Assembly (NCBI GenBank): GCA_965262915.1
Contig: OZ253564.1
Coordinates: forward strand, 1,184,001-1,248,000
Direction of reading: 5' to 3'
DNA: 64,000 nt
Source: Candidatus Spongiisociaceae bacterium
GTDB taxonomy: Bacteria; Actinomycetota; Acidimicrobiia; Spongiisociales; Spongiisociaceae
The position numbers and the translations under genes are program-made. The notes below the pieces were generated by a model, which was not told the DNA's origin, searched no databases, and saw nothing but the letters and a program-made list of their open reading frames with translations. Positions 1 through 64,000 of this stretch are shown piece by piece; position 1 is the first letter of the stretch; each line of letters opens with the position of its first letter.

Positions 1-2
1 AT

Positions 3-143
3 CTCATCGTGCAGACCTCGCACATGCGGAACAGGCTTCCGTCGGGAACGGTTTACATCGACCTACCCCATATGGACATGGACATCTTCCACCGGCATCC
101 CGACGAGATGGCGTCTCTGGTCCGTGAGCACCTACCGGCCTGA
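3..143 (+). CDS. 3' end of a gene running in from the left edge, possibly an alpha/beta-hydrolase C-terminus
   Basis: Open frame ...VYIDLPHMDMDIFHRHPDEMASLVREHLPA* ending TGA 141-143; resembles a hydrolase C-terminal helix. Confidence 0.4.
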   Translation, partial: LIVQTSHMRNRLPSGTVYIDLPHMDMDIFHRHPDEMASLVREHLPA

Positions 144-189
144 CCCGTGGTCCGTGACCCGCGGCTCCGTGCTCTACGCGGTTCGGTAG

Positions 190-1680
190 TCAGTAGCGGA
201 TATGACCCACTGACCTCCGCAGCAGCGGCAGGCCGATGAGCATCCCTATGCCGAAGAGAACGGCGGCTATCAACATCAGGTCACCGAAGGCGTCGCCGGA
301 GGCGGACCGGATTACCGCTTCGACCTCTTCGGTCATGGCCGGATCGAAGTCCGCGAAGCGAACGCCGGAGGTGTCATAGTCCAGCGATTCCAGGGCGGCA
401 CGGGCGCGGAACTGCGTGGCGAAGGTGGCGAATGTCCCGAAGATCGCCACCGAGAACGACGCACCTACCTGCCGTACCGCACTGAGGGAGGCGGTACCTG
501 CCGACGCGAAGGTTGGCGGAACGCTGTTGACGATTGCGCTGCTCTCTATCGAGAAGTGCCACCCGAGGCCGAGACCGAAGAGGGCGAGCGGCGGGAGGAT
601 TGCCGCTGTGGAAGATGCCGAGGTGGCCACCAAGCCCAGCCAGGCCAAGGTGATGGCCATGAAGCCCATACCTGCCACTAGCGGTGCCCCGAACCCGAGG
701 CGGTCACCCGCCGCCCCGGCCAGGTAAGGACTGAAGATCATCGGCACGAACACGATGGCGAGAATCACCGCTGCGGTCCACGGGCTCATGGAAAGCAGCG
801 ACTGGAGGTAGAGGGTGATGAGGAAGAACACCCCGGCGACCGCGGTGTTGACGCACACTCCGATTCGTAGCACGGTTCCGAAGGATGAATCGGTGAACAG
901 CGCCGGGTCGACCATCGGATGATCGGAGCGGCGCTCGACGAGAACGAATACCACGACTGCTAGCAGGCCGATCACCACGCTCAGCACCACGATCGGCGAG
1001 GTGACGCCTCGGCGGCCTGCCTCGACGAAGCCGAAAGCGAGGAAAAAGAGGGCAAGGGTCGAGGTAGCGATTCCCGGATAGTCGATATTGGCCCGCCGCC
1101 TCACCCCGTCGTCGGGGACGAACCTGACCATCCCGATCGCTCCTATGACGGTGAAGAAAGCGGTCACCCAGAAGATGGCCGGCCAGGCCAGGCGTTCGAC
1201 CAGCCACCCGGCCATCAACGGGCCGGCGATCAGCGCTCCTGCCGAAAGGCTGATCCAGACTCCGACCGCCCGGCCCCGCTCGCGTTCGTCGAAGACCACG
1301 CCGATCTGGGCAAGGGCGTTCGGGAACAGCAGCGCCATGCCGAAGCCCTGGATTGCTCTTGCACCGAGCAGCAGGCCGACCGTGGGGGTGAGAGCCGCGG
1401 CGATCGTCCCGGCCAGATAGAGCCAGTAGCCGACCAGCATCGTCCGGCGCCGCCCGTAGAGGTCCCCGAGCGAAGCGCTCAGCGGCAGCAACGTGGCATT
1501 CCCGAGCGCGAACATGACGGTTATCCACTGCAGGTCCGAGATCGACCCTCCGAGGGCCCGGCCCATCGTCGGCAGCGCGACGATAACCATCGTGCCGTCG
1601 AGGTTGGGGATCCCCAGCGCCGGGAAGAGGGCTACGAGTACCCACCATCGACGGCGGTCGGGTGGGGTAGGCGGTGACAC
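190..1680 (-). CDS. MFS transporter, DHA2 (14-TM) drug/metabolite family
   Basis: LDGTMVIVALP, SLGDLYGRRR (motif A), ARAIQGFG, many TM helices; GTG start at 1680 preferred to the ORF-track extension. Confidence 0.9.
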   Translation of the reverse strand: MSPPTPPDRRRWWVLVALFPALGIPNLDGTMVIVALPTMGRALGGSISDLQWITVMFALGNATLLPLSASLGDLYGRRRTMLVGYWLYLAGTIAAALTPTVGLLLGARAIQGFGMALLFPNALAQIGVVFDERERGRAVGVWISLSAGALIAGPLMAGWLVERLAWPAIFWVTAFFTVIGAIGMVRFVPDDGVRRRANIDYPGIATSTLALFFLAFGFVEAGRRGVTSPIVVLSVVIGLLAVVVFVLVERRSDHPMVDPALFTDSSFGTVLRIGVCVNTAVAGVFFLITLYLQSLLSMSPWTAAVILAIVFVPMIFSPYLAGAAGDRLGFGAPLVAGMGFMAITLAWLGLVATSASSTAAILPPLALFGLGLGWHFSIESSAIVNSVPPTFASAGTASLSAVRQVGASFSVAIFGTFATFATQFRARAALESLDYDTSGVRFADFDPAMTEEVEAVIRSASGDAFGDLMLIAAVLFGIGMLIGLPLLRRSVGHIRY

Positions 1681-1716
1681 CTTGGCACGATAGTACCGAT
1701 TCTCCCGCGCCGACGG

Positions 1717-1799
1717 GCTAGTGGTCTGTCTGCAAAACAACTTGCCGTGTTCTGGCAGCCATCGACGCTCCTCGCGGCGTTCCGTCTCCTCGATGTACC
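1717..1799 (-). promoter_or_regulatory. Conserved upstream cassette with motif GTTTTGCAGACAGACCACTAG (copy before MFS)
   Basis: Reverse complement aligns over ~80 bp with 43310-43392 and partly with 13091-13134. Confidence 0.6.
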
Positions 1800-1865
1800 G
1801 CTGCGGGTACGCCTTCGTCGGTGGGCCTTGCGAGGAACGCCGCTGCGGGCGGATACTACGCCGCC

Positions 1866-1884
1866 GTTTCGCAGACAGACCACC
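1866..1884 (+). promoter_or_regulatory. Operator-like motif copy GTTTCGCAGACAGACCAC before the membrane-protein operon
   Basis: Matches the motif at 1717-1738, 13071-13090, 13122-13134 and 43371-43391. Confidence 0.55.
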
Positions 1885-1946
1885 GGTGCTATCTTCCCGC
1901 AGGGCCTCCGTTGATCGACGCGGGCGGTAAACGGACTGGAGGGGAC

Positions 1947-2654
1947 GTGTTCGAGTCTTACGTACTGCTCAAGACGTTGCACGTCCTGCTCATAGCCACC
2001 TGGTTGGGGATGGACTTCGGAACCTTCATCTCCTACAGGCGAATGCGGGACGCTTCCCTCTCGATCGATACCCGCAAGCAGATGTACCGGATCTTCGCCT
2101 TCATCGACATGGGCCCCCGTTCCTCCCTGGTGCTGATGCTCACCCTCGGTGTGACCCTTACCTACATGGGCGGCTGGGGGTTCGCCGGTTCCGGAGGCCG
2201 GGCCTTCGCCATAGTGACGGCCATCGTCGGGGTCTTGTGGGTGGCGGCAATGTGGCATCAATACTGGGTCCACGAGGCTCCGCCAGGTGAGCCGCGGCCG
2301 GAACTGCATGTGAGGATCCAGAAGGTGTTCCGCCCTTTCGATATATGGCTCAGGGTGGGCCTGGCCGGAGGACTGGCCATCGCCGCCATCGTGTCCCTGG
2401 CCGGTGGGGAAGGACCGATCTACGCGAACTGGCTTGCCTGGAAGCTTATTCTGTTCGCCGGCATCGTGATGTCGGGCGTCGGCATCAGGATTTTCCTGCC
2501 GGCTGTCGTCACGGCGGTCGCCGACATATTCACCAAGGGTTCGACCCCTGAGCGAGAAGCGGCTCTGACGACCGGATCCCGCAAGACCGTCTGGTTCGTG
2601 TATGCGATCTGGGTACTGATCATCGCCATCTCGTGGATCGCGATCGCCGGGTAG
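1947..2654 (+). CDS. Multi-pass membrane protein (DUF2269/CopD-like), paralogue of 32283-32945
   Basis: GGAGG RBS + GTG; LHVLLIATWLGMDFG...FIDMGPR...WLAWKLILF shared with the 32283 gene. Confidence 0.75.
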   Translation: MFESYVLLKTLHVLLIATWLGMDFGTFISYRRMRDASLSIDTRKQMYRIFAFIDMGPRSSLVLMLTLGVTLTYMGGWGFAGSGGRAFAIVTAIVGVLWVAAMWHQYWVHEAPPGEPRPELHVRIQKVFRPFDIWLRVGLAGGLAIAAIVSLAGGEGPIYANWLAWKLILFAGIVMSGVGIRIFLPAVVTAVADIFTKGSTPEREAALTTGSRKTVWFVYAIWVLIIAISWIAIAG

Positions 2655-2657
2655 CCC

Positions 2658-3086
2658 ACGGCGAGCGAGATCAAGGAACGCCTCGCCCGCGTTGTCGGAG
2701 TCTGGGAAGGCACCTACACCTCGGTGACTCCGATCGCCGATGTGGTCGAGCGGTACCAGAGCCGCCAGGAGACCAGGCTCGACGGCGAGGTTTGGCACGA
2801 GCGCATCATCTACCTGCGCGACGGTCGGGAGCCAGAGGTCTACGACTTCGCCGGTAGATTCTACGACGGCATGCTCCTCTTCGAGGACGACGACATCTCG
2901 GGTGACACCTACTTCGTCGGGGATGACATCCTCGTGCTGCCGTACACCTGGAAGTCCCGCCCGAACGAGAAGGTGGTGGAGACCGTGATCCTGGCCACGC
3001 CGTCGCACAAGGCCCGGATCTGGCAGGTCTTCGACCGCGGGGAACTGATCCGGGTGATGATCATCAGCGAGCATCTAGTGTCCTGA
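2658..3086 (+). CDS. Small beta-barrel protein (DUF3598/nitrobindin-like); ACG where ATG is expected; last codons displaced by IS630
   Basis: Frame ACG-ASEIKERLARVVGVWEGTYT...RIWQVFDRGELIRVMIISEH; removing IS630 gives ...EHLADG* overlapping the GTG at 4258. Confidence 0.6.
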   Translation, partial: TASEIKERLARVVGVWEGTYTSVTPIADVVERYQSRQETRLDGEVWHERIIYLRDGREPEVYDFAGRFYDGMLLFEDDDISGDTYFVGDDILVLPYTWKSRPNEKVVETVILATPSHKARIWQVFDRGELIRVMIISEHLVS

Positions 3087-4247
3087 TTCCTTAGTTTCTT
3101 TGCCATATGCTGCTAGAATATGCAGGTCAGTAGCAGTCAGTAGTGGGAGCAGCGTATGGAGAAGCAGCGGGGTCGTAAAGCAGTGGTTATCGAGCTGGAT
3201 GAAGAGGAACGCCAGACGCTCGAGCGGTGGATACGGCGGCGTAGCACCGCACAAGGGTTAGCGATGCGGTCTCGTATCGTGCTGGGAGCGGCCGAAGGCC
3301 GCACCAATGTGGACATCGCAGCGGAGGTGGGCTGCAGCGGGGTTACGGTCTCGAAGTGGCGGAACCGTTTCGCCCGGCGCCGTCTCGACGGCCTCTACGA
3401 CAATCCCCGCCCCGGGCCGCCCCGCCGCATCGACGACGCCAAGGTAGAAGAAGTGGTGGTCAAGACCCTCGAGGAAACACCGAGAGACGCGACGCACTGG
3501 TCGACCCGGTCCATGGCGAGGGCCGTCGGCCTGTCCCAGTCGTCGATCCTAAGAATATGGCGGGCGTTCGGTCTCAAGCCGCACCGGACCGAGCATTTCA
3601 AGATATCTCCCGACCCCCAGTTCGTGGAAAAGGTCCGCGACCTGGCGGGTTTGTACCTGAACCCGCCCGACGCGGCGGTGGTGCTGTGTGTGGACCACAA
3701 ATCCCAGATACAGGCCCTCGACCGCACCGCGCCGATCCTGCCCCTGTTGCCCGGAACCCCCCAGCGGCGCACCCACGACTACCGCCGGTACGGCACCACC
3801 AACCTCCACGCCGCGCTCGACACGGCCACCGGCCGGGTCATCACCTCCATGACACGACGCAACCGCACCCAAGAATTCCAGACGTTCCTAAACCTCATCA
3901 ACCGCGAAGTCCCACCAGAACTCGACGTCCATGTCGTGTTGGACAACGCGTCGCCCCACAAAACAGAGCCCATAGGGCGCTGGCTGCAACGCCATCCACG
4001 GTTCACGTTCCATTTCACACCCACCTACGCGTCGTGGATGAACCTCGTCGAGCGATGGTTCTCCGAACTCACCACCAAACAGATACGCCGAGGCACCCAC
4101 CGATCCGTAGCCGAACTCACCGACGCCATCAACCAATGGACCCAACACTGGAACCAAAACCCCAAACCCTTCATCTGGCACAAAACCGCCGACCAAATCT
4201 TCGACAACCTCACCAACTATCTACAACGAATCCCCGAATCAGGACAC
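3078..4247 (+). mobile_element. IS630-family insertion sequence, copy 1
   Basis: TIR GTGTCCTGATTC...GAATCAGGACAC, duplicated TA within CTAG at both ends; nearly identical to 47269-48438. Confidence 0.95.
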
Positions 4248-4250
4248 TAG
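3156..4250 (+). CDS. IS630 transposase
   Basis: HTH + DDE (CVD, VLDN, LVERWF); HFTPTYASWMN motif. Confidence 0.95.
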   Translation: MEKQRGRKAVVIELDEEERQTLERWIRRRSTAQGLAMRSRIVLGAAEGRTNVDIAAEVGCSGVTVSKWRNRFARRRLDGLYDNPRPGPPRRIDDAKVEEVVVKTLEETPRDATHWSTRSMARAVGLSQSSILRIWRAFGLKPHRTEHFKISPDPQFVEKVRDLAGLYLNPPDAAVVLCVDHKSQIQALDRTAPILPLLPGTPQRRTHDYRRYGTTNLHAALDTATGRVITSMTRRNRTQEFQTFLNLINREVPPELDVHVVLDNASPHKTEPIGRWLQRHPRFTFHFTPTYASWMNLVERWFSELTTKQIRRGTHRSVAELTDAINQWTQHWNQNPKPFIWHKTADQIFDNLTNYLQRIPESGH

Positions 4251-4257
4251 CAGATGG

Positions 4258-4830
4258 GTGACCCGTGGTCCGTTTCTCCAGCACCTGGATGGGTCGGTCC
4301 AACTAGATACCGGCCACCAAACCAAGGTGAGCCTGGTCGACGGATCGGAGAATGGCTCAATGTTTTCCGAGGTGAGGCTGGGAACGATATCGGTAGGGGA
4401 TCTGGCCCGGTCCGAGCGTTTCTATCACGATGCCTTCGGGTACGTCGGCAAAGGGAATGGTGTGCTTCGCGCCGAGGACGACGACGGTCGGGTCGGGGAG
4501 GCCTGGATGATGCCGGCCGGCATGACCGCCGGGTACTCGGTTGTGGGCCCGGCCGAATGCGAGAGTTGCCTGCTCCGCATCGTGGAGTTCGACTCTCCGG
4601 GCGAGCTCATCTGGGGGGATGTGCCGGCCGGCAAGGTCATCGGCCTGTATGCCCTCAACATCCGGCTTCCCGATATCCACACCGGCTGGGAACGGATCGT
4701 GGCCGCCGGCGGCACCGTCAAGTCTCCCCCTACCCATTGGAACCTCAGTGACGGCTCCGCCTGGGACTCCCAGATCTACGACCCGGACGGAGTCTTGATC
4801 GACGCCTGGAGCGTGGAGGGCGAGATCGCC
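4258..4830 (+). pseudogene. VOC/glyoxalase protein, N-terminal half only, truncated by a deletion
   Basis: TISVGDLARSERFYHDAFG, LRIVEFD, YALNIR, YDPDGVLID; paralogous to 13151. Confidence 0.7.
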
Positions 4831-5275
4831 GATCGGTCTGCCGACGTGGGGCGCCGACGGGGTTCGCTCCCGGGCCGGAGACGCCCCTCCTGTGTTCAGG
4901 GGTAACTCGCTCCAAGACCTGGCGGCGATGGCCGGGATCGACCCGGCCGGCCTGCTATCGACCGTTTCCGCCTACAACGCGGCGGTCGACGGTGCTCCTG
5001 ACGAGCTGGGGCGGAAGCACCTGCCGCTGCCCATCGAGAACCCGCCGTTCTACGCGGTCGAGAACCACGCCACGACGTTGCGAACTCCGGGCGGGGTTGC
5101 CGTGGACGACCGGCTCCGGGTTCTCGATGCCGAGGGTCGACCCTTCGGGGGGCTCTATGCTGCGGGCGAGGTTCTGGGCAGCGCGGTGTTCAGCGGCGGC
5201 GGGGCGGCTGCCGGGATGAGCATCACTCCCGCTACGACGTTCGGCCGGTTACTCGGATCGAGCCTGGTCTCCTAG
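4830..5275 (+). pseudogene. C-terminal fragment of an FAD-dependent oxidoreductase (flavocytochrome c/KstD-like)
   Basis: LAAMAGIDPAGL, PPFYAV, TPGGVAVD, GLYAAGE; the FAD-binding N-terminus is missing. Confidence 0.8.
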
Positions 5276-5302
5276 AGGTTCCTCTGATCACAAGGAGTTG
5301 AG

Positions 5303-6151
5303 ATGTCTCGAAACGGCCGCCGTGCCATTGACGCAGACTCGCATGTGGGTCTTGCCCTGGATACCTGGGACCGGTTCCTCGATCCGGGATTGGCGGACCA
5401 TCCTGGCCGCCCGCGGTTCGAGGAGGCCGACGGGATCCGTCCGCGTACCGGGTGATGTCCGACGAGCACTTCTATCTCATCTACGAGGAAGCTGCCCGGC
5501 TCGATGTCCCGCTGTCGATCCACGCCTTCAGCGATCCCCACGTAGAAGGACATACCCACAACTGGCCTAGGAGGGTGGTGTGAAACCCCTTCACGGCCCG
5601 TCGACCGATGACATAATGCCTGTTCAGAGGAAGACGGGCCGTTGCTCCCCACCGTTTTAGACCACCCTCCTAGGGTGGGCTCGATGCTCTGGAGCGACAT
5701 CGTCGGGTTCCCGTTCCAAGGCATGCAGGTGTTCGTCAACCTGGTTCTCGGCGGGGTTTGCGACGTGTTCCCCGATACGAGATTCGGGATCTTCGAGTCG
5801 GGCCTGGGCTGGATGCCGATGATCATCGACCGGATCCACGAACGGCAGGAGAAGTTCGGTGACCTGGTCAGGATGGCCGCTCCCGACATGGAACTCCTCC
5901 CGGAGGAATACATCCAGCGCCAGATATGGATGGGCTTCGAACCCGAGGACCCGTTCCTGCCCGAGTTCATCGAGTGCACAAAGGCCCCCGAACGTACCTT
6001 GCTCTCCATCGACTACCCCCACCTCGACTACGAGCCCGGCCAACTCGGTGGATTCCGCGCTCGTGGTGACGTGTCGGACGAGGACATCAGGCTGGCCGAG
6101 TGGGACAACTCGATCGAGTACTTCAGGTGGGAGGGGACCGCCGCCATCTAG
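5303..6151 (+). pseudogene. Amidohydrolase_2 family gene with internal deletion and MITE insertion
   Basis: AAGGAG RBS, MSRNGRRAIDADSHV; VPLSIH; FESGLGW; SIDYPH; removing the MITE restores HNWPRVGSML. Confidence 0.85.
5571..5669. mobile_element. ~99-bp MITE with CTAG target duplication
   Basis: TIR GAGGGTGGT...ACCACCCTC with CTAG on both sides; near-identical inverted copy at 32150-32247. Confidence 0.85.
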
Positions 6152-6262
6152 CCGCCTGGGTGAGCGCCGAGGAACCCCGCCATTGCCCCGCCGGTCGACG
6201 ACGACGTCATTCCAGCGGACGGGGCCGACCGTTGTTGAAAAACGGGCGTACGATGGAGACCC

Positions 6263-6661
6263 ATGCCCAAGAACCGACGAGACAACCGCCCTTCCGACCC
6301 GTGGCCCACGCTTGAAGACGCCATACGCGAGGCCACCGTCGTGGCCCGTTACGCACGTGCTTTCTACGGGGCCGACCTCAAGGCTGTATGGCTGTACGGA
6401 TCGCGCGCCCGAGGGGACAACAGACCCGACTCGGATCTTGATGTGTTGCTGGTGCGCGACCCACCGAATGGTCTCGATCCTATCCACGTCCCGAGGGAGT
6501 GGGCGGACGAACCCTTCCGGGACATGCTAGAGGAGCACATGGACGGGTACTCGGAGATGTTCACACCGATACAGATCAAATCGGTACAGCCAGACCAACT
6601 GGAAACCTGGGACACCATGTTCTTCCGCAGCGTCCGAGAAGACGGGATACGGATCGTATGA
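6263..6661 (+). CDS. Minimal nucleotidyltransferase (MNT) antitoxin
   Basis: LYGSRARGD...DSDLDVL motif. Confidence 0.88.
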   Translation: MPKNRRDNRPSDPWPTLEDAIREATVVARYARAFYGADLKAVWLYGSRARGDNRPDSDLDVLLVRDPPNGLDPIHVPREWADEPFRDMLEEHMDGYSEMFTPIQIKSVQPDQLETWDTMFFRSVREDGIRIV

Positions 6662-7077
6662 CCTATCTGGATGAAGCGTGGGGCTGGCTGGAGTATTCAG
6701 CCGATATGCTACAGGCTGCCAAAGATAACTTTAGCGTACAACAATACAGCGTGACTGTATCCCTCTCCTATTTCGCAACCTTCTATGCGGCCAAGAGCGT
6801 CATAGCCCTCTCGCGGGAGCGAGATCCCAAGACACACACCGGCGTCATTGGTCGATTCGGTGAGTTGGCCGTTCGGGATTCGGACTTTCCACGCGAGGTC
6901 GCTAGACATCTCTCCCGGCTGTCCACCCTGCGAAACAATACGGATTACGACTTCTCCTACAGAGATACCTGGAAAGCAGACAATACGGCGGAAGAACTTG
7001 AACGAGCTCGAGCCTTCGTAGAGGAAGTACACAACTGGATCAATCGGCACTTCGAGGGCGACGGGCTAGCTGGCTAG
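6658..7077 (+). CDS. HEPN-domain toxin, partner of MNT
   Basis: ATGA overlap; SYFATFYAAKS, KTHTG, LRNNTDY. Confidence 0.85.
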   Translation: MTYLDEAWGWLEYSADMLQAAKDNFSVQQYSVTVSLSYFATFYAAKSVIALSRERDPKTHTGVIGRFGELAVRDSDFPREVARHLSRLSTLRNNTDYDFSYRDTWKADNTAEELERARAFVEEVHNWINRHFEGDGLAG

Positions 7078-7199
7078 TCGTCACCGGCAGATAGCTTTCG
7101 CCATCCAGTCACGGGTACCGGGTGGGCCGCCGACCACGGGCTAATCCCGAGGATCGGCGGCTCTAGGATAGTGGAGGCCCGGGCCGGGCCCGCTAGGCG

Positions 7200-7631
7200 A
7201 AGCTCCACTCCTGCTGGCGGATGTGGTTCACCCGCAGCAGGCCCTGGTCGATGCCCGCATGGTTGATCCGGCTGGACATGTACCTGTTCTGGCCCTGGTA
7301 CAACCACACCGCCGGAGGCGCCAACATCCGGCCGTTGCCCGAGGTACAGGCTCTCAAGCAATGGGCCGACGACCTGCTGGCAAGCGGGCGAAGCTGGCGC
7401 GTTGCGTACCGGGCGGCCTTCGAATACCCCACCAGGGACCGGCTGCCGTGACTGACCCGACCCACCCTGCCGGCCACATCGGCAGTCGATCCGCTCCGGG
7501 TCTATTCCGGGGAGACGGCACGGATCAGCGATGTCATCACGGTGGCCGAATCGGAAGGCTACGTTACGCCGGAAGCCTCCCGCAGAACGGCCGAGCTGTA
7601 CAGGGCCTTCTCCGATCGTCAAGACGGATAG
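7200..7631 (+). pseudogene. C-terminal remnant of a tandem alpha/beta-hydrolase paralogue
   Basis: AWLIRLDMYLFWPWYN...AYRAAFEY.TRDRLP*LTRPTL matches the cap region of the 49580 gene; internal TGA at 7449. Confidence 0.7.
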
Positions 7632-7638
7632 GAGCACG

Positions 7639-8629
7639 ATGTCTGAACCCGGAACCGCTCTCGGAGTCTCCATATGCGGGGTCGAGAACCTGGAGCACGC
7701 GCTGGGGTACTACCGCGACCTGGTCGGCTTGGATGTCGTTGATCGGGAGCCCTGGTCCGGGAAGCAGTTCGAGGATCACTGGCACCTGCCTGCGGGGAGT
7801 TCAGCCCGGACCGCCCTGCTTGGCTTCGGTGACAGCCCCGTGGGTCGGGTGCTGCTGCTCGAGTTCGACGCTTCCCACCGCCTTCGGGTGCGACCGCACA
7901 GCGAGCGGGCCTTCTACGGGCTGTTCAACCTCAACTTCTACTGCTATGACATCCCGGCAGCGGTCGTGGAACTGAAGGAACGTGGGTACAACGTGTGGAG
8001 CGAGCCTCACCTACGACGTCTCCGCCCAGGCCGGCCAGCCCACCGAGGTCCTGAACGACGGACCCGACTGTGTGATCATCAACCTGGTGCAGCCCGCCGG
8101 GGGAGGAGGCACCGCGGTTGGTGAGATGAAGGCCTACCTCGACACGCACGGTGTCACCTCCCGCGGCTTCACCGAGGTGGCGACCTCGTCGCACAGAGTC
8201 AAGGAACGCGAGGCGGCTCTCGCGTTCCATCGAGGGGTGTTGGGCCAGGAGGTGTTCATCGACGCCACCTTGGGGTCGGAGACCAGCAACCAGCTGTGGG
8301 GCCTGCCCGACGAGGCCCGCACCAGGGCAACCTTCATGAGGGACGCCCATCCGTTCGGCAAGGTCGTGTTGAGCCAACCTCTCAACTACCGGCCCCCGGA
8401 CTTCGTCCCCCGAGCGGTGGCCCCCAACATCGGCTACCTGGCGATGGTGTTCCCTGTCTCCGATCTCGCCGCTGCACTGGACGCGGCCGATCTGGAACCC
8501 GATGGAGTCATCAACCCTCCGACCGATCTGATCATCCCAGGAGTCGGGAGCCGGACCGTGGCCGTCATTTGCGCCCCCGGAAGCGGCGCCCGCTACGAAC
8601 TCATGGAGGATGACGTTCCTCGACCCTAG
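7639..8629 (+). pseudogene. Two-domain VOC family protein, frameshift near 8008
   Basis: GVENLEHALGYYRDLVGL, GRVLLLEF, NLNFY in one frame; TYDVS...GPDCVIINLVQ...APNIGYL in the next. Confidence 0.8.
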
Positions 8630-8710
8630 ATGACGTTCCTCGATCCTATAGGTCCGCTCGGTAGTTACCCGGCTAGTTCATGGCTATGCGTATGCGGACC
8701 TACCCCTGGG

Positions 8711-8828
8711 AGGGTGCTGAAAAACATAGGAGCATCCCCGGACAAGGGGGTTCGCTCGGTAGCGCACAACTCTCTTACTAGGTGGTTTGCCACTAGCGAA
8801 CCCCGCAAGGTTCGTTCTTCGCACCCTC
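8711..8828. mobile_element. MITE-like element related to the CTAG family
   Basis: Ends GAGGGTGCTGAAAAAC / GTTCTTCGCACCCTC-CTAG; internal GGGGTTCGCT...AGCGAACCCC inverted repeat. Confidence 0.55.
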
Positions 8829-8853
8829 CTAGATCGCTACATGTACACAGGCT

Positions 8854-9144
8854 CTACGCGACTGTCGACAGACGTTCTACTTCAATGTGATGAGCGTTCC
8901 TTAGAGCCCGGGCGAGGTCGTAGGCTGCCTGGAGTCGGTACCACGTGTGGGCACCTCCACCGAATGCCTTGTCAAGCCGGATCGCCATCTCGGGCGAGAT
9001 GCCCGAACGGCCATTGACCACATCCGATAGTTGTTTACGACTGACACCTAGCTTCTTCGCCGCTTCCGTCACGCTGAGCCCCAGCGGCTCCAAGCAGTCG
9101 TGACGGACGGAGAATCCAGGATGGGGCGGATCTTTCATCGGCAT
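8854..9144 (-). CDS. higA: HigA-family XRE antitoxin
   Basis: PPHPG...[14 protein letters not shown]...ISPEMAIRL...[10 protein letters not shown]. Confidence 0.92.
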
Positions 9145-9158
9145 TGTCGCGTCCTCCT

Positions 9159-9437
9159 TCAGTGGTAGTCGACCAAGTCCACTTCAGTCGCATGTCCCCC
9201 CTCGAACCGAAACACGATGCGCCAACCGCCGGACACGCTTACGGCCCAGTACCCGGCAAGGTCCCCTTTCAGCGGATGGAGGTGGAAGCCCGGCAGATCC
9301 ATGCTCCTGACAGCGGTTGCCTCATCGAGACGCGCCAAGATCCGCTCGATCTTGGCAACGTACGCTGGCGGTATGCGACGCCGATCCCCCTTTTCGTAGA
9401 GAAGCTTCAGGCCCTTGTGGCGGAATCGGATGATCAC
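9159..9437 (-). CDS. higB: HigB/RelE-family toxin
   Basis: [11 protein letters not shown]...LHPLKGD...[15 protein letters not shown]...VDYH. Confidence 0.92.
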
Positions 9438-9843
9438 TCAGGTAGTGTAACCTGTCACCTCTCAGGTGACAATACTGTCGTTGTGACTCAGCCTGTCTAC
9501 CGGAAGGGTTGGCGTGTGGCCTGTGGCGTGGATCCGCCCCAGCACAGCCCACACGTTCCGTATGGCCAACGGATCGCCATCTCGGTCGGGTAGCCTCACA
9601 TCTGAACCCTGTATCCGAATTCCGTCCCGGCGCCTGCCCACCAGAGCATGGTCTTAGGGAGTCACGGACGGGGGCGGCTTTCGTTTCACATCAGGGCAGC
9701 TTCCCGGGCACCAGAGACATAGGGGGAATACTGGGGGCTCCCCGATCTGCCCCTTCAGTCGGGCAGAGGCGCTCAGCGAACTGTTGGTGGAGCTGGCAGC
9801 AGGCAGGGCAACGCGCAGGTACGTTTCCTCTCGCGGTTGATGC

Positions 9844-10848
9844 TCAGACCGGAGGTGGTGGAGGTGTTAGCGGGGTGTAATCGGCCGCCAGCAGCGCCTT
9901 TCCGGACCGGCTCCGTAGAGCGGCCGCCACGCCCACCAGGGTTATGGTGCCCCCGCCGACATGGGTAAGGGTCACGGCTTCGCCTAGGAAGAACCACGCC
10001 ATGGCCGCTGCCAGGAAGGGGAGCGAAAGGTTCATCAGCGGCGGTACGTTGGCCGGGACCCAGCGGAGGCTCCAGGTAAGGAGGATGGCACCGATGCCGC
10101 CCGGCAGGACCACCACGCCAAGTACCTGGAGCATGTCCGGGCCGGTCACATCCCAGATGTCCTGACGGGTGGCGAGACAGAACAATGAAACGAACAGAGC
10201 GCTGACGAGGAGCATGCCCATCGTCAACGGAATGGTCTGCATGGTTCCCCGGGCCAGCTTCACGGTCACGAACTGCAGCGACCAGGAAACGACGGACAGC
10301 GCCCCCAGGGCGATGCCGAGTGGGCTTCCGTCCGGCCCCGTCGAGCCGCCGAGAATCACCACCGAGGACCCGAGGATCGCCACCAAGGTCCACAGACGGA
10401 AACGCATTCCGGGACGCTCCCCGAACAGAGGGATCGCCCACAGAGCGATGAAGACCGGATTGAGCATCGTCAGCAACGACACGTCGGCCACAGAGGTGAA
10501 CTTGACCGCAGTCATGAACATCGTGGTCGAGGCGGCGTGGAACAGGCCGGCCAGAGCAGGAATCTTCCACTCGCGGCCTCGCGGTAGGGCGAGGTCGAAG
10601 CGCCCGGCGAGCGCAACCGCGGCGAAGGTAACCACGACCCCGATCCAGGACCTCCAGAACGAGAAAACCGGGCCGGTTGTGGAAGACGCCTGCACGAAGA
10701 CCGGAGCGGTGCTGAAGGCCACCACCGATGTGCCGATCAGGATGAGAGGCCTGCGAGAGCCGAGGTTCCGCAGCTCCTTGATGGCCGCCGGGGGATTCAA
10801 CAAGCTTCTCGTACGAGCGCTGCTGGACGGGTGATCGGTCTCAGCCAC
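9844..10848 (-). CDS. DMT/EamA transporter
   Basis: Two EamA-like repeats (FWRSWIG, LNPVF, LFGER; FLGEAVT). Confidence 0.88.
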   Translation of the reverse strand: MAETDHPSSSARTRSLLNPPAAIKELRNLGSRRPLILIGTSVVAFSTAPVFVQASSTTGPVFSFWRSWIGVVVTFAAVALAGRFDLALPRGREWKIPALAGLFHAASTTMFMTAVKFTSVADVSLLTMLNPVFIALWAIPLFGERPGMRFRLWTLVAILGSSVVILGGSTGPDGSPLGIALGALSVVSWSLQFVTVKLARGTMQTIPLTMGMLLVSALFVSLFCLATRQDIWDVTGPDMLQVLGVVVLPGGIGAILLTWSLRWVPANVPPLMNLSLPFLAAAMAWFFLGEAVTLTHVGGGTITLVGVAAALRSRSGKALLAADYTPLTPPPPPV

Positions 10849-11019
10849 CGAGGCTCACGATTATCCAGGTTGGCGTCACTCGTTCCTTCGCCGTTCCCTA
10901 GCCGTCCGGCCGTGAGTGCCAGGTGGTTCATCAGGTGCCGGGACCAAGGCAAGGCATGGGTATACGAGTAATCCAGCATCTGTTCCCGTGTTGGAGCACA
11001 CCGGTCCCGGATCGCCCGC

Positions 11020-11975
11020 TCAGAGGAACTGCCGGATCTCGAAGCGCTCCTCGTTGGGACCGGCCAGGATCGCGATCCTGTATCGATCGGATCCCACCAC
11101 GACTTCGGCGGGACCGGCGAGGATCTCTTGGGGACTCGCTCGGCCGACGACCGCGTCCAAGTCCTCCACATCGTGGGTGTAGAGAGAGATGCCGAGGTTA
11201 CGCGGATGCATCCGGCCGGCCAGCCGAGGCCCGGTGCCTTCGTAGAAGTGGACCAGCAGGTACTTGCCGCTCGGGTCCGGTGGGGCGTTGAAGACGAGGA
11301 AGTGCATGGGTGTCCGCGCGGAGCCCCGACTAGCTCATTGGCGACCTCGAGCAGGTCGTCGGCCACATCGGCGGCACTGCGGACGTTCATCCCCAGTACC
11401 TCCCCGTAGAACCGCCTGCTGCGATCCGGGTCGTCACAAATCACCGAGACTGTTGCGATCTCGCTGTAGCGGGCGCCGGGCGGCTGCACCCGGTGGGAGC
11501 TGGCGGGGTGGTTGACCACCACCATGAGCAGGGACGGAACCCCGTCCGGGCCGGTGAAGAGGAGTTCCTCGGTCTCGGTGGGCCCGATCACGTAGTGGAT
11601 GGGTCGCGATCTAGGCGGGAATCCGGCCGCAGTCATCTCGGCGATGGCTTCATCCAGATCGTGGTTCACGTAGAAATCGATGGCCTTCGGGCCGACATCC
11701 ACCGCCGAGTCCGGGCCGTCGAAGTCGTCTCGGACCCGTCGCGTGGCGGCGGGCTCATGTTCCACCAGCCTCAGTTGCCCGCTCGGGTATCCCTGGTAGG
11801 AGAGGTGAGTCACCTGCGCTGAGACGCTCCCGTTGAGTTCCCAAAGATCGAGGAGATCAGGGCTCGCTTCCCACTCGGCCTCGATACGGAGTCCGACCAC
11901 ATCCCGGAACAGGCGCAGGGCATCCTCGGTGTCGGTCACACCGATAGTCACGATTCGTAGCGGCCCAACGGACAT
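11020..11975 (-). pseudogene. Two-domain VOC family protein, frameshift near 11320
   Basis: IVTIGVTD, GQLRLVE, VGPKAIDFYV, GPDG; continues GKYLLVHF...AGPNEERFEI; close paralogue of 44427-49337. Confidence 0.82.
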
Positions 11976-12005
11976 CCCGGACCTTCCCAGAGAGCGCGAC
12001 CTATC

Positions 12006-13026
12006 TTATTGTCGGGGATCTCCGAGGATCGCGCTGCGCAGTTCGGTCCGGGCGGTCCGAACATCATCCGGGGTGAGGCCGAACGCTTCCGGCATGTGCG
12101 AGTAGAAGTTCCCGCAGTTGACCGGAACCACCTCTTCCACCTCGCCGATGGCGTCGAGATCCGCCCGTACCCGGTCGGGCGTACTGACCAGAACGAAGTC
12201 GCGTACCAGGTCGTCGGGCAGCAGCCGGCCGGCTTCTGTCCAGAGTTCCCTCTCGACGAGAACGACGAACTCGTTCCTGAACTCCTCTCCGGCTGCGTCG
12301 GCGAGGCGGGCCCATGTACCAAGCGCGCGACATGGCGATCGTGAGATCGGCACGGACCCTTAGGAGGGCTTCCTCCTCGTCCCGGTGGACCGACACCACC
12401 ATCCCGGTGCTCAGGTGGAACGGGGCGGCCGCATCCCGGGCCCCGGCAACGATGGACACGCGGTTGCGCATGACGCGGCGAGCCGTCATGAGGTGCATGA
12501 CCAGCCCGTCGGTGGCTGTAGCCGCTCACTGAACCGTGCGAGGGCCTTGCGCACCGGTCACCACGGGTACCCGGCTCCTATCGAGGCCCAACCCGGTAGA
12601 GGCGGCCCGGTAGTGCTCAGTGGTCATCTCGACCGGCTCGCCGGCTGGTCCCCGCAACACCCCGAGGACACACTCGGTGAAGTTGCGCAGGCGTCCGAGC
12701 GATGGCCGGTATCCGACGCCGAGGGCATGTTCGTTGGTTGTGGGTGTGCCGATCCCCAGCCCGAGCGTGAAGGTGCGTCCGAACCCGGCGATGCCGGCGG
12801 TGGCGAGGGCGGTCTGCAGGGGTGATCGGGTAGGGAGGGCCACGCCTATGCCGAGCGATACGTGGTCGGTGGCCGCAACCGCCAGAGCTGCGTCCACGAA
12901 GCCGTCCCGCCCAGGGATGTCGGCCGAAAGTATGCTGCTCACCCCAGCTTTCTCGGCGCGGGCACAGTCCTCGTACCAGTCACGGGATGTTTCTGACAGG
13001 GCTCTCGAATAGCCGACGGATGCCAT
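12006..13026 (-). pseudogene. LLM-class flavin/F420-dependent oxidoreductase, internal TGA (12526) and frameshift
   Basis: LGIGVALPTRSPLQTA, FTLGLGIG, GAQGPR; paralogue of 43403-44416. Confidence 0.8.
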
Positions 13027-13070
13027 GGATACCCTCGATGTCGTCGGGGTTAGAGTCAGCCCGGCCAGCC

Positions 13071-13134
13071 TAGTGGTATGTCTGTGAAATGGCGTCGATG
13101 GCAAGCAGAGCACGGTAGGTTGTTTTGCAGACAG
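13071..13134. promoter_or_regulatory. Divergent intergenic region with two opposed copies of the CAGACA(G/T)ACCAC / GTTTTGCAGACAG motif
   Basis: 13071-13090 on - strand reads ATTTCACAGACATACCACTA; 13122-13134 on + strand reads GTTTTGCAGACAG. Confidence 0.6.
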
Positions 13135-13150
13135 GGCACAAGGAGGGACG

Positions 13151-14077
13151 TTGATCTCACCCATATCGGTTGCAACGGTCGGAGTCACCGACCTCGAGGT
13201 CTCTGTCCACTTCTACCGGTCTCTCCTGGAATGGGAAGTTGTAGCCACAGGAGAGGTGGGAGGCCCTGATCTCGAGGCCCTGTGGCGTATGTCGCCGGGT
13301 CTGAGCGGACGGGCCACGGTAGTCGGCGCTCCGGGTCTGGAACTGGGGCGGGTTCGCCTCGTGGAATGGGACCGGCCCGGCGAGCTGGTTCGGGATCCCG
13401 CCCGCAACCAGGACTTCGGCCACTACGCGCTGAACTTCCGCGTCGAGGACTTGCAGGACGTGTGGGAAGGGCTGGAGGACATAGGCGGTAGCGCTCGGTC
13501 GAGGCCTAACACGTGGGTGGTGGCCGAAGGCATACTCGCCCACGACTCGCTGTGCTACGACCCCGACGGCATCACCTGCGACGTGTTCGAGCTTCCCGAC
13601 GAGGGCCCGCTCGGCCCGCTGGGTGATCGTGCCTCCAGCGAGCTGCAGACGATGGCCATCCGCCCCCGTGACATCGCTGCCTCGGCCGCCTTCTATACCG
13701 GGCTGGGCTACGAGACATGGTACGACCAGAAGACCGACGGGATCGAGGGATTCCTCCACCTGCCGGAGGGCACCACCCTCCACAACGTCAACTTCCACAT
13801 GCCTTCGCAAAGCCGCAACGGACGGGTCGAGTTGGCCGCTTACCTGGGCTTTCCGGGCGTCCCGACTTCGCATCGAGCCGTCCCGCCCAACATCGGGATC
13901 ATGTCGATCACCTTCGAGAGCGACGACTTCGACCGGGACGCGGAACTGGCCGAGGAACTCGGAGCCACGATGGTCGCCCCGTCGCGCCAGGTCGAGGTCG
14001 GTCCCTACGGCGCCACCCGTGTAGCTACCTACCTGGGTCCGGACGGCGAGGCCATCGAACTGGTCGACATCGGATGA
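13151..14077 (+). CDS. Two-domain VOC/glyoxalase family protein (intact)
   Basis: AGGAGG RBS; repeated beta-alpha-beta-beta-beta pattern; YDPDG, GPDGEAIELV. Confidence 0.88.
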   Translation: MISPISVATVGVTDLEVSVHFYRSLLEWEVVATGEVGGPDLEALWRMSPGLSGRATVVGAPGLELGRVRLVEWDRPGELVRDPARNQDFGHYALNFRVEDLQDVWEGLEDIGGSARSRPNTWVVAEGILAHDSLCYDPDGITCDVFELPDEGPLGPLGDRASSELQTMAIRPRDIAASAAFYTGLGYETWYDQKTDGIEGFLHLPEGTTLHNVNFHMPSQSRNGRVELAAYLGFPGVPTSHRAVPPNIGIMSITFESDDFDRDAELAEELGATMVAPSRQVEVGPYGATRVATYLGPDGEAIELVDIG

Positions 14078-14646
14078 GCATCCCGGGCGTGCCCTTCGAG
14101 GAGATGGACCCGGCGATGCGCCGCCGGGCGGAGGTGGCAGCCGAGCTGACCGGTGACATACGTTTCATCCGGGCCATAGCGGCAGTTCCTCATATGGCCG
14201 ACTTCTACTTCGGCAACTTCTACGAGCATGTGTTCTTCGGCGGCGACGTGCCGATCGTGACCAAGGAGTTGGTCCGCCTGCGCCTCTCGAACCTGCACGG
14301 CTGCGCCTTCTGAAACCACACCAATCCCGTCTCGGCGAGACGGCAGGGAGTAACCGAAGAGCAGATCGCAGCAGTGGCCGGCGACATCTGGTCGGGTCCG
14401 TTCACCGAGGCGGAGAAGGCGGCGCTGGCCACCGTGCTTTCCAACGCAGTACAGGACGGGGTGGTTGACGAGGAACTGGCGACCGAACTCCGCCGTCACT
14501 ACCCCGACGGGCAGATCATGGAGCTAGCGATGGCGATCGCCATACTGGTCGGGATGGCCCGCCTGCTGTTCGCATTCGATCTCGCCGACCGCGAGTTGGC
14601 ATGTCCCGTCGGGCGCCTCTCCGATAATCGAAGCATAGGTGACTGA
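14074..14646 (+). CDS. AhpD/carboxymuconolactone-decarboxylase-like selenoprotein (CxxU), UGA at 14311
   Basis: KELVRLRLSNLHGCAF-UGA-NHTN...EAEKAAL...QIMEL in one frame; hairpin CCGTCTC-GGC-GAGACGG at 14327-14343. Confidence 0.8.
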
Positions 14647-14664
14647 GGTGTTCCTCTGGTCCGA

Positions 14665-15675
14665 TCAATGGAGTTGGGTGTAGCCGGGTACTTTTTCGTA
14701 GGGACTGTCCAGATAGACCTTTGCCTCGGGCGCGCCACTGAAACGACCGTGGCTCCACCGTACCTCTACATGGCCATCCACGCGGATAGCCGTACCCGAA
14801 TACTTGTCGGTTAGCTCGGACCACCACCTGATCATTGGCTGCCCAGCGTTGAGGTCCGGGCGCACGTCTAAGGATCGGAAGGTGTAGCGGCGCCGGAAGT
14901 CCCATGGAGTGTCAACTCGGTAGCGCATCGGAAGCTTCGTAGACGCAGCACCCAAGATGAAGTAGGGTGCCGACTGCAGCCTCAGTAGCCGCCACAGAGT
15001 CTCCTCCCTGACCTTCTTACGTTTACCCAAGGCTTTTTGCCACCGCGCAGCAGAGGTCCGCGAAACGGCGATGCAAAACCGCTGGTACGGATCCATGAGG
15101 GTCTCCGGCCAGTGTCGCTTGAACTCCTCTTTCAATCGAACGCGATCCTGCTTCGTCAGATCACCGACTGATCCTGGTAGATTCGCAGTACCCAAATAAC
15201 TCCGGCACGCTCGGTAGAGATCCTGGTACTCGGCCGGGGCCACCTCGGAGTACCAATTCACCGGTGGCCCGTGGCGTGCGGCGAGCAACCGGACGAAGAG
15301 GTGAGAAGGTGATGCGTTATACAAGACCTTCGACATGTATTTGCAGCTCACCAGGTAGACATAGTCCACCCGGAGATCGGCAGGTACCTGCTCGTAACCC
15401 GGGGCCTTGTGACTCCCCTTCCATTCCACGCGGAGCGGTTTTCGGTTGCGGAGGCCTTCGGACGAAGAAGCGAACATTTCGCCGTTGTTCCAAGCACTGC
15501 TGAACAGCCGCCCGTGCTTCCCCGCTTCTCTGGCTCGTGCTAGACGATCAAAGTTCTCAGCGGTTACGTTCAGGATCTCAGCCGGACCGGTGAGCAGTGC
15601 TGTGTCCAGGGACTCGACCCCGAGCATGCCCAACCCTGTAACGATCTCGGTCAGTTCAGTCCGGAGGCTGGGCAT
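14665..15675 (-). CDS. Putative type II restriction endonuclease
   Basis: Directly downstream of a DNA methylase; PD-(D/E)xK-like PADLRVD...VSCK. Confidence 0.6.
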   Translation of the reverse strand: MPSLRTELTEIVTGLGMLGVESLDTALLTGPAEILNVTAENFDRLARAREAGKHGRLFSSAWNNGEMFASSSEGLRNRKPLRVEWKGSHKAPGYEQVPADLRVDYVYLVSCKYMSKVLYNASPSHLFVRLLAARHGPPVNWYSEVAPAEYQDLYRACRSYLGTANLPGSVGDLTKQDRVRLKEEFKRHWPETLMDPYQRFCIAVSRTSAARWQKALGKRKKVREETLWRLLRLQSAPYFILGAASTKLPMRYRVDTPWDFRRRYTFRSLDVRPDLNAGQPMIRWWSELTDKYSGTAIRVDGHVEVRWSHGRFSGAPEAKVYLDSPYEKVPGYTQLH

Positions 15676-15715
15676 CGATGCTGGACTGTCTCAATCTCCG
15701 AAGGTCACGCGTCAC

Positions 15716-16690
15716 TTAGGGCCGCTGGCCAGCGAGACCTATCTCTTGACTGGTGCCCCCGGAGTCATCGAGATTGGCGATACGGGCTCTGGCTAGCTTC
15801 ACGTAGTCGGGATCGATGTCATAACCAACGGCGCGGCGGTTGGCCGCCTTGGCCGCCACCAGGGTAGTTCCCGAGCCCATGAACGGATCTAGGACCAGGT
15901 CTCGCTCATAGGTGTAGAGCTGGATAAGGCGCGCCGGTAGCTCAACCGGGAATGGTGCCGGATGGCCGATCCTGCTGGCGTGGGCGGGGGGGATATCCCA
16001 GATGTCGATCGTTGCCTCCATGAACTCGTCGCGGCCGATGGTCGACTCGTACGGCATCTCGTCGGCTCTACGCTGGGCAGCAGTACGGGCTCGGTTGAAG
16101 CGGCCCTTTCCGGCCACGATGATGCGTTCGGTAACGTCTCGCAGAACAGGGTTGGCCGGGCTGCGCCATGATCCCCATGCACATGAGCCGCCCGCGGCCT
16201 TGGCCTTTCTCCAGATGATCTCGCCGCGCAGGAGCAGCCCGAGTTGGTCTTGGAGTATGCCGATCACATCCGCGCTCAAGCTACGGTATGGCTTGCGGCC
16301 GAGGTTGGCGACGTTAATGGCCATCCGACCGCCTGGTTCGAGCACCCGCACGCACTCCCGGAACACGCCGCTCAGCAGCGCCAAGTATTCCACATAGGAT
16401 TCGGGCACCTGCCGACCTGCTACTGCCTGCTCGTACACCTTCCCTACGAAGTAGGGCGGTGAGGTAACTACGAGGGCGACGCAGTTGTCGGGCAGCGCAG
16501 CCATCTCCCGACTGTCACCGTGGATCGGTCGAGGCTCGTCGAAACCCTCGGCGACCTTGACGCGATCGTCGCTCGAGAGTTCCGGTGGAGGGAAACGGGC
16601 GTAGAACGCAGACGCGTCGTGGCCCTCGCGGCGGCCCGATCCGAAACTAGAGGTAGCTGTACTCCGGCGCGTTTGCCGTGCATGATCCAC
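15716..16690 (-). CDS. Site-specific DNA methyltransferase (N4C/N6A, beta class)
   Basis: VTSPPY (motif IV) precedes HPAPFP and DPFMGSGTT (motif I). Confidence 0.93.
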   Translation of the reverse strand: MDHARQTRRSTATSSFGSGRREGHDASAFYARFPPPELSSDDRVKVAEGFDEPRPIHGDSREMAALPDNCVALVVTSPPYFVGKVYEQAVAGRQVPESYVEYLALLSGVFRECVRVLEPGGRMAINVANLGRKPYRSLSADVIGILQDQLGLLLRGEIIWRKAKAAGGSCAWGSWRSPANPVLRDVTERIIVAGKGRFNRARTAAQRRADEMPYESTIGRDEFMEATIDIWDIPPAHASRIGHPAPFPVELPARLIQLYTYERDLVLDPFMGSGTTLVAAKAANRRAVGYDIDPDYVKLARARIANLDDSGGTSQEIGLAGQRP

Positions 16691-16845
16691 CCCGCACCTC
16701 CTCCTTGCCTATATTACAGCCTTGTAATTACAAATGTAGCCTCCGTGTGTGACGGGACACCTTGTAAGGGGAAGCCAGGTCTGCGAGATCGAGTGATCAC
16801 GCAAGCACTGCCGTGCTCCGACTGCAGTGACGCTTGCCAGGCATG

Positions 16846-17706
16846 TCAATTACCTGTGATCAGGTACGAGAGTGTGCGGTTGGCGTTCATGGGGGCCCAC
16901 TGCTTGAAGCCGGGCCAGTGGCCGTAGCGAGGCCTCAAGCGTTCGGCCACCCTGGCGCAGGTCTCGTTGCGGACCCGCTCGGTCATCTGCATGCCGTCCT
17001 CGCCGGGTAGGGGTTTCTGGCCACCCATCGAGTCGAACTCCTAGGCGGTGATGCCGATGAGTTCGTGGAAGTAGTTGCGATAGTCGTCGGCCCAGGAGCG
17101 GTCCCCGGGGCCGAGATGGCCACCCATGACGATGTCGAAGTGCTCGTCCTCGAGGGCGTCGAGCGTGGAGACGATCCCGGCCAGATCCGAATCGGCCAGG
17201 TCCCGGTAGGGGGCGACCCCGGGCTCGATCACATCCGAGAAGACCATCAACCTGCCGCCGTCCGTATCGGCGAACAGAGCAATGTTCGAGGTCGAGTGGT
17301 TGGGGCCGAAGTACCGGGTTCTGAACCGCACGTTGCCGAACTGAAGCACCTCCTCGTCGGCGACCAGCCGGGTGGGGATCCGCATGTCGTCGGCCCCTCT
17401 CCGCACGATCCGCTCCGCGGCCAGCGGGTGAGCGATGACTTCGGCGTCCGGATTCAGGACCCGGGCGCCGAAGGCGTGGTCACGATGATCGTGGGTATAG
17501 ACGATGGCTACTACAGGAGCATCGGTGACGGTGGTGATAGCTCTCCGGTAGGTCGCCGCGGCGGTGTCGTTGATCCGGTCGACCGCGCAGACGCCTTCCG
17601 AGCCAACGAAGAACGGGCTGGCGTAGAACCCGGCGCGCCACCTGAATATGTATACGTTCCTGCCCAGGCCCTCGACTTCCCAGTCCGGGTTGGCTTCTGT
17701 CATCAT
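16846..17706 (-). pseudogene. MBL-fold metallo-hydrolase with one in-frame TAG (17041-17043)
   Basis: YTHDHRDH, GPNHS, MGGH; the frame continues past TAG to ...LSYLITGN*. Confidence 0.78.
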
Positions 17707-17759
17707 CCATCCTCGCTCTTGCGGCCCTGCGGGGCGCGCACCACCGACGGATGATAGGT

Positions 17760-18125
17760 TTACGTGGGCACCCGGGTGTTCAGTTCGTATCCCAGGGCGG
17801 TGGCGGTGATGACCTCCCGGCCGGATGCCCCCACCATCTCGCCGACGGCCAGCGCCATGGCCGAGATGGGCGCGAACATGTGAACTCCCCTTCCCTGCTC
17901 CTCGAAGTCGGAGTCCGACGCCATCTGAGAGTTGATTCCTGCTGCGAGCCCCGCGCCGACCCGCCCGCCGTCGCCCACGATGGTCGCCTGGGGGGTTCCG
18001 CCCAACCACCTTCCCAGGGCGGCGAACGGCCGGTCGACGATGTCATAGCTGAAAAACGTGATGGCCAGGTTGTCGAGGGTGGCGCGTTTGATGGTCTCGA
18101 CGGATTCCCGCGGTATGTCCTCGAA
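17760..18125 (-). pseudogene. N-terminal fragment of a MmgE/PrpD family gene
   Basis: FEDIPRESVETIKRATLD...AAGINS...DFEE...H...SGREVITATALGYE. Confidence 0.7.
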
Positions 18126-19327
18126 CAGGTCGGGCCGTTCGATGGCCAGCTGCAGGCCGAGTACCGCACCCGTGTGGTACCCGTACACGTCGTAGTCGTC
18201 GTGACCCTCGGCATCGCAGACGTCGGCCACCAACCGGGCGAGGTCCGCCAGTCGGGCTCTCCGGGGACCGGCGCCGAGTCCCCGTTGCCCGGTGTGTCGA
18301 GCGAGAGGGTGGGCCGACCGGTTCCCATCGCCGTCATGAGCGGTTCGAGGCCGGCGCTCGATCCGGGCGGTGAGGCCTGCAGGAGGAGCAGGGGTCTCCC
18401 GTGCCCGGGACTGCGCCGTACCAGCATCTGGCCGACCGAAGTCGACACGTATCCGCGCCGGACAGCGCCCGGCGCCGGGGTAGCGGCACGAGGTGGGGGA
18501 GCATCGGCTAGCCGGGACCCCGCCAGAAAGGAGCGGATGAGCCCGACCAACTCGCCCCGGTCGCCGGTCCGGTGGATCCTGACCTCCGTGTTGGAGGCCG
18601 GTTCCGGCAACCGCTCAATGTGGCCGGCGAGGGGATCGTCGGGACCGACGGTGATCATGGTCGGCATGGTCAGACCGGCGAGGGCCCCGGCGGGTTCGTA
18701 CCGGAAGGAGGCGTGGTACAGCTGCCACCAGAGCGGGCCCGCCCGCAACATGTCGACCACCTTGTCGTGGAGCACCTCCGCGGAGGGCATGTCGACCCTG
18801 CGCCGGGCCTCCGGAGTCCGCCGGTACCAGGGCCAGAACAAGAGCATGTCGCGCCGGATCGCCCACGCCCTCACCAGATGGGATCCGTCCCAGCGGGGTT
18901 CCAGAGAGGGCGTGTAGTTGGCCAGCAGGTCAGTTCGCTCATCCTGGGTGTAGGTGCCCAGGGCGTTGAGGACTAAGCGATCGACGCGCTCCGGATGGCG
19001 ATAGGCGAAGTCCAGGGCCAGCGTGGCCCCCGTGTGCGATCCGTACAGGTCGACCCGCTCGAGCCGGAGCCAATCGAGGGTCTCTCCGAGAGCATCGGAG
19101 TAGTCGGCGCACGCCGGCGCGGAGAGCCCGAGACCCGCCGACTCGCCGGCTCCCGGCGCGTCGAGGGCGATCACCGTCCGGTCAGCGGCAAGGTCAGCCA
19201 TCAGGGGCTCGAGAGCAAGCGAACTACCGGGGGCGGGATGGAGGAGGACCAGCGCCGGACCACGGCCCGCCCGCCGGTAATGGACCTCCCTGCTGCCCAC
19301 GTACCCGAAATGCTTGAGCGTCGTCAC
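18126..19327 (-). pseudogene. Tandem alpha/beta-hydrolase, frameshifted and truncated; paralogue of 49580
   Basis: VHYRRAGRGPALVLLH, DAPGAGES, LYGSHTGA, FWPWY; second domain DTPGNGDS, VYGYHTGA. Confidence 0.82.
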
Positions 19328-19573
19328 GCCAGCCGACTCCTCCCGGTTCGTCACGGCTGTCACCCGTCCCGAGGTTGCAGCCAAGGCGCGGGTGGCATCT
19401 CGCCATCCGTCGTATGGCAGTCGCCAAGGTCGTCGGGACCGTACATACCGCCCCGCCACGGTAGTCGAGGCGCAGCCATCCCGAGCGGCTGGACGGGCCC
19501 GGCCGGGTTGTCACCTGCCGGTGGTAGCGGGCTGCAGAGGTCGCGTTCCGCAGGTGGCGGTGGATCTCCCTAG

Positions 19574-19671
19574 GGGAATGCTGAAAAACGGGTAATTGGT
19601 TGGCCTTCCGTCCGCTGACCTGGGAATTTGTCATCGACCGTCGGGCTAACCGGGGGTCTTGCAGCACTTTC
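19574..19671. mobile_element. 98-bp MITE-like element flanked by CTAG
   Basis: CTAG-GGGAATGCTGAAAAAC...GTCTTGCAGCACTTTC-CTAG; sits at the stop codon of the carboxypeptidase. Confidence 0.65.
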
Positions 19672-21156
19672 CTAGGATGCTCGTTGTGCGGATGTCGCCG
19701 GTGTGAAGGTGATGGCCGTGAACTCCTCGAACCCGTAGTCGAGCAGTACGGACACATCGCGGTAGTGTTCGTCGGAGCCGAGCACTACCGCGTATAGCCG
19801 TCTCCCGTCCCGTTCGGCGGCTGCCACCATGGTGAGAACCGCACGATTGGTAAAGCCGGTCTTGATGCCGATGGCCCCCCGGTACTGGTCCAGCAGCTTG
19901 TTGCGGTTCCTGCTCGCTCGCTCCTGACCGTCCGGGGCGGCCGGGAGGAAGATCCTTGGCGCCGCCACGATCCGGGCAAACCCCTCATCGGCCATGGCGG
20001 CCAGGGACAGCGTCAGCAGGTCGCGGGCCGAGCTGTAGTGGTCCCGGTGATCGAGACCGTGGGGATTGACGAAGTTCGAGTTCTCCAGGCCGAGGTTGCC
20101 GGCCTTGGCGTTCATCAGGGCAGCGAATCCTTCCACCGATCCGCCCACGTGTTCGGCCAGCGCCACCGCGGCATCGTTGGCGCTCCGAATTAGCAGCGCT
20201 GCCAGCAGTTCCTCGACCGTCCAGGGGTCCTCGTGGGGGATCAGGCCGATCTCCGACTCCCCCGCAAGGGTGGCCTCCTCGGAGATCTGCACCCTGTCGT
20301 CGAGTTCCGACTCCCCGAGCACCACGAGTGCGGTCACTATCTTGGTGGTGGATGCGATCGCCCGCCGGACATCGGCCTTGTATCCGGCAAGGACCTGCCC
20401 GAAGGTATCGTCGTAGAGAATCCACGCCCGGGCGGACACCTTGGGGGGCGGCGGAGCGACCAGCCCACCGTCCGCGAGCACCAGGAAGGTCCTCTCCAGG
20501 GGTATGTCGCGGGCCCGGTGGAGGAACGTGGCCATCTGTCCCCGCGTCACGTCGGTCCCCGGGCAATACCGGGACGGTCGGGTGTCACAGCCCACCGTGA
20601 TACCGGCCGTCGCCAACGAGTTGATGTTGCCGGAGTGGACGTTGCCCTCGACGTCGGTGAATCCGGCATCCTCGGCCCCTGCCCGCAGCCGGTAGGCCCT
20701 GCTGAGGAAGCTTGCCATCTGTGCCCGCGTCACGGTTTCGTAAGGGCAGTAGCGGGCGGGTTCGGTCTTGCAACCCTTGGTGACACCGACAGTCGCGATG
20801 CGGGTCACGTACGGCGCCCACCACTCGCCATCGCGCACATCGGCGAAAGGAGAGGATCCTGCCGACCCGATATCGCCATCCGCCCCGATCGCGCGGGCGA
20901 GCCACACGGCCATCACCCAACGCTGGACCGGTTCATAGGGACAGAAGAGCCGGACGCCGTCCTCGCCGCATTCCGTACCTTCCAGGATTCCATCGGCTTC
21001 CAAGGTCTCGATGGCCGGTGCGTGAAGGTTCCCGTCGTCGATGTCTCCGAAACCGCTCGCCCCGGCTACGGTCGTCAGCCCGGCAACCAGCCAGAGCAGC
21101 AAAGCCGCCACCGAGATCTCGCGGCGAATCAGTGGCTTACCGAACTTCCTGGACAC
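19672..21156 (-). CDS. Secreted D-alanyl-D-alanine carboxypeptidase (S11) with N-terminal SLH-like repeats
   Basis: Signal peptide; three F.D...YCP...TR.QMA.F repeats; SxxK (ASTTK), SAN, KTG. Confidence 0.9.
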   Translation of the reverse strand: MSRKFGKPLIRREISVAALLLWLVAGLTTVAGASGFGDIDDGNLHAPAIETLEADGILEGTECGEDGVRLFCPYEPVQRWVMAVWLARAIGADGDIGSAGSSPFADVRDGEWWAPYVTRIATVGVTKGCKTEPARYCPYETVTRAQMASFLSRAYRLRAGAEDAGFTDVEGNVHSGNINSLATAGITVGCDTRPSRYCPGTDVTRGQMATFLHRARDIPLERTFLVLADGGLVAPPPPKVSARAWILYDDTFGQVLAGYKADVRRAIASTTKIVTALVVLGESELDDRVQISEEATLAGESEIGLIPHEDPWTVEELLAALLIRSANDAAVALAEHVGGSVEGFAALMNAKAGNLGLENSNFVNPHGLDHRDHYSSARDLLTLSLAAMADEGFARIVAAPRIFLPAAPDGQERASRNRNKLLDQYRGAIGIKTGFTNRAVLTMVAAAERDGRRLYAVVLGSDEHYRDVSVLLDYGFEEFTAITFTPATSAQRAS

Positions 21157-21335
21157 TTGCCTTCCTCCCCGGGTACCGGGTTACGCCATGCATCTCCGCC
21201 GAGCGAACCGAGCGTTCCGTCCCTCGTTGACACCAATCGAAGGTCCACACGGGTACCTCCGCCGCGATTTCCACTATCGAGAGCTTCATCGGGCTACGTG
21301 ATGCCGGATCGCGATCCCCGGTCCGCGGGCCGCTG

Positions 21336-23708
21336 TCAACTACGGCGCGCCTGGGAGGTGCGTGTCGAGGCAGCGGTCTCATGGAGCGCCGGCGCAACCT
21401 TTCTGAATAGCCGCCAAGCGCCGTCGACATCGAGGAGTCGGGCGCCTGCAGACTCGTACGAGAGCGTCTTGTCGAGCACCCAGTCCCATTTGTCTATCTC
21501 CCGATTCTCGATCACCGCAGCCAACCCGGCGGTCGTAGGAGGTGGGTTCTCTAGGAACTGACCGATCACCTCTGCTACCTCGTCGGGGCCGGTCCCGCAT
21601 ATCCGGATGGCGGGGCCTTCGACGCCCACTTTGATTCCTGCCTGATGCAGGGCGATCATCGCGGTATACAGGGCGCGATCGCCGGTCCATGGAAACAGCA
21701 GGACATCCCCGCCATCCCGGACCACGGTTCGCTTGCCCAGCCGGAATTGCTTGAACGCGGCCCGACCCTCGGCGAGCAGGTCCCTCGCGCCGGCGTCGAG
21801 CCATGTCGGGGTTTCGGTCGACGCGTAGACGGCCAGCATCTCCGCCCGAACCTCATTCGACACCGCGGGACCATGGCTGCCGGAGAAGAGGGGGGCGCCG
21901 CCAGTGGATTGTTCGAGCTCGACCACCCGGGCCGGTTTGTCGATGCCTGTCACCTTCCAGCGCTTCCCGGCGAAGATCATCAGCATCCCTTCCCGGAGGG
22001 GCTGGTAGATGGGGATCGTACCCAGAGTCCTACCACCGGTCACGACCCGCCATTCGTCGGCAGTGTGGAACGCGACATAGAAGCGGTAGTGGTTGACGTG
22101 GCGTTCGCCGACCACCCCGTGCAGCAGCTGCCCGTCGGAGGATTGGATCAGAAGATCGTGGGACGCCATGGCTCGGAGCAACCGGACGAACCGAGCCTGG
22201 TCGACGAGGTGGAAGGGACCCGGCCCGCACAGGGCGCGATACAGGTCGGCCGCCCTCGCTCCGCCGTGCTGGGCGATGGTCGACATGATCTGCTGGATCA
22301 GCGTCGAGTAATTGAATCCGGGATCGTCGGCGGATTCGAGCCACCTCTGGAGCATGAGGCGCACCATGGCGGTCGTCTGCACGACCCCGCAGCGCAGCCG
22401 GTCGACCGGGAGGGACCGCTCGTCGAGGGATGGTTCGCTGATGTAGAGGCGCAGCAGGGCCGGGTCGTCGCGGCGGCCCGATCTCCCCAGCCGCTGCCAG
22501 AGGGATGCGACCGATGGCGGCGGGCCTATCTGAGCCACGCTCGTTACCGAGCCGATGTCGATTCCCAGCTCGAGCGTGGACGTGCTCACCGCGGTCGCCG
22601 GTCGGGTTCGGTCCTTCATCTGCGCTTCGGCCGCCTCGCGCAGTTCCTTGGACAGGTTGCCGTGATGCGGCCAGAACTCGTTGGGGACCCGCTCCCGGTC
22701 ACTTCGACGGGCGAGCAGGTCGGCGTAGGTCTCCACGTGATTGCGCGTGTTGGCGAACACCAGGTTGTCCTGGCCGCGCAGATGCCTGAACAGGTGCTCG
22801 GCTATCTCTGTCGCGTCCCCGTTCACCGTCTCTTCGACAGCTACTTCGCGGCCGGCCCGCTCGGCGTTTTCGGCCTGGTGGGGTGATACCGGTGGCGGGG
22901 TGGCCACGTACCCGCGCAGCTGCAGCATCAACCCCCGGCCGTCCGACTTCGACTCAACTATCAGGACCTGCTCCGGGTCGGTCGGGCGGAGAAACGCGGT
23001 GGCCTGATTCATGTCGCCGAGGGTTGCCGACAGCCCGATACGGGGTGGTCGTAGGCGGACCGCCAGCTCGACACGGTTCATCAGCGACTGCAGTTGGACT
23101 CCCCGTTGCGTGGCCAGGAAGGAGTGGAGCTCGTCGATCACGATGTAGCGCAACCCGACGAACAGCCTCGGCACGAGGGAGCCCCGGTTGACGAAGGTCG
23201 ACTCCAAAGACTCGGGAGTTATGAGCAGTACACCGGACGGTCGGGCTATCAGGCTCTGCTTCGCCGCCGCCGAGACGTCCCCGTGCCAGCGATGCACGGG
23301 GACATCCACCCGTTCGCAGATCCGTTCCAGGCGTTGATACTGATCGTTGATCAGGGCCTTCAGCGGCGAAAGGTACAGAGCCTGCACCCCGACGGAGGGT
23401 CCGGTCGCCGGTTCCGCCCACGGGTCGTAGGCCGTCCACGGATCTCGTTCCCCCGATGTCGGCTGGTCGGTGGCGCCGGCAAGGGTCGACAGGATAGGGA
23501 GGAAGGCGGCTTCGGTCTTTCCGGAGGCGGTCGCCGCGGCGATGATCAAATCACGGTCACCGTCAATGATCGGACCGATGGCGCGCTCCTGGGCGTCGTG
23601 CAGCGAGGTCCACCCCTGGTCGTATATCCAGCGCTGTATCCGAGGATGCAGCCGGGTGAACGCCGACGACGGGGCAGCTTCAGAGACGGAAGTGGGTGAG
23701 ATGGTCAT
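21336..23708 (-). CDS. sngC: Lhr-like DEAD/DEAH helicase (Shango SngC-like)
   Basis: ATASGKT, DELH, SAT, HHGNLS, QRLGRSGRR; third gene of a TerB-ATPase-helicase operon. Confidence 0.85.
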   Translation of the reverse strand: MTISPTSVSEAAPSSAFTRLHPRIQRWIYDQGWTSLHDAQERAIGPIIDGDRDLIIAAATASGKTEAAFLPILSTLAGATDQPTSGERDPWTAYDPWAEPATGPSVGVQALYLSPLKALINDQYQRLERICERVDVPVHRWHGDVSAAAKQSLIARPSGVLLITPESLESTFVNRGSLVPRLFVGLRYIVIDELHSFLATQRGVQLQSLMNRVELAVRLRPPRIGLSATLGDMNQATAFLRPTDPEQVLIVESKSDGRGLMLQLRGYVATPPPVSPHQAENAERAGREVAVEETVNGDATEIAEHLFRHLRGQDNLVFANTRNHVETYADLLARRSDRERVPNEFWPHHGNLSKELREAAEAQMKDRTRPATAVSTSTLELGIDIGSVTSVAQIGPPPSVASLWQRLGRSGRRDDPALLRLYISEPSLDERSLPVDRLRCGVVQTTAMVRLMLQRWLESADDPGFNYSTLIQQIMSTIAQHGGARAADLYRALCGPGPFHLVDQARFVRLLRAMASHDLLIQSSDGQLLHGVVGERHVNHYRFYVAFHTADEWRVVTGGRTLGTIPIYQPLREGMLMIFAGKRWKVTGIDKPARVVELEQSTGGAPLFSGSHGPAVSNEVRAEMLAVYASTETPTWLDAGARDLLAEGRAAFKQFRLGKRTVVRDGGDVLLFPWTGDRALYTAMIALHQAGIKVGVEGPAIRICGTGPDEVAEVIGQFLENPPPTTAGLAAVIENREIDKWDWVLDKTLSYESAGARLLDVDGAWRLFRKVAPALHETAASTRTSQARRS

Positions 23709-25035
23709 CGTCGGGTGCTGGTCTCGGGATGGACGGCGGGGCGCCGTTGCCACTCTTGAGCGGTGCGAGGTCCGGATTGGTCTCCGCTTCGATCTCGACC
23801 CGGTCGATCAGATCGGACCAGTTCACGCCGGGGTTCTGGGCGAGCACCGAGAGGAGGTTCACGAACTCCTTGATGGTGGTCCGCGGTGTGCGGAAGTAGG
23901 CGTCACCCACACGCGACGCGCAATGGTCCATGAAGGCGGGCAAGGCTTCGTCGGGTACGAGGTAGGCGTCCGGATCGCCGCTCGCGAACACGTGCCGGAG
24001 TTTGGTGAGCAGCACGTAAATATCCTCGGGGGACAGGTTGGCGAGGCGCAATACCGGACCGGAGAAGTCAACGAGCCCCTTACGGGCGAAAGTGTTCTCG
24101 GCAAGACGTGACTGCAGGGCCGGGTACGAGTAGAGGCCGCGCCGGGTGTCTAACAGCATGTCCGGAGTGCCGCCGAACACGAACCCGAGCCCGGCAGCCG
24201 AACCCTGCAGGCAGTCGTTGAGGATGCGAAGCACCTGTTCGTAGTTGGAGTTGCGGGCCCTGGTATGCGACATCTTGTACAGATTCACCATCTCGTCCAG
24301 GCAGACGAGGAGGCCTGAGAACCCGGCCAGACGGACGAACCGCGCGAACAGCTTGAGATGGTCGTAGAAGCTCCGGTCGTCGATGATGGTGCGCACTCCG
24401 AGCGCTTGCCGTGAGTCGGTGCGGGTCGAGAACTCGCCGCGTAGCCAGCGCACCACATCGGAGCGCAGTTGTTCGTTGCCGTTGTCATGGGCGCGCCAGT
24501 AGGCGGCGATTACTTCGGCGAAGTCGTATCCGCCGACCATCTCCTGGAGATCGGCAAGCCGTTCACGGATTACCGTCTCCGGGCTGATGTCTCGGGAGCG
24601 GGCGGCGCTCAGACCGGCCGTGATGAACCGTTCCACCACCGACGGCATCGCGCCGCCCTCCGGCTTCGCTCGCGTCGACAGGTTGCGCATCAGCTCGGCG
24701 TACAGACCGCGCGCCTGACCGCCGGTCGCGTAGAGGCGGCGTTCGGGTGACAGGTCGGCGTGGACGGTGACGAGCTTTCGTTCGAGCGCGATTGAACGGA
24801 CCAGGTTCAGGAAGAAGGACTTTCCGGCCCCGTACTCGCCGATCACGAGACGGATCGCCGAACCGCTGTCGGCGATCCGGTCGATGTCAGCGACCACAGC
24901 GGCCACTTCGTCGGCGCGTCCGACCTGGATGTGTTGCTGGCCGACCCGTGGTACGACGCCGGCCCGCAAGGACTGGATGATCGCGTCGCGGTCCCGCGGG
25001 CGGATACGGCCGGTGGGACGGGTTAGGGATGTCAA
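23680..25035 (-). CDS. sngB: P-loop ATPase, DUF2791/BrxD-like (Shango SngB-like)
   Basis: LRAGVVPR, GEYGAGKS, LVCLDE. Confidence 0.87.
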   Translation of the reverse strand: MTSLTRPTGRIRPRDRDAIIQSLRAGVVPRVGQQHIQVGRADEVAAVVADIDRIADSGSAIRLVIGEYGAGKSFFLNLVRSIALERKLVTVHADLSPERRLYATGGQARGLYAELMRNLSTRAKPEGGAMPSVVERFITAGLSAARSRDISPETVIRERLADLQEMVGGYDFAEVIAAYWRAHDNGNEQLRSDVVRWLRGEFSTRTDSRQALGVRTIIDDRSFYDHLKLFARFVRLAGFSGLLVCLDEMVNLYKMSHTRARNSNYEQVLRILNDCLQGSAAGLGFVFGGTPDMLLDTRRGLYSYPALQSRLAENTFARKGLVDFSGPVLRLANLSPEDIYVLLTKLRHVFASGDPDAYLVPDEALPAFMDHCASRVGDAYFRTPRTTIKEFVNLLSVLAQNPGVNWSDLIDRVEIEAETNPDLAPLKSGNGAPPSIPRPAPDDDHLTHFRL

Positions 25036-27227
25036 GTCAGTTCCTCCACAGCGTAGGCATTGAGTACCACAGGGTTGTCACCCTCTACAAGAGGTTCGCC
25101 GCAGGCTTCCATTGCGGCTTCGTTGATCACGTCGATAGCGCCGTCGAGGAACGGCAATCCGAACGAATCGGCCATCTCCTCGGCGAAGCGGCGCTCCCAC
25201 TCCGATCGGGAGGCGAGGGCCGCAAGGAGCCGCGAATGCGGCCCGTCAAGACCCTCGATCATCGATCTGGGTTCCGAGCCGGGCGTACGGGATTCCGTCT
25301 CCGGTGGTGGGTCGTCGTCTACGAAGATGTCGGTCAGCAGGTTCGACACACGGTCCGTCTCGGCCAGACGGGCTTGGATCTTTGCAGGGTCCAGGGCTAC
25401 GGGACGGCGCCGCGCGGCAATCGTGCCGGGGTTGGGAAGTTCCCAACCAGTGTTGGGCGCCCCCTCTCGAACGGTGACCGGGCCGGTATCCCCCAGGTCG
25501 AGAGTATGGGCGCGGCTATACAGGTGGGATTCGTCGAGGCCCATATGTTCGAACAACCTTTCCAGGACGGCGATCTCTTTGTGATTGACGACCCCGTCGG
25601 CGGCTGCAAGCTCGATCAGAAGACTTCCGACTTTCGGCAGATCGTCGGGTTCCATCGCCTTTATCTTGCGTTTGATGCCGTACATACGGGGTTTTCGCAC
25701 ACCGAGCAATGCCAAGTGCGCTTGCAGCCTGGCCCGATCGGCGGTATCAAGCCCGGTGATCCCTTCCAATCGTTCAGCGAGAAACCGGTGTTCGAAGGAG
25801 TTGATCTTCCCGTCCGCTGCGGCCACTATCGCACTCAGATACACCAGCGACAGGGCGGCGCCGTACAAAGTGGGTTTCGCCCGCCCACCCTCGGGAAGCG
25901 AGAACAACACCGCATGCGTACCCGGACTTGGAGTAGGCGCACCGAAACGGACGTCGGGTTCGATTCCCACCTCGACGTTGGCGAGCATGGACGCCAGAGC
26001 AGAGGCGTCGGTCTTGGTGAGTTTCGAGGTGTGGCCGGGTGACCACATTTCCACCAGTTCATCGAGGAAAACCACCGCCCGCGGCCTACCGGCCAGTTGT
26101 TCCGATGTCCAGGCCCGGAGACCCTTGAGGATCGGACCACCGTGCTCGACAAGCAACACGTCGGGTAACAGCCCGACCGCGGCCGGGGTCCCGACCCAAT
26201 CAGGGTGGCGCCCGATCAAGCGGCTGTAGGCATCGAGTTCATTGTCGCATTGCTTGGCCAACTCGTTCAGCTCGGTGATCAGCGCCGGTTCGAGCGTTAC
26301 GTCAGGAATCCTGTCGAGGGTGATGAACACGCCTCCGTCGAATCCGGAGGATGTGGCCCGGTACGAGAGCCTGATCTTCCTCGCCGGTCGTGGCACCCGG
26401 AGACCCGGTCCGAACCGCGCCCTGTAACGTATGCCGAACAGTTCGTCGAACTCGGCGGCAGCGCGCTTGGCCGGTGTTCGTAGCCGCCCCTCGGGATGGT
26501 GCCGGAGGTAACTGAGGGCCCATTCGGCCGGGATGGCGGACCGTTCCGAAACATACTTGCCGATGCAGACTCGAACCGCGGCCGGTACGCCGAGCTTTGC
26601 GCGACCGGAATCCCATGGGACCGGTTGTGCGTCAGTGTTCACCGACAGCACGCCTTCCACGAAATCCAGCAGTTGACCCGCGCTCCCAGCGAATGAATGC
26701 TCCTCGCGGTAGATGCCTAGGAGACGTTCGATCTCGGCCAGGATGATCGCGACCTCCGGAAGGTGGAGGTCGGCGCCAAGGTCGGCGAACAGACGCCGTT
26801 CGAGCCCGTAGAAGAACAAGAACACGTAACCGATGTAGGCGGACCTGTCCTGGCGACCCCCGGCCAGCCACTTGAGATAGGCGGCCCGAACGCGCGGGTT
26901 GGCTCGTCCGTACGACGGGTCGTGATGCATGGAAGCTCCGGTGCGATCCGCGCTTTTCCAGTTGACCGGAAGCCGAGGATCGATGAGGCTTGGCTCGGGT
27001 CCGCGTCCGTTCGCCGCCAGGGCGCCGTTGCCGATGTAGACCATCCCGCCTTCGATCGAACGGCCGGCCACGTCGATCTTCCCACCGGGTGGGACCCAGG
27101 TTGCCGGACCTCGCTTGGATCGCTTCCCTGACCACCGAAGCGGGCCGCTGTCCCACCAGTAAGGCGTCGGCGGGCCGCGCTTCGTGTTCCGTTCGGGACG
27201 GTTTGTCCCACGCTCGGGCCGGCTCAC
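25032..27227 (-). CDS. sngA: TerB_N/TerB/TerB_C protein (Shango SngA-like)
   Basis: YIGYVFLFFYGLERR (TerB_N), two AADG...E TerB motifs, IDVINE (TerB_C); GTG after AAAGGGGG. Confidence 0.87.
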   Translation of the reverse strand: MSRPERGTNRPERNTKRGPPTPYWWDSGPLRWSGKRSKRGPATWVPPGGKIDVAGRSIEGGMVYIGNGALAANGRGPEPSLIDPRLPVNWKSADRTGASMHHDPSYGRANPRVRAAYLKWLAGGRQDRSAYIGYVFLFFYGLERRLFADLGADLHLPEVAIILAEIERLLGIYREEHSFAGSAGQLLDFVEGVLSVNTDAQPVPWDSGRAKLGVPAAVRVCIGKYVSERSAIPAEWALSYLRHHPEGRLRTPAKRAAAEFDELFGIRYRARFGPGLRVPRPARKIRLSYRATSSGFDGGVFITLDRIPDVTLEPALITELNELAKQCDNELDAYSRLIGRHPDWVGTPAAVGLLPDVLLVEHGGPILKGLRAWTSEQLAGRPRAVVFLDELVEMWSPGHTSKLTKTDASALASMLANVEVGIEPDVRFGAPTPSPGTHAVLFSLPEGGRAKPTLYGAALSLVYLSAIVAAADGKINSFEHRFLAERLEGITGLDTADRARLQAHLALLGVRKPRMYGIKRKIKAMEPDDLPKVGSLLIELAAADGVVNHKEIAVLERLFEHMGLDESHLYSRAHTLDLGDTGPVTVREGAPNTGWELPNPGTIAARRRPVALDPAKIQARLAETDRVSNLLTDIFVDDDPPPETESRTPGSEPRSMIEGLDGPHSRLLAALASRSEWERRFAEEMADSFGLPFLDGAIDVINEAAMEACGEPLVEGDNPVVLNAYAVEELT

Positions 27228-27349
27228 AACCCCCCTTTCAGGTACCGCCTGTCGGCTAGAGGGGAAGTGCCCGATCGGCATGCCGCCGTGACAACCGACC
27301 ATTATGGTACAAATCCGATGACTCTGAAGCCTTGGTGTATACTGAACCA

Positions 27350-27574
27350 ATGCGGCGTATACAGCTATACATGGACGATGACCTCGATGAAGCGCTATCC
27401 GGCGAGGCGGCTCGTCTGGGCGTCTCCCGTTCGGAGCTCGTGCGAGACGCAGTGAGGGTCTCGCTACGCGGCTTTCTCGACGCTGATCGCGATGCGGTCG
27501 ACGATCTGATCGGCTGGATCGACGTGGAGCCGGACGACGATATCGATTCGGTGGTCTACGGGCTCGAAGAGTGA
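27350..27574 (+). CDS. vapB: Ribbon-helix-helix (CopG/VapB) antitoxin
   Basis: MRRIQLYMDDDL...GVSRSELVRDAV. Confidence 0.85.
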   Translation: MRRIQLYMDDDLDEALSGEAARLGVSRSELVRDAVRVSLRGFLDADRDAVDDLIGWIDVEPDDDIDSVVYGLEE

Positions 27575-27972
27575 GGTTCGCCGATACATCGTTCTGGGTC
27601 GGCCTCCAAGTCGCGCGAGACCGCCGACATGCCGACGCAGTCGAGCTATGGCAGCGTGATCGCAGGCCCGTGCGGACTTCCAACCTCGTCCTCGGCGAGA
27701 CATGGACGTGGCTACGGCGAAGAGCCGGTCACCCGGCAGCCGTGCGCTTTCTGGAAACGCTCGCGCAGTCCAGGCGCGTATCGGTGGTGACAGTGGACGA
27801 GACCATAGATCAGCAGGCGTGGGTATGGCTTCGCCGCCACGACGAGCGGAAGTACTCGTATGTGGATGCCACGAGCTTCGCGATCATGCGCCGCGAGCGC
27901 ATCACCGAAGCGTTGGCGTTCGACGGTGATTTCACCGCGGCGGGCTTCGTCGAGGCCCGACCTCACCGATGA
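27571..27972 (+). CDS. vapC: PIN-domain VapC toxin
   Basis: FADTS, VLGET, YSYVDATSF, AFDGDF. Confidence 0.9.
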   Translation: MRFADTSFWVGLQVARDRRHADAVELWQRDRRPVRTSNLVLGETWTWLRRRAGHPAAVRFLETLAQSRRVSVVTVDETIDQQAWVWLRRHDERKYSYVDATSFAIMRRERITEALAFDGDFTAAGFVEARPHR

Positions 27973-27979
27973 TCTTCCC

Positions 27980-28801
27980 GTGACCGGCCTTACCCGGGAG
28001 ATCGCTCGTTGGATCGAGTCGGTCGATCCGGGGACGATCGACGACGATACCCGGGCGGTCGTGTCCGGTTTGGTAGCCCGCGTGCTGAACGCGACCGCCG
28101 GGTCGGAGGGTGACGGGCGACAGGGTCCGACTCGCCTCGGTCTCGATCCCGTGGTTGACGCCCACTCATTCGCTGCCGGCCTGCGCGCCGAAACCCTTTC
28201 GGAACAGCAGGCGGGTCTCAGGGAGCTCGCCGCTCCGGTCGCCAGAGCGGCGCTGGCGATAGCGGTTCACCACCCATGCTCCGGTGCATCGCTGGGCGCC
28301 GCGGTCCTGGCCGGCTGCGAGCTGGGCCTGCTGCTGGCCGAGATGGCGGGCGCTGGTAGTGACTCTCGATTTCGTGCCTCGGCGGCGACATGTGCAGCTA
28401 TCTCGGCTGCTCGGGTCCTTGATCTCAGCGGCGATCGGCTCGTCTGGGCGATCGGTATCGGGGCCAGCAGTTCGGTCGGTGCCGCCTATGTCCTAGATGC
28501 TGCTTGGCAGGCCGGGAAGTCGGCGTCCAACGGAGTGCTGGCTGCCCTCCTCGCCGATGCAGACTTCACCGGTCCCGCCGACGCCATCGAACATCCCCGG
28601 GGTCTTCTCGGCGCGGTGTTCGATATGCGTGCGCCGGTTGGTACAGCAGGGGATCTGGGCAACCGGATAGGTGCAATCGAACCCCTGATCTCCTCGGCAG
28701 GAACTGCCGACGGTTTCGGGGACAAGGCGGCCGGGATGTGGGAGATGGAAAGGGCTTCCGATCTGGTTGCCGCAGTGTTTCCCGACCGGAGGTCGCGTTG
28801 A
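27980..28801 (+). CDS. Short, divergent MmgE/PrpD-like protein
   Basis: SGASLGAAVLAGCE, WQAGKSASNGVLAALLA.DFTGP..IE..RG; lacks the C-terminal domain. Confidence 0.7.
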   Translation: MTGLTREIARWIESVDPGTIDDDTRAVVSGLVARVLNATAGSEGDGRQGPTRLGLDPVVDAHSFAAGLRAETLSEQQAGLRELAAPVARAALAIAVHHPCSGASLGAAVLAGCELGLLLAEMAGAGSDSRFRASAATCAAISAARVLDLSGDRLVWAIGIGASSSVGAAYVLDAAWQAGKSASNGVLAALLADADFTGPADAIEHPRGLLGAVFDMRAPVGTAGDLGNRIGAIEPLISSAGTADGFGDKAAGMWEMERASDLVAAVFPDRRSR

Positions 28802-30132
28802 TCGGGACCGCGGTTCTCCCACGGTTGGCAGGCTTTGCGCTCGGTCCCCTCGATCTGCCCGATGAGGTAGCGCACGCCGGTCGCCGGACCGTTCTCAATG
28901 CGCTGGCGCTGGCGGTCGGTGCCGCCCGGCATCCTGCTGTCGATGCGGCTTGCGAGGTGGTTTCGCGCCTGACCCGGCGCCCTGAAGCATCGATCCCCGG
29001 CCGGTCCGCCCGGGTGGAGGCGGAGTGGGCGGCTTTCGTAGGAGGCATAGCGGTCCACGCCGAGGACTACGACGACACCCACCTGGGCACCGTCGTGCAT
29101 CCGGGCGCCCCGGTCGTTCCTGCCGCCCTAGCCGCTGCCGAGTTGTACAGGAGCAGCGGACGCGAACTGCTGGAGGCTGTGGTGGTCGGGGTGGAGGTTG
29201 CATGCCGGGTGGGCCTGGGTCTCGGGCCGGGTCACTTCGACCGCGGATGGCACCTCACGGGGTCGACCGGCCGGTACGGCGCCGCCGCTGCGGCCGCCCG
29301 CCTGGCCGGGTTGGACGAGGCCACGCTGGCCGGGGTGTGGGCCCGCTCTGCAGCCGAGACGGCCGGGGTCCAGGCGGCCTTCGGCACCATGACCAAGCCG
29401 TACCATCCCGGCAAGGCTGCCTACGACGGGATCCTGGCGGTACAGGACACCGTGGACGGGCGCCGGCCTGCTCCGATGACCGCGGAGGAGGAGACGAACA
29501 TGTTCCATGCGCTGGGTCCCGACCCGGATCCCCCGAAGGTCACTACCGGCCTGTGCGAACAGTGGGAGACCGCGCTGAACACATTCAAACCGTATGCCTG
29601 CGGGATCGTCAGCCATCCGGTCATAGATGCGGCGGTCGAAGCCCGGACCCGTATCGGGGGCCGGATCAACCGGATCACGGTTACCGTCAATCCCATCGTG
29701 CTCGACGTGATGGGTGTCGAAGAGCCAGCCCACGGCCTGGAGTCGAAGTTCAGCGTCTACCACTGCGCGGCTATCGGTCTCCTCGACGGGGTCGGAGGGC
29801 CGGCCCAGTTCTCCGACGAGCGGGTCAACTCCCCGGACACGACCGCGCTGCGCCGCAAGGTCGAGGTGATCACCGATCCGAGCATGGCCCGGGATGCGGC
29901 CCGCCTGGTAGCGGATACGGCGGACGGGCGGCGGGTCGAAGTGAGGATCGACCACGCCAGGGGGAGCGCGGCGCGACCCATGACCGACGAGGATCTCGCC
30001 TTCAAGGCCCGTGACTCGATGCAGCCCGTCATCGGTGATGCCGCCGACGATCTCATCGACATGGCCTACTCCATCGAAGCTCACGAAGTACGGGACATCA
30101 TGCAGGTGGCCGCCTCAGGGGCTGGGATGTGA
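28798..30132 (+). CDS. MmgE/PrpD family protein
   Basis: DYDDTH...HPG, RGWHLTG, TKPYHPG, FKPYACG..SHP, KFSVYH. Confidence 0.92.
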   Translation: MIGTAVLPRLAGFALGPLDLPDEVAHAGRRTVLNALALAVGAARHPAVDAACEVVSRLTRRPEASIPGRSARVEAEWAAFVGGIAVHAEDYDDTHLGTVVHPGAPVVPAALAAAELYRSSGRELLEAVVVGVEVACRVGLGLGPGHFDRGWHLTGSTGRYGAAAAAARLAGLDEATLAGVWARSAAETAGVQAAFGTMTKPYHPGKAAYDGILAVQDTVDGRRPAPMTAEEETNMFHALGPDPDPPKVTTGLCEQWETALNTFKPYACGIVSHPVIDAAVEARTRIGGRINRITVTVNPIVLDVMGVEEPAHGLESKFSVYHCAAIGLLDGVGGPAQFSDERVNSPDTTALRRKVEVITDPSMARDAARLVADTADGRRVEVRIDHARGSAARPMTDEDLAFKARDSMQPVIGDAADDLIDMAYSIEAHEVRDIMQVAASGAGM

Positions 30133-30944
30133 GCGAGGGCACCTGGCACCTGGCACCTGGCACCTGGCACCTGGCACCTGGCACCTGGCACCTGGCACCT
30201 GGCACCTGGCACCTGGCACCTGGCACCTGGCACCTGGCACCTGGCACCTGGCACCTGGCACCTGGCACCTGGCACCTGGCACCTGGCACCTGGCAGGTTC
30301 CTGTCCGGTCGAGCCTCGCCGACAAGTGCTCACCTACGGTTGCGGCCCTGGTGATCGTGGACATGGTGAACGACTTCGTCCACCCCCGCGGTCTGACCGC
30401 CACCAGGAGCGGCCGCTCAGTAGAAGCAGGCCGATCCTCTATCGAGCCGATCCGCACCCTCGCCGTCGTCGCCCGCCACGCCGGAGTACCGGTCGTGCAT
30501 GTCCAACACTCGACGTCGCCCGACGACGCCAGCCACTCCGGTCCGTGGGTCGATGCCCGCAGGCGGGCCAGGTACAGCGCCCTCGACATATGCCTCGACG
30601 GAACGTGGGGACAGCAGGTGGTGGACGAGTTGGCCTCCGAGGACGGCGATATCGTCGTGAAGAAGCACCGCGATAGCGGGTTCGCCCGCACCGAGTTGGA
30701 CCGCGTCCTGGGTGAACGCGGGCGTGAGACCATCGTGGTGTGCGGGGTCTCGACCAACGTCTGCGTCGAGTCGACCGCCCGCCAGGGTTTCGATCTTGAC
30801 TACTACGTGGTTATCCCCGAGGATGCATGCATGTTATGGGACAACCGGCTGCACGAAGCGGCGCTGGAGACCGCCCGCCACCGTTACGCGGTTGTGTGCC
30901 AGACCTCGGATCTGATTTCGATATGGCAGGATTACCGGCCATGA
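30129..30944 (+). CDS. Isochorismatase/cysteine hydrolase with an N-terminal repeat expansion
   Basis: VIVDMVNDF, KHRDSGF, GVSTNVCVEST (D-K-C triad). Confidence 0.9.
   Translation: MSEGTWHLAPGTWHLAPGTWHLAPGTWHLAPGTWHLAPGTWHLAPGTWHLAPGTWQVPVRSSLADKCSPTVAALVIVDMVNDFVHPRGLTATRSGRSVEAGRSSIEPIRTLAVVARHAGVPVVHVQHSTSPDDASHSGPWVDARRRARYSALDICLDGTWGQQVVDELASEDGDIVVKKHRDSGFARTELDRVLGERGRETIVVCGVSTNVCVESTARQGFDLDYYVVIPEDACMLWDNRLHEAALETARHRYAVVCQTSDLISIWQDYRP
30138..30295 (+). repeat. Heptanucleotide tandem repeat (GGCACCT)x22 + GGCA
   Basis: Perfect 7-bp units from 30138 to 30291. Confidence 0.97.
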
Positions 30945-31822
30945 GCCGATCACGGATCCCATTCTCCCAGTCGTGGGACCGGCCTGCGTTGGCGCCCCCC
31001 GACGGTAAGCTGATCATCGTCCAGATCGTGGTCAACCTGGAACTGTGGCGCTTCGATGCAGCCCTGCCCAGGTCGCTGCTACCCGCGCCGCACGGCGAGC
31101 CCCGCATACCCGACGTGCCCAACTACTCCTGGGTGGAGTACGGGCTACGCAGCGGCTTGCCGCGCATCCTGCGTCTCTTCGGATCGCTCGGAGTGCCGGC
31201 CTCCGCCTCTGTCAACGCACTCCTCTTCCAGGCCGAGCCCGCCATCGGGGAGCGGATCGTCGAGGCCGGCTTGGAGATGGTGGGGCACGGGACCGAGCAA
31301 CGTGCTCTGGCTGCCCACACGGAACGGGATACGGTCCGCGCCACCCTCGATATGCTTGAGGAGTTCTCGGGTTCCCGGCCGCGGGGTTGGTTGGGCCCCG
31401 GACTACAGGAGACCTTCGAGACACCGGACGTTCTCGCCGAGGCCGGCATCGATTACGTCCTCGATTGGGCGGTTGACGACCTACCCGTCTGGATGGACAC
31501 CCGGCGCGGGCCACTGTTGGCGGTTCCCTACAACCTGGAGATCAACGACAGCCTGCTGTTCGGCGTCGAGAGGCACCCCTCTCGAGAGTTTGCGGTGCGG
31601 GTGGAAGACACCCTCAGGGTCTACGAGCAGGAGACCGGGTCGGAACCCCGGATCCTCACCCTCGGCCTGCATCCCCACCTGATCGGGATCCCCCATCGAT
31701 TCGTCTACCTCGAGCAGGTGCTGGGTGAGCTTGCTGCAAGGATCGATACGGTCTTCATGACCGGTTCGTCCATCGCCGACTGGTACCGGGCGGAGGTACC
31801 TCCAGAAGGGAGTCATCCATGA
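30941..31822 (+). CDS. Polysaccharide-deacetylase-fold protein (PuuE allantoinase-like)
   Basis: VNLELW, NYSWVEYGLRSG, GHG, PRGWLGP, DDLP, LHPHLIG.PHR. Confidence 0.9.
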   Translation: MSRSRIPFSQSWDRPALAPPDGKLIIVQIVVNLELWRFDAALPRSLLPAPHGEPRIPDVPNYSWVEYGLRSGLPRILRLFGSLGVPASASVNALLFQAEPAIGERIVEAGLEMVGHGTEQRALAAHTERDTVRATLDMLEEFSGSRPRGWLGPGLQETFETPDVLAEAGIDYVLDWAVDDLPVWMDTRRGPLLAVPYNLEINDSLLFGVERHPSREFAVRVEDTLRVYEQETGSEPRILTLGLHPHLIGIPHRFVYLEQVLGELAARIDTVFMTGSSIADWYRAEVPPEGSHP

Positions 31823-32133
31823 GCGTGGTGAAGATCAACGCCATCACGGTGCCGGACGGGATGGGTGGAGAACTGGAAGAGCGCTTTGCCAAGCGCGCTC
31901 ATCAGGTGGAGAGGATGGAAGGCTTCGAAGGGTTCGAGCTACTCCGACCTGTCGGCGGTGAGACCCGCTACTTCGTCTACACGAGATGGCGGTCGGAGGA
32001 GGACTTCCAGCGGTGGGTCAGCGGCCAGGAGTTCCGAAGGGGCCACTCGCAGTCCGATCCGGGATCCGAACGCCGGCCGGTCGGAATCGCTTCGGAGTTG
32101 CTCTCGTTCGAGGTGGTCGAGCACGTCGAGTAG
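31819..32133 (+). CDS. mhuD: ABM-family monooxygenase, MhuD-like heme-degrading enzyme
   Basis: MSVVKINAITVP...ELEERFAKRAH...GF.GFELLRP...RYFV.T.W...F..W...H...LL.FEVV parallels mycobacterial MhuD (recalled), retaining the Asn/Arg/Trp/His positions. Confidence 0.78.
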   Translation: MSVVKINAITVPDGMGGELEERFAKRAHQVERMEGFEGFELLRPVGGETRYFVYTRWRSEEDFQRWVSGQEFRRGHSQSDPGSERRPVGIASELLSFEVVEHVE

Positions 32134-32149
32134 ACGACGCCCCGACTAG

Positions 32150-32247
32150 GAGGGTGGTCTAAACGGTGGGGAGCAACGGCCCGTCTTCCTCTGAACTGGC
32201 ATTATGTCATCGGTCGACGGGCCGTGAAGGGGTTTCACACCACCCTC
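32150..32247. mobile_element. ~98-bp MITE, inverted copy of 5571-5669
   Basis: CTAG-GAGGGTGGTCTAAAC...GTTTCACACCACCCTC-CTAG. Confidence 0.85.
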
Positions 32248-32282
32248 CTAGGGCACGGGGTAGCCATCAGGTAGCCAGATCG

Positions 32283-32945
32283 CTAGGGCTTGGCTATGCC
32301 GAGTAGGGCAAGCAGCGCGACCAGGGTCCAGATGGTGAACACGAAGGGGTAGCTGCGCCGCATCGCCGAGCGCAAAGTGTCGTTGACAGTTGGGCTAGGT
32401 CCGTCGGACATAAGCTGAGCGAATGCCGGTCCGAACGGTTTGAGGGTGAGGCGGATCCCCGCTCCGGAGGCCACGATGATGCCGAACAGGCCGATCTTCA
32501 GAGCAAGCCAGTTCTGGCTGAACGGGGCATCCGTGATCAGGGACACGGCCCCCGTAAGGACCAGAACCACCACCAGCACCGCCCTGAACCACACGTCGAA
32601 GCGCTCGGCGGTGCGACCCGAGACCGTGCCGGTCCGGAAGCGGATGTACCAGGTCAGACCCAACCAGGCCAGACCGATTGCCCATACAAGAATCAGCCAG
32701 ATGCCCGTGATGGGGGAGATCCCGAGGGCGGCAGCCAGGGAGAAGCCGATCGGCAGCATCATCACGTGCGATGTCCGGGGCGCCATGTCGATGGTGAACA
32801 GGATCTTGGCGGCGATGGCCCGCCCGGGTACGGGAAGTTTCTCGTTGACGAGCGAGCGGGCCGAGATGAACACCCCGATATCGGCGCCCAGCCAGTAGAC
32901 GAACAGCAGCACGTGAACCCAGAGCAGTACTTCGTAGCCGGTCAT
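32283..32945 (-). CDS. Multi-pass membrane protein (DUF2269/CopD-like), paralogue of 1947-2654
   Basis: MTGYEVLLWVHVLLFVYWLGADIG...IDMAPR...WLALKIGLF. Confidence 0.8.
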   Translation of the reverse strand: MTGYEVLLWVHVLLFVYWLGADIGVFISARSLVNEKLPVPGRAIAAKILFTIDMAPRTSHVMMLPIGFSLAAALGISPITGIWLILVWAIGLAWLGLTWYIRFRTGTVSGRTAERFDVWFRAVLVVVLVLTGAVSLITDAPFSQNWLALKIGLFGIIVASGAGIRLTLKPFGPAFAQLMSDGPSPTVNDTLRSAMRRSYPFVFTIWTLVALLALLGIAKP

Positions 32946-33125
32946 CTTCGTATCGGGAACTTGAGGCGGGTCAGTTCGATGGCGTCGTAGTGGCAGAAGA
33001 AGCTGCAGTAGCCGCAGGCGTCGCAGTCGGCGGTGAAGCGGGCATCCCAGCGGCCCTCCTGGACGTCGTCGGGCTGGATGTCGATGAACGCCATTACCGG
33101 GTTGAACTGCTGGGACTTCACCCAG
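32942..33125 (-). pseudogene. C-terminal half of a 4Fe-4S dicluster ferredoxin (not in ORF track)
   Basis: Alternative frame SWVKSQQFNPVMAFIDI...DCDACGYCSFFCHYDAIEL...* whose TGA overlaps the next ATG. Confidence 0.75.
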
Positions 33126-33665
33126 GAACCCGGTCGGCGTCATACCGTGCGAATCCAGGAAGGCAGCCATATCGCCGGTCTGCGTCCGCGTACCGCGTAT
33201 CAACTGGATCAGGTTGACCGGCACCGAGTCGGGTGCTTCGAACACCACCTCGGTAGGAGATCCGACCGCCTCGCTCATCTCGTAGGTGGTCGGCCGGCTC
33301 CAGAACCGATACCCGGCGCCGCGGAGCCGCAGGGCTGTGTCGTGGATGTGGTTGTTGTAGAAGTTGAGGTTTCCGAGACCGATCCAGGTCGTTTCGCGAC
33401 CGGCACGAACCTCTTGGCGGGAGTCGGCATGGAACTTCACCAGCATGACCCGGCCCACCCGGCTGCCTGGGAAGGTCGCTAGGACCGCTTCGGCTTCCGA
33501 ACCCGGCGGACATTGCCATTGAGCAGCCAGAGACCCGCCGGACCACGGTTGGCTATCGGTCACGGTAAGGCCGATCACGTCCCGGTAGAACGTCAACGAT
33601 TGCTCCATGTCTGCCACGCCGATGAACGAAATCCCGAGGGCGGAGCGGGCTTTATGGCTGGTCAA
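33126..33665 (-). pseudogene. VOC family protein, N-terminal domain only
   Basis: AAGGAG RBS; IGVADMEQSLTFYRDVIGL, GRVMLVKF, NLNFY; close paralogue of 7639. Confidence 0.8.
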
Positions 33666-33863
33666 TCTCGTTCTCCTTGTGGTCGGCGGTCCGTGTGCTG
33701 TCGACCTTTCTCCCTATCGGCGGCCGGTCGTCGCTGGATCGGCCCTCGCGGGGGTTTCACCGGCTTCCTGCGGAACTGTAGAGGCTCTACCCCACCTGGT
33801 CGGCTCTCGCGATGATTGGCCCGTGTGGGTACCAATCGGGAGATGCTCATGCCTTTCGATTGG

Positions 33864-34165
33864 TCACTGCCGGATATCGAGGATCAGCCCGACGGTTTCT
33901 CGGATGCGGGTGAGGATGACCGACCCAACGTTTCCTCGTACCCGGTTGATCCGAGCGGTCGAGACAGTTCGGATGTGCTGACATTGGGCGACGGATGGAC
34001 TCTCAAGCCCGTTGTGAGGATCAGGCTCGACTCCGACCTCAGATCCGTACCCGCGAATGGTGGTCGTCAGAGGTACAACATGAACGACGCTGGTCGTTTT
34101 CTGAGGATGGTCTGCGCAGTTACCAGTACCGCTGGATGGCGGAAGCTGGCCTTCCTCGCAAGGCC
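33864..34165 (-). pseudogene. mazF: PemK/MazF toxin, frameshifted and N-truncated
   Basis: RHPAVLV / VVPLTT, SVAQCQHIRTVS..RI...G. Confidence 0.75.
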
Positions 34166-34206
34166 CGCCGACGGGCGTACCGGTAGCGTATCCCCCAGGT
34201 ACCGTT

Positions 34207-36651
34207 ATGACGCTGGGCGGCCCAGGCTGCCTGCGGTGGGGTGGCTGAGGGGAACAGAGGAACCGGATGGCGATGGCGGTCATGTTCAACGCTGTGCTGT
34301 TCCAGTCCCACATCGCCAGCCACCACCCCACGGTGCTGTCACCCACCCAGATGATTCACCTGGGCCACGTCGACCAGCATCAGGTCTTGGTCCAGTGGGC
34401 CCACATATTGGAGATCAACTATTGGCCGATCTACGCCGTGTCGGAGAGGCTGCTGGGGGACTGCATCAGCGACGAGGCAGCCGCCGAGAGCTTGTTGGGT
34501 GTCTTGTACGAAGCGGCGGCTCGGATCGCTGGGAGACCGGAGGCGGGTGGTTTGGTCGGCCGCTTGTTCGGGGAACTGATCGGAGACCGCAAGTTCTTGG
34601 CCACGTTTTACACCTTCCCGCTTCAGCAGTGTTTTTGGCGGAACTCGCGGTCGGTCGTCTCGACGTGGATTGGGCCGACCCTGGGGTGGTAGCCGGCCTG
34701 CGGGTGGGGGACATGGCATGCGGTACGGGGGCGTTGCTGACAGCGGTGTACCGACGGGTGGCGGAACGGCATCGGGTAGCGGGAGGCGACGAAGCCGACA
34801 TTCACCGGGGCCTGGTCGAAGATGTGCTCATCGGCTGTGACATTATGCCCGCCGGCGGTGCACCTGACCGCTGCCCGCCTGTCCGGGGAACGTCCCGACA
34901 TTGACTACTCGGGAACAAAAGCCTGGATCCTGCCCTACGGTGAGGTGTCGACCCCGACCGGCCCGGGTGATCAAGATCGGGTCTTTGGATCTGTTACGCG
35001 GTAACGAAACCGGCGCCCTGTGGGGAGACGGCACATCTGCTGTGACAGCTCACGGCGACGCCGCGAGCACCACCGCCGATATTCCTAACGGATCCCTCGA
35101 TGTGGTCATCATGAACCACCGTTCACCCGACCCACCAACCATGAGGCCATCCACGACCCCGACATTCCGGTCCCGTCGTTTGCCGGTTTCGCCAACGACG
35201 CCCAAGCGCAGAAGGCCATGGCGAAAGTGCTCACGGCCGTCAAGCGTCGCCTACCGAAACCGGTCGCGGGGCATGGGAACGCTGGTCTAGCGACGAACTT
35301 TGTTGATCTCGCCCACGCCAAACTGAAACCCGGCGGTGTGCTGGCTCTCATAGTCCCCGTCAAGATCATGGAAGGAACGGGCTGGGAGAACACCAGAAAG
35401 CTGCTCGCCCACAGCTACGAGAACATCGCCGCGGTGACCATATCGTCCGACCGAGACATCACCTCCGAGTCGCGGGCGTTCTCAGCCGACACCGGCATCG
35501 CAGAAGCGATCATCGTTGCCACCCGCCGAGCCGGCGAGGACACCCACCTCGGGCAGACTGTTAGCAACCGGCCGGTGGACACCGCCTATGCCATCCTGCA
35601 TGGCAGGCCCGCCACGTCCGCGGCCGCCGTCGAAGCAGCCCGCACCATAGCGGCCGACATCAGCGGACTGCGATCACTGTCGGTCGGTGACCAGGCCATC
35701 GGGTGGGCTATCACCGGGAAGCTCGACCCGTCCGGAGGCGGGCACCCAAGCGGCGTCTCAAACCCGGCCCTAGCACAAGCAGCTCTGTCGCTCACCGAAG
35801 GCCGGCTTGCCCTACCACCCCATGAGACCCTCAGCCTGGCTATCACCCCAGTCCGCGACTTGGGTAACCGCGGGCCGGTTGATCGGGATATCAACGGCAA
35901 AACACCCAGCGGCGGTAACCGGGGCCCGTTCGACGTTGAGAAACTGGACAACCGAAGCGCGTACAAGTTGGCTAACTGGCCGATGCTGTGATCCCACGAC
36001 AACCGACACGAGACCACCCTGGTAGTGCTGCCCTGCTCACAAGGGGCCGTCCGTCCAGGTATGAACGAAGCAGCCCGCAAGCTATGGGACGGGTACGAAC
36101 ACCAGGATGGTGAACCGATAGCAGCAGCCGGCCGTTTCCACATCAACTACGACTTCCGGTTTAATGCGCAGCCTCTCGGTGCCTGCCTAACCCCCGTCCC
36201 CGCCATCGGCGGCCGGGCCTGGCCATCGTTCGCGCCCACACCCACCAACAGCCCGGACGTGAACCATTGGGAAAAGGCCTTGGCGCTGTGGCTGAACACC
36301 ACCCTCGGGCTCGTAGCCCGCTGGTGGGTATCGAGCCGTCAGCAACATGGGCGGGCGAGCCTTACGGTCACAACAATCGGGAGTATTCCCGTGCTCGATC
36401 TCCGTGAGATCCCCCCGACCCGAGTGAGACGCCTTGCCGCAGAGTCCGACCGCTTCGCCGGCGAAAGTCTCCTGCCGGCTAACGAAGTCTTCCGTGACGA
36501 CACCCGCCAAGGAATAGACCGGGCTGTCCTCTGCGACGTTCTCGGACTACCCGAAAGCATCCTCGGTCCGCTCGCGACGCTGCGCCTGCAGTGGTGTACA
36601 GAACCCTCGGTACAAGGAAGCAAACGTACCGGCCCATCGGGCAGCGGATAG
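34207..36651 (+). pseudogene. Type IIG-like restriction-modification N6-methyltransferase, multiply disrupted
   Basis: ATFYT, DMACGTGALL, DVVIMN(PPF) split by a frameshift, LKPGGVLALIVP, AFSADTG; internal TGA at 35989. Confidence 0.8.
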
Positions 36652-36889
36652 GCCAGCACCTCTCGTGTCGGAGTAAGCCCCGCTCGCCCGGCCTCGTCAG
36701 ATCGGCACGTCGATTCCTGATCCCGCCTCACAAACCGTTCGTCCATCGGCCTTCCTGTACGTGCCGGCGTGCTCCCGGCCCCTAAAACGGCTCCTAGCCG
36801 CTTGCGTTACGTTGGTTAACGACCCCAGGTCGGAGTTGGCCGGTTTGGAACGGTTCCCGACGGAAACAGGCCAAATCCTCGAGGGGTAG

Positions 36890-37135
36890 GGCCGCTACGA
36901 ACCAGCGGACCCTCCGGATCCGAAACTGGCCGAACACGCACGGGACGCCCTCGAAGCATTCCGAGAAAGAGAGGCCGGATGCGCGCACCTGTGCGGATGT
37001 TGGCGGGCGTCGTCGGTGGTGGACTCGACGATCCGGATCGCTCTCGAACTCGGCGGCTGGACCGTCCGGGGCCTCGCCGCCCACATAGGGGTTTCTCCGG
37101 GCCTGATCCAGAAGCGGGCCGGACGATCCGGGTAG
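36890..37135 (+). pseudogene. Startless HTH gene remnant with CxHxCxC motif, copy 1
   Basis: ...AFREREAGCAHLCGCWRASSVVDST...ELGGWTVRGLAAHIGVSPGLIQKRAGR; homologous to 40840-41037. Confidence 0.5.
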
Positions 37136-37170
37136 CCCCTCGACCTGGTGGTCCTGGTGATACTTGGCCC

Positions 37171-37891
37171 ATGGAAACGATTGAGATTGAGCAAGTCTTG
37201 GAATGGGCCGAGGGCCACGTTGAGGACCTCAGCAAAGAGATGCAGTGGGTGAGAGGTACCGGAAGGTACGGCTATTGGTCAACCCCTTTTCAAGGGGCTC
37301 AGGGCAGGGTCCGGACGCGGGCGACTTCTGCGGTGGCCTTCTTGGAGCAATTTCACCGGAACTGGATCTCGCTGGTCCATGAGCGCTCGCGAGGTGTTCA
37401 ACAATAAGGGCGAGAAGCAGTCGATGGAAAGCGGCGCACGCGCGGTAGGCGACGTGATCGCGGAGTGGGTTCGCATGGTCTGCTCCGGCCACGTGAAGCC
37501 CAGGCTCGTCGAATCGTTCAGCGTTAGCGCTGCAGCCTCAACGGATCTGCTTGAGCAGGTCCGGGCTCTGAATGCGGACAAAGGAGTTGTCCCGGCCGCT
37601 CCGATCGTATTGGCTGGAGTAGCTCTTGAGATCGCACTTCGGTCCGCGGTCGAGGAACTCGGTCTCACCGTCGAGGGACGGCCAAGCATCGATGCTTATG
37701 CCAAGGCGCTCCGCCAAGCCGATGTACTGAATAAGCAGGGCATCAAAGAGGTCACGCAGATGGCGGGCCTTCGCAACGACGCCGCGCATGGACATCACGA
37801 GATGCTCAGCCGCAAGGGAGCGACCTTGATGGAACAGCAAGTGAACCTCTTCCTCGCCCGGCTGGAGCACGCCGTCCAGCAGTCGAGCTGA
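37171..37891 (+). pseudogene. Hypothetical protein with a C-terminal HEPN/DUF4145-like motif, frameshift near 37355
   Basis: METIEIEQVLEW... then LAGVALEIALR...LRNDAAHG (RxxxxH). Confidence 0.6.
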
Positions 37892-38208
37892 ACCCAAGCC
37901 GCTGCCCAACCAGAAACTCAAACAAGGCTGATTTCGGGGAGCTTTCCCGGTGGAGGCGTGGTACTAACAGTGGGACGTGACTACTCCGCTGTTGCCTGGT
38001 CTAGCCGGTTACCTGGCTGTTCACCACCTGTAGCAACGGACACCCCTTCCGCTGGGGCGCTTTACTCGGTCGGCGAAGCGATTCGTAGGGTCTGTTGTAG
38101 CGGGCTACGTGGTCTGGTTGCTTACTCGGCTCTGAAGCGTGGCCCTTATCCTTTGGAGTACTACCAACTTGGGGAGAGAAACGTGACCGACGTGGGTGAC
38201 GAGGGACT

Positions 38209-38802
38209 ATGAGGGCTGGCAACAGTGTCAGTCTCGCCGTCACCGTCGCCGTCGCCCTGACCATCGTTGCTGTCTCGTGCGGACGTGGCAGCGAGGACAT
38301 AAGTAACCCTGACCTGTCGCCAGCGACCCCGGACCTGTCGCCAGCGACAACAAGTGAGACCCAGAGCAATCCGGACCCGTCCTCAGCGACAAGAGCGGAC
38401 CTGTCCCCAGCGACAAGAATTGAGCTCCAGGCCCGCGCTTTGTCTGCTGCCTGTTTTTCGGTGTCCTGTGACACGAAGCCCGTGTACGCGTACCTACATG
38501 CTGGCCCCGACGTGAGGGCCGCGCTGGAGGATGCGTTTGGAACGGATGTCGAGTTTCTCTCATACCAAGAACTCCGGGATGCGACTAGGTCTAATAGCAC
38601 CTATGCCTACGGGGCAACTCTCTTTGACGTGATGCGGCGGACTTATCTCCCAGCGGACGGTGTAGCAGCTGTCGATATCTGGATAGGAGAGGGTTTCGGT
38701 ATCGGGAGAGGAACCACGTTCCTGTTCAGGTGGAGCGGTGCAGGGTGGGAGCCGGTAACGCCTGCCGAAGCTGGCGTTACCGTGACGAGCGCCGTGACGT
38801 AG
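38209..38802 (+). CDS. Putative lipoprotein with PDLSPAT repeats
   Basis: Hydrophobic signal + VAVSC lipobox; repeated GACCTGTC(G/C)CCAGCGAC. Confidence 0.7.
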   Translation: MRAGNSVSLAVTVAVALTIVAVSCGRGSEDISNPDLSPATPDLSPATTSETQSNPDPSSATRADLSPATRIELQARALSAACFSVSCDTKPVYAYLHAGPDVRAALEDAFGTDVEFLSYQELRDATRSNSTYAYGATLFDVMRRTYLPADGVAAVDIWIGEGFGIGRGTTFLFRWSGAGWEPVTPAEAGVTVTSAVT

Positions 38803-39066
38803 CATCCGCCCCTCACCTCAGTACCCCAGCACGTGGAGAGGGAAGGCCTAGTCCGGGGCAGGCCTAAGCCGAAGCCGTGGCGGGCCGGAACTCGGGGGGA
38901 CTCCGCCACGCTTCATACGCGGCTTTCGTCGGCACCGATCTCCTTGCAGGTAGGGCACGAGGCTCCGGCGGAAGAAGTCGTCGTCGAGGACGGCGGGAGC
39001 GAAAGATCCGGTTCGTGGCCACCGCCCGGCCGAACGTGCTACCCAGGGGGTGGGACACCACCGGTT

Positions 39067-39108
39067 GCAGCGGACCACCCTTCTGGGGTCCGCTGCGGGG
39101 CTTTTTTT
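39067..39108 (+). terminator. Intrinsic terminator/attenuator-like hairpin
   Basis: GCAGCGGACC...GGTCCGCTGC stem followed by a T7 run, 20 bp before the ATG at 39129. Confidence 0.55.
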
Positions 39109-39128
39109 CGTCCCGTTACACTGACGGT

Positions 39129-40025
39129 ATGAGCCATGCCGAATCGCTGGGGCGGCCGGAATGGGTCTCCGGCGAGATGTTCCCGTTCGAGAGCCGGTTC
39201 TTCACCACAGCGCAGGCACATCAGATGCACTACGTCGACGAGGGCGACGGCGAGCCCGTTGTCTTCGTCCACGGCAATCCGGCCTGGTCCTTCGAGTTCC
39301 GCCATCTGATCACCGGGCTCCGGCCCCAGTATCGATGCATCGCCGCGGATCACATCGGTTTCGGGCTGTCGTCGCGTAGCAACCGTCCCGACGACCACCA
39401 CCCCCGGGCCCACGCGGCCGCGTTCGAGGCCCTGATGTTGGACTTAGACGTCGGGGACGCGACCCTCTTTCTGACCGACTGGGGCGGGCCGATCGGGTTG
39501 GACTTCGCGCGCAGGCACCCGGAACGGGTGAGGCGGCTCGTGATCGCTAACACATGGTGCTGGCCGGTCAACCGCGACTTCCACTTCTGGTTCTTCAGCT
39601 CTGTGATGTCGAGCTTTGTCGGCCAGTATTTGATCAAGAAGCGCAACTTCTTCGTGAATGGGGTGATGCTCAGGGCGGTGGGCGACAAGCAGATCCTCAC
39701 TCCTGAGGTCATGAGCCACTATCGCAACGCCCAGCCCACCCCGGAGGCCCGAGCCGCCAATGCAGCGCTGCCCGGCTACATCGTCGGGGCCTCCGAGTGG
39801 CTCCAGTCGATCTGGGGCGACCGGGACACCTTCGTGGACAAGCCGTCGCTGATCCTTTGGGGCGCGAAGGACATCGCGTTCCGGACCAAGGAACTGGAAC
39901 GCTGGAAGACCGAGCTCTCGCAATGCGAGGCCCATGTGTTCGCCGACTGCGGGCATTTCGTCGCGGAGGAAGCGCCGCACAGGGTGCTTCCACTGCTTCA
40001 GCAATGGATGTCAACATCCAGCTGA
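39129..40025 (+). CDS. Haloalkane dehalogenase/OleB-like alpha/beta hydrolase
   Basis: MHYVDEG, HGNPAWS, DHIGFGLS, DWGGPIG (Asp nucleophile), GHFVAEE. Confidence 0.88.
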   Translation: MSHAESLGRPEWVSGEMFPFESRFFTTAQAHQMHYVDEGDGEPVVFVHGNPAWSFEFRHLITGLRPQYRCIAADHIGFGLSSRSNRPDDHHPRAHAAAFEALMLDLDVGDATLFLTDWGGPIGLDFARRHPERVRRLVIANTWCWPVNRDFHFWFFSSVMSSFVGQYLIKKRNFFVNGVMLRAVGDKQILTPEVMSHYRNAQPTPEARAANAALPGYIVGASEWLQSIWGDRDTFVDKPSLILWGAKDIAFRTKELERWKTELSQCEAHVFADCGHFVAEEAPHRVLPLLQQWMSTSS

Positions 40026-40839
40026 GGAACCAGATCGCACAGGAAGCGTTGACTCCCTGAACGGAAGGGCCCGGACTTAGAAGTCGGCTCCGGCCAAGCC
40101 GAGGCTGGATCCTGCCCGTCCATCCCGTCGCTGTTCCGGCTGTTCCTGGGTTTGTTCCTGGGCCTGCTTAGGCGTCTACCTCAAAGGGCCGTAGCGCCTT
40201 GAGGAAAAGAACCGGCGACGGACCACCCTTCCGCTGGGGGCTCGTGTCGGTGGTGTGGTCTCGACGACGGGCGACCTAATGGTGGTCATCCAATATCGGC
40301 TCTTGCTCGTGTCGCTGTGGGTGCTGGTGGACAAAGACGCGCCGGCGGCGGATCGGGAGTGGTGGTCGATGGTGTCCCGCATCCGGCGAGCCCGCGGGTA
40401 GAGCGGCGTTGTGGGCCCGGGAGCCTCGGGCCGTTTCTCCCCACATAACGGCCCCTCCTACCTACTGGCGTGCTCCCGACCTCTGAAAGGACTCGGGGGG
40501 CTTGACCGGCCGCCGACAGCGGTTACCCGCCCGATGGTCTCACCAGCCTCGGCGGTTCCGTTTGGGTGGGTGTCGGAGGGGGGAGTGGAGGTGGCAGTGG
40601 TCGGTCGGGTTGTAGATGGACAGGCGCGCCGTGCAGCTGTCGGTGGCGCAGTAGCGGCCGGGGGGATATGTGGGTGGTGGGCGCCCTGGGGGGCGGACTC
40701 TGCTCATAGGGGGTTCACGGTACTCGTTTTGTTTAGCTGTGACCGAGGGCTATCGGTTCGACGTTGCATAGCTGGTTGAAGCTGTCCCGGTGTACACCGG
40801 CGCTGACCTGGGGTTTTGTAGGTTGAATCTTGCCGATCC

Positions 40840-41037
40840 GCCCTCGTTGGGGAATCGCTAGCGTCGTTCCGGGAAATCGAGGCGGGCTGCGTCCATCTGT
40901 GCGGCTGCCGTCGGGCTAGTTCGGTGTTGGACTCGACGAGGCGGGCCGCGTTCGAGCTGGGCGGCTGGACCGTCCGGGGCCTCGCCAAGGCGATTAACGT
41001 GTCACCGGCCCTGATTCAGAAACGGGCCGGACGATGA
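40840..41037 (+). pseudogene. Startless HTH gene remnant with CxHxCxC motif, copy 2
   Basis: ...SFREIEAGCVHLCGCRRASSVLDST...ELGGWTVRGLAKAINVSPALIQKRAGR*. Confidence 0.5.
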
Positions 41038-41530
41038 AGGCCTGGTGGTTTCGCCTGGTCCCGCCCGGTGTCCTGGATCGGTGATAATACGGGCCGTCTC
41101 CGGCAGGGCACCAGGTGCGGCCGATGCCCGGAAACGCGGGAGTTCGTCTACTAGCCCGGTCTCCGCTGACCATCGTTGCCGGGAACAGGACGATGACGAC
41201 CCCACCCCAGCCCTACCCCAACCCCCTCTCATGATCGGATGGTCGGGTACCCAATTCGGGAGGGAGGGGTGAACCCGTGCAAACTGGGGTGGGCAGGCTG
41301 TCTAGGTCGTATTCGGACCCTCCCGGGCCTTAGATCGGCTTGTAGACCTTTGGGTCGTGTTGGTTAGCGTTCCGAACACGGTTTCTGGGGTGTTACCGCC
41401 CGAAACCCCCTCGAGGAGTTTCGCCGCCACGGCGTGCTGAGGGAACCGGTTACCGGGCTGTTCGCCGGGTGGCGACGGATCACCTTTCCGCTGGAGGGAC
41501 TCAGGGGGAGTTAGGGCTGGTCGGGGTGTT

Positions 41531-41704
41531 TCAGGACAGCCAGCGCCGCAGCTCCCCGTCCAGGTTCTCGCCGGCGTGGGGGATGACCCCGGATGCGGTG
41601 TGTAGCTGTCCGTCGGCGTCTACGGTGACGGCCGGGGTCGGGCCGCCGTCTAGGACTTCGATGTGTCCGTTTTGGTTGATGTGGGACAGCACGCTTACAG
41701 CCAC
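41531..41704 (-). CDS. 57-aa hypothetical protein (below ORF-track cutoff)
   Basis: GAAAGGGA RBS 5 nt before GTG; MAVSVLSHINQNGHIEVLDGG...ELRRWLS*. Confidence 0.45.
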   Translation of the reverse strand: MAVSVLSHINQNGHIEVLDGGPTPAVTVDADGQLHTASGVIPHAGENLDGELRRWLS

Positions 41705-42020
41705 GTTCGTCCCTTTCGGGTGCCGGTGTGTTTGAGGGTACCGGGACGGTGTGACAGACGGCCGCCGGAGACGTTCAGCACGGCGGGTTCTTGGTCATCG
41801 GACTGGTTCGGAGGGTTGATGGTCTTCGCCGAGGCTGGGGTTGTTGGTTCTACTGGCTTGGGTGCCGTTTCTGTGGCGGGCTGTTGAACAGTTTATGGCC
41901 GCCGAGCTACTGTCCCGGAACGCTCGACGCGGCCTGGCTGTTCGGTGTCGGTGGCAACCGGCTGACACTTTCGTTGAATGTCGCGTAGGTGGGCAGGGCT
42001 CGGTGCGTATCATGGTGATC

Positions 42021-42803
42021 ATGAGGTTCCGTTACTTGGCCGGAGTGGCCATTGTCGGTGTTGTATTCGCCTTGGCGGGGTGCGGAGGTGGTTCCGACGA
42101 ACAGGCCGAGTCCGTTGAGCCGGTTGTGACTTCGGCGGCTGCAACGCCGATAGCGACAACCTCAGCCACGACATCCGTCGGCACCGCGGCACCAGCGTCG
42201 ACTGTGGTGGAGGATACTCCCCCTGCGTCCACCACGACCGGCCTGGTTTCGACGACCGTGACGTCGGTGGTGGAGGAAGCGGTGACCACTACGGTTGCAG
42301 AGACGACCATGGTTGCAGAGACGACCATGGTTGCAGAGACGACCGTGGTTGCAGAGACGACCGTGGTTGCGGAGTCTGCTGTGGTCGTCCCCGAGGGTCC
42401 CCGTGTTCCGGCTGTCACTCTTGAGCTGGACGACGGCACCGTCTTCGTTTCGACCGAAGCTACCAGGCCTGTTCTCTACCTGTTCTGGGCTGAGTGGTGA
42501 CCGGCATGTCGGCGGGAGTTGCCTGTCGTCGATTATTTGGCCGGTGAATATGCGGGCCGGGTGGATGTGGTCGCGGTCGCCTGGGCTTCGACGTATGAGA
42601 AGACGGCCTCGGCTGCCCGTGGTTACCTCAGGTCGGGGGCTACCCGCTGGTTGCTGGACGAGGACGAGTCGGTGTTTGCTGCCTTCGAAGTGGGGTACCA
42701 GCCGGTTGGGGTGTTTGTGGTGGACGGTGTGGAGGTGAACCGCTGGTTGGGGACTCTTCCCGAACAGGAACTGCGCGACGCCTTCGACAGCGCGACCGCT
42801 TGA
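42021..42803 (+). CDS. TlpA/redoxin-like lipoprotein selenoprotein (UxxC), UGA at 42498
   Basis: Lipobox LAGC, Thr-rich stalk, PVLYLFWAEW-UGA-PACRRELP, cis-Pro loop YQP; frame continuous to 42803. Confidence 0.85.
42293..42372 (+). repeat. 18-bp tandem repeat encoding VAETT(M/V) x4
   Basis: GGTTGCAGAGACGACC(A/G)T units. Confidence 0.85.
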
Positions 42804-43309
42804 CATCGGCGGCGTATCCCCATCCCATGGCATTCTCGATCATGGGTCGGTTGTTCTCTCTGGGAGACGTGATTGTCAGCCGCTCTCCGTTGTCGAGGCT
42901 GATGACCGCGACGACCAGGGGAGTCAGGCCGCCGAACGGGTAGGAAACGGTTACCGGCACACAAACGAGTGTCCTGCGACGGTGAGGATCCCAGGCTTCG
43001 TGCGATCCGGACCAGGCTGGGCCGTTTGCCATCTGAGGGCAAGCTATCCGCGGCAGCCTGTATGAGCACCCAACATCCAGACCACATCGACATCCGCCAG
43101 CGCGTTCGCTAGGTGGTGGGACCACTACCGGACTGCCGAGCGGACCAGACTGGGGCGGAGCCCGGTACATCGGCGGCCGTGGCCGCTCTGGAGCTAGGGC
43201 GGCCCAGCTCGGTACTCCTCCTCGAGGAACCGTGCAAACCGGAGCGGGGCAACTCCAATGCGGAACAGCACGCTCGCGGTCATGTTTCTCCCCTTCGGGT
43301 GCCGGTAGC

Positions 43310-43392
43310 GTACGTTGAGGGAGGCGGAACACAGCGAGGGGCGTCGATGGCTGCCAGGACACGGCGAATCGTTTTTCAGACAGACCACTAGC
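43310..43392 (+). promoter_or_regulatory. Conserved upstream cassette/operator before the LLM-VOC operon
   Basis: GGCGTCGATGGCTGCCAGGACACGG...GTTTTTCAGACAGACCACTAGCC, matching the reverse complement of 1716-1799. Confidence 0.65.
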
Positions 43393-43402
43393 CTGGCGTG
43401 AC

Positions 43403-44416
43403 GTGAACTCGCGATCGCACATCGGATTGTCCCGGGCGCTGGCCTCATCGACTTCCTCTTGGGCAAGGATGGTCAGGAGGGCCGAGGCAGCCGGTTTGGG
43501 TCAGGTGAACAGCGCCGATACGGCCGGCGCGGACTGCTTCGTGGATGGCGGTGTCGCCGTTTCCGTTTCCTCGTCGATCCGCCTCGGCGTATCGGTGGCC
43601 TTGCCCACCCGGTCTCCGCTTCAGACGGCGATCGCAGCTGCGTCGCTGGCGGACATCGCCCCTGCCCGGGTCACTCTCGGGCTTGGTATCGGTAGCCGGG
43701 ATACCAACGAGAACCGGCACGGGTTCGATTACGACCCGCCACTGGCGCGGATGCGGGATTTCCTTCGCGTGATCAGCGCGCTCCTGCGCGGCCCTAAGGG
43801 AGAGCAGGTTTCGTATGAAGGACCCCTTTACCGGGCCGTCGGAGCCGACATGGGTCTGGATTCCGAGGCACTGCCGGTGGTGCTGGGTGCCCACGGCCCT
43901 CGGATGACCAGGTTGGCGGCCGAGGAGACCGACGGCCTCATAGCCCACATATTCACCCCGCTCGAGATCCTCCGGTCGAGGTTGGATTTGGTGAGCCGGG
44001 TCCGTTCCGGTCCCTTCCGGGTGGCGGCCGGACGGCCGGTTGCCGTACACGAGGACCTGAGCGAGGCCATGGAGTTGGCCCGAGCGGAGCTAGCCGCTGT
44101 TCTGTCGATACCCCGCTTCCAGCCTCGCCTGGTGGAGCTACGCGGTCCGGAGGACGCCTCCGCGGTTCTCGAACCCCTAAGAGTCGCCGATCCGAGCGCG
44201 GCGCTGGGCAGGATCGACGACGATTTGGTGAACGAGTTCGTCACAGTGGCCGAGCCGGATCGGGTGGTCGAGGAACTGGGTGATCTCCCGGGGGTCGACA
44301 CGGTCGTCCCCGTTCCGGTAGGCATCTTCGCTCCGATTGTGGCGTCGAGGTTGGGTTTGGACTTGGGGAGATTCGAAGAGTCGCGGAAGGCCCTGATATC
44401 GGCATTGCTGGAGTGA
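43403..44416 (+). CDS. LLM-class flavin/F420-dependent oxidoreductase
   Basis: AEAAG, IRLGVSVALPTRSP, RVTLGLGIG, LGAHGPRM..LAAEETDG. Confidence 0.85.
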   Translation: MNSRSHIGLSRALASSTSSWARMVRRAEAAGLGQVNSADTAGADCFVDGGVAVSVSSSIRLGVSVALPTRSPLQTAIAAASLADIAPARVTLGLGIGSRDTNENRHGFDYDPPLARMRDFLRVISALLRGPKGEQVSYEGPLYRAVGADMGLDSEALPVVLGAHGPRMTRLAAEETDGLIAHIFTPLEILRSRLDLVSRVRSGPFRVAAGRPVAVHEDLSEAMELARAELAAVLSIPRFQPRLVELRGPEDASAVLEPLRVADPSAALGRIDDDLVNEFVTVAEPDRVVEELGDLPGVDTVVPVPVGIFAPIVASRLGLDLGRFEESRKALISALLE

Positions 44417-44845
44417 AGGAGAGACCGTGGTAGGCGCGATGGAGTACGTCACGCTGGGTGTCTCGGATATGGATGAGTCGGTTCGCCTGTTTCGTGACGT
44501 TATGGAGTTCGATGTGGAAACGGAGTACACGCCCTGAATCGCCCCGGGTTTCCCGGAGACTCGATTAGTTGGGAGATAATGGGGTATGGGACGACCGATT
44601 ATGTATTCACCGGAGGTGCGGGAGCGTGCTGTTCGGATGGTGTCAGAGCATCGGGGGGAGCACCGTTGGGAGTGGGCGGCGATCTGTTCGATCGCGGAGA
44701 AGTTCGGGTGTGCGTCTGAGACGTTGCGCAAGTGGGTGCGGCCGGCTGAGCGGGACAAGGGCGTGCGCTCTGGGTTGAGTTCGGATCAGTTGACCGAACT
44801 GGGGGAGTTGCGGCGGGAGGTCCGGGAGTTGCGCCGGGCGAATGA

Positions 44846-46977
<2,132 letters not shown>

Positions 46978-47268
46978 CAATACCTGTCCATCCGCTACAC
47001 CAACCGCCTCACCGAAGCCGGCATCTCACCGTCGGTCGGATCAGTCGGAGACTCCTACGACAACGCCCTCGCCGAATCAGTCATCGGCCTCTACAAGACA
47101 GAACTCATCCGCCCGAAGGGACCATGGCGCGACCGGGACCAAGTCGAGTACGCCACCCTCGAGTACGTGGACTGGTTCAACCACCGAAGACTCCTCGAAC
47201 CAATAGGACACATCCCACCAGCAGAAAAGGAGGCCAACTACCATCGTCAACAAACGCGAGTCCAGCTA

Positions 47269-48438
47269 GTGTCCTGATTCCTTAGTTTCTTTGCCATATG
47301 CTGCTAGAATATGCAGGTCAGTAGCAGTCAGTAGTGGGAGCAGCGTATGGAGAAGCAGCGGAGTCGTAAAGCAGTGGTTATCGAGCTGGATGAAGAGGAA
47401 CGCCAGACGCTCGAGCGGTGGATACGGCGGCGTAGCACCGCACAAGGGTTAGCGATGCGGTCTCGTATCGTGCTGGGAGCGGCCGAAGGCCGCACCAATG
47501 TGGACATCGCAGCGGAGGTGGGCTGCAGCGGGGTTACGGTCTCGAAGTGGCGGAACCGTTTCGCCCGGCGCCGTCTCGACGGCCTCTACGACAATCCCCG
47601 CCCCGGGCCGCCCCGCCGCATCGACGACGCCAAGGTAGAAGAAGTGGTGGTCAAGACCCTCGAGGAAACACCGAGAGACGCGACGCACTGGTCGACCCGG
47701 TCCATGGCGAGGGCCGTCGGCCTGTCCCAGTCGTCGATCCTAAGAATATGGCGGGCGTTCGGTCTCAAGCCGCACCGGACCGAGCATTTCAAGATATCTC
47801 CCGACCCCCAGTTCGTGGAAAAGGTCCGCGACCTGGCGGGTTTGTACCTGAACCCGCCCGACGCGGCGGTGGTGCTGTGTGTGGACCACAAATCCCAGAT
47901 ACAGGCCCTCGACCGCACCGCGCCGATCCTGCCCCTGTTGCCCGGAACCCCCCAGCGGCGCACCCACGACTACCGCCGGTACGGCACCACCAACCTCCAC
48001 GCCGCGCTCGACACGGCCACCGGCCGGGTCATCACCTCCATGACACGACGCAACCGCACCCACAAATTCCAGACGTTCCTAAACCTCATCAACCGCGAAG
48101 TCCCACCAGAACTCGACGTCCATGTCGTGTTGGACAACGCGTCGCCCCACAAAACCGAACCCATAGGGCGCTGGCTGCAACGCCATCCACGGTTCACGTT
48201 CCATTTCACACCCACCTACGCGTCGTGGATGAACCTCGTCGAGCGATGGTTCTCCGAACTCACCACCAAACAGATACGCCGAGGCACCCACCGATCCGTA
48301 GCCGAACTCACCGACGCCATCAACCAATGGACCCAACACTGGAACCAAAACCCCAAACCCTTCATCTGGCACAAAACCGCCGACCAAATCTTCGACAACC
48401 TCACCAACTATCTACAACGAATCCCCGAATCAGGACAC
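47269..48438 (+). mobile_element. IS630-family insertion sequence, copy 2
   Basis: Same TIRs and TA duplication as copy 1; removal restores the IS3 orfB end VQLAGLK*. Confidence 0.95.
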
Positions 48439-48441
48439 TAG
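47347..48441 (+). CDS. IS630 transposase
   Basis: Differs from 3156-4250 at three residues. Confidence 0.95.
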   Translation: MEKQRSRKAVVIELDEEERQTLERWIRRRSTAQGLAMRSRIVLGAAEGRTNVDIAAEVGCSGVTVSKWRNRFARRRLDGLYDNPRPGPPRRIDDAKVEEVVVKTLEETPRDATHWSTRSMARAVGLSQSSILRIWRAFGLKPHRTEHFKISPDPQFVEKVRDLAGLYLNPPDAAVVLCVDHKSQIQALDRTAPILPLLPGTPQRRTHDYRRYGTTNLHAALDTATGRVITSMTRRNRTHKFQTFLNLINREVPPELDVHVVLDNASPHKTEPIGRWLQRHPRFTFHFTPTYASWMNLVERWFSELTTKQIRRGTHRSVAELTDAINQWTQHWNQNPKPFIWHKTADQIFDNLTNYLQRIPESGH

Positions 48442-49579
48442 CTGGACTCAAATAAAACACCCTCCGGCAAACCCGGTACGGTTCACCCTCGCCCGCACTC
48501 CGTGCGCTGTGGGGCCTCGACGACGTTGAGGACGCCCGAGTGGTTGAGCTGTCCTGTGCCGGGTATCCGGTGGGTCGGCTCCGTCTTCTCGCCACCACCC
48601 CTCCCCGCACCATCCGGGTGCGTGACGACCACGGTGGTCCCGATACCGCCACCGATGTGGGGGTCAAGGCGATCGACTTCTACGTGCGGCCGCCCATCGC
48701 CCACTGGATCGAGACGCTGGAGGGCGCCGGATGCCGGGCGCGTTCGGAACCGATCCGTTGGGAGATCGGGACGGTGGAGAGCGAGGAGATCAATATCTCG
48801 GGTCCTGACGGCTACCCGATGCTCCTGATGGTGGCCTGGCGCCACCCGGAGGCCTTCCGCCGTGAATGGGATGGTGTGAATCCGTTCAGCGAAGTTGCGA
48901 CGACCTCGGTGGTGTGCGGGGATCTGGACGACAGCCGCTACTTCTACAGCGAGGTACTGGGACTCACGAAGTTCACCGACGATGAGGTCGCCGACGAGTA
49001 CCGGGAACTCGCCGACACCCTGACCGGTGTCCCGTCCGGAACGAGGGTCCGCCTGACCCTCTACGGTGCGGAGGGCGAACCGAGCGGGAAGCTCCTCCTC
49101 GTGCACTTCTACGAGGCGTCGGTGCGAAGGCTGGACGGCAGGATACGCCCCGACCACCTGGGCGTGGCGATGTTCACCCATACGACCGCGGATATCGAGG
49201 GAATCCATCGTCGAGTGAAGGCCTCGGGGAACTCGGTCCTTGCTGCGCCGACCGAGGTCCCCGAATACGAAGGACGGGTGATGGTCGCCGCCGGACCCAA
49301 CGACGAGCTGTTCGAAATCACCGAAGCGGTTCGCTGAAGAACCGTTTGACAACCCGGAAACGAGACCCATAGGTTTCTCGGCACGCGGGCCTCCCGGTTC
49401 CCGGCCGGCCCCCGACCTGTAAGTGAGGTATGGATCCGTCCCCAAATCGAGTTGATCCACGAGGTTGACTACATCCTCCGCCCGGCGGAGCTTCCCAGCA
49501 TGAAGGGTCCGGTGATCATCGGGATTCAGGGTCGGTTCGAGACGACCGATTCCTCGGCCGGCCAGGGCAGGTAGGCCGT

Positions 49580-51277
49580 ATGGACATCAAACGACGCTAC
49601 GTCTACGCCGGAGCCAGGAGGGTTCACTATCGGAGGGCCGGGACAGGTCCGCCCCTAGTGATGCTGCACGCCTCGCCCGGTAGTTCCTACGTTCTGGAGC
49701 CTCTGATGCGGCTCCTGGCCGAGTCGCGCACGGTCATCGCCATCGACACCCCCGGGTACGGGGAGTCGGAAGGTCTCGACATCGAAGAACCCGAGATCAG
49801 CGCCTTCGGGGCGGTTCTGGTCGATACCCTTGACGCCCTCGATCTCGATCGCTTCGATCTCTACGGAACCCATACCGGCTCGAAGATCGCGGTCGAGTTC
49901 ACCGGTAACAACCCGGCGAGGGTGCGGCGCCTGGTGCTGGACGGGATCGGTGCGTACACGCCCGAGGAACGGGCCGACCTGCTGGCCAACTACACCATCG
50001 ACCTCTCGCCTGAATGGGACGGTACCCATCTGATCCGAGCCTGGACGATGCGGCGCGACATGCACATGTTCTGGCCGTGGTACAGCCGCGAAGGTGACCA
50101 CCGCATGGCGATGGACATCCCGTCCACCGACGAGATGCACGACCACTTCATCGACTTCCTGCGTGCCATTCCGGATTACGGCAAGGCTTACCGGGCCTCC
50201 TTCCGCTACAACGTCTCGGAGGGGATGGGCCGGCTCACCGTACCTACCCTCATGATCGCCCTTCCCTCCGACCCCCTCTTCCAGTACCTGGCAGGAGGTA
50301 CCGACCTGGGAGATGACGTAACGGTCGAGACGGGCGCCACTGATCTGGAGAGGCTCGCAGACCTCACGGCGCGGTTCCTGGGAGAGGGCGAGCGACTTCC
50401 CGATACCGCTCCCGAGACGGCGCCCGTGCCCGTGGCCGGTTGCCTGCGGCGCCGCTTCGTCGATGTCTCGATCGGCTCCCTTCACGTCCGTTGGAGTGGC
50501 GACGAGGGCCGTCCCCTCGTCGTGCTGCACGCCTCGCCTACCTCCGCCAAGAACCTCGATCCCCTCACCAGGCGCTTCGCTGCGACGCGTCCGGTGATCG
50601 CCTTCGACAACCCCGGGAACGGGGACTCCTCACCAATACCGGGCGAGCCGGAGATCGCCGACCTGGCCGAGGTAATCGTCGAGGGACTCGACGCGCTGAG
50701 CGTGGGGGAGTTCGACCTGTACGGTTCGCACACCGGTGCTCATATCGGCATCGAAGTAGCCATCAGCCAGGGTCGGCGGGTATCTGCTCTGATCCTCGAC
50801 GGGATCATTCCCTACGACGAGGCTCAGGCGGTCGAGTGGTTGGCTTCCTACCCTCCCCCGATGGTTCCCGACCGCCACGGGGGCCATCTCATCTGGGCGT
50901 GGAACTTCATGAGGGACCAGGTGGTGTTCTGGCCGTGGTTCTCCCAGAAGGCGGACAGCGTCCGGCATGGTGCTTCGATCCCGGACGCCGAAGTGCTTCA
51001 TGACCGGGTCGTTGAGATGCTGAAAGGCGGGCGCACCTATCACCACCAGTACGCGGCGGCCTTCCGGTACCGGACCCAGGACCGGCTTCCGCTTGTCGAG
51101 GTACCGACTCTCGTGTGTGCCGGACCCACAGACCCGCTACTCGAGCACCTCGTCGCGGTTCCAGACATCCTCCCCGAGGCCGAGGTACTGGCCCATCCCG
51201 GTCTGGCGACCGAATCCGACGCCGATCACACCGTTGGCGAGTTCGCCCGGTTCCTCTCCCGGGCCGGTGGTACTTGA
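49580..51277 (+). CDS. Tandem (two-domain) alpha/beta-hydrolase-fold protein
   Basis: Both domains have LHASP, D.PG.G.S, LYG(T/S)HTG and FWPW. Confidence 0.9.
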   Translation: MDIKRRYVYAGARRVHYRRAGTGPPLVMLHASPGSSYVLEPLMRLLAESRTVIAIDTPGYGESEGLDIEEPEISAFGAVLVDTLDALDLDRFDLYGTHTGSKIAVEFTGNNPARVRRLVLDGIGAYTPEERADLLANYTIDLSPEWDGTHLIRAWTMRRDMHMFWPWYSREGDHRMAMDIPSTDEMHDHFIDFLRAIPDYGKAYRASFRYNVSEGMGRLTVPTLMIALPSDPLFQYLAGGTDLGDDVTVETGATDLERLADLTARFLGEGERLPDTAPETAPVPVAGCLRRRFVDVSIGSLHVRWSGDEGRPLVVLHASPTSAKNLDPLTRRFAATRPVIAFDNPGNGDSSPIPGEPEIADLAEVIVEGLDALSVGEFDLYGSHTGAHIGIEVAISQGRRVSALILDGIIPYDEAQAVEWLASYPPPMVPDRHGGHLIWAWNFMRDQVVFWPWFSQKADSVRHGASIPDAEVLHDRVVEMLKGGRTYHHQYAAAFRYRTQDRLPLVEVPTLVCAGPTDPLLEHLVAVPDILPEAEVLAHPGLATESDADHTVGEFARFLSRAGGT

Positions 51278-51279
51278 GC

Positions 51280-52236
51280 ATGGCTCGAAGCGGCGGCAGC
51301 CGGCTGGTCGCGGCCATGATCGGCACCGCGGAGCCGGGTCGGCACATCGACCTGTTCCGTGACGTGCTCGGCATGTAGGTGGTCTCCGAACAGATCCTGT
51401 CGGGTACCGAAGCGGGCTTGCTACCGGGAGTGGACGTGCGCTCGGCACGGGTCACGGTGCTCACCACCCCCCCCCCCCCCCCCAGCTACGCCGGGGTGGC
51501 CCTTGTCGAGTTCGATCCCGTCTCGGAGGTGGTGATCCGCGAGGGCATGCAGGGCATCGACATCGATGCCCTCAAGGTCATCGATGTCGTGACCTCCGAG
51601 GCCGAGGCCGGCTTCGTCCGCTTCGAGAGTGCCGGCTTTGTGGTGTCCGACGTGCGGTCCAGTTACGAGATCGAGGACGGATCCGTCACCGAGACCCATG
51701 CATACGGTCCCGAGGGTGTGGTGATCGGCATCCTGGACTTCCACACCATCGAAGCTGCCCGGTTCGTGGAGATCACCGGTCGGTTGTTCTCGGAGGCGAT
51801 GAGCGTGTCGGTTCCGGTGGACGACCTCGAACCCGTTGTCGAGTGGTACGGCCGGGTGCTCGGTTTCGATGTGGTACACCGATACGGTTTCGACGCGGAG
51901 AGCTTCAAGGACCTGGTCGGCACCGACTCCGCGGCCTGGAACGTCCGGGGAACCAACATCGGGCATAGCACCCAGGAGTTCTATTTCGGGGTCATCGACT
52001 ACGGAACGGGTGACACCCGACGGCGGTCCCTCGGGGACAGAGCCAGGCCTCCCAATCGGGGGATCGCCGGTGCGCTATGCACCGTCGACGACCTCGACGC
52101 GGTGATAACGGCCGCGGCTCCGCACGAGATGGTCACCGAACCGGTTGAGGTTGCGCTCGGGCCATGGGGCCGCACCCCGGCCGCCACCCTGGTAGCTCCT
52201 CACGGCATCATCCATACGGTGGTCGAGACCACGTGA
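51280..52236 (+). pseudogene. Two-domain VOC protein with in-frame TAG (51376) and a C17 tract
   Basis: ...LFRDVLGM*VVSEQ...; ALVEF, YGPEG, PPNRG. Confidence 0.75.
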
Positions 52237-53153
52237 GCCGGGGTTTTTCCCACGCGATCGTCGGAGTGGCCGACCTAGACGAAGCCGCCCGGCTATGGGT
52301 CGATACCTTCGGGCTCTCCGCGACCGCTCGCCGCGACGGTGCCGACGAAGCGCTGGAGAGCCTTTGGGGTCTCGCTCCGGGTAGTGTCAGTCGCCAGGCG
52401 CTGGTCGGACTGCCGGGTGAGGTGACGGGCCGGTTGCATCTGGTTGAGTTCACCGATCCGGCACCGGCGGTGCGTTCCGGCGCGCGGTCGTTCGATCTCT
52501 GCCCCAAGAACCTCGACGTGAGGCTCACCGGCATGCAGGAACGCTACGACGAACTGGTTTCCGCCGGATGGGTCATGGGCTCGACGCCGGTAAGGATGCC
52601 GGTGGACACGATGGAGATCTACGAGGTCCAGCTCAAGGGACCGGACGTGACCAACCTGTCGCTGGTGGAGGTGGTGGGTGACGATCTCCCGTACACGCCG
52701 CAAGGCTACGTGGCGGTGACCCAGGTGGTCGGTACCAATCCCGACAACCCCGCCGAGCGGGCCTTCTTCGAGGGGGTGTTCGAGTTGGAGCACCTCGACT
52801 ATCACCTGTTCGAGGGTCCCGAGGTGGAGCGGATGGTCGGGCTTCCGGTCGGCGCCAAGCTCGACATGCACATTCTGGGCGACCCCTGCAACCAGTTGGG
52901 CCGGATAGAGCTGGTCCAGTATGCGGGAGCGGACGGAACCGACCTCTACCCGCGGGCCCTGCCACCGGCCTGCGGTTTTCTCGGCGTGGGATTCGACACC
53001 GACGACCTCGACTCGCTCGTGGCCCGGGCCGGATCAGGAGGGCACCCCGTAGAGGATCTGGGAACCGCCGACACCATAACCGGAGGCGGACCCAGCGCGG
53101 GGGTCACCAGCCCGGCCGGATGGCGCATCGAAGTCCGCGAAGCTAGTGGCTAG
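52233..53153 (+). CDS. Two-domain VOC family protein (intact)
   Basis: HAIVGVADLDEA, GRLHLVEF, KGPD, GRIELVQY, SPAGWRIEV. Confidence 0.88.
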   Translation: MSRGFSHAIVGVADLDEAARLWVDTFGLSATARRDGADEALESLWGLAPGSVSRQALVGLPGEVTGRLHLVEFTDPAPAVRSGARSFDLCPKNLDVRLTGMQERYDELVSAGWVMGSTPVRMPVDTMEIYEVQLKGPDVTNLSLVEVVGDDLPYTPQGYVAVTQVVGTNPDNPAERAFFEGVFELEHLDYHLFEGPEVERMVGLPVGAKLDMHILGDPCNQLGRIELVQYAGADGTDLYPRALPPACGFLGVGFDTDDLDSLVARAGSGGHPVEDLGTADTITGGGPSAGVTSPAGWRIEVREASG

Positions 53154-53930
53154 TTGTCCTTCTTACAGAGGTGGTTGACGAGTCGGGTGATTGGTGGTTG
53201 GCCGTTTAGCACGCTGTGGGGTCTGTGGTGATTGTAATGGTCGAGGAAGTCGGTGAGGGCTTGGCGGCGGGTCTGGTTGGTGACATAGAGCCGCCGGTAG
53301 GGTCGCGTGAGTTTGTGGGCGGCGCCGATCTGGGTGAGCGCATCAGCGAAGGCTTGTCCGCGTCGGTAGCCTCAGGCGTTGTCGGTCATCACCCTGTCGA
53401 TGCGGCAGCCCCGCTGGGCGAAGGCTTGGGCAGCTCGCAGGATGAACGCAGCGCAGGCTTCGCTGGTCTGGTTGTCGTGGATCTCTGAGTAGGCGAAGCG
53501 GCTGTGGTCGTCGACCATGGAGTGGACGTATTCGTAACCGATCCGCTGGGTCCGGTCCGCTCGTGTCCGTCCATGGGCTCGCCAGCCTCCCCCATCAGGC
53601 ATTTTGCCCAGCTTCTTGATGTCCACATGGACTAGTTCCCCGGGACAATCCCGCTCGTAGCGGATGGGTATACCAGTGGGCCGGTCCAGGTCATGGAGGC
53701 GGGGCCAGTCCACGACGGCGGAGCACCGCGTAAATGGTGGAACGGGGCATCCCGAGACGCCCGGCCATCAGATGAGGACCATTCCGTTCCGCTATCCGGT
53801 CGCCACCACTCGGTCCTCGACCCGCGGCAGGTACCCGACTCGGGTTCTGATGAGGCCGCGACGAACGGTCCCACAGGCCGGCTTCGCCCTCCTCTTCAAA
53901 GCGGCGCAGCCACTTGTACGCGGGCTGGCG
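53150..53930 (-). mobile_element. IS481-family transposase remnant
   Basis: RYERDCPGELVHVDIKKLG, VDDHSRFAYSE, VMTDN, YNHHRPHS; stops and deletions. Confidence 0.85.
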
Positions 53931-54121
53931 GAGGAAGCGATGTCCATGACAAAGCGAATCATGCGAGCCCGACGACGTGCAGTTCGTGACCGGCGTTTTC
54001 CCGACCGACGTCGTGACGATCCGAGCAACGGGCGAAGACCGACGCCTTCTCGAACGTGGGGGAGTAATCGGTTCGTGAGGTGTACGGGTAGAAAAAGCAT
54101 CAACGAGATGGGAGGTTGGAA

Positions 54122-54378
54122 TTGGGCGAGGTGATTGATCACGAGAGGACAGCTCGGATTATCGATGAAGCAAAAACGGAGGCGTATCGGGATGCGAACC
54201 GGGATCGGGCGCTCGGTGCGCATGCCGTGGTGCTGGAGTGCTGGAGGCCCGCGATTGGGAGACGCGGGCGTTCATAGCCGCGGTGCGAACAGGAACGAGT
54301 ATGCGGGATGTTGGGCAGTGGGTTGACATCGACGAGGCGGAGGTCGATCGGCGGATCCAGGAGCTCATGGCTCGATAA
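54122..54378 (+). pseudogene. Small HTH protein frameshifted by an 8-bp tandem duplication (GTGCTGGA x2)
   Basis: GGAGG RBS + TTG; removing one unit gives an 82-aa frame ending TSMRDVGQWVDIDEAEVDRRIQELMAR*. Confidence 0.55.
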
Positions 54379-54462
54379 TCGGGGTCAGCGCCTGGGAAAC
54401 CCGAACCCCGAGCCCCAGCGGAAGGGTCCTCTGTTGCCGAGGGCAGCCCGCTTGGACGGCGG

Positions 54463-54789
54463 TTAGGACGCTCTGGCTGCGAGGATTGACGCCCTTACCT
54501 CACGGATCGCTTCAGTGTTCTTGGCAGCGGTTGCGCTGCGGATCAGGAACCAGTCGACGATCGTCCAGATAACGGCACCGCCGAGCGTGAGCAACTTCGC
54601 GACGCCGAGTCCGATATCGCCGATGTAGAAGCGGTCCACTCCCAGCCCTCCAGAGAAGATGCTCAGGAGCAGAGCTACCGTCGGATCTTTACGTTGGCGA
54701 GCATATGCCGACTCGAACTGGGCCTGCTCAGCAGGGTCAGGGTCCTTCTTGGCTTGTGTGGTCTCATGCAGTTCGGTCTGGATGGACAA
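54463..54789 (-). CDS. TM2-domain membrane protein
   Basis: K.PTVALLLSIF.GGLGVDRFYIG...KLLTLGG..IWTIVD; AAAGGGAG RBS. Confidence 0.88.
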   Translation of the reverse strand: MSIQTELHETTQAKKDPDPAEQAQFESAYARQRKDPTVALLLSIFSGGLGVDRFYIGDIGLGVAKLLTLGGAVIWTIVDWFLIRSATAAKNTEAIREVRASILAARAS

Positions 54790-55098
54790 GGTATTTCTCC
54801 CTTTCAGAATCGGGGCTTCTTTCATCGCGCCACCGACAACCCGACGCCACCAACCCGAACCGAAGGGATCCCGCCAGTTGCCACCGGTGCCACGGTCACA
54901 GCGCCCGGCGTCAAGGACCAGCGGTCGCCTCCACGGCACTCCCCATCACCTCCTGAGGCTCCACAGCGGAGGGAGTGACCGCCGTTTGATGGTCTCACAT
55001 GGTTTCCTAACACCCCACTGCTATTCTGAACACCCTGTTTATCAGGTATTTCTTGCTTCTTGCCGTCTCAGGCGGTACCGTCTAATCCCACCGATAAA

Positions 55099-55121
55099 GT
55101 GATAACCATAGGTGATAACCA
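55099..55121 (+). repeat. Direct repeat GTGATAACCA x2, candidate integrase arm-type sites
   Basis: Two perfect 10-mers 3 bp apart, just upstream of the integrase. Confidence 0.5.
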
Positions 55122-55140
55122 AAATGGGGAGGAGAGACAG

Positions 55141-56331
55141 GTGAAACGTCCACGAATCCTATCAGCCGCGTTCGTGCGCACCGTCACCCAACCGGGCCGC
55201 TACGGCGACGGACGCGGCGGCTACGGCCTCAGCCTCCTGGTAAAACCAACCGCGAACGGGCGGCTATCCAAAACGTGGAGCCAAAGGGTCAGATTCCACG
55301 GACGGGTCACCAACATCGGCCTAGGCCCATATCCGATCGTCACTTTGGCCGAAGCCCGAAAAAAAGCCGTCGCCAACCGGCGGACGATCGAAGCGGGACT
55401 CGACCCCCGAGGCAGCCGCGTACCCAGCTTCTCCCAAGCCACCGAAAAGGTCATAGCTATACACGCCGCCGGGTGGAAACCAGGCGGCAAGTCAGAGAAG
55501 CAATGGCGGTCGTCGCTTAGCACCTACGCCTACCCGCGTCTGGGACGCCGACCAGTGGATCGGATCACCACCGCCGATGTGATGGCCTGTCTGCTTCCGA
55601 TCTGGCACACCCGCCCCGAGACCGCAAGACGGGTAAGACAGCGCATCGGCGCGGTCATGCGCTGGGCCATCGCGCAGGGATACCGGACGGACAACCCAGC
55701 CGGGGACGCCATCGGTGCCGCGCTTCCCACCAACATGGGACGACGCCGACACCACCCGGCGCTGCCCCACACCGACGTGGCGGCCAGCCTCGCCACCATC
55801 CGAGCCTCCGCCGCGTATCCGACCACCATCTTGGCGTTCGAGTTCCTAATACTCACAGCTTGCCGCTCCGGCGAGATAAGAGGCACCCGATGGGACGAGA
55901 TCAACCTGGACGAAGCCACCTGGACGATCCCCGCCACCCGGATGAAAACCGCCCGCCAACACCGCGTGCCCCTCCCCACCCGCGCTGTCGAACTGTTGAC
56001 AGAAGCGCAGCGGTTTCGGGACCGCAGCGGCCTCGTGTTCCCATCAGCCACCGGACGGGAACTATCCGACGCGACCCTCTCCAAACTAATGCGAGAACAC
56101 AACATCCCCGCCGTACCCCACGGATACCGCTCCAGCTTCAGGGACTGGGCAGCCGAGCTAACCGACACACCCCGACAAATCTGCGAACTCGCACTCGCCC
56201 ACGTCAACAACGACCGAGTCGAAGCCGCCTACCAACGAAGCGACCTCTTCGACCGACGCCGCCAACTCATGCAACACTGGGCCGACTACCTACACAACCA
56301 GGCACCTTCTTCTGCGCGACTACCAAACTGA
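55141..56331 (+). CDS. P4-like tyrosine integrase with arm-binding domain
   Basis: PGRYGDG.GL.L, LG.YP..TLAEAR; catalytic R(SGE), K, HGYR, LAH, Y. Confidence 0.95.
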   Translation: MKRPRILSAAFVRTVTQPGRYGDGRGGYGLSLLVKPTANGRLSKTWSQRVRFHGRVTNIGLGPYPIVTLAEARKKAVANRRTIEAGLDPRGSRVPSFSQATEKVIAIHAAGWKPGGKSEKQWRSSLSTYAYPRLGRRPVDRITTADVMACLLPIWHTRPETARRVRQRIGAVMRWAIAQGYRTDNPAGDAIGAALPTNMGRRRHHPALPHTDVAASLATIRASAAYPTTILAFEFLILTACRSGEIRGTRWDEINLDEATWTIPATRMKTARQHRVPLPTRAVELLTEAQRFRDRSGLVFPSATGRELSDATLSKLMREHNIPAVPHGYRSSFRDWAAELTDTPRQICELALAHVNNDRVEAAYQRSDLFDRRRQLMQHWADYLHNQAPSSARLPN

Positions 56332-56981
56332 CCTGATAGGACTAGCCAGCCGGCTATACCCACCTGGGATTAGTGAGGATGGCTCTTGTTGATATGTGTT
56401 TGCGGTGTTTAGCAGGGATGAGGCGATCGAGAAATCGCTTGATCGTGGTGTCCGTCGTTAGGTGGACAGGAGGTGACGTGCGTAGTTCCGTATTTGAGCG
56501 GAGGGGTGTTGCAGGAGAAACGTCGCGATCTTCTCACGAAGCGGTTCTCACCACACCGGACCAGACCATTGCTGCCAACGAGCTTCCAACGCCGCAGCGT
56601 AACGAGAGTCGGCCTTCTCATTCACCGGGGATATGGAGACAAGCGACGGATAGCAGCCCGATGCCGCTTCCGACGGGAACGGTTTCGTACTTGCTCTCGA
56701 CGACGATGACCTCCGCCGACTCGTCGCTGAACGGCGGCAGACAGATTTCCTCGAGTTCAGGTCCCTACGGAAACACTTCAGTGACCTTCTGTAGAGGGAG
56801 TGCTGAGGTTATGTCAATTCGGCTGTGGGCAACCGGTTCGCCGTGGATGAAACCTTGGCGCCGCGGGAGTCCGGCCTCTACAGCCTCCCGTAGGAGGCGA
56901 GCGTGTCAAGATCCCGCTGCAAGCGGTCGGTGTGCCCAAGCGCATCTACTGCTAAAGGTTAGGCGCTGTTTTGCCCTGGGC

Positions 56982-57251
56982 ATGACCACCAACACCCGCG
57001 TGGCCAGACAGGGCCAGACTCTCATGGCCTAAAGGGTATAAGCGGGCCAGCTACGGTTCCGCCAGATCGTCGAATCGATCTACCAGACCCTCAAATCCCA
57101 ACCCGTCTCGAAACGTCACGGAGGCCGCACCCCACCAGGCGTCTCCGTCCGCGTGCTGCAACCCATACTTGCCCTCACCACCGCCACCTGGCACAACCAG
57201 ACCACCCAACGAGCAGGCCCAGCCCGCTCCCTCATCGCATACGACCACTGA
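56982..57251 (+). mobile_element. IS982-family transposase remnant
   Basis: RQIVESIYQTLK...RHGGRT...LAL..A.WHN...RSLIAYDH*. Confidence 0.75.
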
Positions 57252-57258
57252 CCTTGGA

Positions 57259-57837
57259 GGCCCTGCGCCGGAAACGTGGGTTGGGTGGGGTGGTTGCCGT
57301 GGGCGGCGGCGGACAGTTCGCATCGTCTGTACCCGAAGGGCTGGTTGCATATGGGACCGGGCCACTTATGCGGTGTGGTCGGGATGGTGCGGTGACGTGG
57401 CAGCCCCCGTCGACGTTCGAAGGTTTGGCCGCCCGGGCAGGTCTTCGCCCTTCGACTCTGCGACGCCGCCGTGCGCATCCGGCGGGTTTGTGGAACCATC
57501 GTGGTGACCGCCTGGCGGTGGCCCGGTGGGACGATCCCTACCTCGACGCCCACCGGGAGCGGGTCCGCTACAACGATTATCGTTGTTCGGTGCCGGCCAG
57601 GTCCGGTCTTGAGAGACCACCATTACTTCGACTAGGCCAATCCGGTTAGCGGTTGAAACTGCGCCTGAATCAGACGAGATCCTCGCAGGGCACCACGCCG
57701 TGCGCGCCAGCAACGGCCGCATCAAGGGCACCAACACTCTGCTCCAAGTGCTGCGACGCACCGCCCGCGGCATCCCTCGTGACAATGACCCCCGACGAGT
57801 CCAACAACCCCACATCCCACATTTACGCCGAAGGGCC
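57259..57837 (+). mobile_element. Internally deleted ISL3-like element
   Basis: Imperfect TIR GGCCCT..G.CG.AAA.GTGGG at both ends; SNGRIKGTN.LL.VL.R remnant. Confidence 0.55.
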
Positions 57838-58721
57838 TAGAGGTAAAGGGTCCCGAGATAGTACCCGTCACCGTTAGCCAGACCCTTATCGGTCAGAAAG
57901 TCGACCGAGTAACTGGCTGAAGACACGTAAATGTGTACCAGACCATCGTCACACTCGAATACGATGTCACCAGCTGTGTTCTGAGTAATTGTGTTGTACC
58001 CGCCGTAATACTCAAGGTCAGTTGAGGGAGCCTCACCGACGATGATGATCTTGGGAGCCATATCGTCAAGCCATCCCTTCGAGACACGCCCTGACTTCCT
58101 TCCGTGGTGCGGAGCAAACAAGAGATCCACCTGCGGTAAGTCAATTTCGTCCTCGATTGCTTCCATGAAGTCGGTTTCCAGATCACCCATCCACAAGGCT
58201 TTCACGCCGCCGTTCAGCCTGTACCTGACGATAGGCGAGATGTTGTTTGGGCTCTCGCCTTGCTTGGCGCGTTCCAGAGCGTCCTTGAATTCCTGACTGG
58301 TCGTATCTGGCCAGAGGATGTTGATGCCCGCACACTCGCGTTCGTCACTGCTCACGTTCATCCATCGTCGTCGGCATCCCTTATAGATATAGAATGCCTT
58401 GGTCGCGTGATCGCGAAGCTGGCAATACCGCTTGAAGTCAGAAGTTTCGGTCTCCTTCGTTGCCGCATTCTTCACGCAGTAGAAGTTCAGGATTTCCATC
58501 CGGTCGTCCAAGTAGAGAAGGCCTCCGATGTGATCTTGGTCAGGATGAGTAGAGATGAACCGGGTGATATTCTTCCCGTTACGTTCACTTTCAAGTTCAT
58601 CCACGATGCGCTCCCGGTTGGCATCCGATAGCGAACAATCGATCATCGTGAAGTTGTCCGAGTTATGACGAATGTAGAACATGTCCCCGTTGCCGACGGA
58701 GAGAGACTTGATCTTGCTCAC
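57837..58721 (-). CDS. ComEC/Rec2-like MBL-fold hydrolase
   Basis: SVGNGD, IDC, THPDQDH, MGD, APHHG; GTG overlaps the upstream TGA. Confidence 0.88.
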   Translation of the reverse strand: MSKIKSLSVGNGDMFYIRHNSDNFTMIDCSLSDANRERIVDELESERNGKNITRFISTHPDQDHIGGLLYLDDRMEILNFYCVKNAATKETETSDFKRYCQLRDHATKAFYIYKGCRRRWMNVSSDERECAGINILWPDTTSQEFKDALERAKQGESPNNISPIVRYRLNGGVKALWMGDLETDFMEAIEDEIDLPQVDLLFAPHHGRKSGRVSKGWLDDMAPKIIIVGEAPSTDLEYYGGYNTITQNTAGDIVFECDDGLVHIYVSSASYSVDFLTDKGLANGDGYYLGTLYL

Positions 58722-59386
58722 TTGTTGAGCTCTGCGTAGGTGGTATAGAGTTCGACGGAATACTGTCTGTAGAACTTCAAGTACCGAAGGTACATAGCCA
58801 CCCCGACAAAAACCGCCAGCAGAGCCCCTGGCCACAGCACGGCCGGCTCGACTCGATGATCGACGACAATCGCTACTCCAATCAGGGCAGCGCTGATTAA
58901 TGCAGCCATCGAGGTGTTCCGGCCAAAGCCGTAGAGATTCAGGAAAGTCGCTAACCGCTCCCGAGGATATTCATCCCACCGGACCACGCCGAAGCAGTGG
59001 TAGAAGAGCGCCTCTCCGGGCACCTCGATTCCCGCTCTGTCTTTGGCATTTGTCAGCACGCGTTTGGCTGTCGCTGGCGGAAGAGGCTTGTGGTACTCAT
59101 TGAGAACCCGACGCCAGCCCGAAGGCGGGCACTCCTGGAAGAGCCAAGAGGTTGGCGTTCCGATTAGTCCCCTAGTCAATCTACGTTCCAGCAGGAAGCT
59201 AGAAACTGACGCGACGATGTGCCCGATCAGATAAGCGGCAATGACCAACACCAGACCCTGGCTGGCGTTCAAATCCAAGCGGAACGCCTCGACACCCTGA
59301 TACGCAAACCAGACTCCAGCCAGAGTGATCGTGCCCGAGCCGAGATACCCAAAAAAGTCGTAGACCGAAAACGGAATCTTGCCCAT
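58718..59386 (-). CDS. Four-TM membrane protein coupled to the MBL hydrolase
   Basis: YDFFGYL..G, AYLIGH (N-terminal TM pair), YGFGRN, C-terminal TM pair. Confidence 0.75.
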   Translation of the reverse strand: MGKIPFSVYDFFGYLGSGTITLAGVWFAYQGVEAFRLDLNASQGLVLVIAAYLIGHIVASVSSFLLERRLTRGLIGTPTSWLFQECPPSGWRRVLNEYHKPLPPATAKRVLTNAKDRAGIEVPGEALFYHCFGVVRWDEYPRERLATFLNLYGFGRNTSMAALISAALIGVAIVVDHRVEPAVLWPGALLAVFVGVAMYLRYLKFYRQYSVELYTTYAELNK

Positions 59387-59489
59387 CGTGTCCTCATGAT
59401 ACGGGCCTTCCGCCTCGGAGGAGGGCAACACCTGGGAGTGAACGGGGCCGACCGCGCACGCGGCGGTCGAACTGGCTGAAGACCGTTTC

Positions 59490-59760
59490 GGCTTACGGCT
59501 TCGACCGTCATGGGGTGGGGTGGCATCGGATCATGGGCCTGGTGAGAGTCCACTCGGCTGTGGTGGCGCAGCGTCGCCGGACCCGGCCGTGTCGTGTGCT
59601 GTTGGTGGACGAGACTTCGATCCGGCGCCGGCGCCGGTATGTGACCGTGGTGGCCTGTGGTGACAGCGGCAAGGTGTTGGCGATGATCCCGGGTCGTACG
59701 AAAGCGTCTTTGGCCAGGTTCTTCAGAGATCAGGGACTCCGGTGGTGCCGCCGGGCGCCT
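59490..59760 (+). mobile_element. ISL3 transposase fragment
   Basis: LLVDETSIRRRRRYVTVV...GR.KASL..FF. Confidence 0.7.
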
Positions 59761-59885
59761 CGCTGGCCAATGGCAGGACAGCAGGCGAGGGGCGTGGTCC
59801 GGGCGGGGCTTTCATTCCAGGACGCTGTCGGGGCTTGGCTAGCCGCGAACGTGGCAGCGGGGAAGATACGAGCTGATGGGAGGAA

Positions 59886-60029
59886 CTACTTCGGTTTGGA
59901 ACTCTTAGGTGGTTTAGCAGCTCCCGGGCCCGGGCCTTTCGGTAGCTTCGACACCGAAATCGACTTATCTGTCGTGTACCCGCCACGCTTGTGTGTTCCC
60001 GCTCGCCCCCTTCTCCCTTTACTTTTCAT
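59886..60029 (-). CDS. 47-aa Lys/Pro/Gly-rich basic peptide
   Basis: GGAGG RBS; ATG overlaps the end of the upstream gene; MKSKGRRG...KRGGYT...KLPKGPGPGAAKPPKSSKPK*. Confidence 0.55.
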   Translation of the reverse strand: MKSKGRRGRAGTHKRGGYTTDKSISVSKLPKGPGPGAAKPPKSSKPK

Positions 60030-60723
60030 TGGTTTCTTCCTCCGACGCTGCTTCGGTGAACTCTAGATACTCGATCTCCTCCCATCTTAGAAGAAGGCCA
60101 GAATTCTGTATTTCTGGATTGCCAGCATCGTCAGTGAGTATCTCTCCGGTGTGAGGATCGAGGCGAAGGGTTGCGGCCAGATAGAGATCCGGTGCCTCAG
60201 GGTATCCTGCAGCATACGGTCGGCGCTCGTCGACCTCGCCGAAAACACCGCCTATCCAGGTGCCAGACTTCAGCTTGCAACGAATCCCGCCGGCGGGTCG
60301 ATCTTGGAACAGATGATCCCAAGCGCGCGGTGCCCTGTCTCTCCCGCTTACAAGCCGTGCCCACGGCCAGTTTGCCTTCCACCCGAACCCCAGTACGCCT
60401 CCCGCGACCAACGGCACGATGGTGTAGAGGATAGGGACCGTCCAGAACCACAGGGGCAAGGCCTGCCAGTTAGCGACGCTGTCCCAATAGTTCGCGTAGA
60501 GCCAGTAGAGGGGCCCAGCGATAATCGACAACAGGACTGCCGATCCTCCCACGAATCTCAGGGCACGGTCCTGCAATCCGATTCCGAACCGACCCGCCCA
60601 TCGCTCAAAACTCCAAACAAACAGAGCACCTGGAAGAAGGGCTATGAGAACGAGGGTGGCTGCGCCCAAACCTGTCATGTCGTCCACATTGTCTACTCGA
60701 ACATCCTCTCTCCCATCGCCCAT
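60019..60723 (-). CDS. DUF6338-like membrane protein
   Basis: LLPG, three TMs, PRAWD..F, LK.G.WIGG.FG, DLYL. Confidence 0.7.
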   Translation of the reverse strand: MGDGREDVRVDNVDDMTGLGAATLVLIALLPGALFVWSFERWAGRFGIGLQDRALRFVGGSAVLLSIIAGPLYWLYANYWDSVANWQALPLWFWTVPILYTIVPLVAGGVLGFGWKANWPWARLVSGRDRAPRAWDHLFQDRPAGGIRCKLKSGTWIGGVFGEVDERRPYAAGYPEAPDLYLAATLRLDPHTGEILTDDAGNPEIQNSGLLLRWEEIEYLEFTEAASEEETNEK

Positions 60724-60789
60724 CGGGGTGTGACCCTCTCGAGGGAGGCGGCCAAGGTCGCAGAACTGAGCCGCCTGACATGGTTATCA

Positions 60790-60930
60790 GGCGCCCATCA
60801 ATCTACCTGGCCCCGGCCTCGGCGACGTTTGAGACGACCCGCAGAGGCTACGAACAGCTCGTGGCCTGGGCAGACCACTATACCGTCGCCCCAGCACGGG
60901 CCCGGGCCGTAGAAGGTGCCAGCAGCCTGC
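60790..60930 (+). mobile_element. IS110-family transposase fragment
   Basis: FETTRRGYEQLVAWA...AVEGASS. Confidence 0.55.
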
Positions 60931-61099
60931 GGAGCCGGGGTGTGCTTCCACCTGTTGGCTGCGGCTGAGCAGGTGGTGAGTGTTCAGCCATCCCCGCTTG
61001 CGACAACCGGTGACGGTGCCAACATCGACGCTCTCGACGCTAGACGGGCCGCCCGGGAATCGCTCGGACGCCAATAGCAGGCATACCCCGCTCCCGGCG

Positions 61100-61330
61100 G
61101 TGTCCCTCGAAGCACGCCACGACAAACGCCCCCAACTGGGGGACCTGCGCGAGTCCGGAGCTATCTAACAAGACGCCGTGGTGCCGATGATCTACCGAGA
61201 CGACTACTACAACCCCGACACATGGGAACTTGGCATCGCCGAGATCAACATCGCCAAACAACGGGCCGGACCCACCGGCGTCGCAAAAGCCACCTTCACC
61301 CCCAAGATACGCCCGCTTCGACAACCTACC
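61100..61330 (+). pseudogene. DnaB-like helicase C-terminal remnant
   Basis: LEARHDKRPQLGDLRESGAI*QDA...IYRDDYYN...AEINIAKQRAGPTG. Confidence 0.8.
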
Positions 61331-61552
61331 CCACCGGCTACACCAACACCCTCGGCCGATGACCCCACAGAAGGGGCACCGAGCGTTGGGGCGGGTAAGG
61401 GTCCGGGATGGGTGTGCGAGCTCTCTCAGCCGCCACGCCGGGTGGGGGGCCACCCCCAGGGCGGCATCCCCCCAGCGTCGGGCCAACCGGCTGCGACGTG
61501 ACCGTCAACGGGCCTTTGGGGGTCATCGGTGCTAACTGCACCGCCCCAGTAC

Positions 61553-61849
61553 TTAAACCGAGGCGGGGGCGGGCAGGTTGTCTACGAACTTGTGGAGGTC
61601 ACCGCATGCCACCTCTGGCGGGATGGCCTCTCTGGCTTTGACCAGTTCCTGGCAGGCCCGCCTGACAGATTCCTCGACGGTGTTGGTGTGCCACCACCAA
61701 CCTCCCTTAACGGTCGAGACCCGGTACACGCTAGGAGCCCCGCTGTTCAATGTGATTGTGACAGTGTTGATCTTGTCAGACACTTTGAGAGCGCAGGCGT
61801 CCGCGTCGTCGACCTCGAACCGTTCCCCGTTGTAGACGTACTCTTTCAT
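61553..61849 (-). CDS. 98-aa hypothetical protein
   Basis: MKEYVYNGERFEV...; ATGA overlap with the upstream small ORF. Confidence 0.55.
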   Translation of the reverse strand: MKEYVYNGERFEVDDADACALKVSDKINTVTITLNSGAPSVYRVSTVKGGWWWHTNTVEESVRRACQELVKAREAIPPEVACGDLHKFVDNLPAPASV

Positions 61850-61983
61850 GGTCGACGGATCCGACGAGCCGTGACGGTGACGGTACGCTTCACTCGGATT
61901 GGAATGGTGCGCGTCCCGCCGCCGGGGTGCCGCACACGGACTCGTTGGGTGCCGGTGCGGGTTATCGTGCGCCGCGTTGTCAT
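61846..61983 (-). CDS. 45-aa Arg/Thr-rich hypothetical protein
   Basis: AAGAGG RBS; MTTRRTITRTGTQRVRVRHPGGGTRTIPIRVKRTVTVTARRIRRP*. Confidence 0.4.
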   Translation of the reverse strand: MTTRRTITRTGTQRVRVRHPGGGTRTIPIRVKRTVTVTARRIRRP

Positions 61984-62320
61984 TACTTGCCTCTTTTCTT
62001 GCCGGTGTCCGAGCGCTTCTTGCGCCACGAGCCGTCCTTGTTTCTTGATCGGGGCTGTTTACCGCCCCCGGGTGATGGAACATGTGGCACTCGGCCAGCT
62101 CGTCTATCAGCCATAACCTGGAAACCTCCTCTAGTTCATGCTCGGCCCGATTTTCGGGCCTTATGCGCTCTTCCTTTCCCAATAGAAACCCGCACCGGCC
62201 CGAAACCCTGTTAGCCTCGGTGTATGACCGGGACGGGTGCAGTCATCTTACTACACCTAATCGGTATACTGGATCAACACCACGATGTAGGTACATCGGT
62301 GGACAAGCGGTGGAGTCAGG

Positions 62321-62599
62321 GTGCGTGTGGAATTCACTCACGAGGAGCTAGCCGAGGCCTGCAACTCGCTCGAGGGTTTGCAGCGCAGGTACGGCAAGCC
62401 CGCCACCGCAGTCAAGCTCGCCCTCTCGACGCTCCAAGCTGCAGAGGGTTCGCTAGATGCACTCCCCAACGTGAGCAGCGGAGGAGGTACCACAGTGATA
62501 CGAACATCAACCGCAGATGTCGTGCTTGACCTAGCAGTCGGGAACGGCACGGCCACGATTTCCGGCATTTCCACCCGACCGTTCAACGGTCGGGGGTGA
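62321..62599 (+). CDS. Divergent HigB/RelE-like toxin
   Basis: MRVEF...L...C...RRYG...L..L.AA..L..L, upstream of HigA-ImmA. Confidence 0.55.
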   Translation: MRVEFTHEELAEACNSLEGLQRRYGKPATAVKLALSTLQAAEGSLDALPNVSSGGGTTVIRTSTADVVLDLAVGNGTATISGISTRPFNGRG

Positions 62600-63798
62600 C
62601 GCGTGAGGCTCGGGTTCGCTACGAACCCGACTACACAACATCACCCGGCGAACACCTATTGGACGCGTTGCGCCAACTCGGCATCTCCCAGGCGGAGCTC
62701 GGCGCCCGCACCGGGCTAAGCGCCAAGCACATCAACCAGATCATCAAGGAGGCTGCCACCCTCACCCCGGATACGGCGATACAGCTCGATCTGGCCACGG
62801 GTACTCCCGCCCGCCAGTGGCTGACCTATGAAGCTAACTATCGTGCACAACTAGTGACAGCTGCTGTCCACTCGAAACTCTCCGAGTGGCGCGCATGGTT
62901 ATCTCGCTTCGAGGTTCGAGAACTGTACGAGCGGGGCATTCTCAAGGCGTCGGATACAAATGACGAGCACGTGTTGGCGATGCTGCGGTTCTTCGGCATC
63001 GCGGACCCTTCCGGATGGACAAGGGTATGGGAGCCTCGCTTCACCTCCTTCAGGCGGTCCCCTGCCTTCCAACCGCACCAGAGTGCAACCACCGTGTGGT
63101 TACGGATCGGTCAGCTAAAAGCGATGGAGACACGAACAGCAAGGTATGACGCTCAACGTTTGCGATGTCTCTTGCCAGATCTTCGGCGACTTACACGAAC
63201 CGACCCGGATGACTTTCTGTGTGAACTACCCAAATTGCTGGCATCGGTCGGTGTTGCTGTGGTGTACGCGGCCGAGTTCACAGGATGCCGAGCCTCAGGG
63301 GCAACCTGGTGGGCGTCGCCGACGAAGCCGGTCATCCTCCTGTCAAACCGCGGGAAACGAGAGGATCGCTTCTGGTTCTCCTGCTTCCATGAAATCGGAC
63401 ATGTGCTCCTCCACGCCAAGCGAAACACTTTCCTTGACCAGCAACGTAGCGACGAAGAGGGCGGACTCCCCTGGCGTCCTCCCGATCTTGTTGGGATGCC
63501 CTACGCGGAGGACGCACCGATCAGCGAGAACAACAGTTGGCTTGAACGAGAAGCTGACAAGTTCGCGGCCGATGTGCTCGTGCCGCCTCAGGACGCTCAA
63601 CACCTAGAAGGAATACGCAACTACCAGGACCAGGACATAGAGCGAGTTGCACTTATTCTCGGGATATCTCCCGGGATTGTCGCGGGTCGATGGCAGCACG
63701 ACAACAAGAACTTCACACAATTCAACCGGCATCGCAGACGTCTACCCGAAGACCCGTTCCGAGACCCGCCGCCGTTGCTGAACCAGCAAGCAACATGA
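62596..63798 (+). CDS. HigA-type XRE HTH fused to an ImmA/IrrE metallopeptidase
   Basis: SPGEHL...SQAELG.RTG, DRFWFSCFHEIGH (HExxH), EREADKFA. Confidence 0.9.
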   Translation: MTREARVRYEPDYTTSPGEHLLDALRQLGISQAELGARTGLSAKHINQIIKEAATLTPDTAIQLDLATGTPARQWLTYEANYRAQLVTAAVHSKLSEWRAWLSRFEVRELYERGILKASDTNDEHVLAMLRFFGIADPSGWTRVWEPRFTSFRRSPAFQPHQSATTVWLRIGQLKAMETRTARYDAQRLRCLLPDLRRLTRTDPDDFLCELPKLLASVGVAVVYAAEFTGCRASGATWWASPTKPVILLSNRGKREDRFWFSCFHEIGHVLLHAKRNTFLDQQRSDEEGGLPWRPPDLVGMPYAEDAPISENNSWLEREADKFAADVLVPPQDAQHLEGIRNYQDQDIERVALILGISPGIVAGRWQHDNKNFTQFNRHRRRLPEDPFRDPPPLLNQQAT

Positions 63799-64000
63799 AC
63801 ATGCCCTCCCAAGCTCTCCACGAAGGGGCACAGCATCTCGGCATTGGCGTTACTGGCCCGGTGACTCCCAAGTAGCACAGGATTACCTGGCCGCCCGCAG
63901 CGTCCTCGCCGCCATCATCAACACCTCCACTGCCCGGTGACTACACCACCCGCCCCCGCGTCAAGCCGTTGTGATGGCGATCACTGAGGGATGCGAGCGG

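Follow-up and report, generated by a model that had tools for sequence, protein, structure and literature searches.

The question raised by this locus is whether positions 1947-53153 of the window (the whole 64,000-nucleotide stretch analyzed here) encode one pathway for degrading tetrapyrroles such as heme or bilins, as a sequence-only reading had proposed from eight two-domain VOC genes and the enzymes and transporters lying among them. All eight VOC loci are present, each recognizable by a Pfam match to Glyoxalase or by similarity to its paralogues (8/8), but only the two that start at 13151 and 52233 are intact. The subfamily is clustered here: when nine VOC sequences of the window were searched by tblastn against the 5.06-Mb genome (E<1e-5), all 32 resulting HSPs fell within the window. 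The window also contains 7 of the 28 genome matches to PF00903 in 1.3% of the genome, and one more VOC remnant is located ~60 kb downstream of it. Specifically, the first intact gene (13151..14074, + strand, Pfam Glyoxalase 52 bits) codes for a 308 aa protein with 61 homologues, none with a name beyond 'VOC family', and its AF2 model (pLDDT 95.2) most closely resembles two-domain glyoxalase I (TM 0.66), followed by GLOD4, PcpA and MhqO-like folds. The second (52233..53150, + strand) codes for a 306 aa protein and is assigned by Pfam and by comparison with G002, a genome from the same genus.

This comparison makes it rather likely that the window corresponds, in eroded form, to the middle of an accessory island of catabolic genes, carried by a sponge-associated member of the Acidimicrobiia. 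The island spans ~105 kb in G002, where it is intact in the sense that its reading frames are open. Window positions 1-53134 align with G002 region 8202-81704 (66-89% identical at the nucleotide level), and the deletions and insertions that interrupt the alignment are defined. Of the 71 G002 island ORFs, 23 lack any counterpart of 60% identity or more in the source genome, and many others are only partly covered. Insertions of IS630, IS3 and IS30 elements, kilobase-scale deletions and frameshifts have eroded the island, and one nonsense codon and the loss of one start codon add to the damage. Within the genus, the VOC query has matches in 4 of 8 genomes (source genome counted), with 8-13 matches in each, and only one weak match (E 7e-4) among 33 other genomes of the family or order.

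The other six VOC loci are truncated, frameshifted, split by IS elements or interrupted by a TAG stop relative to G002. The locus read earlier as a gene at 4258 retains only an N-terminal domain (4360..4836, + strand, residues 1-159 of 313 of the G002 orthologue) that a 1.45-kb deletion (G002 positions 12521-13967) has fused to a C-terminal FAD_binding_2 fragment. The locus at 7639..8626 (+ strand) has a 2-nt deletion near 8005 in alignment to G002, with the frame switching from ORF 7531-8121 to ORF 7982-8626, and that at 11023..11975 (- strand) has a 1-nt deletion near 11313, as seen by two tblastn segments in different frames and by nucleotide alignment to G002. At 33126..33665 (- strand) residues 1-180 of 329 remain where 15.9 kb of G002 sequence (positions 58949-74824) is absent from the window. 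The gene at 44427..49334 (+ strand) is broken by a nested 3.95-kb IS block (44535-48485) and resumes at 48486-49334, and the gene at 51280..52233 (+ strand) has a TAG stop at 51376-51378 where G002 codes for Asp. Logan contigs from four runs of four studies, placed on 4300-13300, reported no insertion or deletion over this interval. Among the contigs listed, spans 4662-5594, 7708-8452 and 11897-13300 are covered with 0 gaps in 4/4 runs, while site 11313, which no listed contig spans, is supported by depth and an empty indel table only. A minor population variant that skips a 1.5-kb segment (joint 5663->7194) is present at lower depth in 4/4 runs.

Erosion extends to the neighboring catabolic genes. 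Two LLM oxidoreductases had been described, of which one (43403..44413, + strand, Pfam 150 bits) is intact and matches NCBIfam F420 LLM subfamilies below their cut-offs, but the other (12009..13188, - strand) is, by Pfam, NCBIfam and G002 alignment, a pseudogene into which one nucleotide has been inserted near 12311. The source genome codes for CofH (497 bits, over cut-off), indicating that it can make F420. The three tandem alpha/beta-hydrolase genes or remnants described earlier are one intact fused double hydrolase of 565 aa (49580..51274, + strand, two Pfam Abhydrolase stretches, 85% identity to G002) plus remnants at 7257-7619 and 18251-19339, the latter being residues 5-367 of 580 of a double hydrolase that lies with a PrpD remnant (residues 18-136 of 443) at 17769..19339 (- strand) by comparison with G002. 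The FAD oxidoreductase and amidohydrolase are present as fragments only (4823..6148, + strand), comprising FAD_binding_2 residues 324-472 of 473 and three Amidohydro_2 pieces in two frames. The GVWEGTY beta-barrel gene (2658..3083, + strand, DUF3598_N-like, its G002 orthologue matching PF12204 at E 9e-8) is also damaged, with GCG here versus a GTG start and upstream GGAGG in G002, so that start codon and ribosome binding site are lost, and with its final codons overwritten by IS630.

Several other genes from the earlier reading are all there. These are a DHA2-like MFS transporter (193..1740, - strand, Pfam MFS_1 150 bits, 83% identity to the G002 orthologue over residues 1-489 of 493), an EamA transporter (9847..10848, - strand, Pfam EamA, 85% identity to G002) and an MBL-fold hydrolase (16849..17703, - strand), each intact, together with two paralogous membrane proteins. 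One of the latter (1947..2651, + strand, 91% identity to its G002 orthologue) has no Pfam match, and homologues of it occur at 7 of the 29 distant VOC loci described below. The other is a DUF2269/CopD-like protein (32286..33128, - strand, 88% identity to a G002 orthologue that matches PF10027 at E 9e-5), which the 15.9-kb deletion merged with the upstream VOC remnant into one ORF. The AhpD-like protein (AhpD/CMD family; 14104..14646, + strand) is also confirmed as a putative selenoprotein, as the Pfam CMD match (46.9 bits) runs across an in-frame TGA in a C-x-x-U motif and tRNA-Sec is found in the source genome. Finally, there is an intact operon (28738..32130, + strand, by Pfam, NCBIfam and G002 comparison) composed of a PrpD-family gene (28738-30129), an isochorismatase-family amidohydrolase (30294-30941), a PuuE-like polysaccharide-deacetylase-family hydrolase (30923-31819) and an MhuD-type ABM heme-degrading monooxygenase (31819-32130). 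About 23 tandem copies of the 7-nt repeat GGCACCT, absent in G002, are present between the first two genes (30138..30298).

A single pathway across 1947-53153 is not supported by this analysis, as most pathway genes are broken and the span is interleaved with defense genes, mobile elements and insertions. There is a Shango anti-phage system syntenic in G002 (21339..27683, - strand; PADLOC SngC helicase 879, SngB ATPase 602 and SngA TerB-N protein 257 bits, with Pfam support), a Type II N6/N4 DNA methyltransferase (15719..16690, - strand; Pfam N6_N4_Mtase 145 bits, PADLOC MTase_II 291 bits) and four toxin-antitoxin modules. The latter include a HigB-like toxin (9162..9437, - strand; Pfam HigB-like_toxin 62 bits) in a segment (8632-9846) to which nothing in the G002 island aligns at the nucleotide level, and an RHH antitoxin with PIN toxin (27332..27969, + strand; Pfam). 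An MNT-like nucleotidyltransferase module with an adjoining ORF (6263..7074, + strand; Pfam NTP_transf_2, PADLOC PDC-S09) lies within the variably skipped 1.5-kb segment. A 9.2-kb insertion relative to G002 (34160..43300; Pfam, repeat search and synteny) contains a MazF-like fragment, unknown ORFs, a haloalkane-dehalogenase-like alpha/beta-hydrolase (38877-40022) and an 18-nt tandem repeat. At 53375..64000 there begins a mobile or defense insertion (Pfam, NCBIfam and PADLOC) that splits the island in the source genome, with an rve fragment, a TM2 protein, a tyrosine integrase (55060-56328), a PDC-M48B MBL protein and a HigA-like/PD-Lambda-2_B-like protein, and the second part of the island restarts at genome position ~1,303,800.

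The IS elements and a MITE are active mobile elements. IS630 is present twice in the span, as copy 1 (3067..4251, + strand, with a DDE_3 transposase at 3156-4247; Pfam DDE_3 and HTH) and copy 2 (47256-48442, 99.3% identical to copy 1), and has 13 near-full copies in the genome that are mostly 98-100% identical; the genome also has 16 IS30 and 13 IS3 copies. In the nested block at 44535-48485, an IS30-like element sits inside an IS3-family element that has an ALIL frameshift pseudoknot, and IS630 copy 2 is also part of the block. The upstream motif described earlier as shared by several operons does exist; inverted-repeat matches and nhmmer show it to be a MITE of 165 nt bounded by terminal inverted repeats, full length at 1710..1888 and partial at 13092-13142 and 43299-43395. 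Because it has 166 nhmmer matches genome-wide (101 of at least 140 nt), it is not an operator. The G002 island contained no copy of it, and co-regulation through this motif is not supported.

The tetrapyrrole substrate draws on one genuine heme gene. The ABM gene overlaps the deacetylase gene by 4 nt and is a true MhuD orthologue, matching M. tuberculosis MhuD structures (E 6e-27) with Asn7, Trp66 and His75 aligned. There is some linkage of MhuD to the island, as within the genus it is present in exactly the 4 genomes that carry the island and in 0/4 of those that lack it, but in the sister genus MhuD is located elsewhere. An ABM gene is near VOC orthologues in 0/29 distant loci and near the adjacent deacetylase family in 0/80 metagenomic loci, and PuuE, isochorismatase or PrpD is near MhuD in 0/27 MhuD-centered loci. 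The isochorismatase-deacetylase pair is a separate module, with isochorismatase in 36/80 of these deacetylase loci and PrpD in 12/80. MhuD is probably an ordinary heme-iron gene that came to lie in the island by chance in this genus. Heme or bilin breakdown by the island is not supported, as nothing beyond this one heme-opening gene ties the stretch to these compounds: eight Pfam-scanned VOC loci contain no heme or bilin families, and no His is invariant across 7 aligned members of the barrel family.

The expectation that homologues co-cluster elsewhere is borne out for a core set. Among 29 distant loci with VOC orthologues (Streptosporangiales, Micromonosporaceae, Nocardioides and various MAGs), FAD_binding_2 is present in 17, at least two VOC genes in 15, a double alpha/beta-hydrolase in 15, SDR in 14, PrpD in 11, CoA-transferase III in 10, a DUF3598 barrel in 8, a DUF2269-like membrane protein in 8 and LLM in 7. 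The core in soil and marine Actinomycetota comprises two to three VOC genes, a flavoprotein, double hydrolase, SDR, DUF3598 barrel, DUF2269-like protein and PrpD, CoA-transferase, MaoC or lyase genes. The eight Pfam-scanned loci additionally have SnoaL_3, Cupin_7, IclR and GntR regulators, MaoC/mesaconyl-CoA-hydratase-like genes, HpcH/HpaI lyase, CN_hydrolase and Opp-type or Peripla_BP_6 transporters. This recurrence indicates that a real, uncharacterized catabolic cluster exists. None of the proteins tested reached an equivalog cut-off, so that 'undescribed catabolic system' is a fair description and no substrate can be named.

The G002 island is built of repeated modules from a few enzyme families, namely two-domain VOC proteins (13 matches), oxidoreductases (F420-type LLM, TcuA/KstD-like FAD_binding_2 flavoprotein, SDRs), single and fused double alpha/beta-hydrolases, isochorismatase-, PuuE- and dihydropyrimidinase-type amidohydrolases, MmgE/PrpD proteins, CoA-transferase III, acyl-CoA ligase, HMGL/ICL-type lyases and Opp-type ABC, MFS and EamA transporters. 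In the pathway that we propose, an imported substrate, a cyclic carboxylated or N-heterocyclic compound, would be prepared by esterase/hydrolase, dehydrogenase and F420-dependent steps, and VOC enzymes would then cleave or isomerize it. The resulting branched di- or tricarboxylates would pass through a PrpD-type dehydratase or decarboxylase, CoA-transferase, hydratase and lyase to central metabolism, and the many paralogues may handle a family of related substrates. The order of steps, ring cleavage by VOC proteins and a lower pathway that resembles the itaconate, mesaconate and methylcitrate routes are what we presume from family knowledge. Ring cleavage is a guess, because a full metal triad is not recognizable in the VOC subfamily; the 13151 protein has Arg in place of the C-domain first-strand His, and His91 is invariant in orthologues and substituted in paralogues. 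In the source species the complete pathway has probably ceased to function. Still intact in the window are the PrpD-isochorismatase-deacetylase-MhuD operon, the LLM gene at 43403, the double hydrolase and two VOC genes, and part of the function may persist here by way of the operons that remain intact.

A search of 41 related genomes with the protein of locus 13151 (the VOC loci are named by their start coordinates in the window) gave eight matches in the source genome and 10-13 clustered matches in each of three others, G001, G002 and G007. There were none in four other genomes of the same genus, and the 33 other genomes from the family or order gave a single weak match (E = 7e-4). The island to which these genes belong is shown to be accessory and limited to some species of one genus. 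The nearest records to the congeners are titled as the MAG 'Candidatus Spongiisociaceae bacterium' or as 'bacterium' MAGs, and the family falls within Acidimicrobiia. The G002 island is open-framed and far larger than the version in the window, and positions 1-53134 of the window are syntenic with positions 8202-81704 of the G002 region, at 66-89% nucleotide identity (120 kb of G002 compared). It holds 13 VOC matches, 7 LLM genes, and three fused double and three single alpha/beta-hydrolases, together with PrpD genes, 4 isochorismatases, Amidohydro_1 and Amidohydro_2 genes, nitroreductases, SDRs, two aldehyde:ferredoxin oxidoreductases and a CoxLMS-like Mo-hydroxylase. Genes for CoA-transferase III, HMG-CoA-lyase-like and methylisocitrate-lyase-like enzymes and an acyl-CoA ligase are also present, as are Cupin_7/DUF4437 proteins and Opp-type ABC systems. 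When 71 ORFs of the G002 island were compared with the source genome, the best match at 60% identity or more fell in the window for 26 and elsewhere in the genome for 22, with 23 having none. Of these 22, most are found either immediately before the window or in another block at 1.304-1.326 Mb, indicating that the island has been split by ~67 kb of inserted DNA. An rve fragment and a tyrosine integrase mark the start of this insert, at ~53.3 kb of the window. From 53375 to 64000 the G+C content drops to 58-62%, and the genes there (a tyrosine integrase, a PDC-M48B MBL-fold protein, a HigA-like/PD-Lambda-2_B-like protein, and ISL3 and DnaB fragments) point to an integrated element.

The sequence-only reading had placed eight VOC paralogues at the center of one catabolic system. 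All eight sites do carry VOC-family sequence and they are clustered, but only 13151 and 52233 are intact. Nine VOC queries from the window, run by tblastn against the whole genome at E<1e-5, produced 32 HSPs that all fall within the window, which makes up 1.3% of the genome and holds 7 of its 28 PF00903 matches. The paralogues are 26-48% identical to one another (tblastn), indicating that they are old duplicates, and a remnant of another VOC paralogue type lies ~60 kb past the window. Relative to G002, the VOC gene at 4258 (4360-4836) retains residues 1-159 of 313, and a 1.45-kb deletion has fused it to the 149 C-terminal residues of a FAD_binding_2 gene; the Amidohydro_2 gene that follows this junction is in three pieces. 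There is a 2-nt deletion near 8005 in VOC 7639, a 1-nt deletion near 11313 in VOC 11975, and a 1-nt insertion near 12311 in the LLM gene at 13188-12009, while a PrpD gene and a double hydrolase persist only as fragments in 17769-19339. A 15.9-kb deletion has left VOC 33665 with residues 1-180 of 329 and has taken away genes for AFOR, PrpD, amidohydrolase, lyase, nitroreductase, LLM and SDR. Finally, nested IS elements totalling 3.95 kb interrupt VOC 44427, VOC 51280 has TAG in place of an Asp of G002, and the GVWEGTY barrel gene at 2658 reads GCG where G002 starts with GTG, the GGAGG in front being gone. That the island is heavily eroded in this species leaves us with very little doubt. A PrpD N-domain fragment sits directly upstream of an intact PrpD gene both in the window (27860-28798) and in G002 (L015:13016-13825), so it is older than their split.

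The stretch from 4300 to 13300 was present at a word share of at least 0.68 in 19 of the 24 sequencing runs listed, with the carriers coming from nine studies. Contigs of four runs from four studies were compared over this stretch, which leaves the lesions at 33126, 44535 and 51376 outside, and no inserted or deleted letters were reported in it. Listed contigs from all four runs are free of gaps across 4662-5594 at the deletion junctions, 7708-8452 around the 2-nt deletion and 11897-13300 around the 1-nt insertion; site 11313 is spanned by no listed contig and is supported by depth and an empty indel table only. In all four runs a contig of lower depth (~7-10 versus ~15-27) links 5663 to 7194 and omits the MNT-like module, and the population seems to be polymorphic for the 1.5-kb segment 5664-7193.

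The source genome is a single contig of 5.06 Mb with ~64% G+C, in which ORFs were chosen by third-position G+C and scanned against Pfam and NCBIfam. The span 1947-53153 had been taken to hold a single pathway, a view that its gene content does not support: it is a mosaic rather than a series of operons, and in it catabolic-type genes (VOC, LLM, alpha/beta-hydrolase, PrpD, isochorismatase, polysaccharide-deacetylase-like, ABM, MBL, MFS and EamA) are mixed with IS elements, toxin-antitoxin modules, a methylase and a defence system. Two IS630 copies (3067-4251 and 47256-48442) are 99.3% identical, and an IS3-family element with an ALIL pseudoknot (Rfam RF01497, 44864-44980) has an IS30-like element nested inside. 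The same adjacency of IS3-family and inner IS30-like elements (44535-47262 in the window) is seen at several other genome positions with 83-89% identity, for example near 1.493, 3.229, 2.808 and 0.246 Mb, which could mean either that the two transpose together or that IS30 targets IS3. The toxin-antitoxin modules are HigB-like, MNT-like and RHH-PIN types plus a MazF fragment; no tRNA genes were found in the window. A type II DNA methyltransferase gene (15719-16690, minus strand) sits mid-island, and a complete Shango anti-phage defence system occupies 21339-27683 on the minus strand, where SngA (TerB-N), SngB (ATPase) and SngC (helicase) all lie side by side on one strand with PADLOC scores of 257, 602 and 879 bits. 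Shango is unrelated to the proposed pathway and is merely located within the span; the cluster is syntenic inside the G002 island, where SngA is duplicated. An AhpD/CMD-family ORF at 14104-14646 (plus strand) contains an in-frame TGA (CMD 46.9 bits across the TGA, motif C-A-F-U), and its product is a putative selenoprotein with CxxU for CxxC; a tRNA-Sec (anticodon tca) is located at genome position 4,818,894. The small ferredoxin-like candidate ORF near 33025 (minus strand) is recognised solely by its Cys motif.

Several smaller features of the window are also worth recording. A short repeat is present as inverted copies at 5563-5657 and 32161-32255 (98% identical), and its contig depth of ~965-1500 in four metagenomic runs, against ~15-30 in the flanks, indicates that it is very highly repeated in those samples. 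Some 23 tandem copies of the heptamer GGCACCT lie at 30138-30298 between the PrpD and isochorismatase genes, where the 5' end of the isochorismatase ORF is lengthened by them; the array is missing from G002 and could be a phase-variable or slippage-prone tract. Relative to G002 there is also a 9.2-kb insertion at 34160-43300 that contains several ORFs of no family, a haloalkane-dehalogenase-like alpha/beta-hydrolase (38877-40022, 219.5 bits versus a cut-off of 466), a 137-nt sequence repeated directly at 36942 and 40850, and, at 42261-42385, an 18-nt tandem repeat.

Several operons had been noted to share one upstream motif, and a reading of it as an operator of co-regulated genes proved untenable. 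The three similar intergenic stretches represent one 165-nt element with terminal inverted repeats, and an nhmmer profile built from twelve copies has 166 matches spread throughout the genome, of which 101 reach 140 nt or more, with no copy detected by blastn in the orthologous G002 island. We are confident that the motif (window copy 1710-1888) is a MITE, and as such it says nothing on co-regulation. The MITE copies often occur as tandem pairs, as at genome positions 567186 and 567352.

The window VOC proteins belong to the VOC superfamily, their PF00903 scores running from 26.7 to 52.3 bits where the gathering cut-off is 20.6. For 13151, the AF2 model (pLDDT 95.2, pTM 0.93) has four modules and matches VOC structures with a Foldseek probability of 1.0. 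Its nearest fold is that of maize monomeric two-domain glyoxalase I (TM 0.66), followed by GLOD4, PcpA and a Bacillus MhqO-like protein, whereas whole-chain TM values to the classical extradiol dioxygenases C23O and BphC are 0.28-0.32. The protein does not qualify as a type I extradiol dioxygenase. By alignment, not by superposition, the first-strand His of the C-domain is replaced by Arg in 13151 at a position that is not conserved, and the only near-invariant acidic residues of the C-domain are E227, E300 and E303, with Gln166 and Ser252 also kept. Homoprotocatechuate dioxygenase profiles match only ~27 N-terminal residues. A profile alignment to maize GloI puts His91 on a GloI His and Asp144 on a GloI Glu, while the first-strand His position is hydrophobic; His91 is not retained in paralogue 52233 or in the G002 paralogue VOC_d. 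Judged from these alignments, the conserved residues do not appear to form a recognisable 2-His-1-carboxylate site or a full glyoxalase site. PDB sequence searches with 13151 and 52233 returned nothing below E 0.4, a profile search gave only short N-terminal or partial VOC matches, and a VOC homologue, P0020, falls only into 'VOC family' clusters in the ESM Atlas. Regarding the other enzymes, the LLM protein of 43403-44413 has a best F420 subfamily score of 105.5 bits against a cut-off of 213.65 (TIGR03841), a CofH match above its cut-off (497 bits) indicates that the genome can make F420, and among the island enzymes tested none attained the cut-off of an NCBIfam equivalog model.

For the 13151 protein there are 61 homologues, whose names go no further than 'VOC family protein' or 'catechol 2,3-dioxygenase-like'. 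When one genome per species was scanned with a VOC alignment, 32 loci came up, 29 of them outside the genus. These distant loci come from Nonomuraea, Microtetraspora, Sphaerimonospora, Microbispora, Streptosporangium, Thermomonospora, Actinocorallia, Dactylosporangium, Micromonosporaceae, Nocardioides and Steroidobacteraceae, and from Dehalococcoidia and Chloroflexota MAGs. The 71 island proteins were compared with the 29 loci, 24 of which are at least 15 kb long, by tblastn (E<=1e-8, at least half of the query covered). FAD_binding_2 genes occur at 17 of the 29 loci, two or more VOC genes at 15 (three or more at 8), the double alpha/beta-hydrolase at 15, SDR at 14, PrpD at 11, and CoA-transferase III and an unnamed 237-aa protein at 10 each. 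The DUF3598 barrel and the DUF2269-like membrane protein are each found at 8 loci, LLM at 7 and acyl-CoA ligase at 5, with AFOR at none; the Dehalococcoidia locus has no neighbours in common. Pfam analysis of 136 ORFs from 8 of these loci further revealed SnoaL_3, Cupin_7/DUF4437, IclR and GntR/FCD regulators, MaoC/mesaconyl-CoA-hydratase-like proteins, HpcH/HpaI lyase, CN_hydrolase, PF04199 cyclase and Opp-type/Peripla_BP_6 binding proteins. The expectation that homologues co-cluster elsewhere is thus borne out for a core set around VOC in the 29 loci. On this comparative evidence the cluster is very probably conserved in other Actinomycetota, and its conserved core looks catabolic. A block of PrpD, CoA-transferase III and LLM genes recurs beside the VOC core at L025, L030, L031, L033 and L047, accompanied by MaoC/mesaconyl-CoA-hydratase-like and GntR genes at the three of these that were scanned with Pfam (L025, L033 and L047), and it looks like a separate conserved lower-pathway unit. 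The island is shown to have been built by multiplication of modules from this conserved cluster, and to have been combined in this genus with a module, common among marine bacteria, of isochorismatase, deacetylase and PrpD.

Overall, we consider it reasonably probable that the window represents an eroded accessory catabolic island. The chemistry that we propose for the island is tentative and may well need replacing. In this scheme a cyclic carboxylated or N-heterocyclic substrate would be taken up by Opp-type, MFS or EamA systems and prepared by hydrolytic, dehydrogenase and F420-dependent steps, the VOC enzymes would then cleave or isomerise it, and PrpD, CoA-transferase, MaoC hydratase and lyase would form the lower route to central metabolites. 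CoA-transferase III, MaoC hydratase, HpcH/HMGL lyase and the PrpD family are known from lower pathways of the itaconate, mesaconate and methylcitrate type, and, at the family level, the same set adjoins the VOC core both in G002 and at distant loci. To our knowledge, the block of PrpD, CoA-transferase, LLM and MaoC genes has not been described as such. The enzyme superfamilies are already known, as is the idea of paralogue-rich catabolic islands. The closest known concept is found in SAR202 Chloroflexota, where, in the available text of the two reports, paralogue-rich expansions of catabolic enzymes are proposed to act on recalcitrant organic matter (mBio 2017, PMC5395668; mBio 2020, PMC6946804). 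Going by that text, the likeness lies in many deep LLM/F420-type and other catabolic paralogues in a marine bacterium, with substrates unknown and oxidation of a family of related compounds proposed. However, the island belongs to Acidimicrobiia, which is another phylum, its paralogues are packed in one accessory island that only some congeners have in common and that is decaying in the window, and its central family is the two-domain VOC; the main text of PMC6946804 makes no mention of glyoxalase or isochorismatase. The cluster and its two-domain VOC subfamily appear to be uncharacterised; a narrow literature search, which is thin evidence of absence, found no description of either and nothing on the metabolism of this lineage.

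Among more specific chemistries, the island could serve catabolism of N-heterocycles or cyclic amides (pyrimidine-, hydantoin-, allantoin- or nicotinate-like), with amidohydrolases in the central role and VOC and LLM enzymes opening the ring. The isochorismatase is nearest to RutB and biuret amidohydrolase, the PuuE-like deacetylase nearest to the allantoinase PuuE, and the G002 Amidohydro_1 protein nearest to allantoinase, dihydropyrimidinase and hydantoin-propionate amidohydrolase; the nitroreductases and the CoxLMS-like Mo-hydroxylase add similarities of the same kind, but all of these NCBIfam scores are far under the curated cut-offs. The CN_hydrolase and PF04199 cyclase genes of the distant loci would also fit. 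The deacetylase family has at least 1012 homologues, and 80 metagenomic deacetylase loci include an isochorismatase in 36, so that this pair is kept, an SDR in 23 and PrpD in 12. In Acidimicrobiia, 5 of 201 genomes, the source genome included, match the PuuE-like protein at E<=1e-20, with the non-self matches being 28-34% identical; a close orthologue is thus lacking among the Acidimicrobiia sampled. At the VOC loci, however, only two of the 29 have an isochorismatase and four an Amidohydro_1 gene, and none has a PuuE-like gene. This scarcity of amide hydrolases makes the amide-hydrolase modules and the VOC core look like separate units united in this genus, and we regard N-heterocycle catabolism as unlikely to be the function of the whole island.

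Degradation of alicyclic, steroid or terpenoid rings by the logic of KstD, HsaC and HsaD, where desaturation of a cyclic ketone by a flavoprotein is followed by ring opening by a VOC dioxygenase, cutting of the product by a meta-cleavage-type alpha/beta-hydrolase and CoA-dependent steps, is in our judgement quite improbable. Meta-cleavage pathways for aromatics and steroids (BphC/HsaC, BphD/HsaD, KstD) do resemble the island in combining a VOC-fold enzyme with alpha/beta-hydrolase, FAD_binding_2, SDR and acyl-CoA ligase genes, and in the IclR-type regulators of its distant loci. There is partial similarity of FAD_binding_2 to 3-ketosteroid-1-dehydrogenases and 4-oxocyclohexanecarboxylate desaturases, of the hydrolases to HsaD and BphD, of SDR to trans-4-hydroxycyclohexanecarboxylate dehydrogenase, and of the acyl-CoA ligase to FadD3 and steroid-24-oyl-CoA synthetase; VOC also adjoins FAD_binding_2, apparently coupled, in G002 and many distant loci. 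Yet every one of these matches is far under its cut-off, and the best matches of the flavoprotein are flavocytochrome c and TcuA. No ring-hydroxylating (Rieske) oxygenase or HsaAB-type hydroxylase was seen in the G002 island or the 8 Pfam-scanned loci, the hydrolase is a fused double enzyme, and the domain arrangement and conserved residues of the island VOC proteins are unlike those of type I extradiol enzymes. TM values of the VOC fold are 0.28-0.32 to BphC/C23O versus 0.66 to two-domain glyoxalase I.

A detoxification or resistance island, in which VOC proteins of the bleomycin, fosfomycin or mitomycin type bind or inactivate sponge or microbial metabolites and MFS/EamA proteins export them, is very improbable. 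There are weak Ble-like_N and FosA-like N-terminal matches, and DHA2-type efflux MFS and EamA exporters adjoin VOC genes, but the conserved CoA-transferase, hydratase, lyase, acyl-CoA ligase and uptake ABC neighbours fit catabolism, and multi-enzyme operons are unexpected for plain sequestration.

The remaining possibility is the one originally put forward for this DNA, a tetrapyrrole (heme/bilin) catabolic system. In this model MhuD opens heme to mycobilin, and a deacetylase/deformylase, an isochorismatase-type amidase, PrpD, VOC enzymes and hydrolases convert it to maleimide- and tricarboxylate-type pieces. It has a real starting point in the ABM gene at 31819-32130, which has the IsdG/MhuD fold (Pfam ABM 70.5 bits). 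A phmmer search matched its product to the M. tuberculosis MhuD structures 4nl5, 3hx9 and 6ple (E 4e-26 to 6e-27) with Asn7, Trp66 and His75 aligned, and the score against the NCBIfam HmuQ model is 46.9 bits, below the 130 required; by homology, the predicted protein is a genuine MhuD orthologue. The available text of a preprint on MhuD calls these three residues essential and states that the fate of mycobilin is unknown (bioRxiv 10.1101/731950). The MhuD gene is the sole copy in the genome and overlaps the upstream deacetylase-like gene by 4 nt both here and in G002, and within the genus it is present in all four island-bearing genomes and in none of four island-free ones. Imidase-, amidase- and PrpD-type enzymes would moreover fit maleimide-derived acids.

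Against this, ABM is absent from the 29 VOC loci (flanks up to 10 kb) and from the 80 deacetylase loci, and no PuuE-like, isochorismatase or PrpD neighbour was found at 27 MhuD loci (flanks of 1.5 kb, two loci from unpublished genomes excluded), where a nitroreductase occurs at one locus and a weak hydrolase match at two. Seven of eight genomes of the sister genus have MhuD, with no island neighbour at any of these seven loci. MhuD is a common single-copy gene, present in 87 of 401 sampled Actinomycetota genomes (a tally that takes in the unpublished genomes G247, G452 and G307), and no heme- or bilin-related Pfam family was found among the 136 ORFs of the 8 distant loci. The protein P0080, considered as a deacetylase-ABM fusion that would provide Rosetta-stone evidence, is a frameshift product whose C-terminal deacetylase part is out of frame. 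The barrel protein had also been considered a heme binder of the nitrobindin type. Nitrobindin-type barrels have a conserved proximal His, but none of the residues invariant among 7 aligned barrel homologues (L, G, W, G, Y, S, Y, F, G, E, R, W and E) is a His, and the only Pfam match is DUF3598_N, in the G002 and Thermomonospora copies. That MhuD is a common single-copy gene elsewhere without island neighbours and is missing from the deacetylase loci, together with the P0080 artefact and the barrel without an invariant His, argues that its place in the island is incidental. The likeness of the window to MhuD/IsdG systems is then confined to this one gene, the neighbours of which are not found beside MhuD in other lineages. 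A co-occurrence argument for a tetrapyrrole system thus fails, and we consider such a system highly improbable as the function of the island. A narrower version, in which this genus recruited MhuD into an operon with a PuuE-like deformylase/deacetylase, an isochorismatase-type amidase and PrpD to take heme breakdown past mycobilin to small carboxylic acids, strikes us as hardly credible either; if true, it would be the first pathway for the fate of IsdG/MhuD products.

While the claim of a complete tetrapyrrole-breakdown pathway does not hold up, the eroded catabolic island has significance on two levels. A cluster built on this VOC subfamily, with a TcuA/KstD-like flavoprotein and a fused double hydrolase, is conserved from soil actinomycetes to sponge symbionts. 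Several of its carriers, Thermomonospora echinospora DSM 43163 and Nocardioides gansuensis WSJ-1 among them, are named strains whose genomes are on public record, so that the substrate of the cluster should be experimentally accessible. In addition, the window documents the ongoing loss of a ~100-kb metabolic island from a sponge symbiont, with IS activity, deletions and point lesions all contributing. Samples from several studies share the lesions that were examined, and the region can serve as an example of how the genome of a host-associated bacterium erodes.
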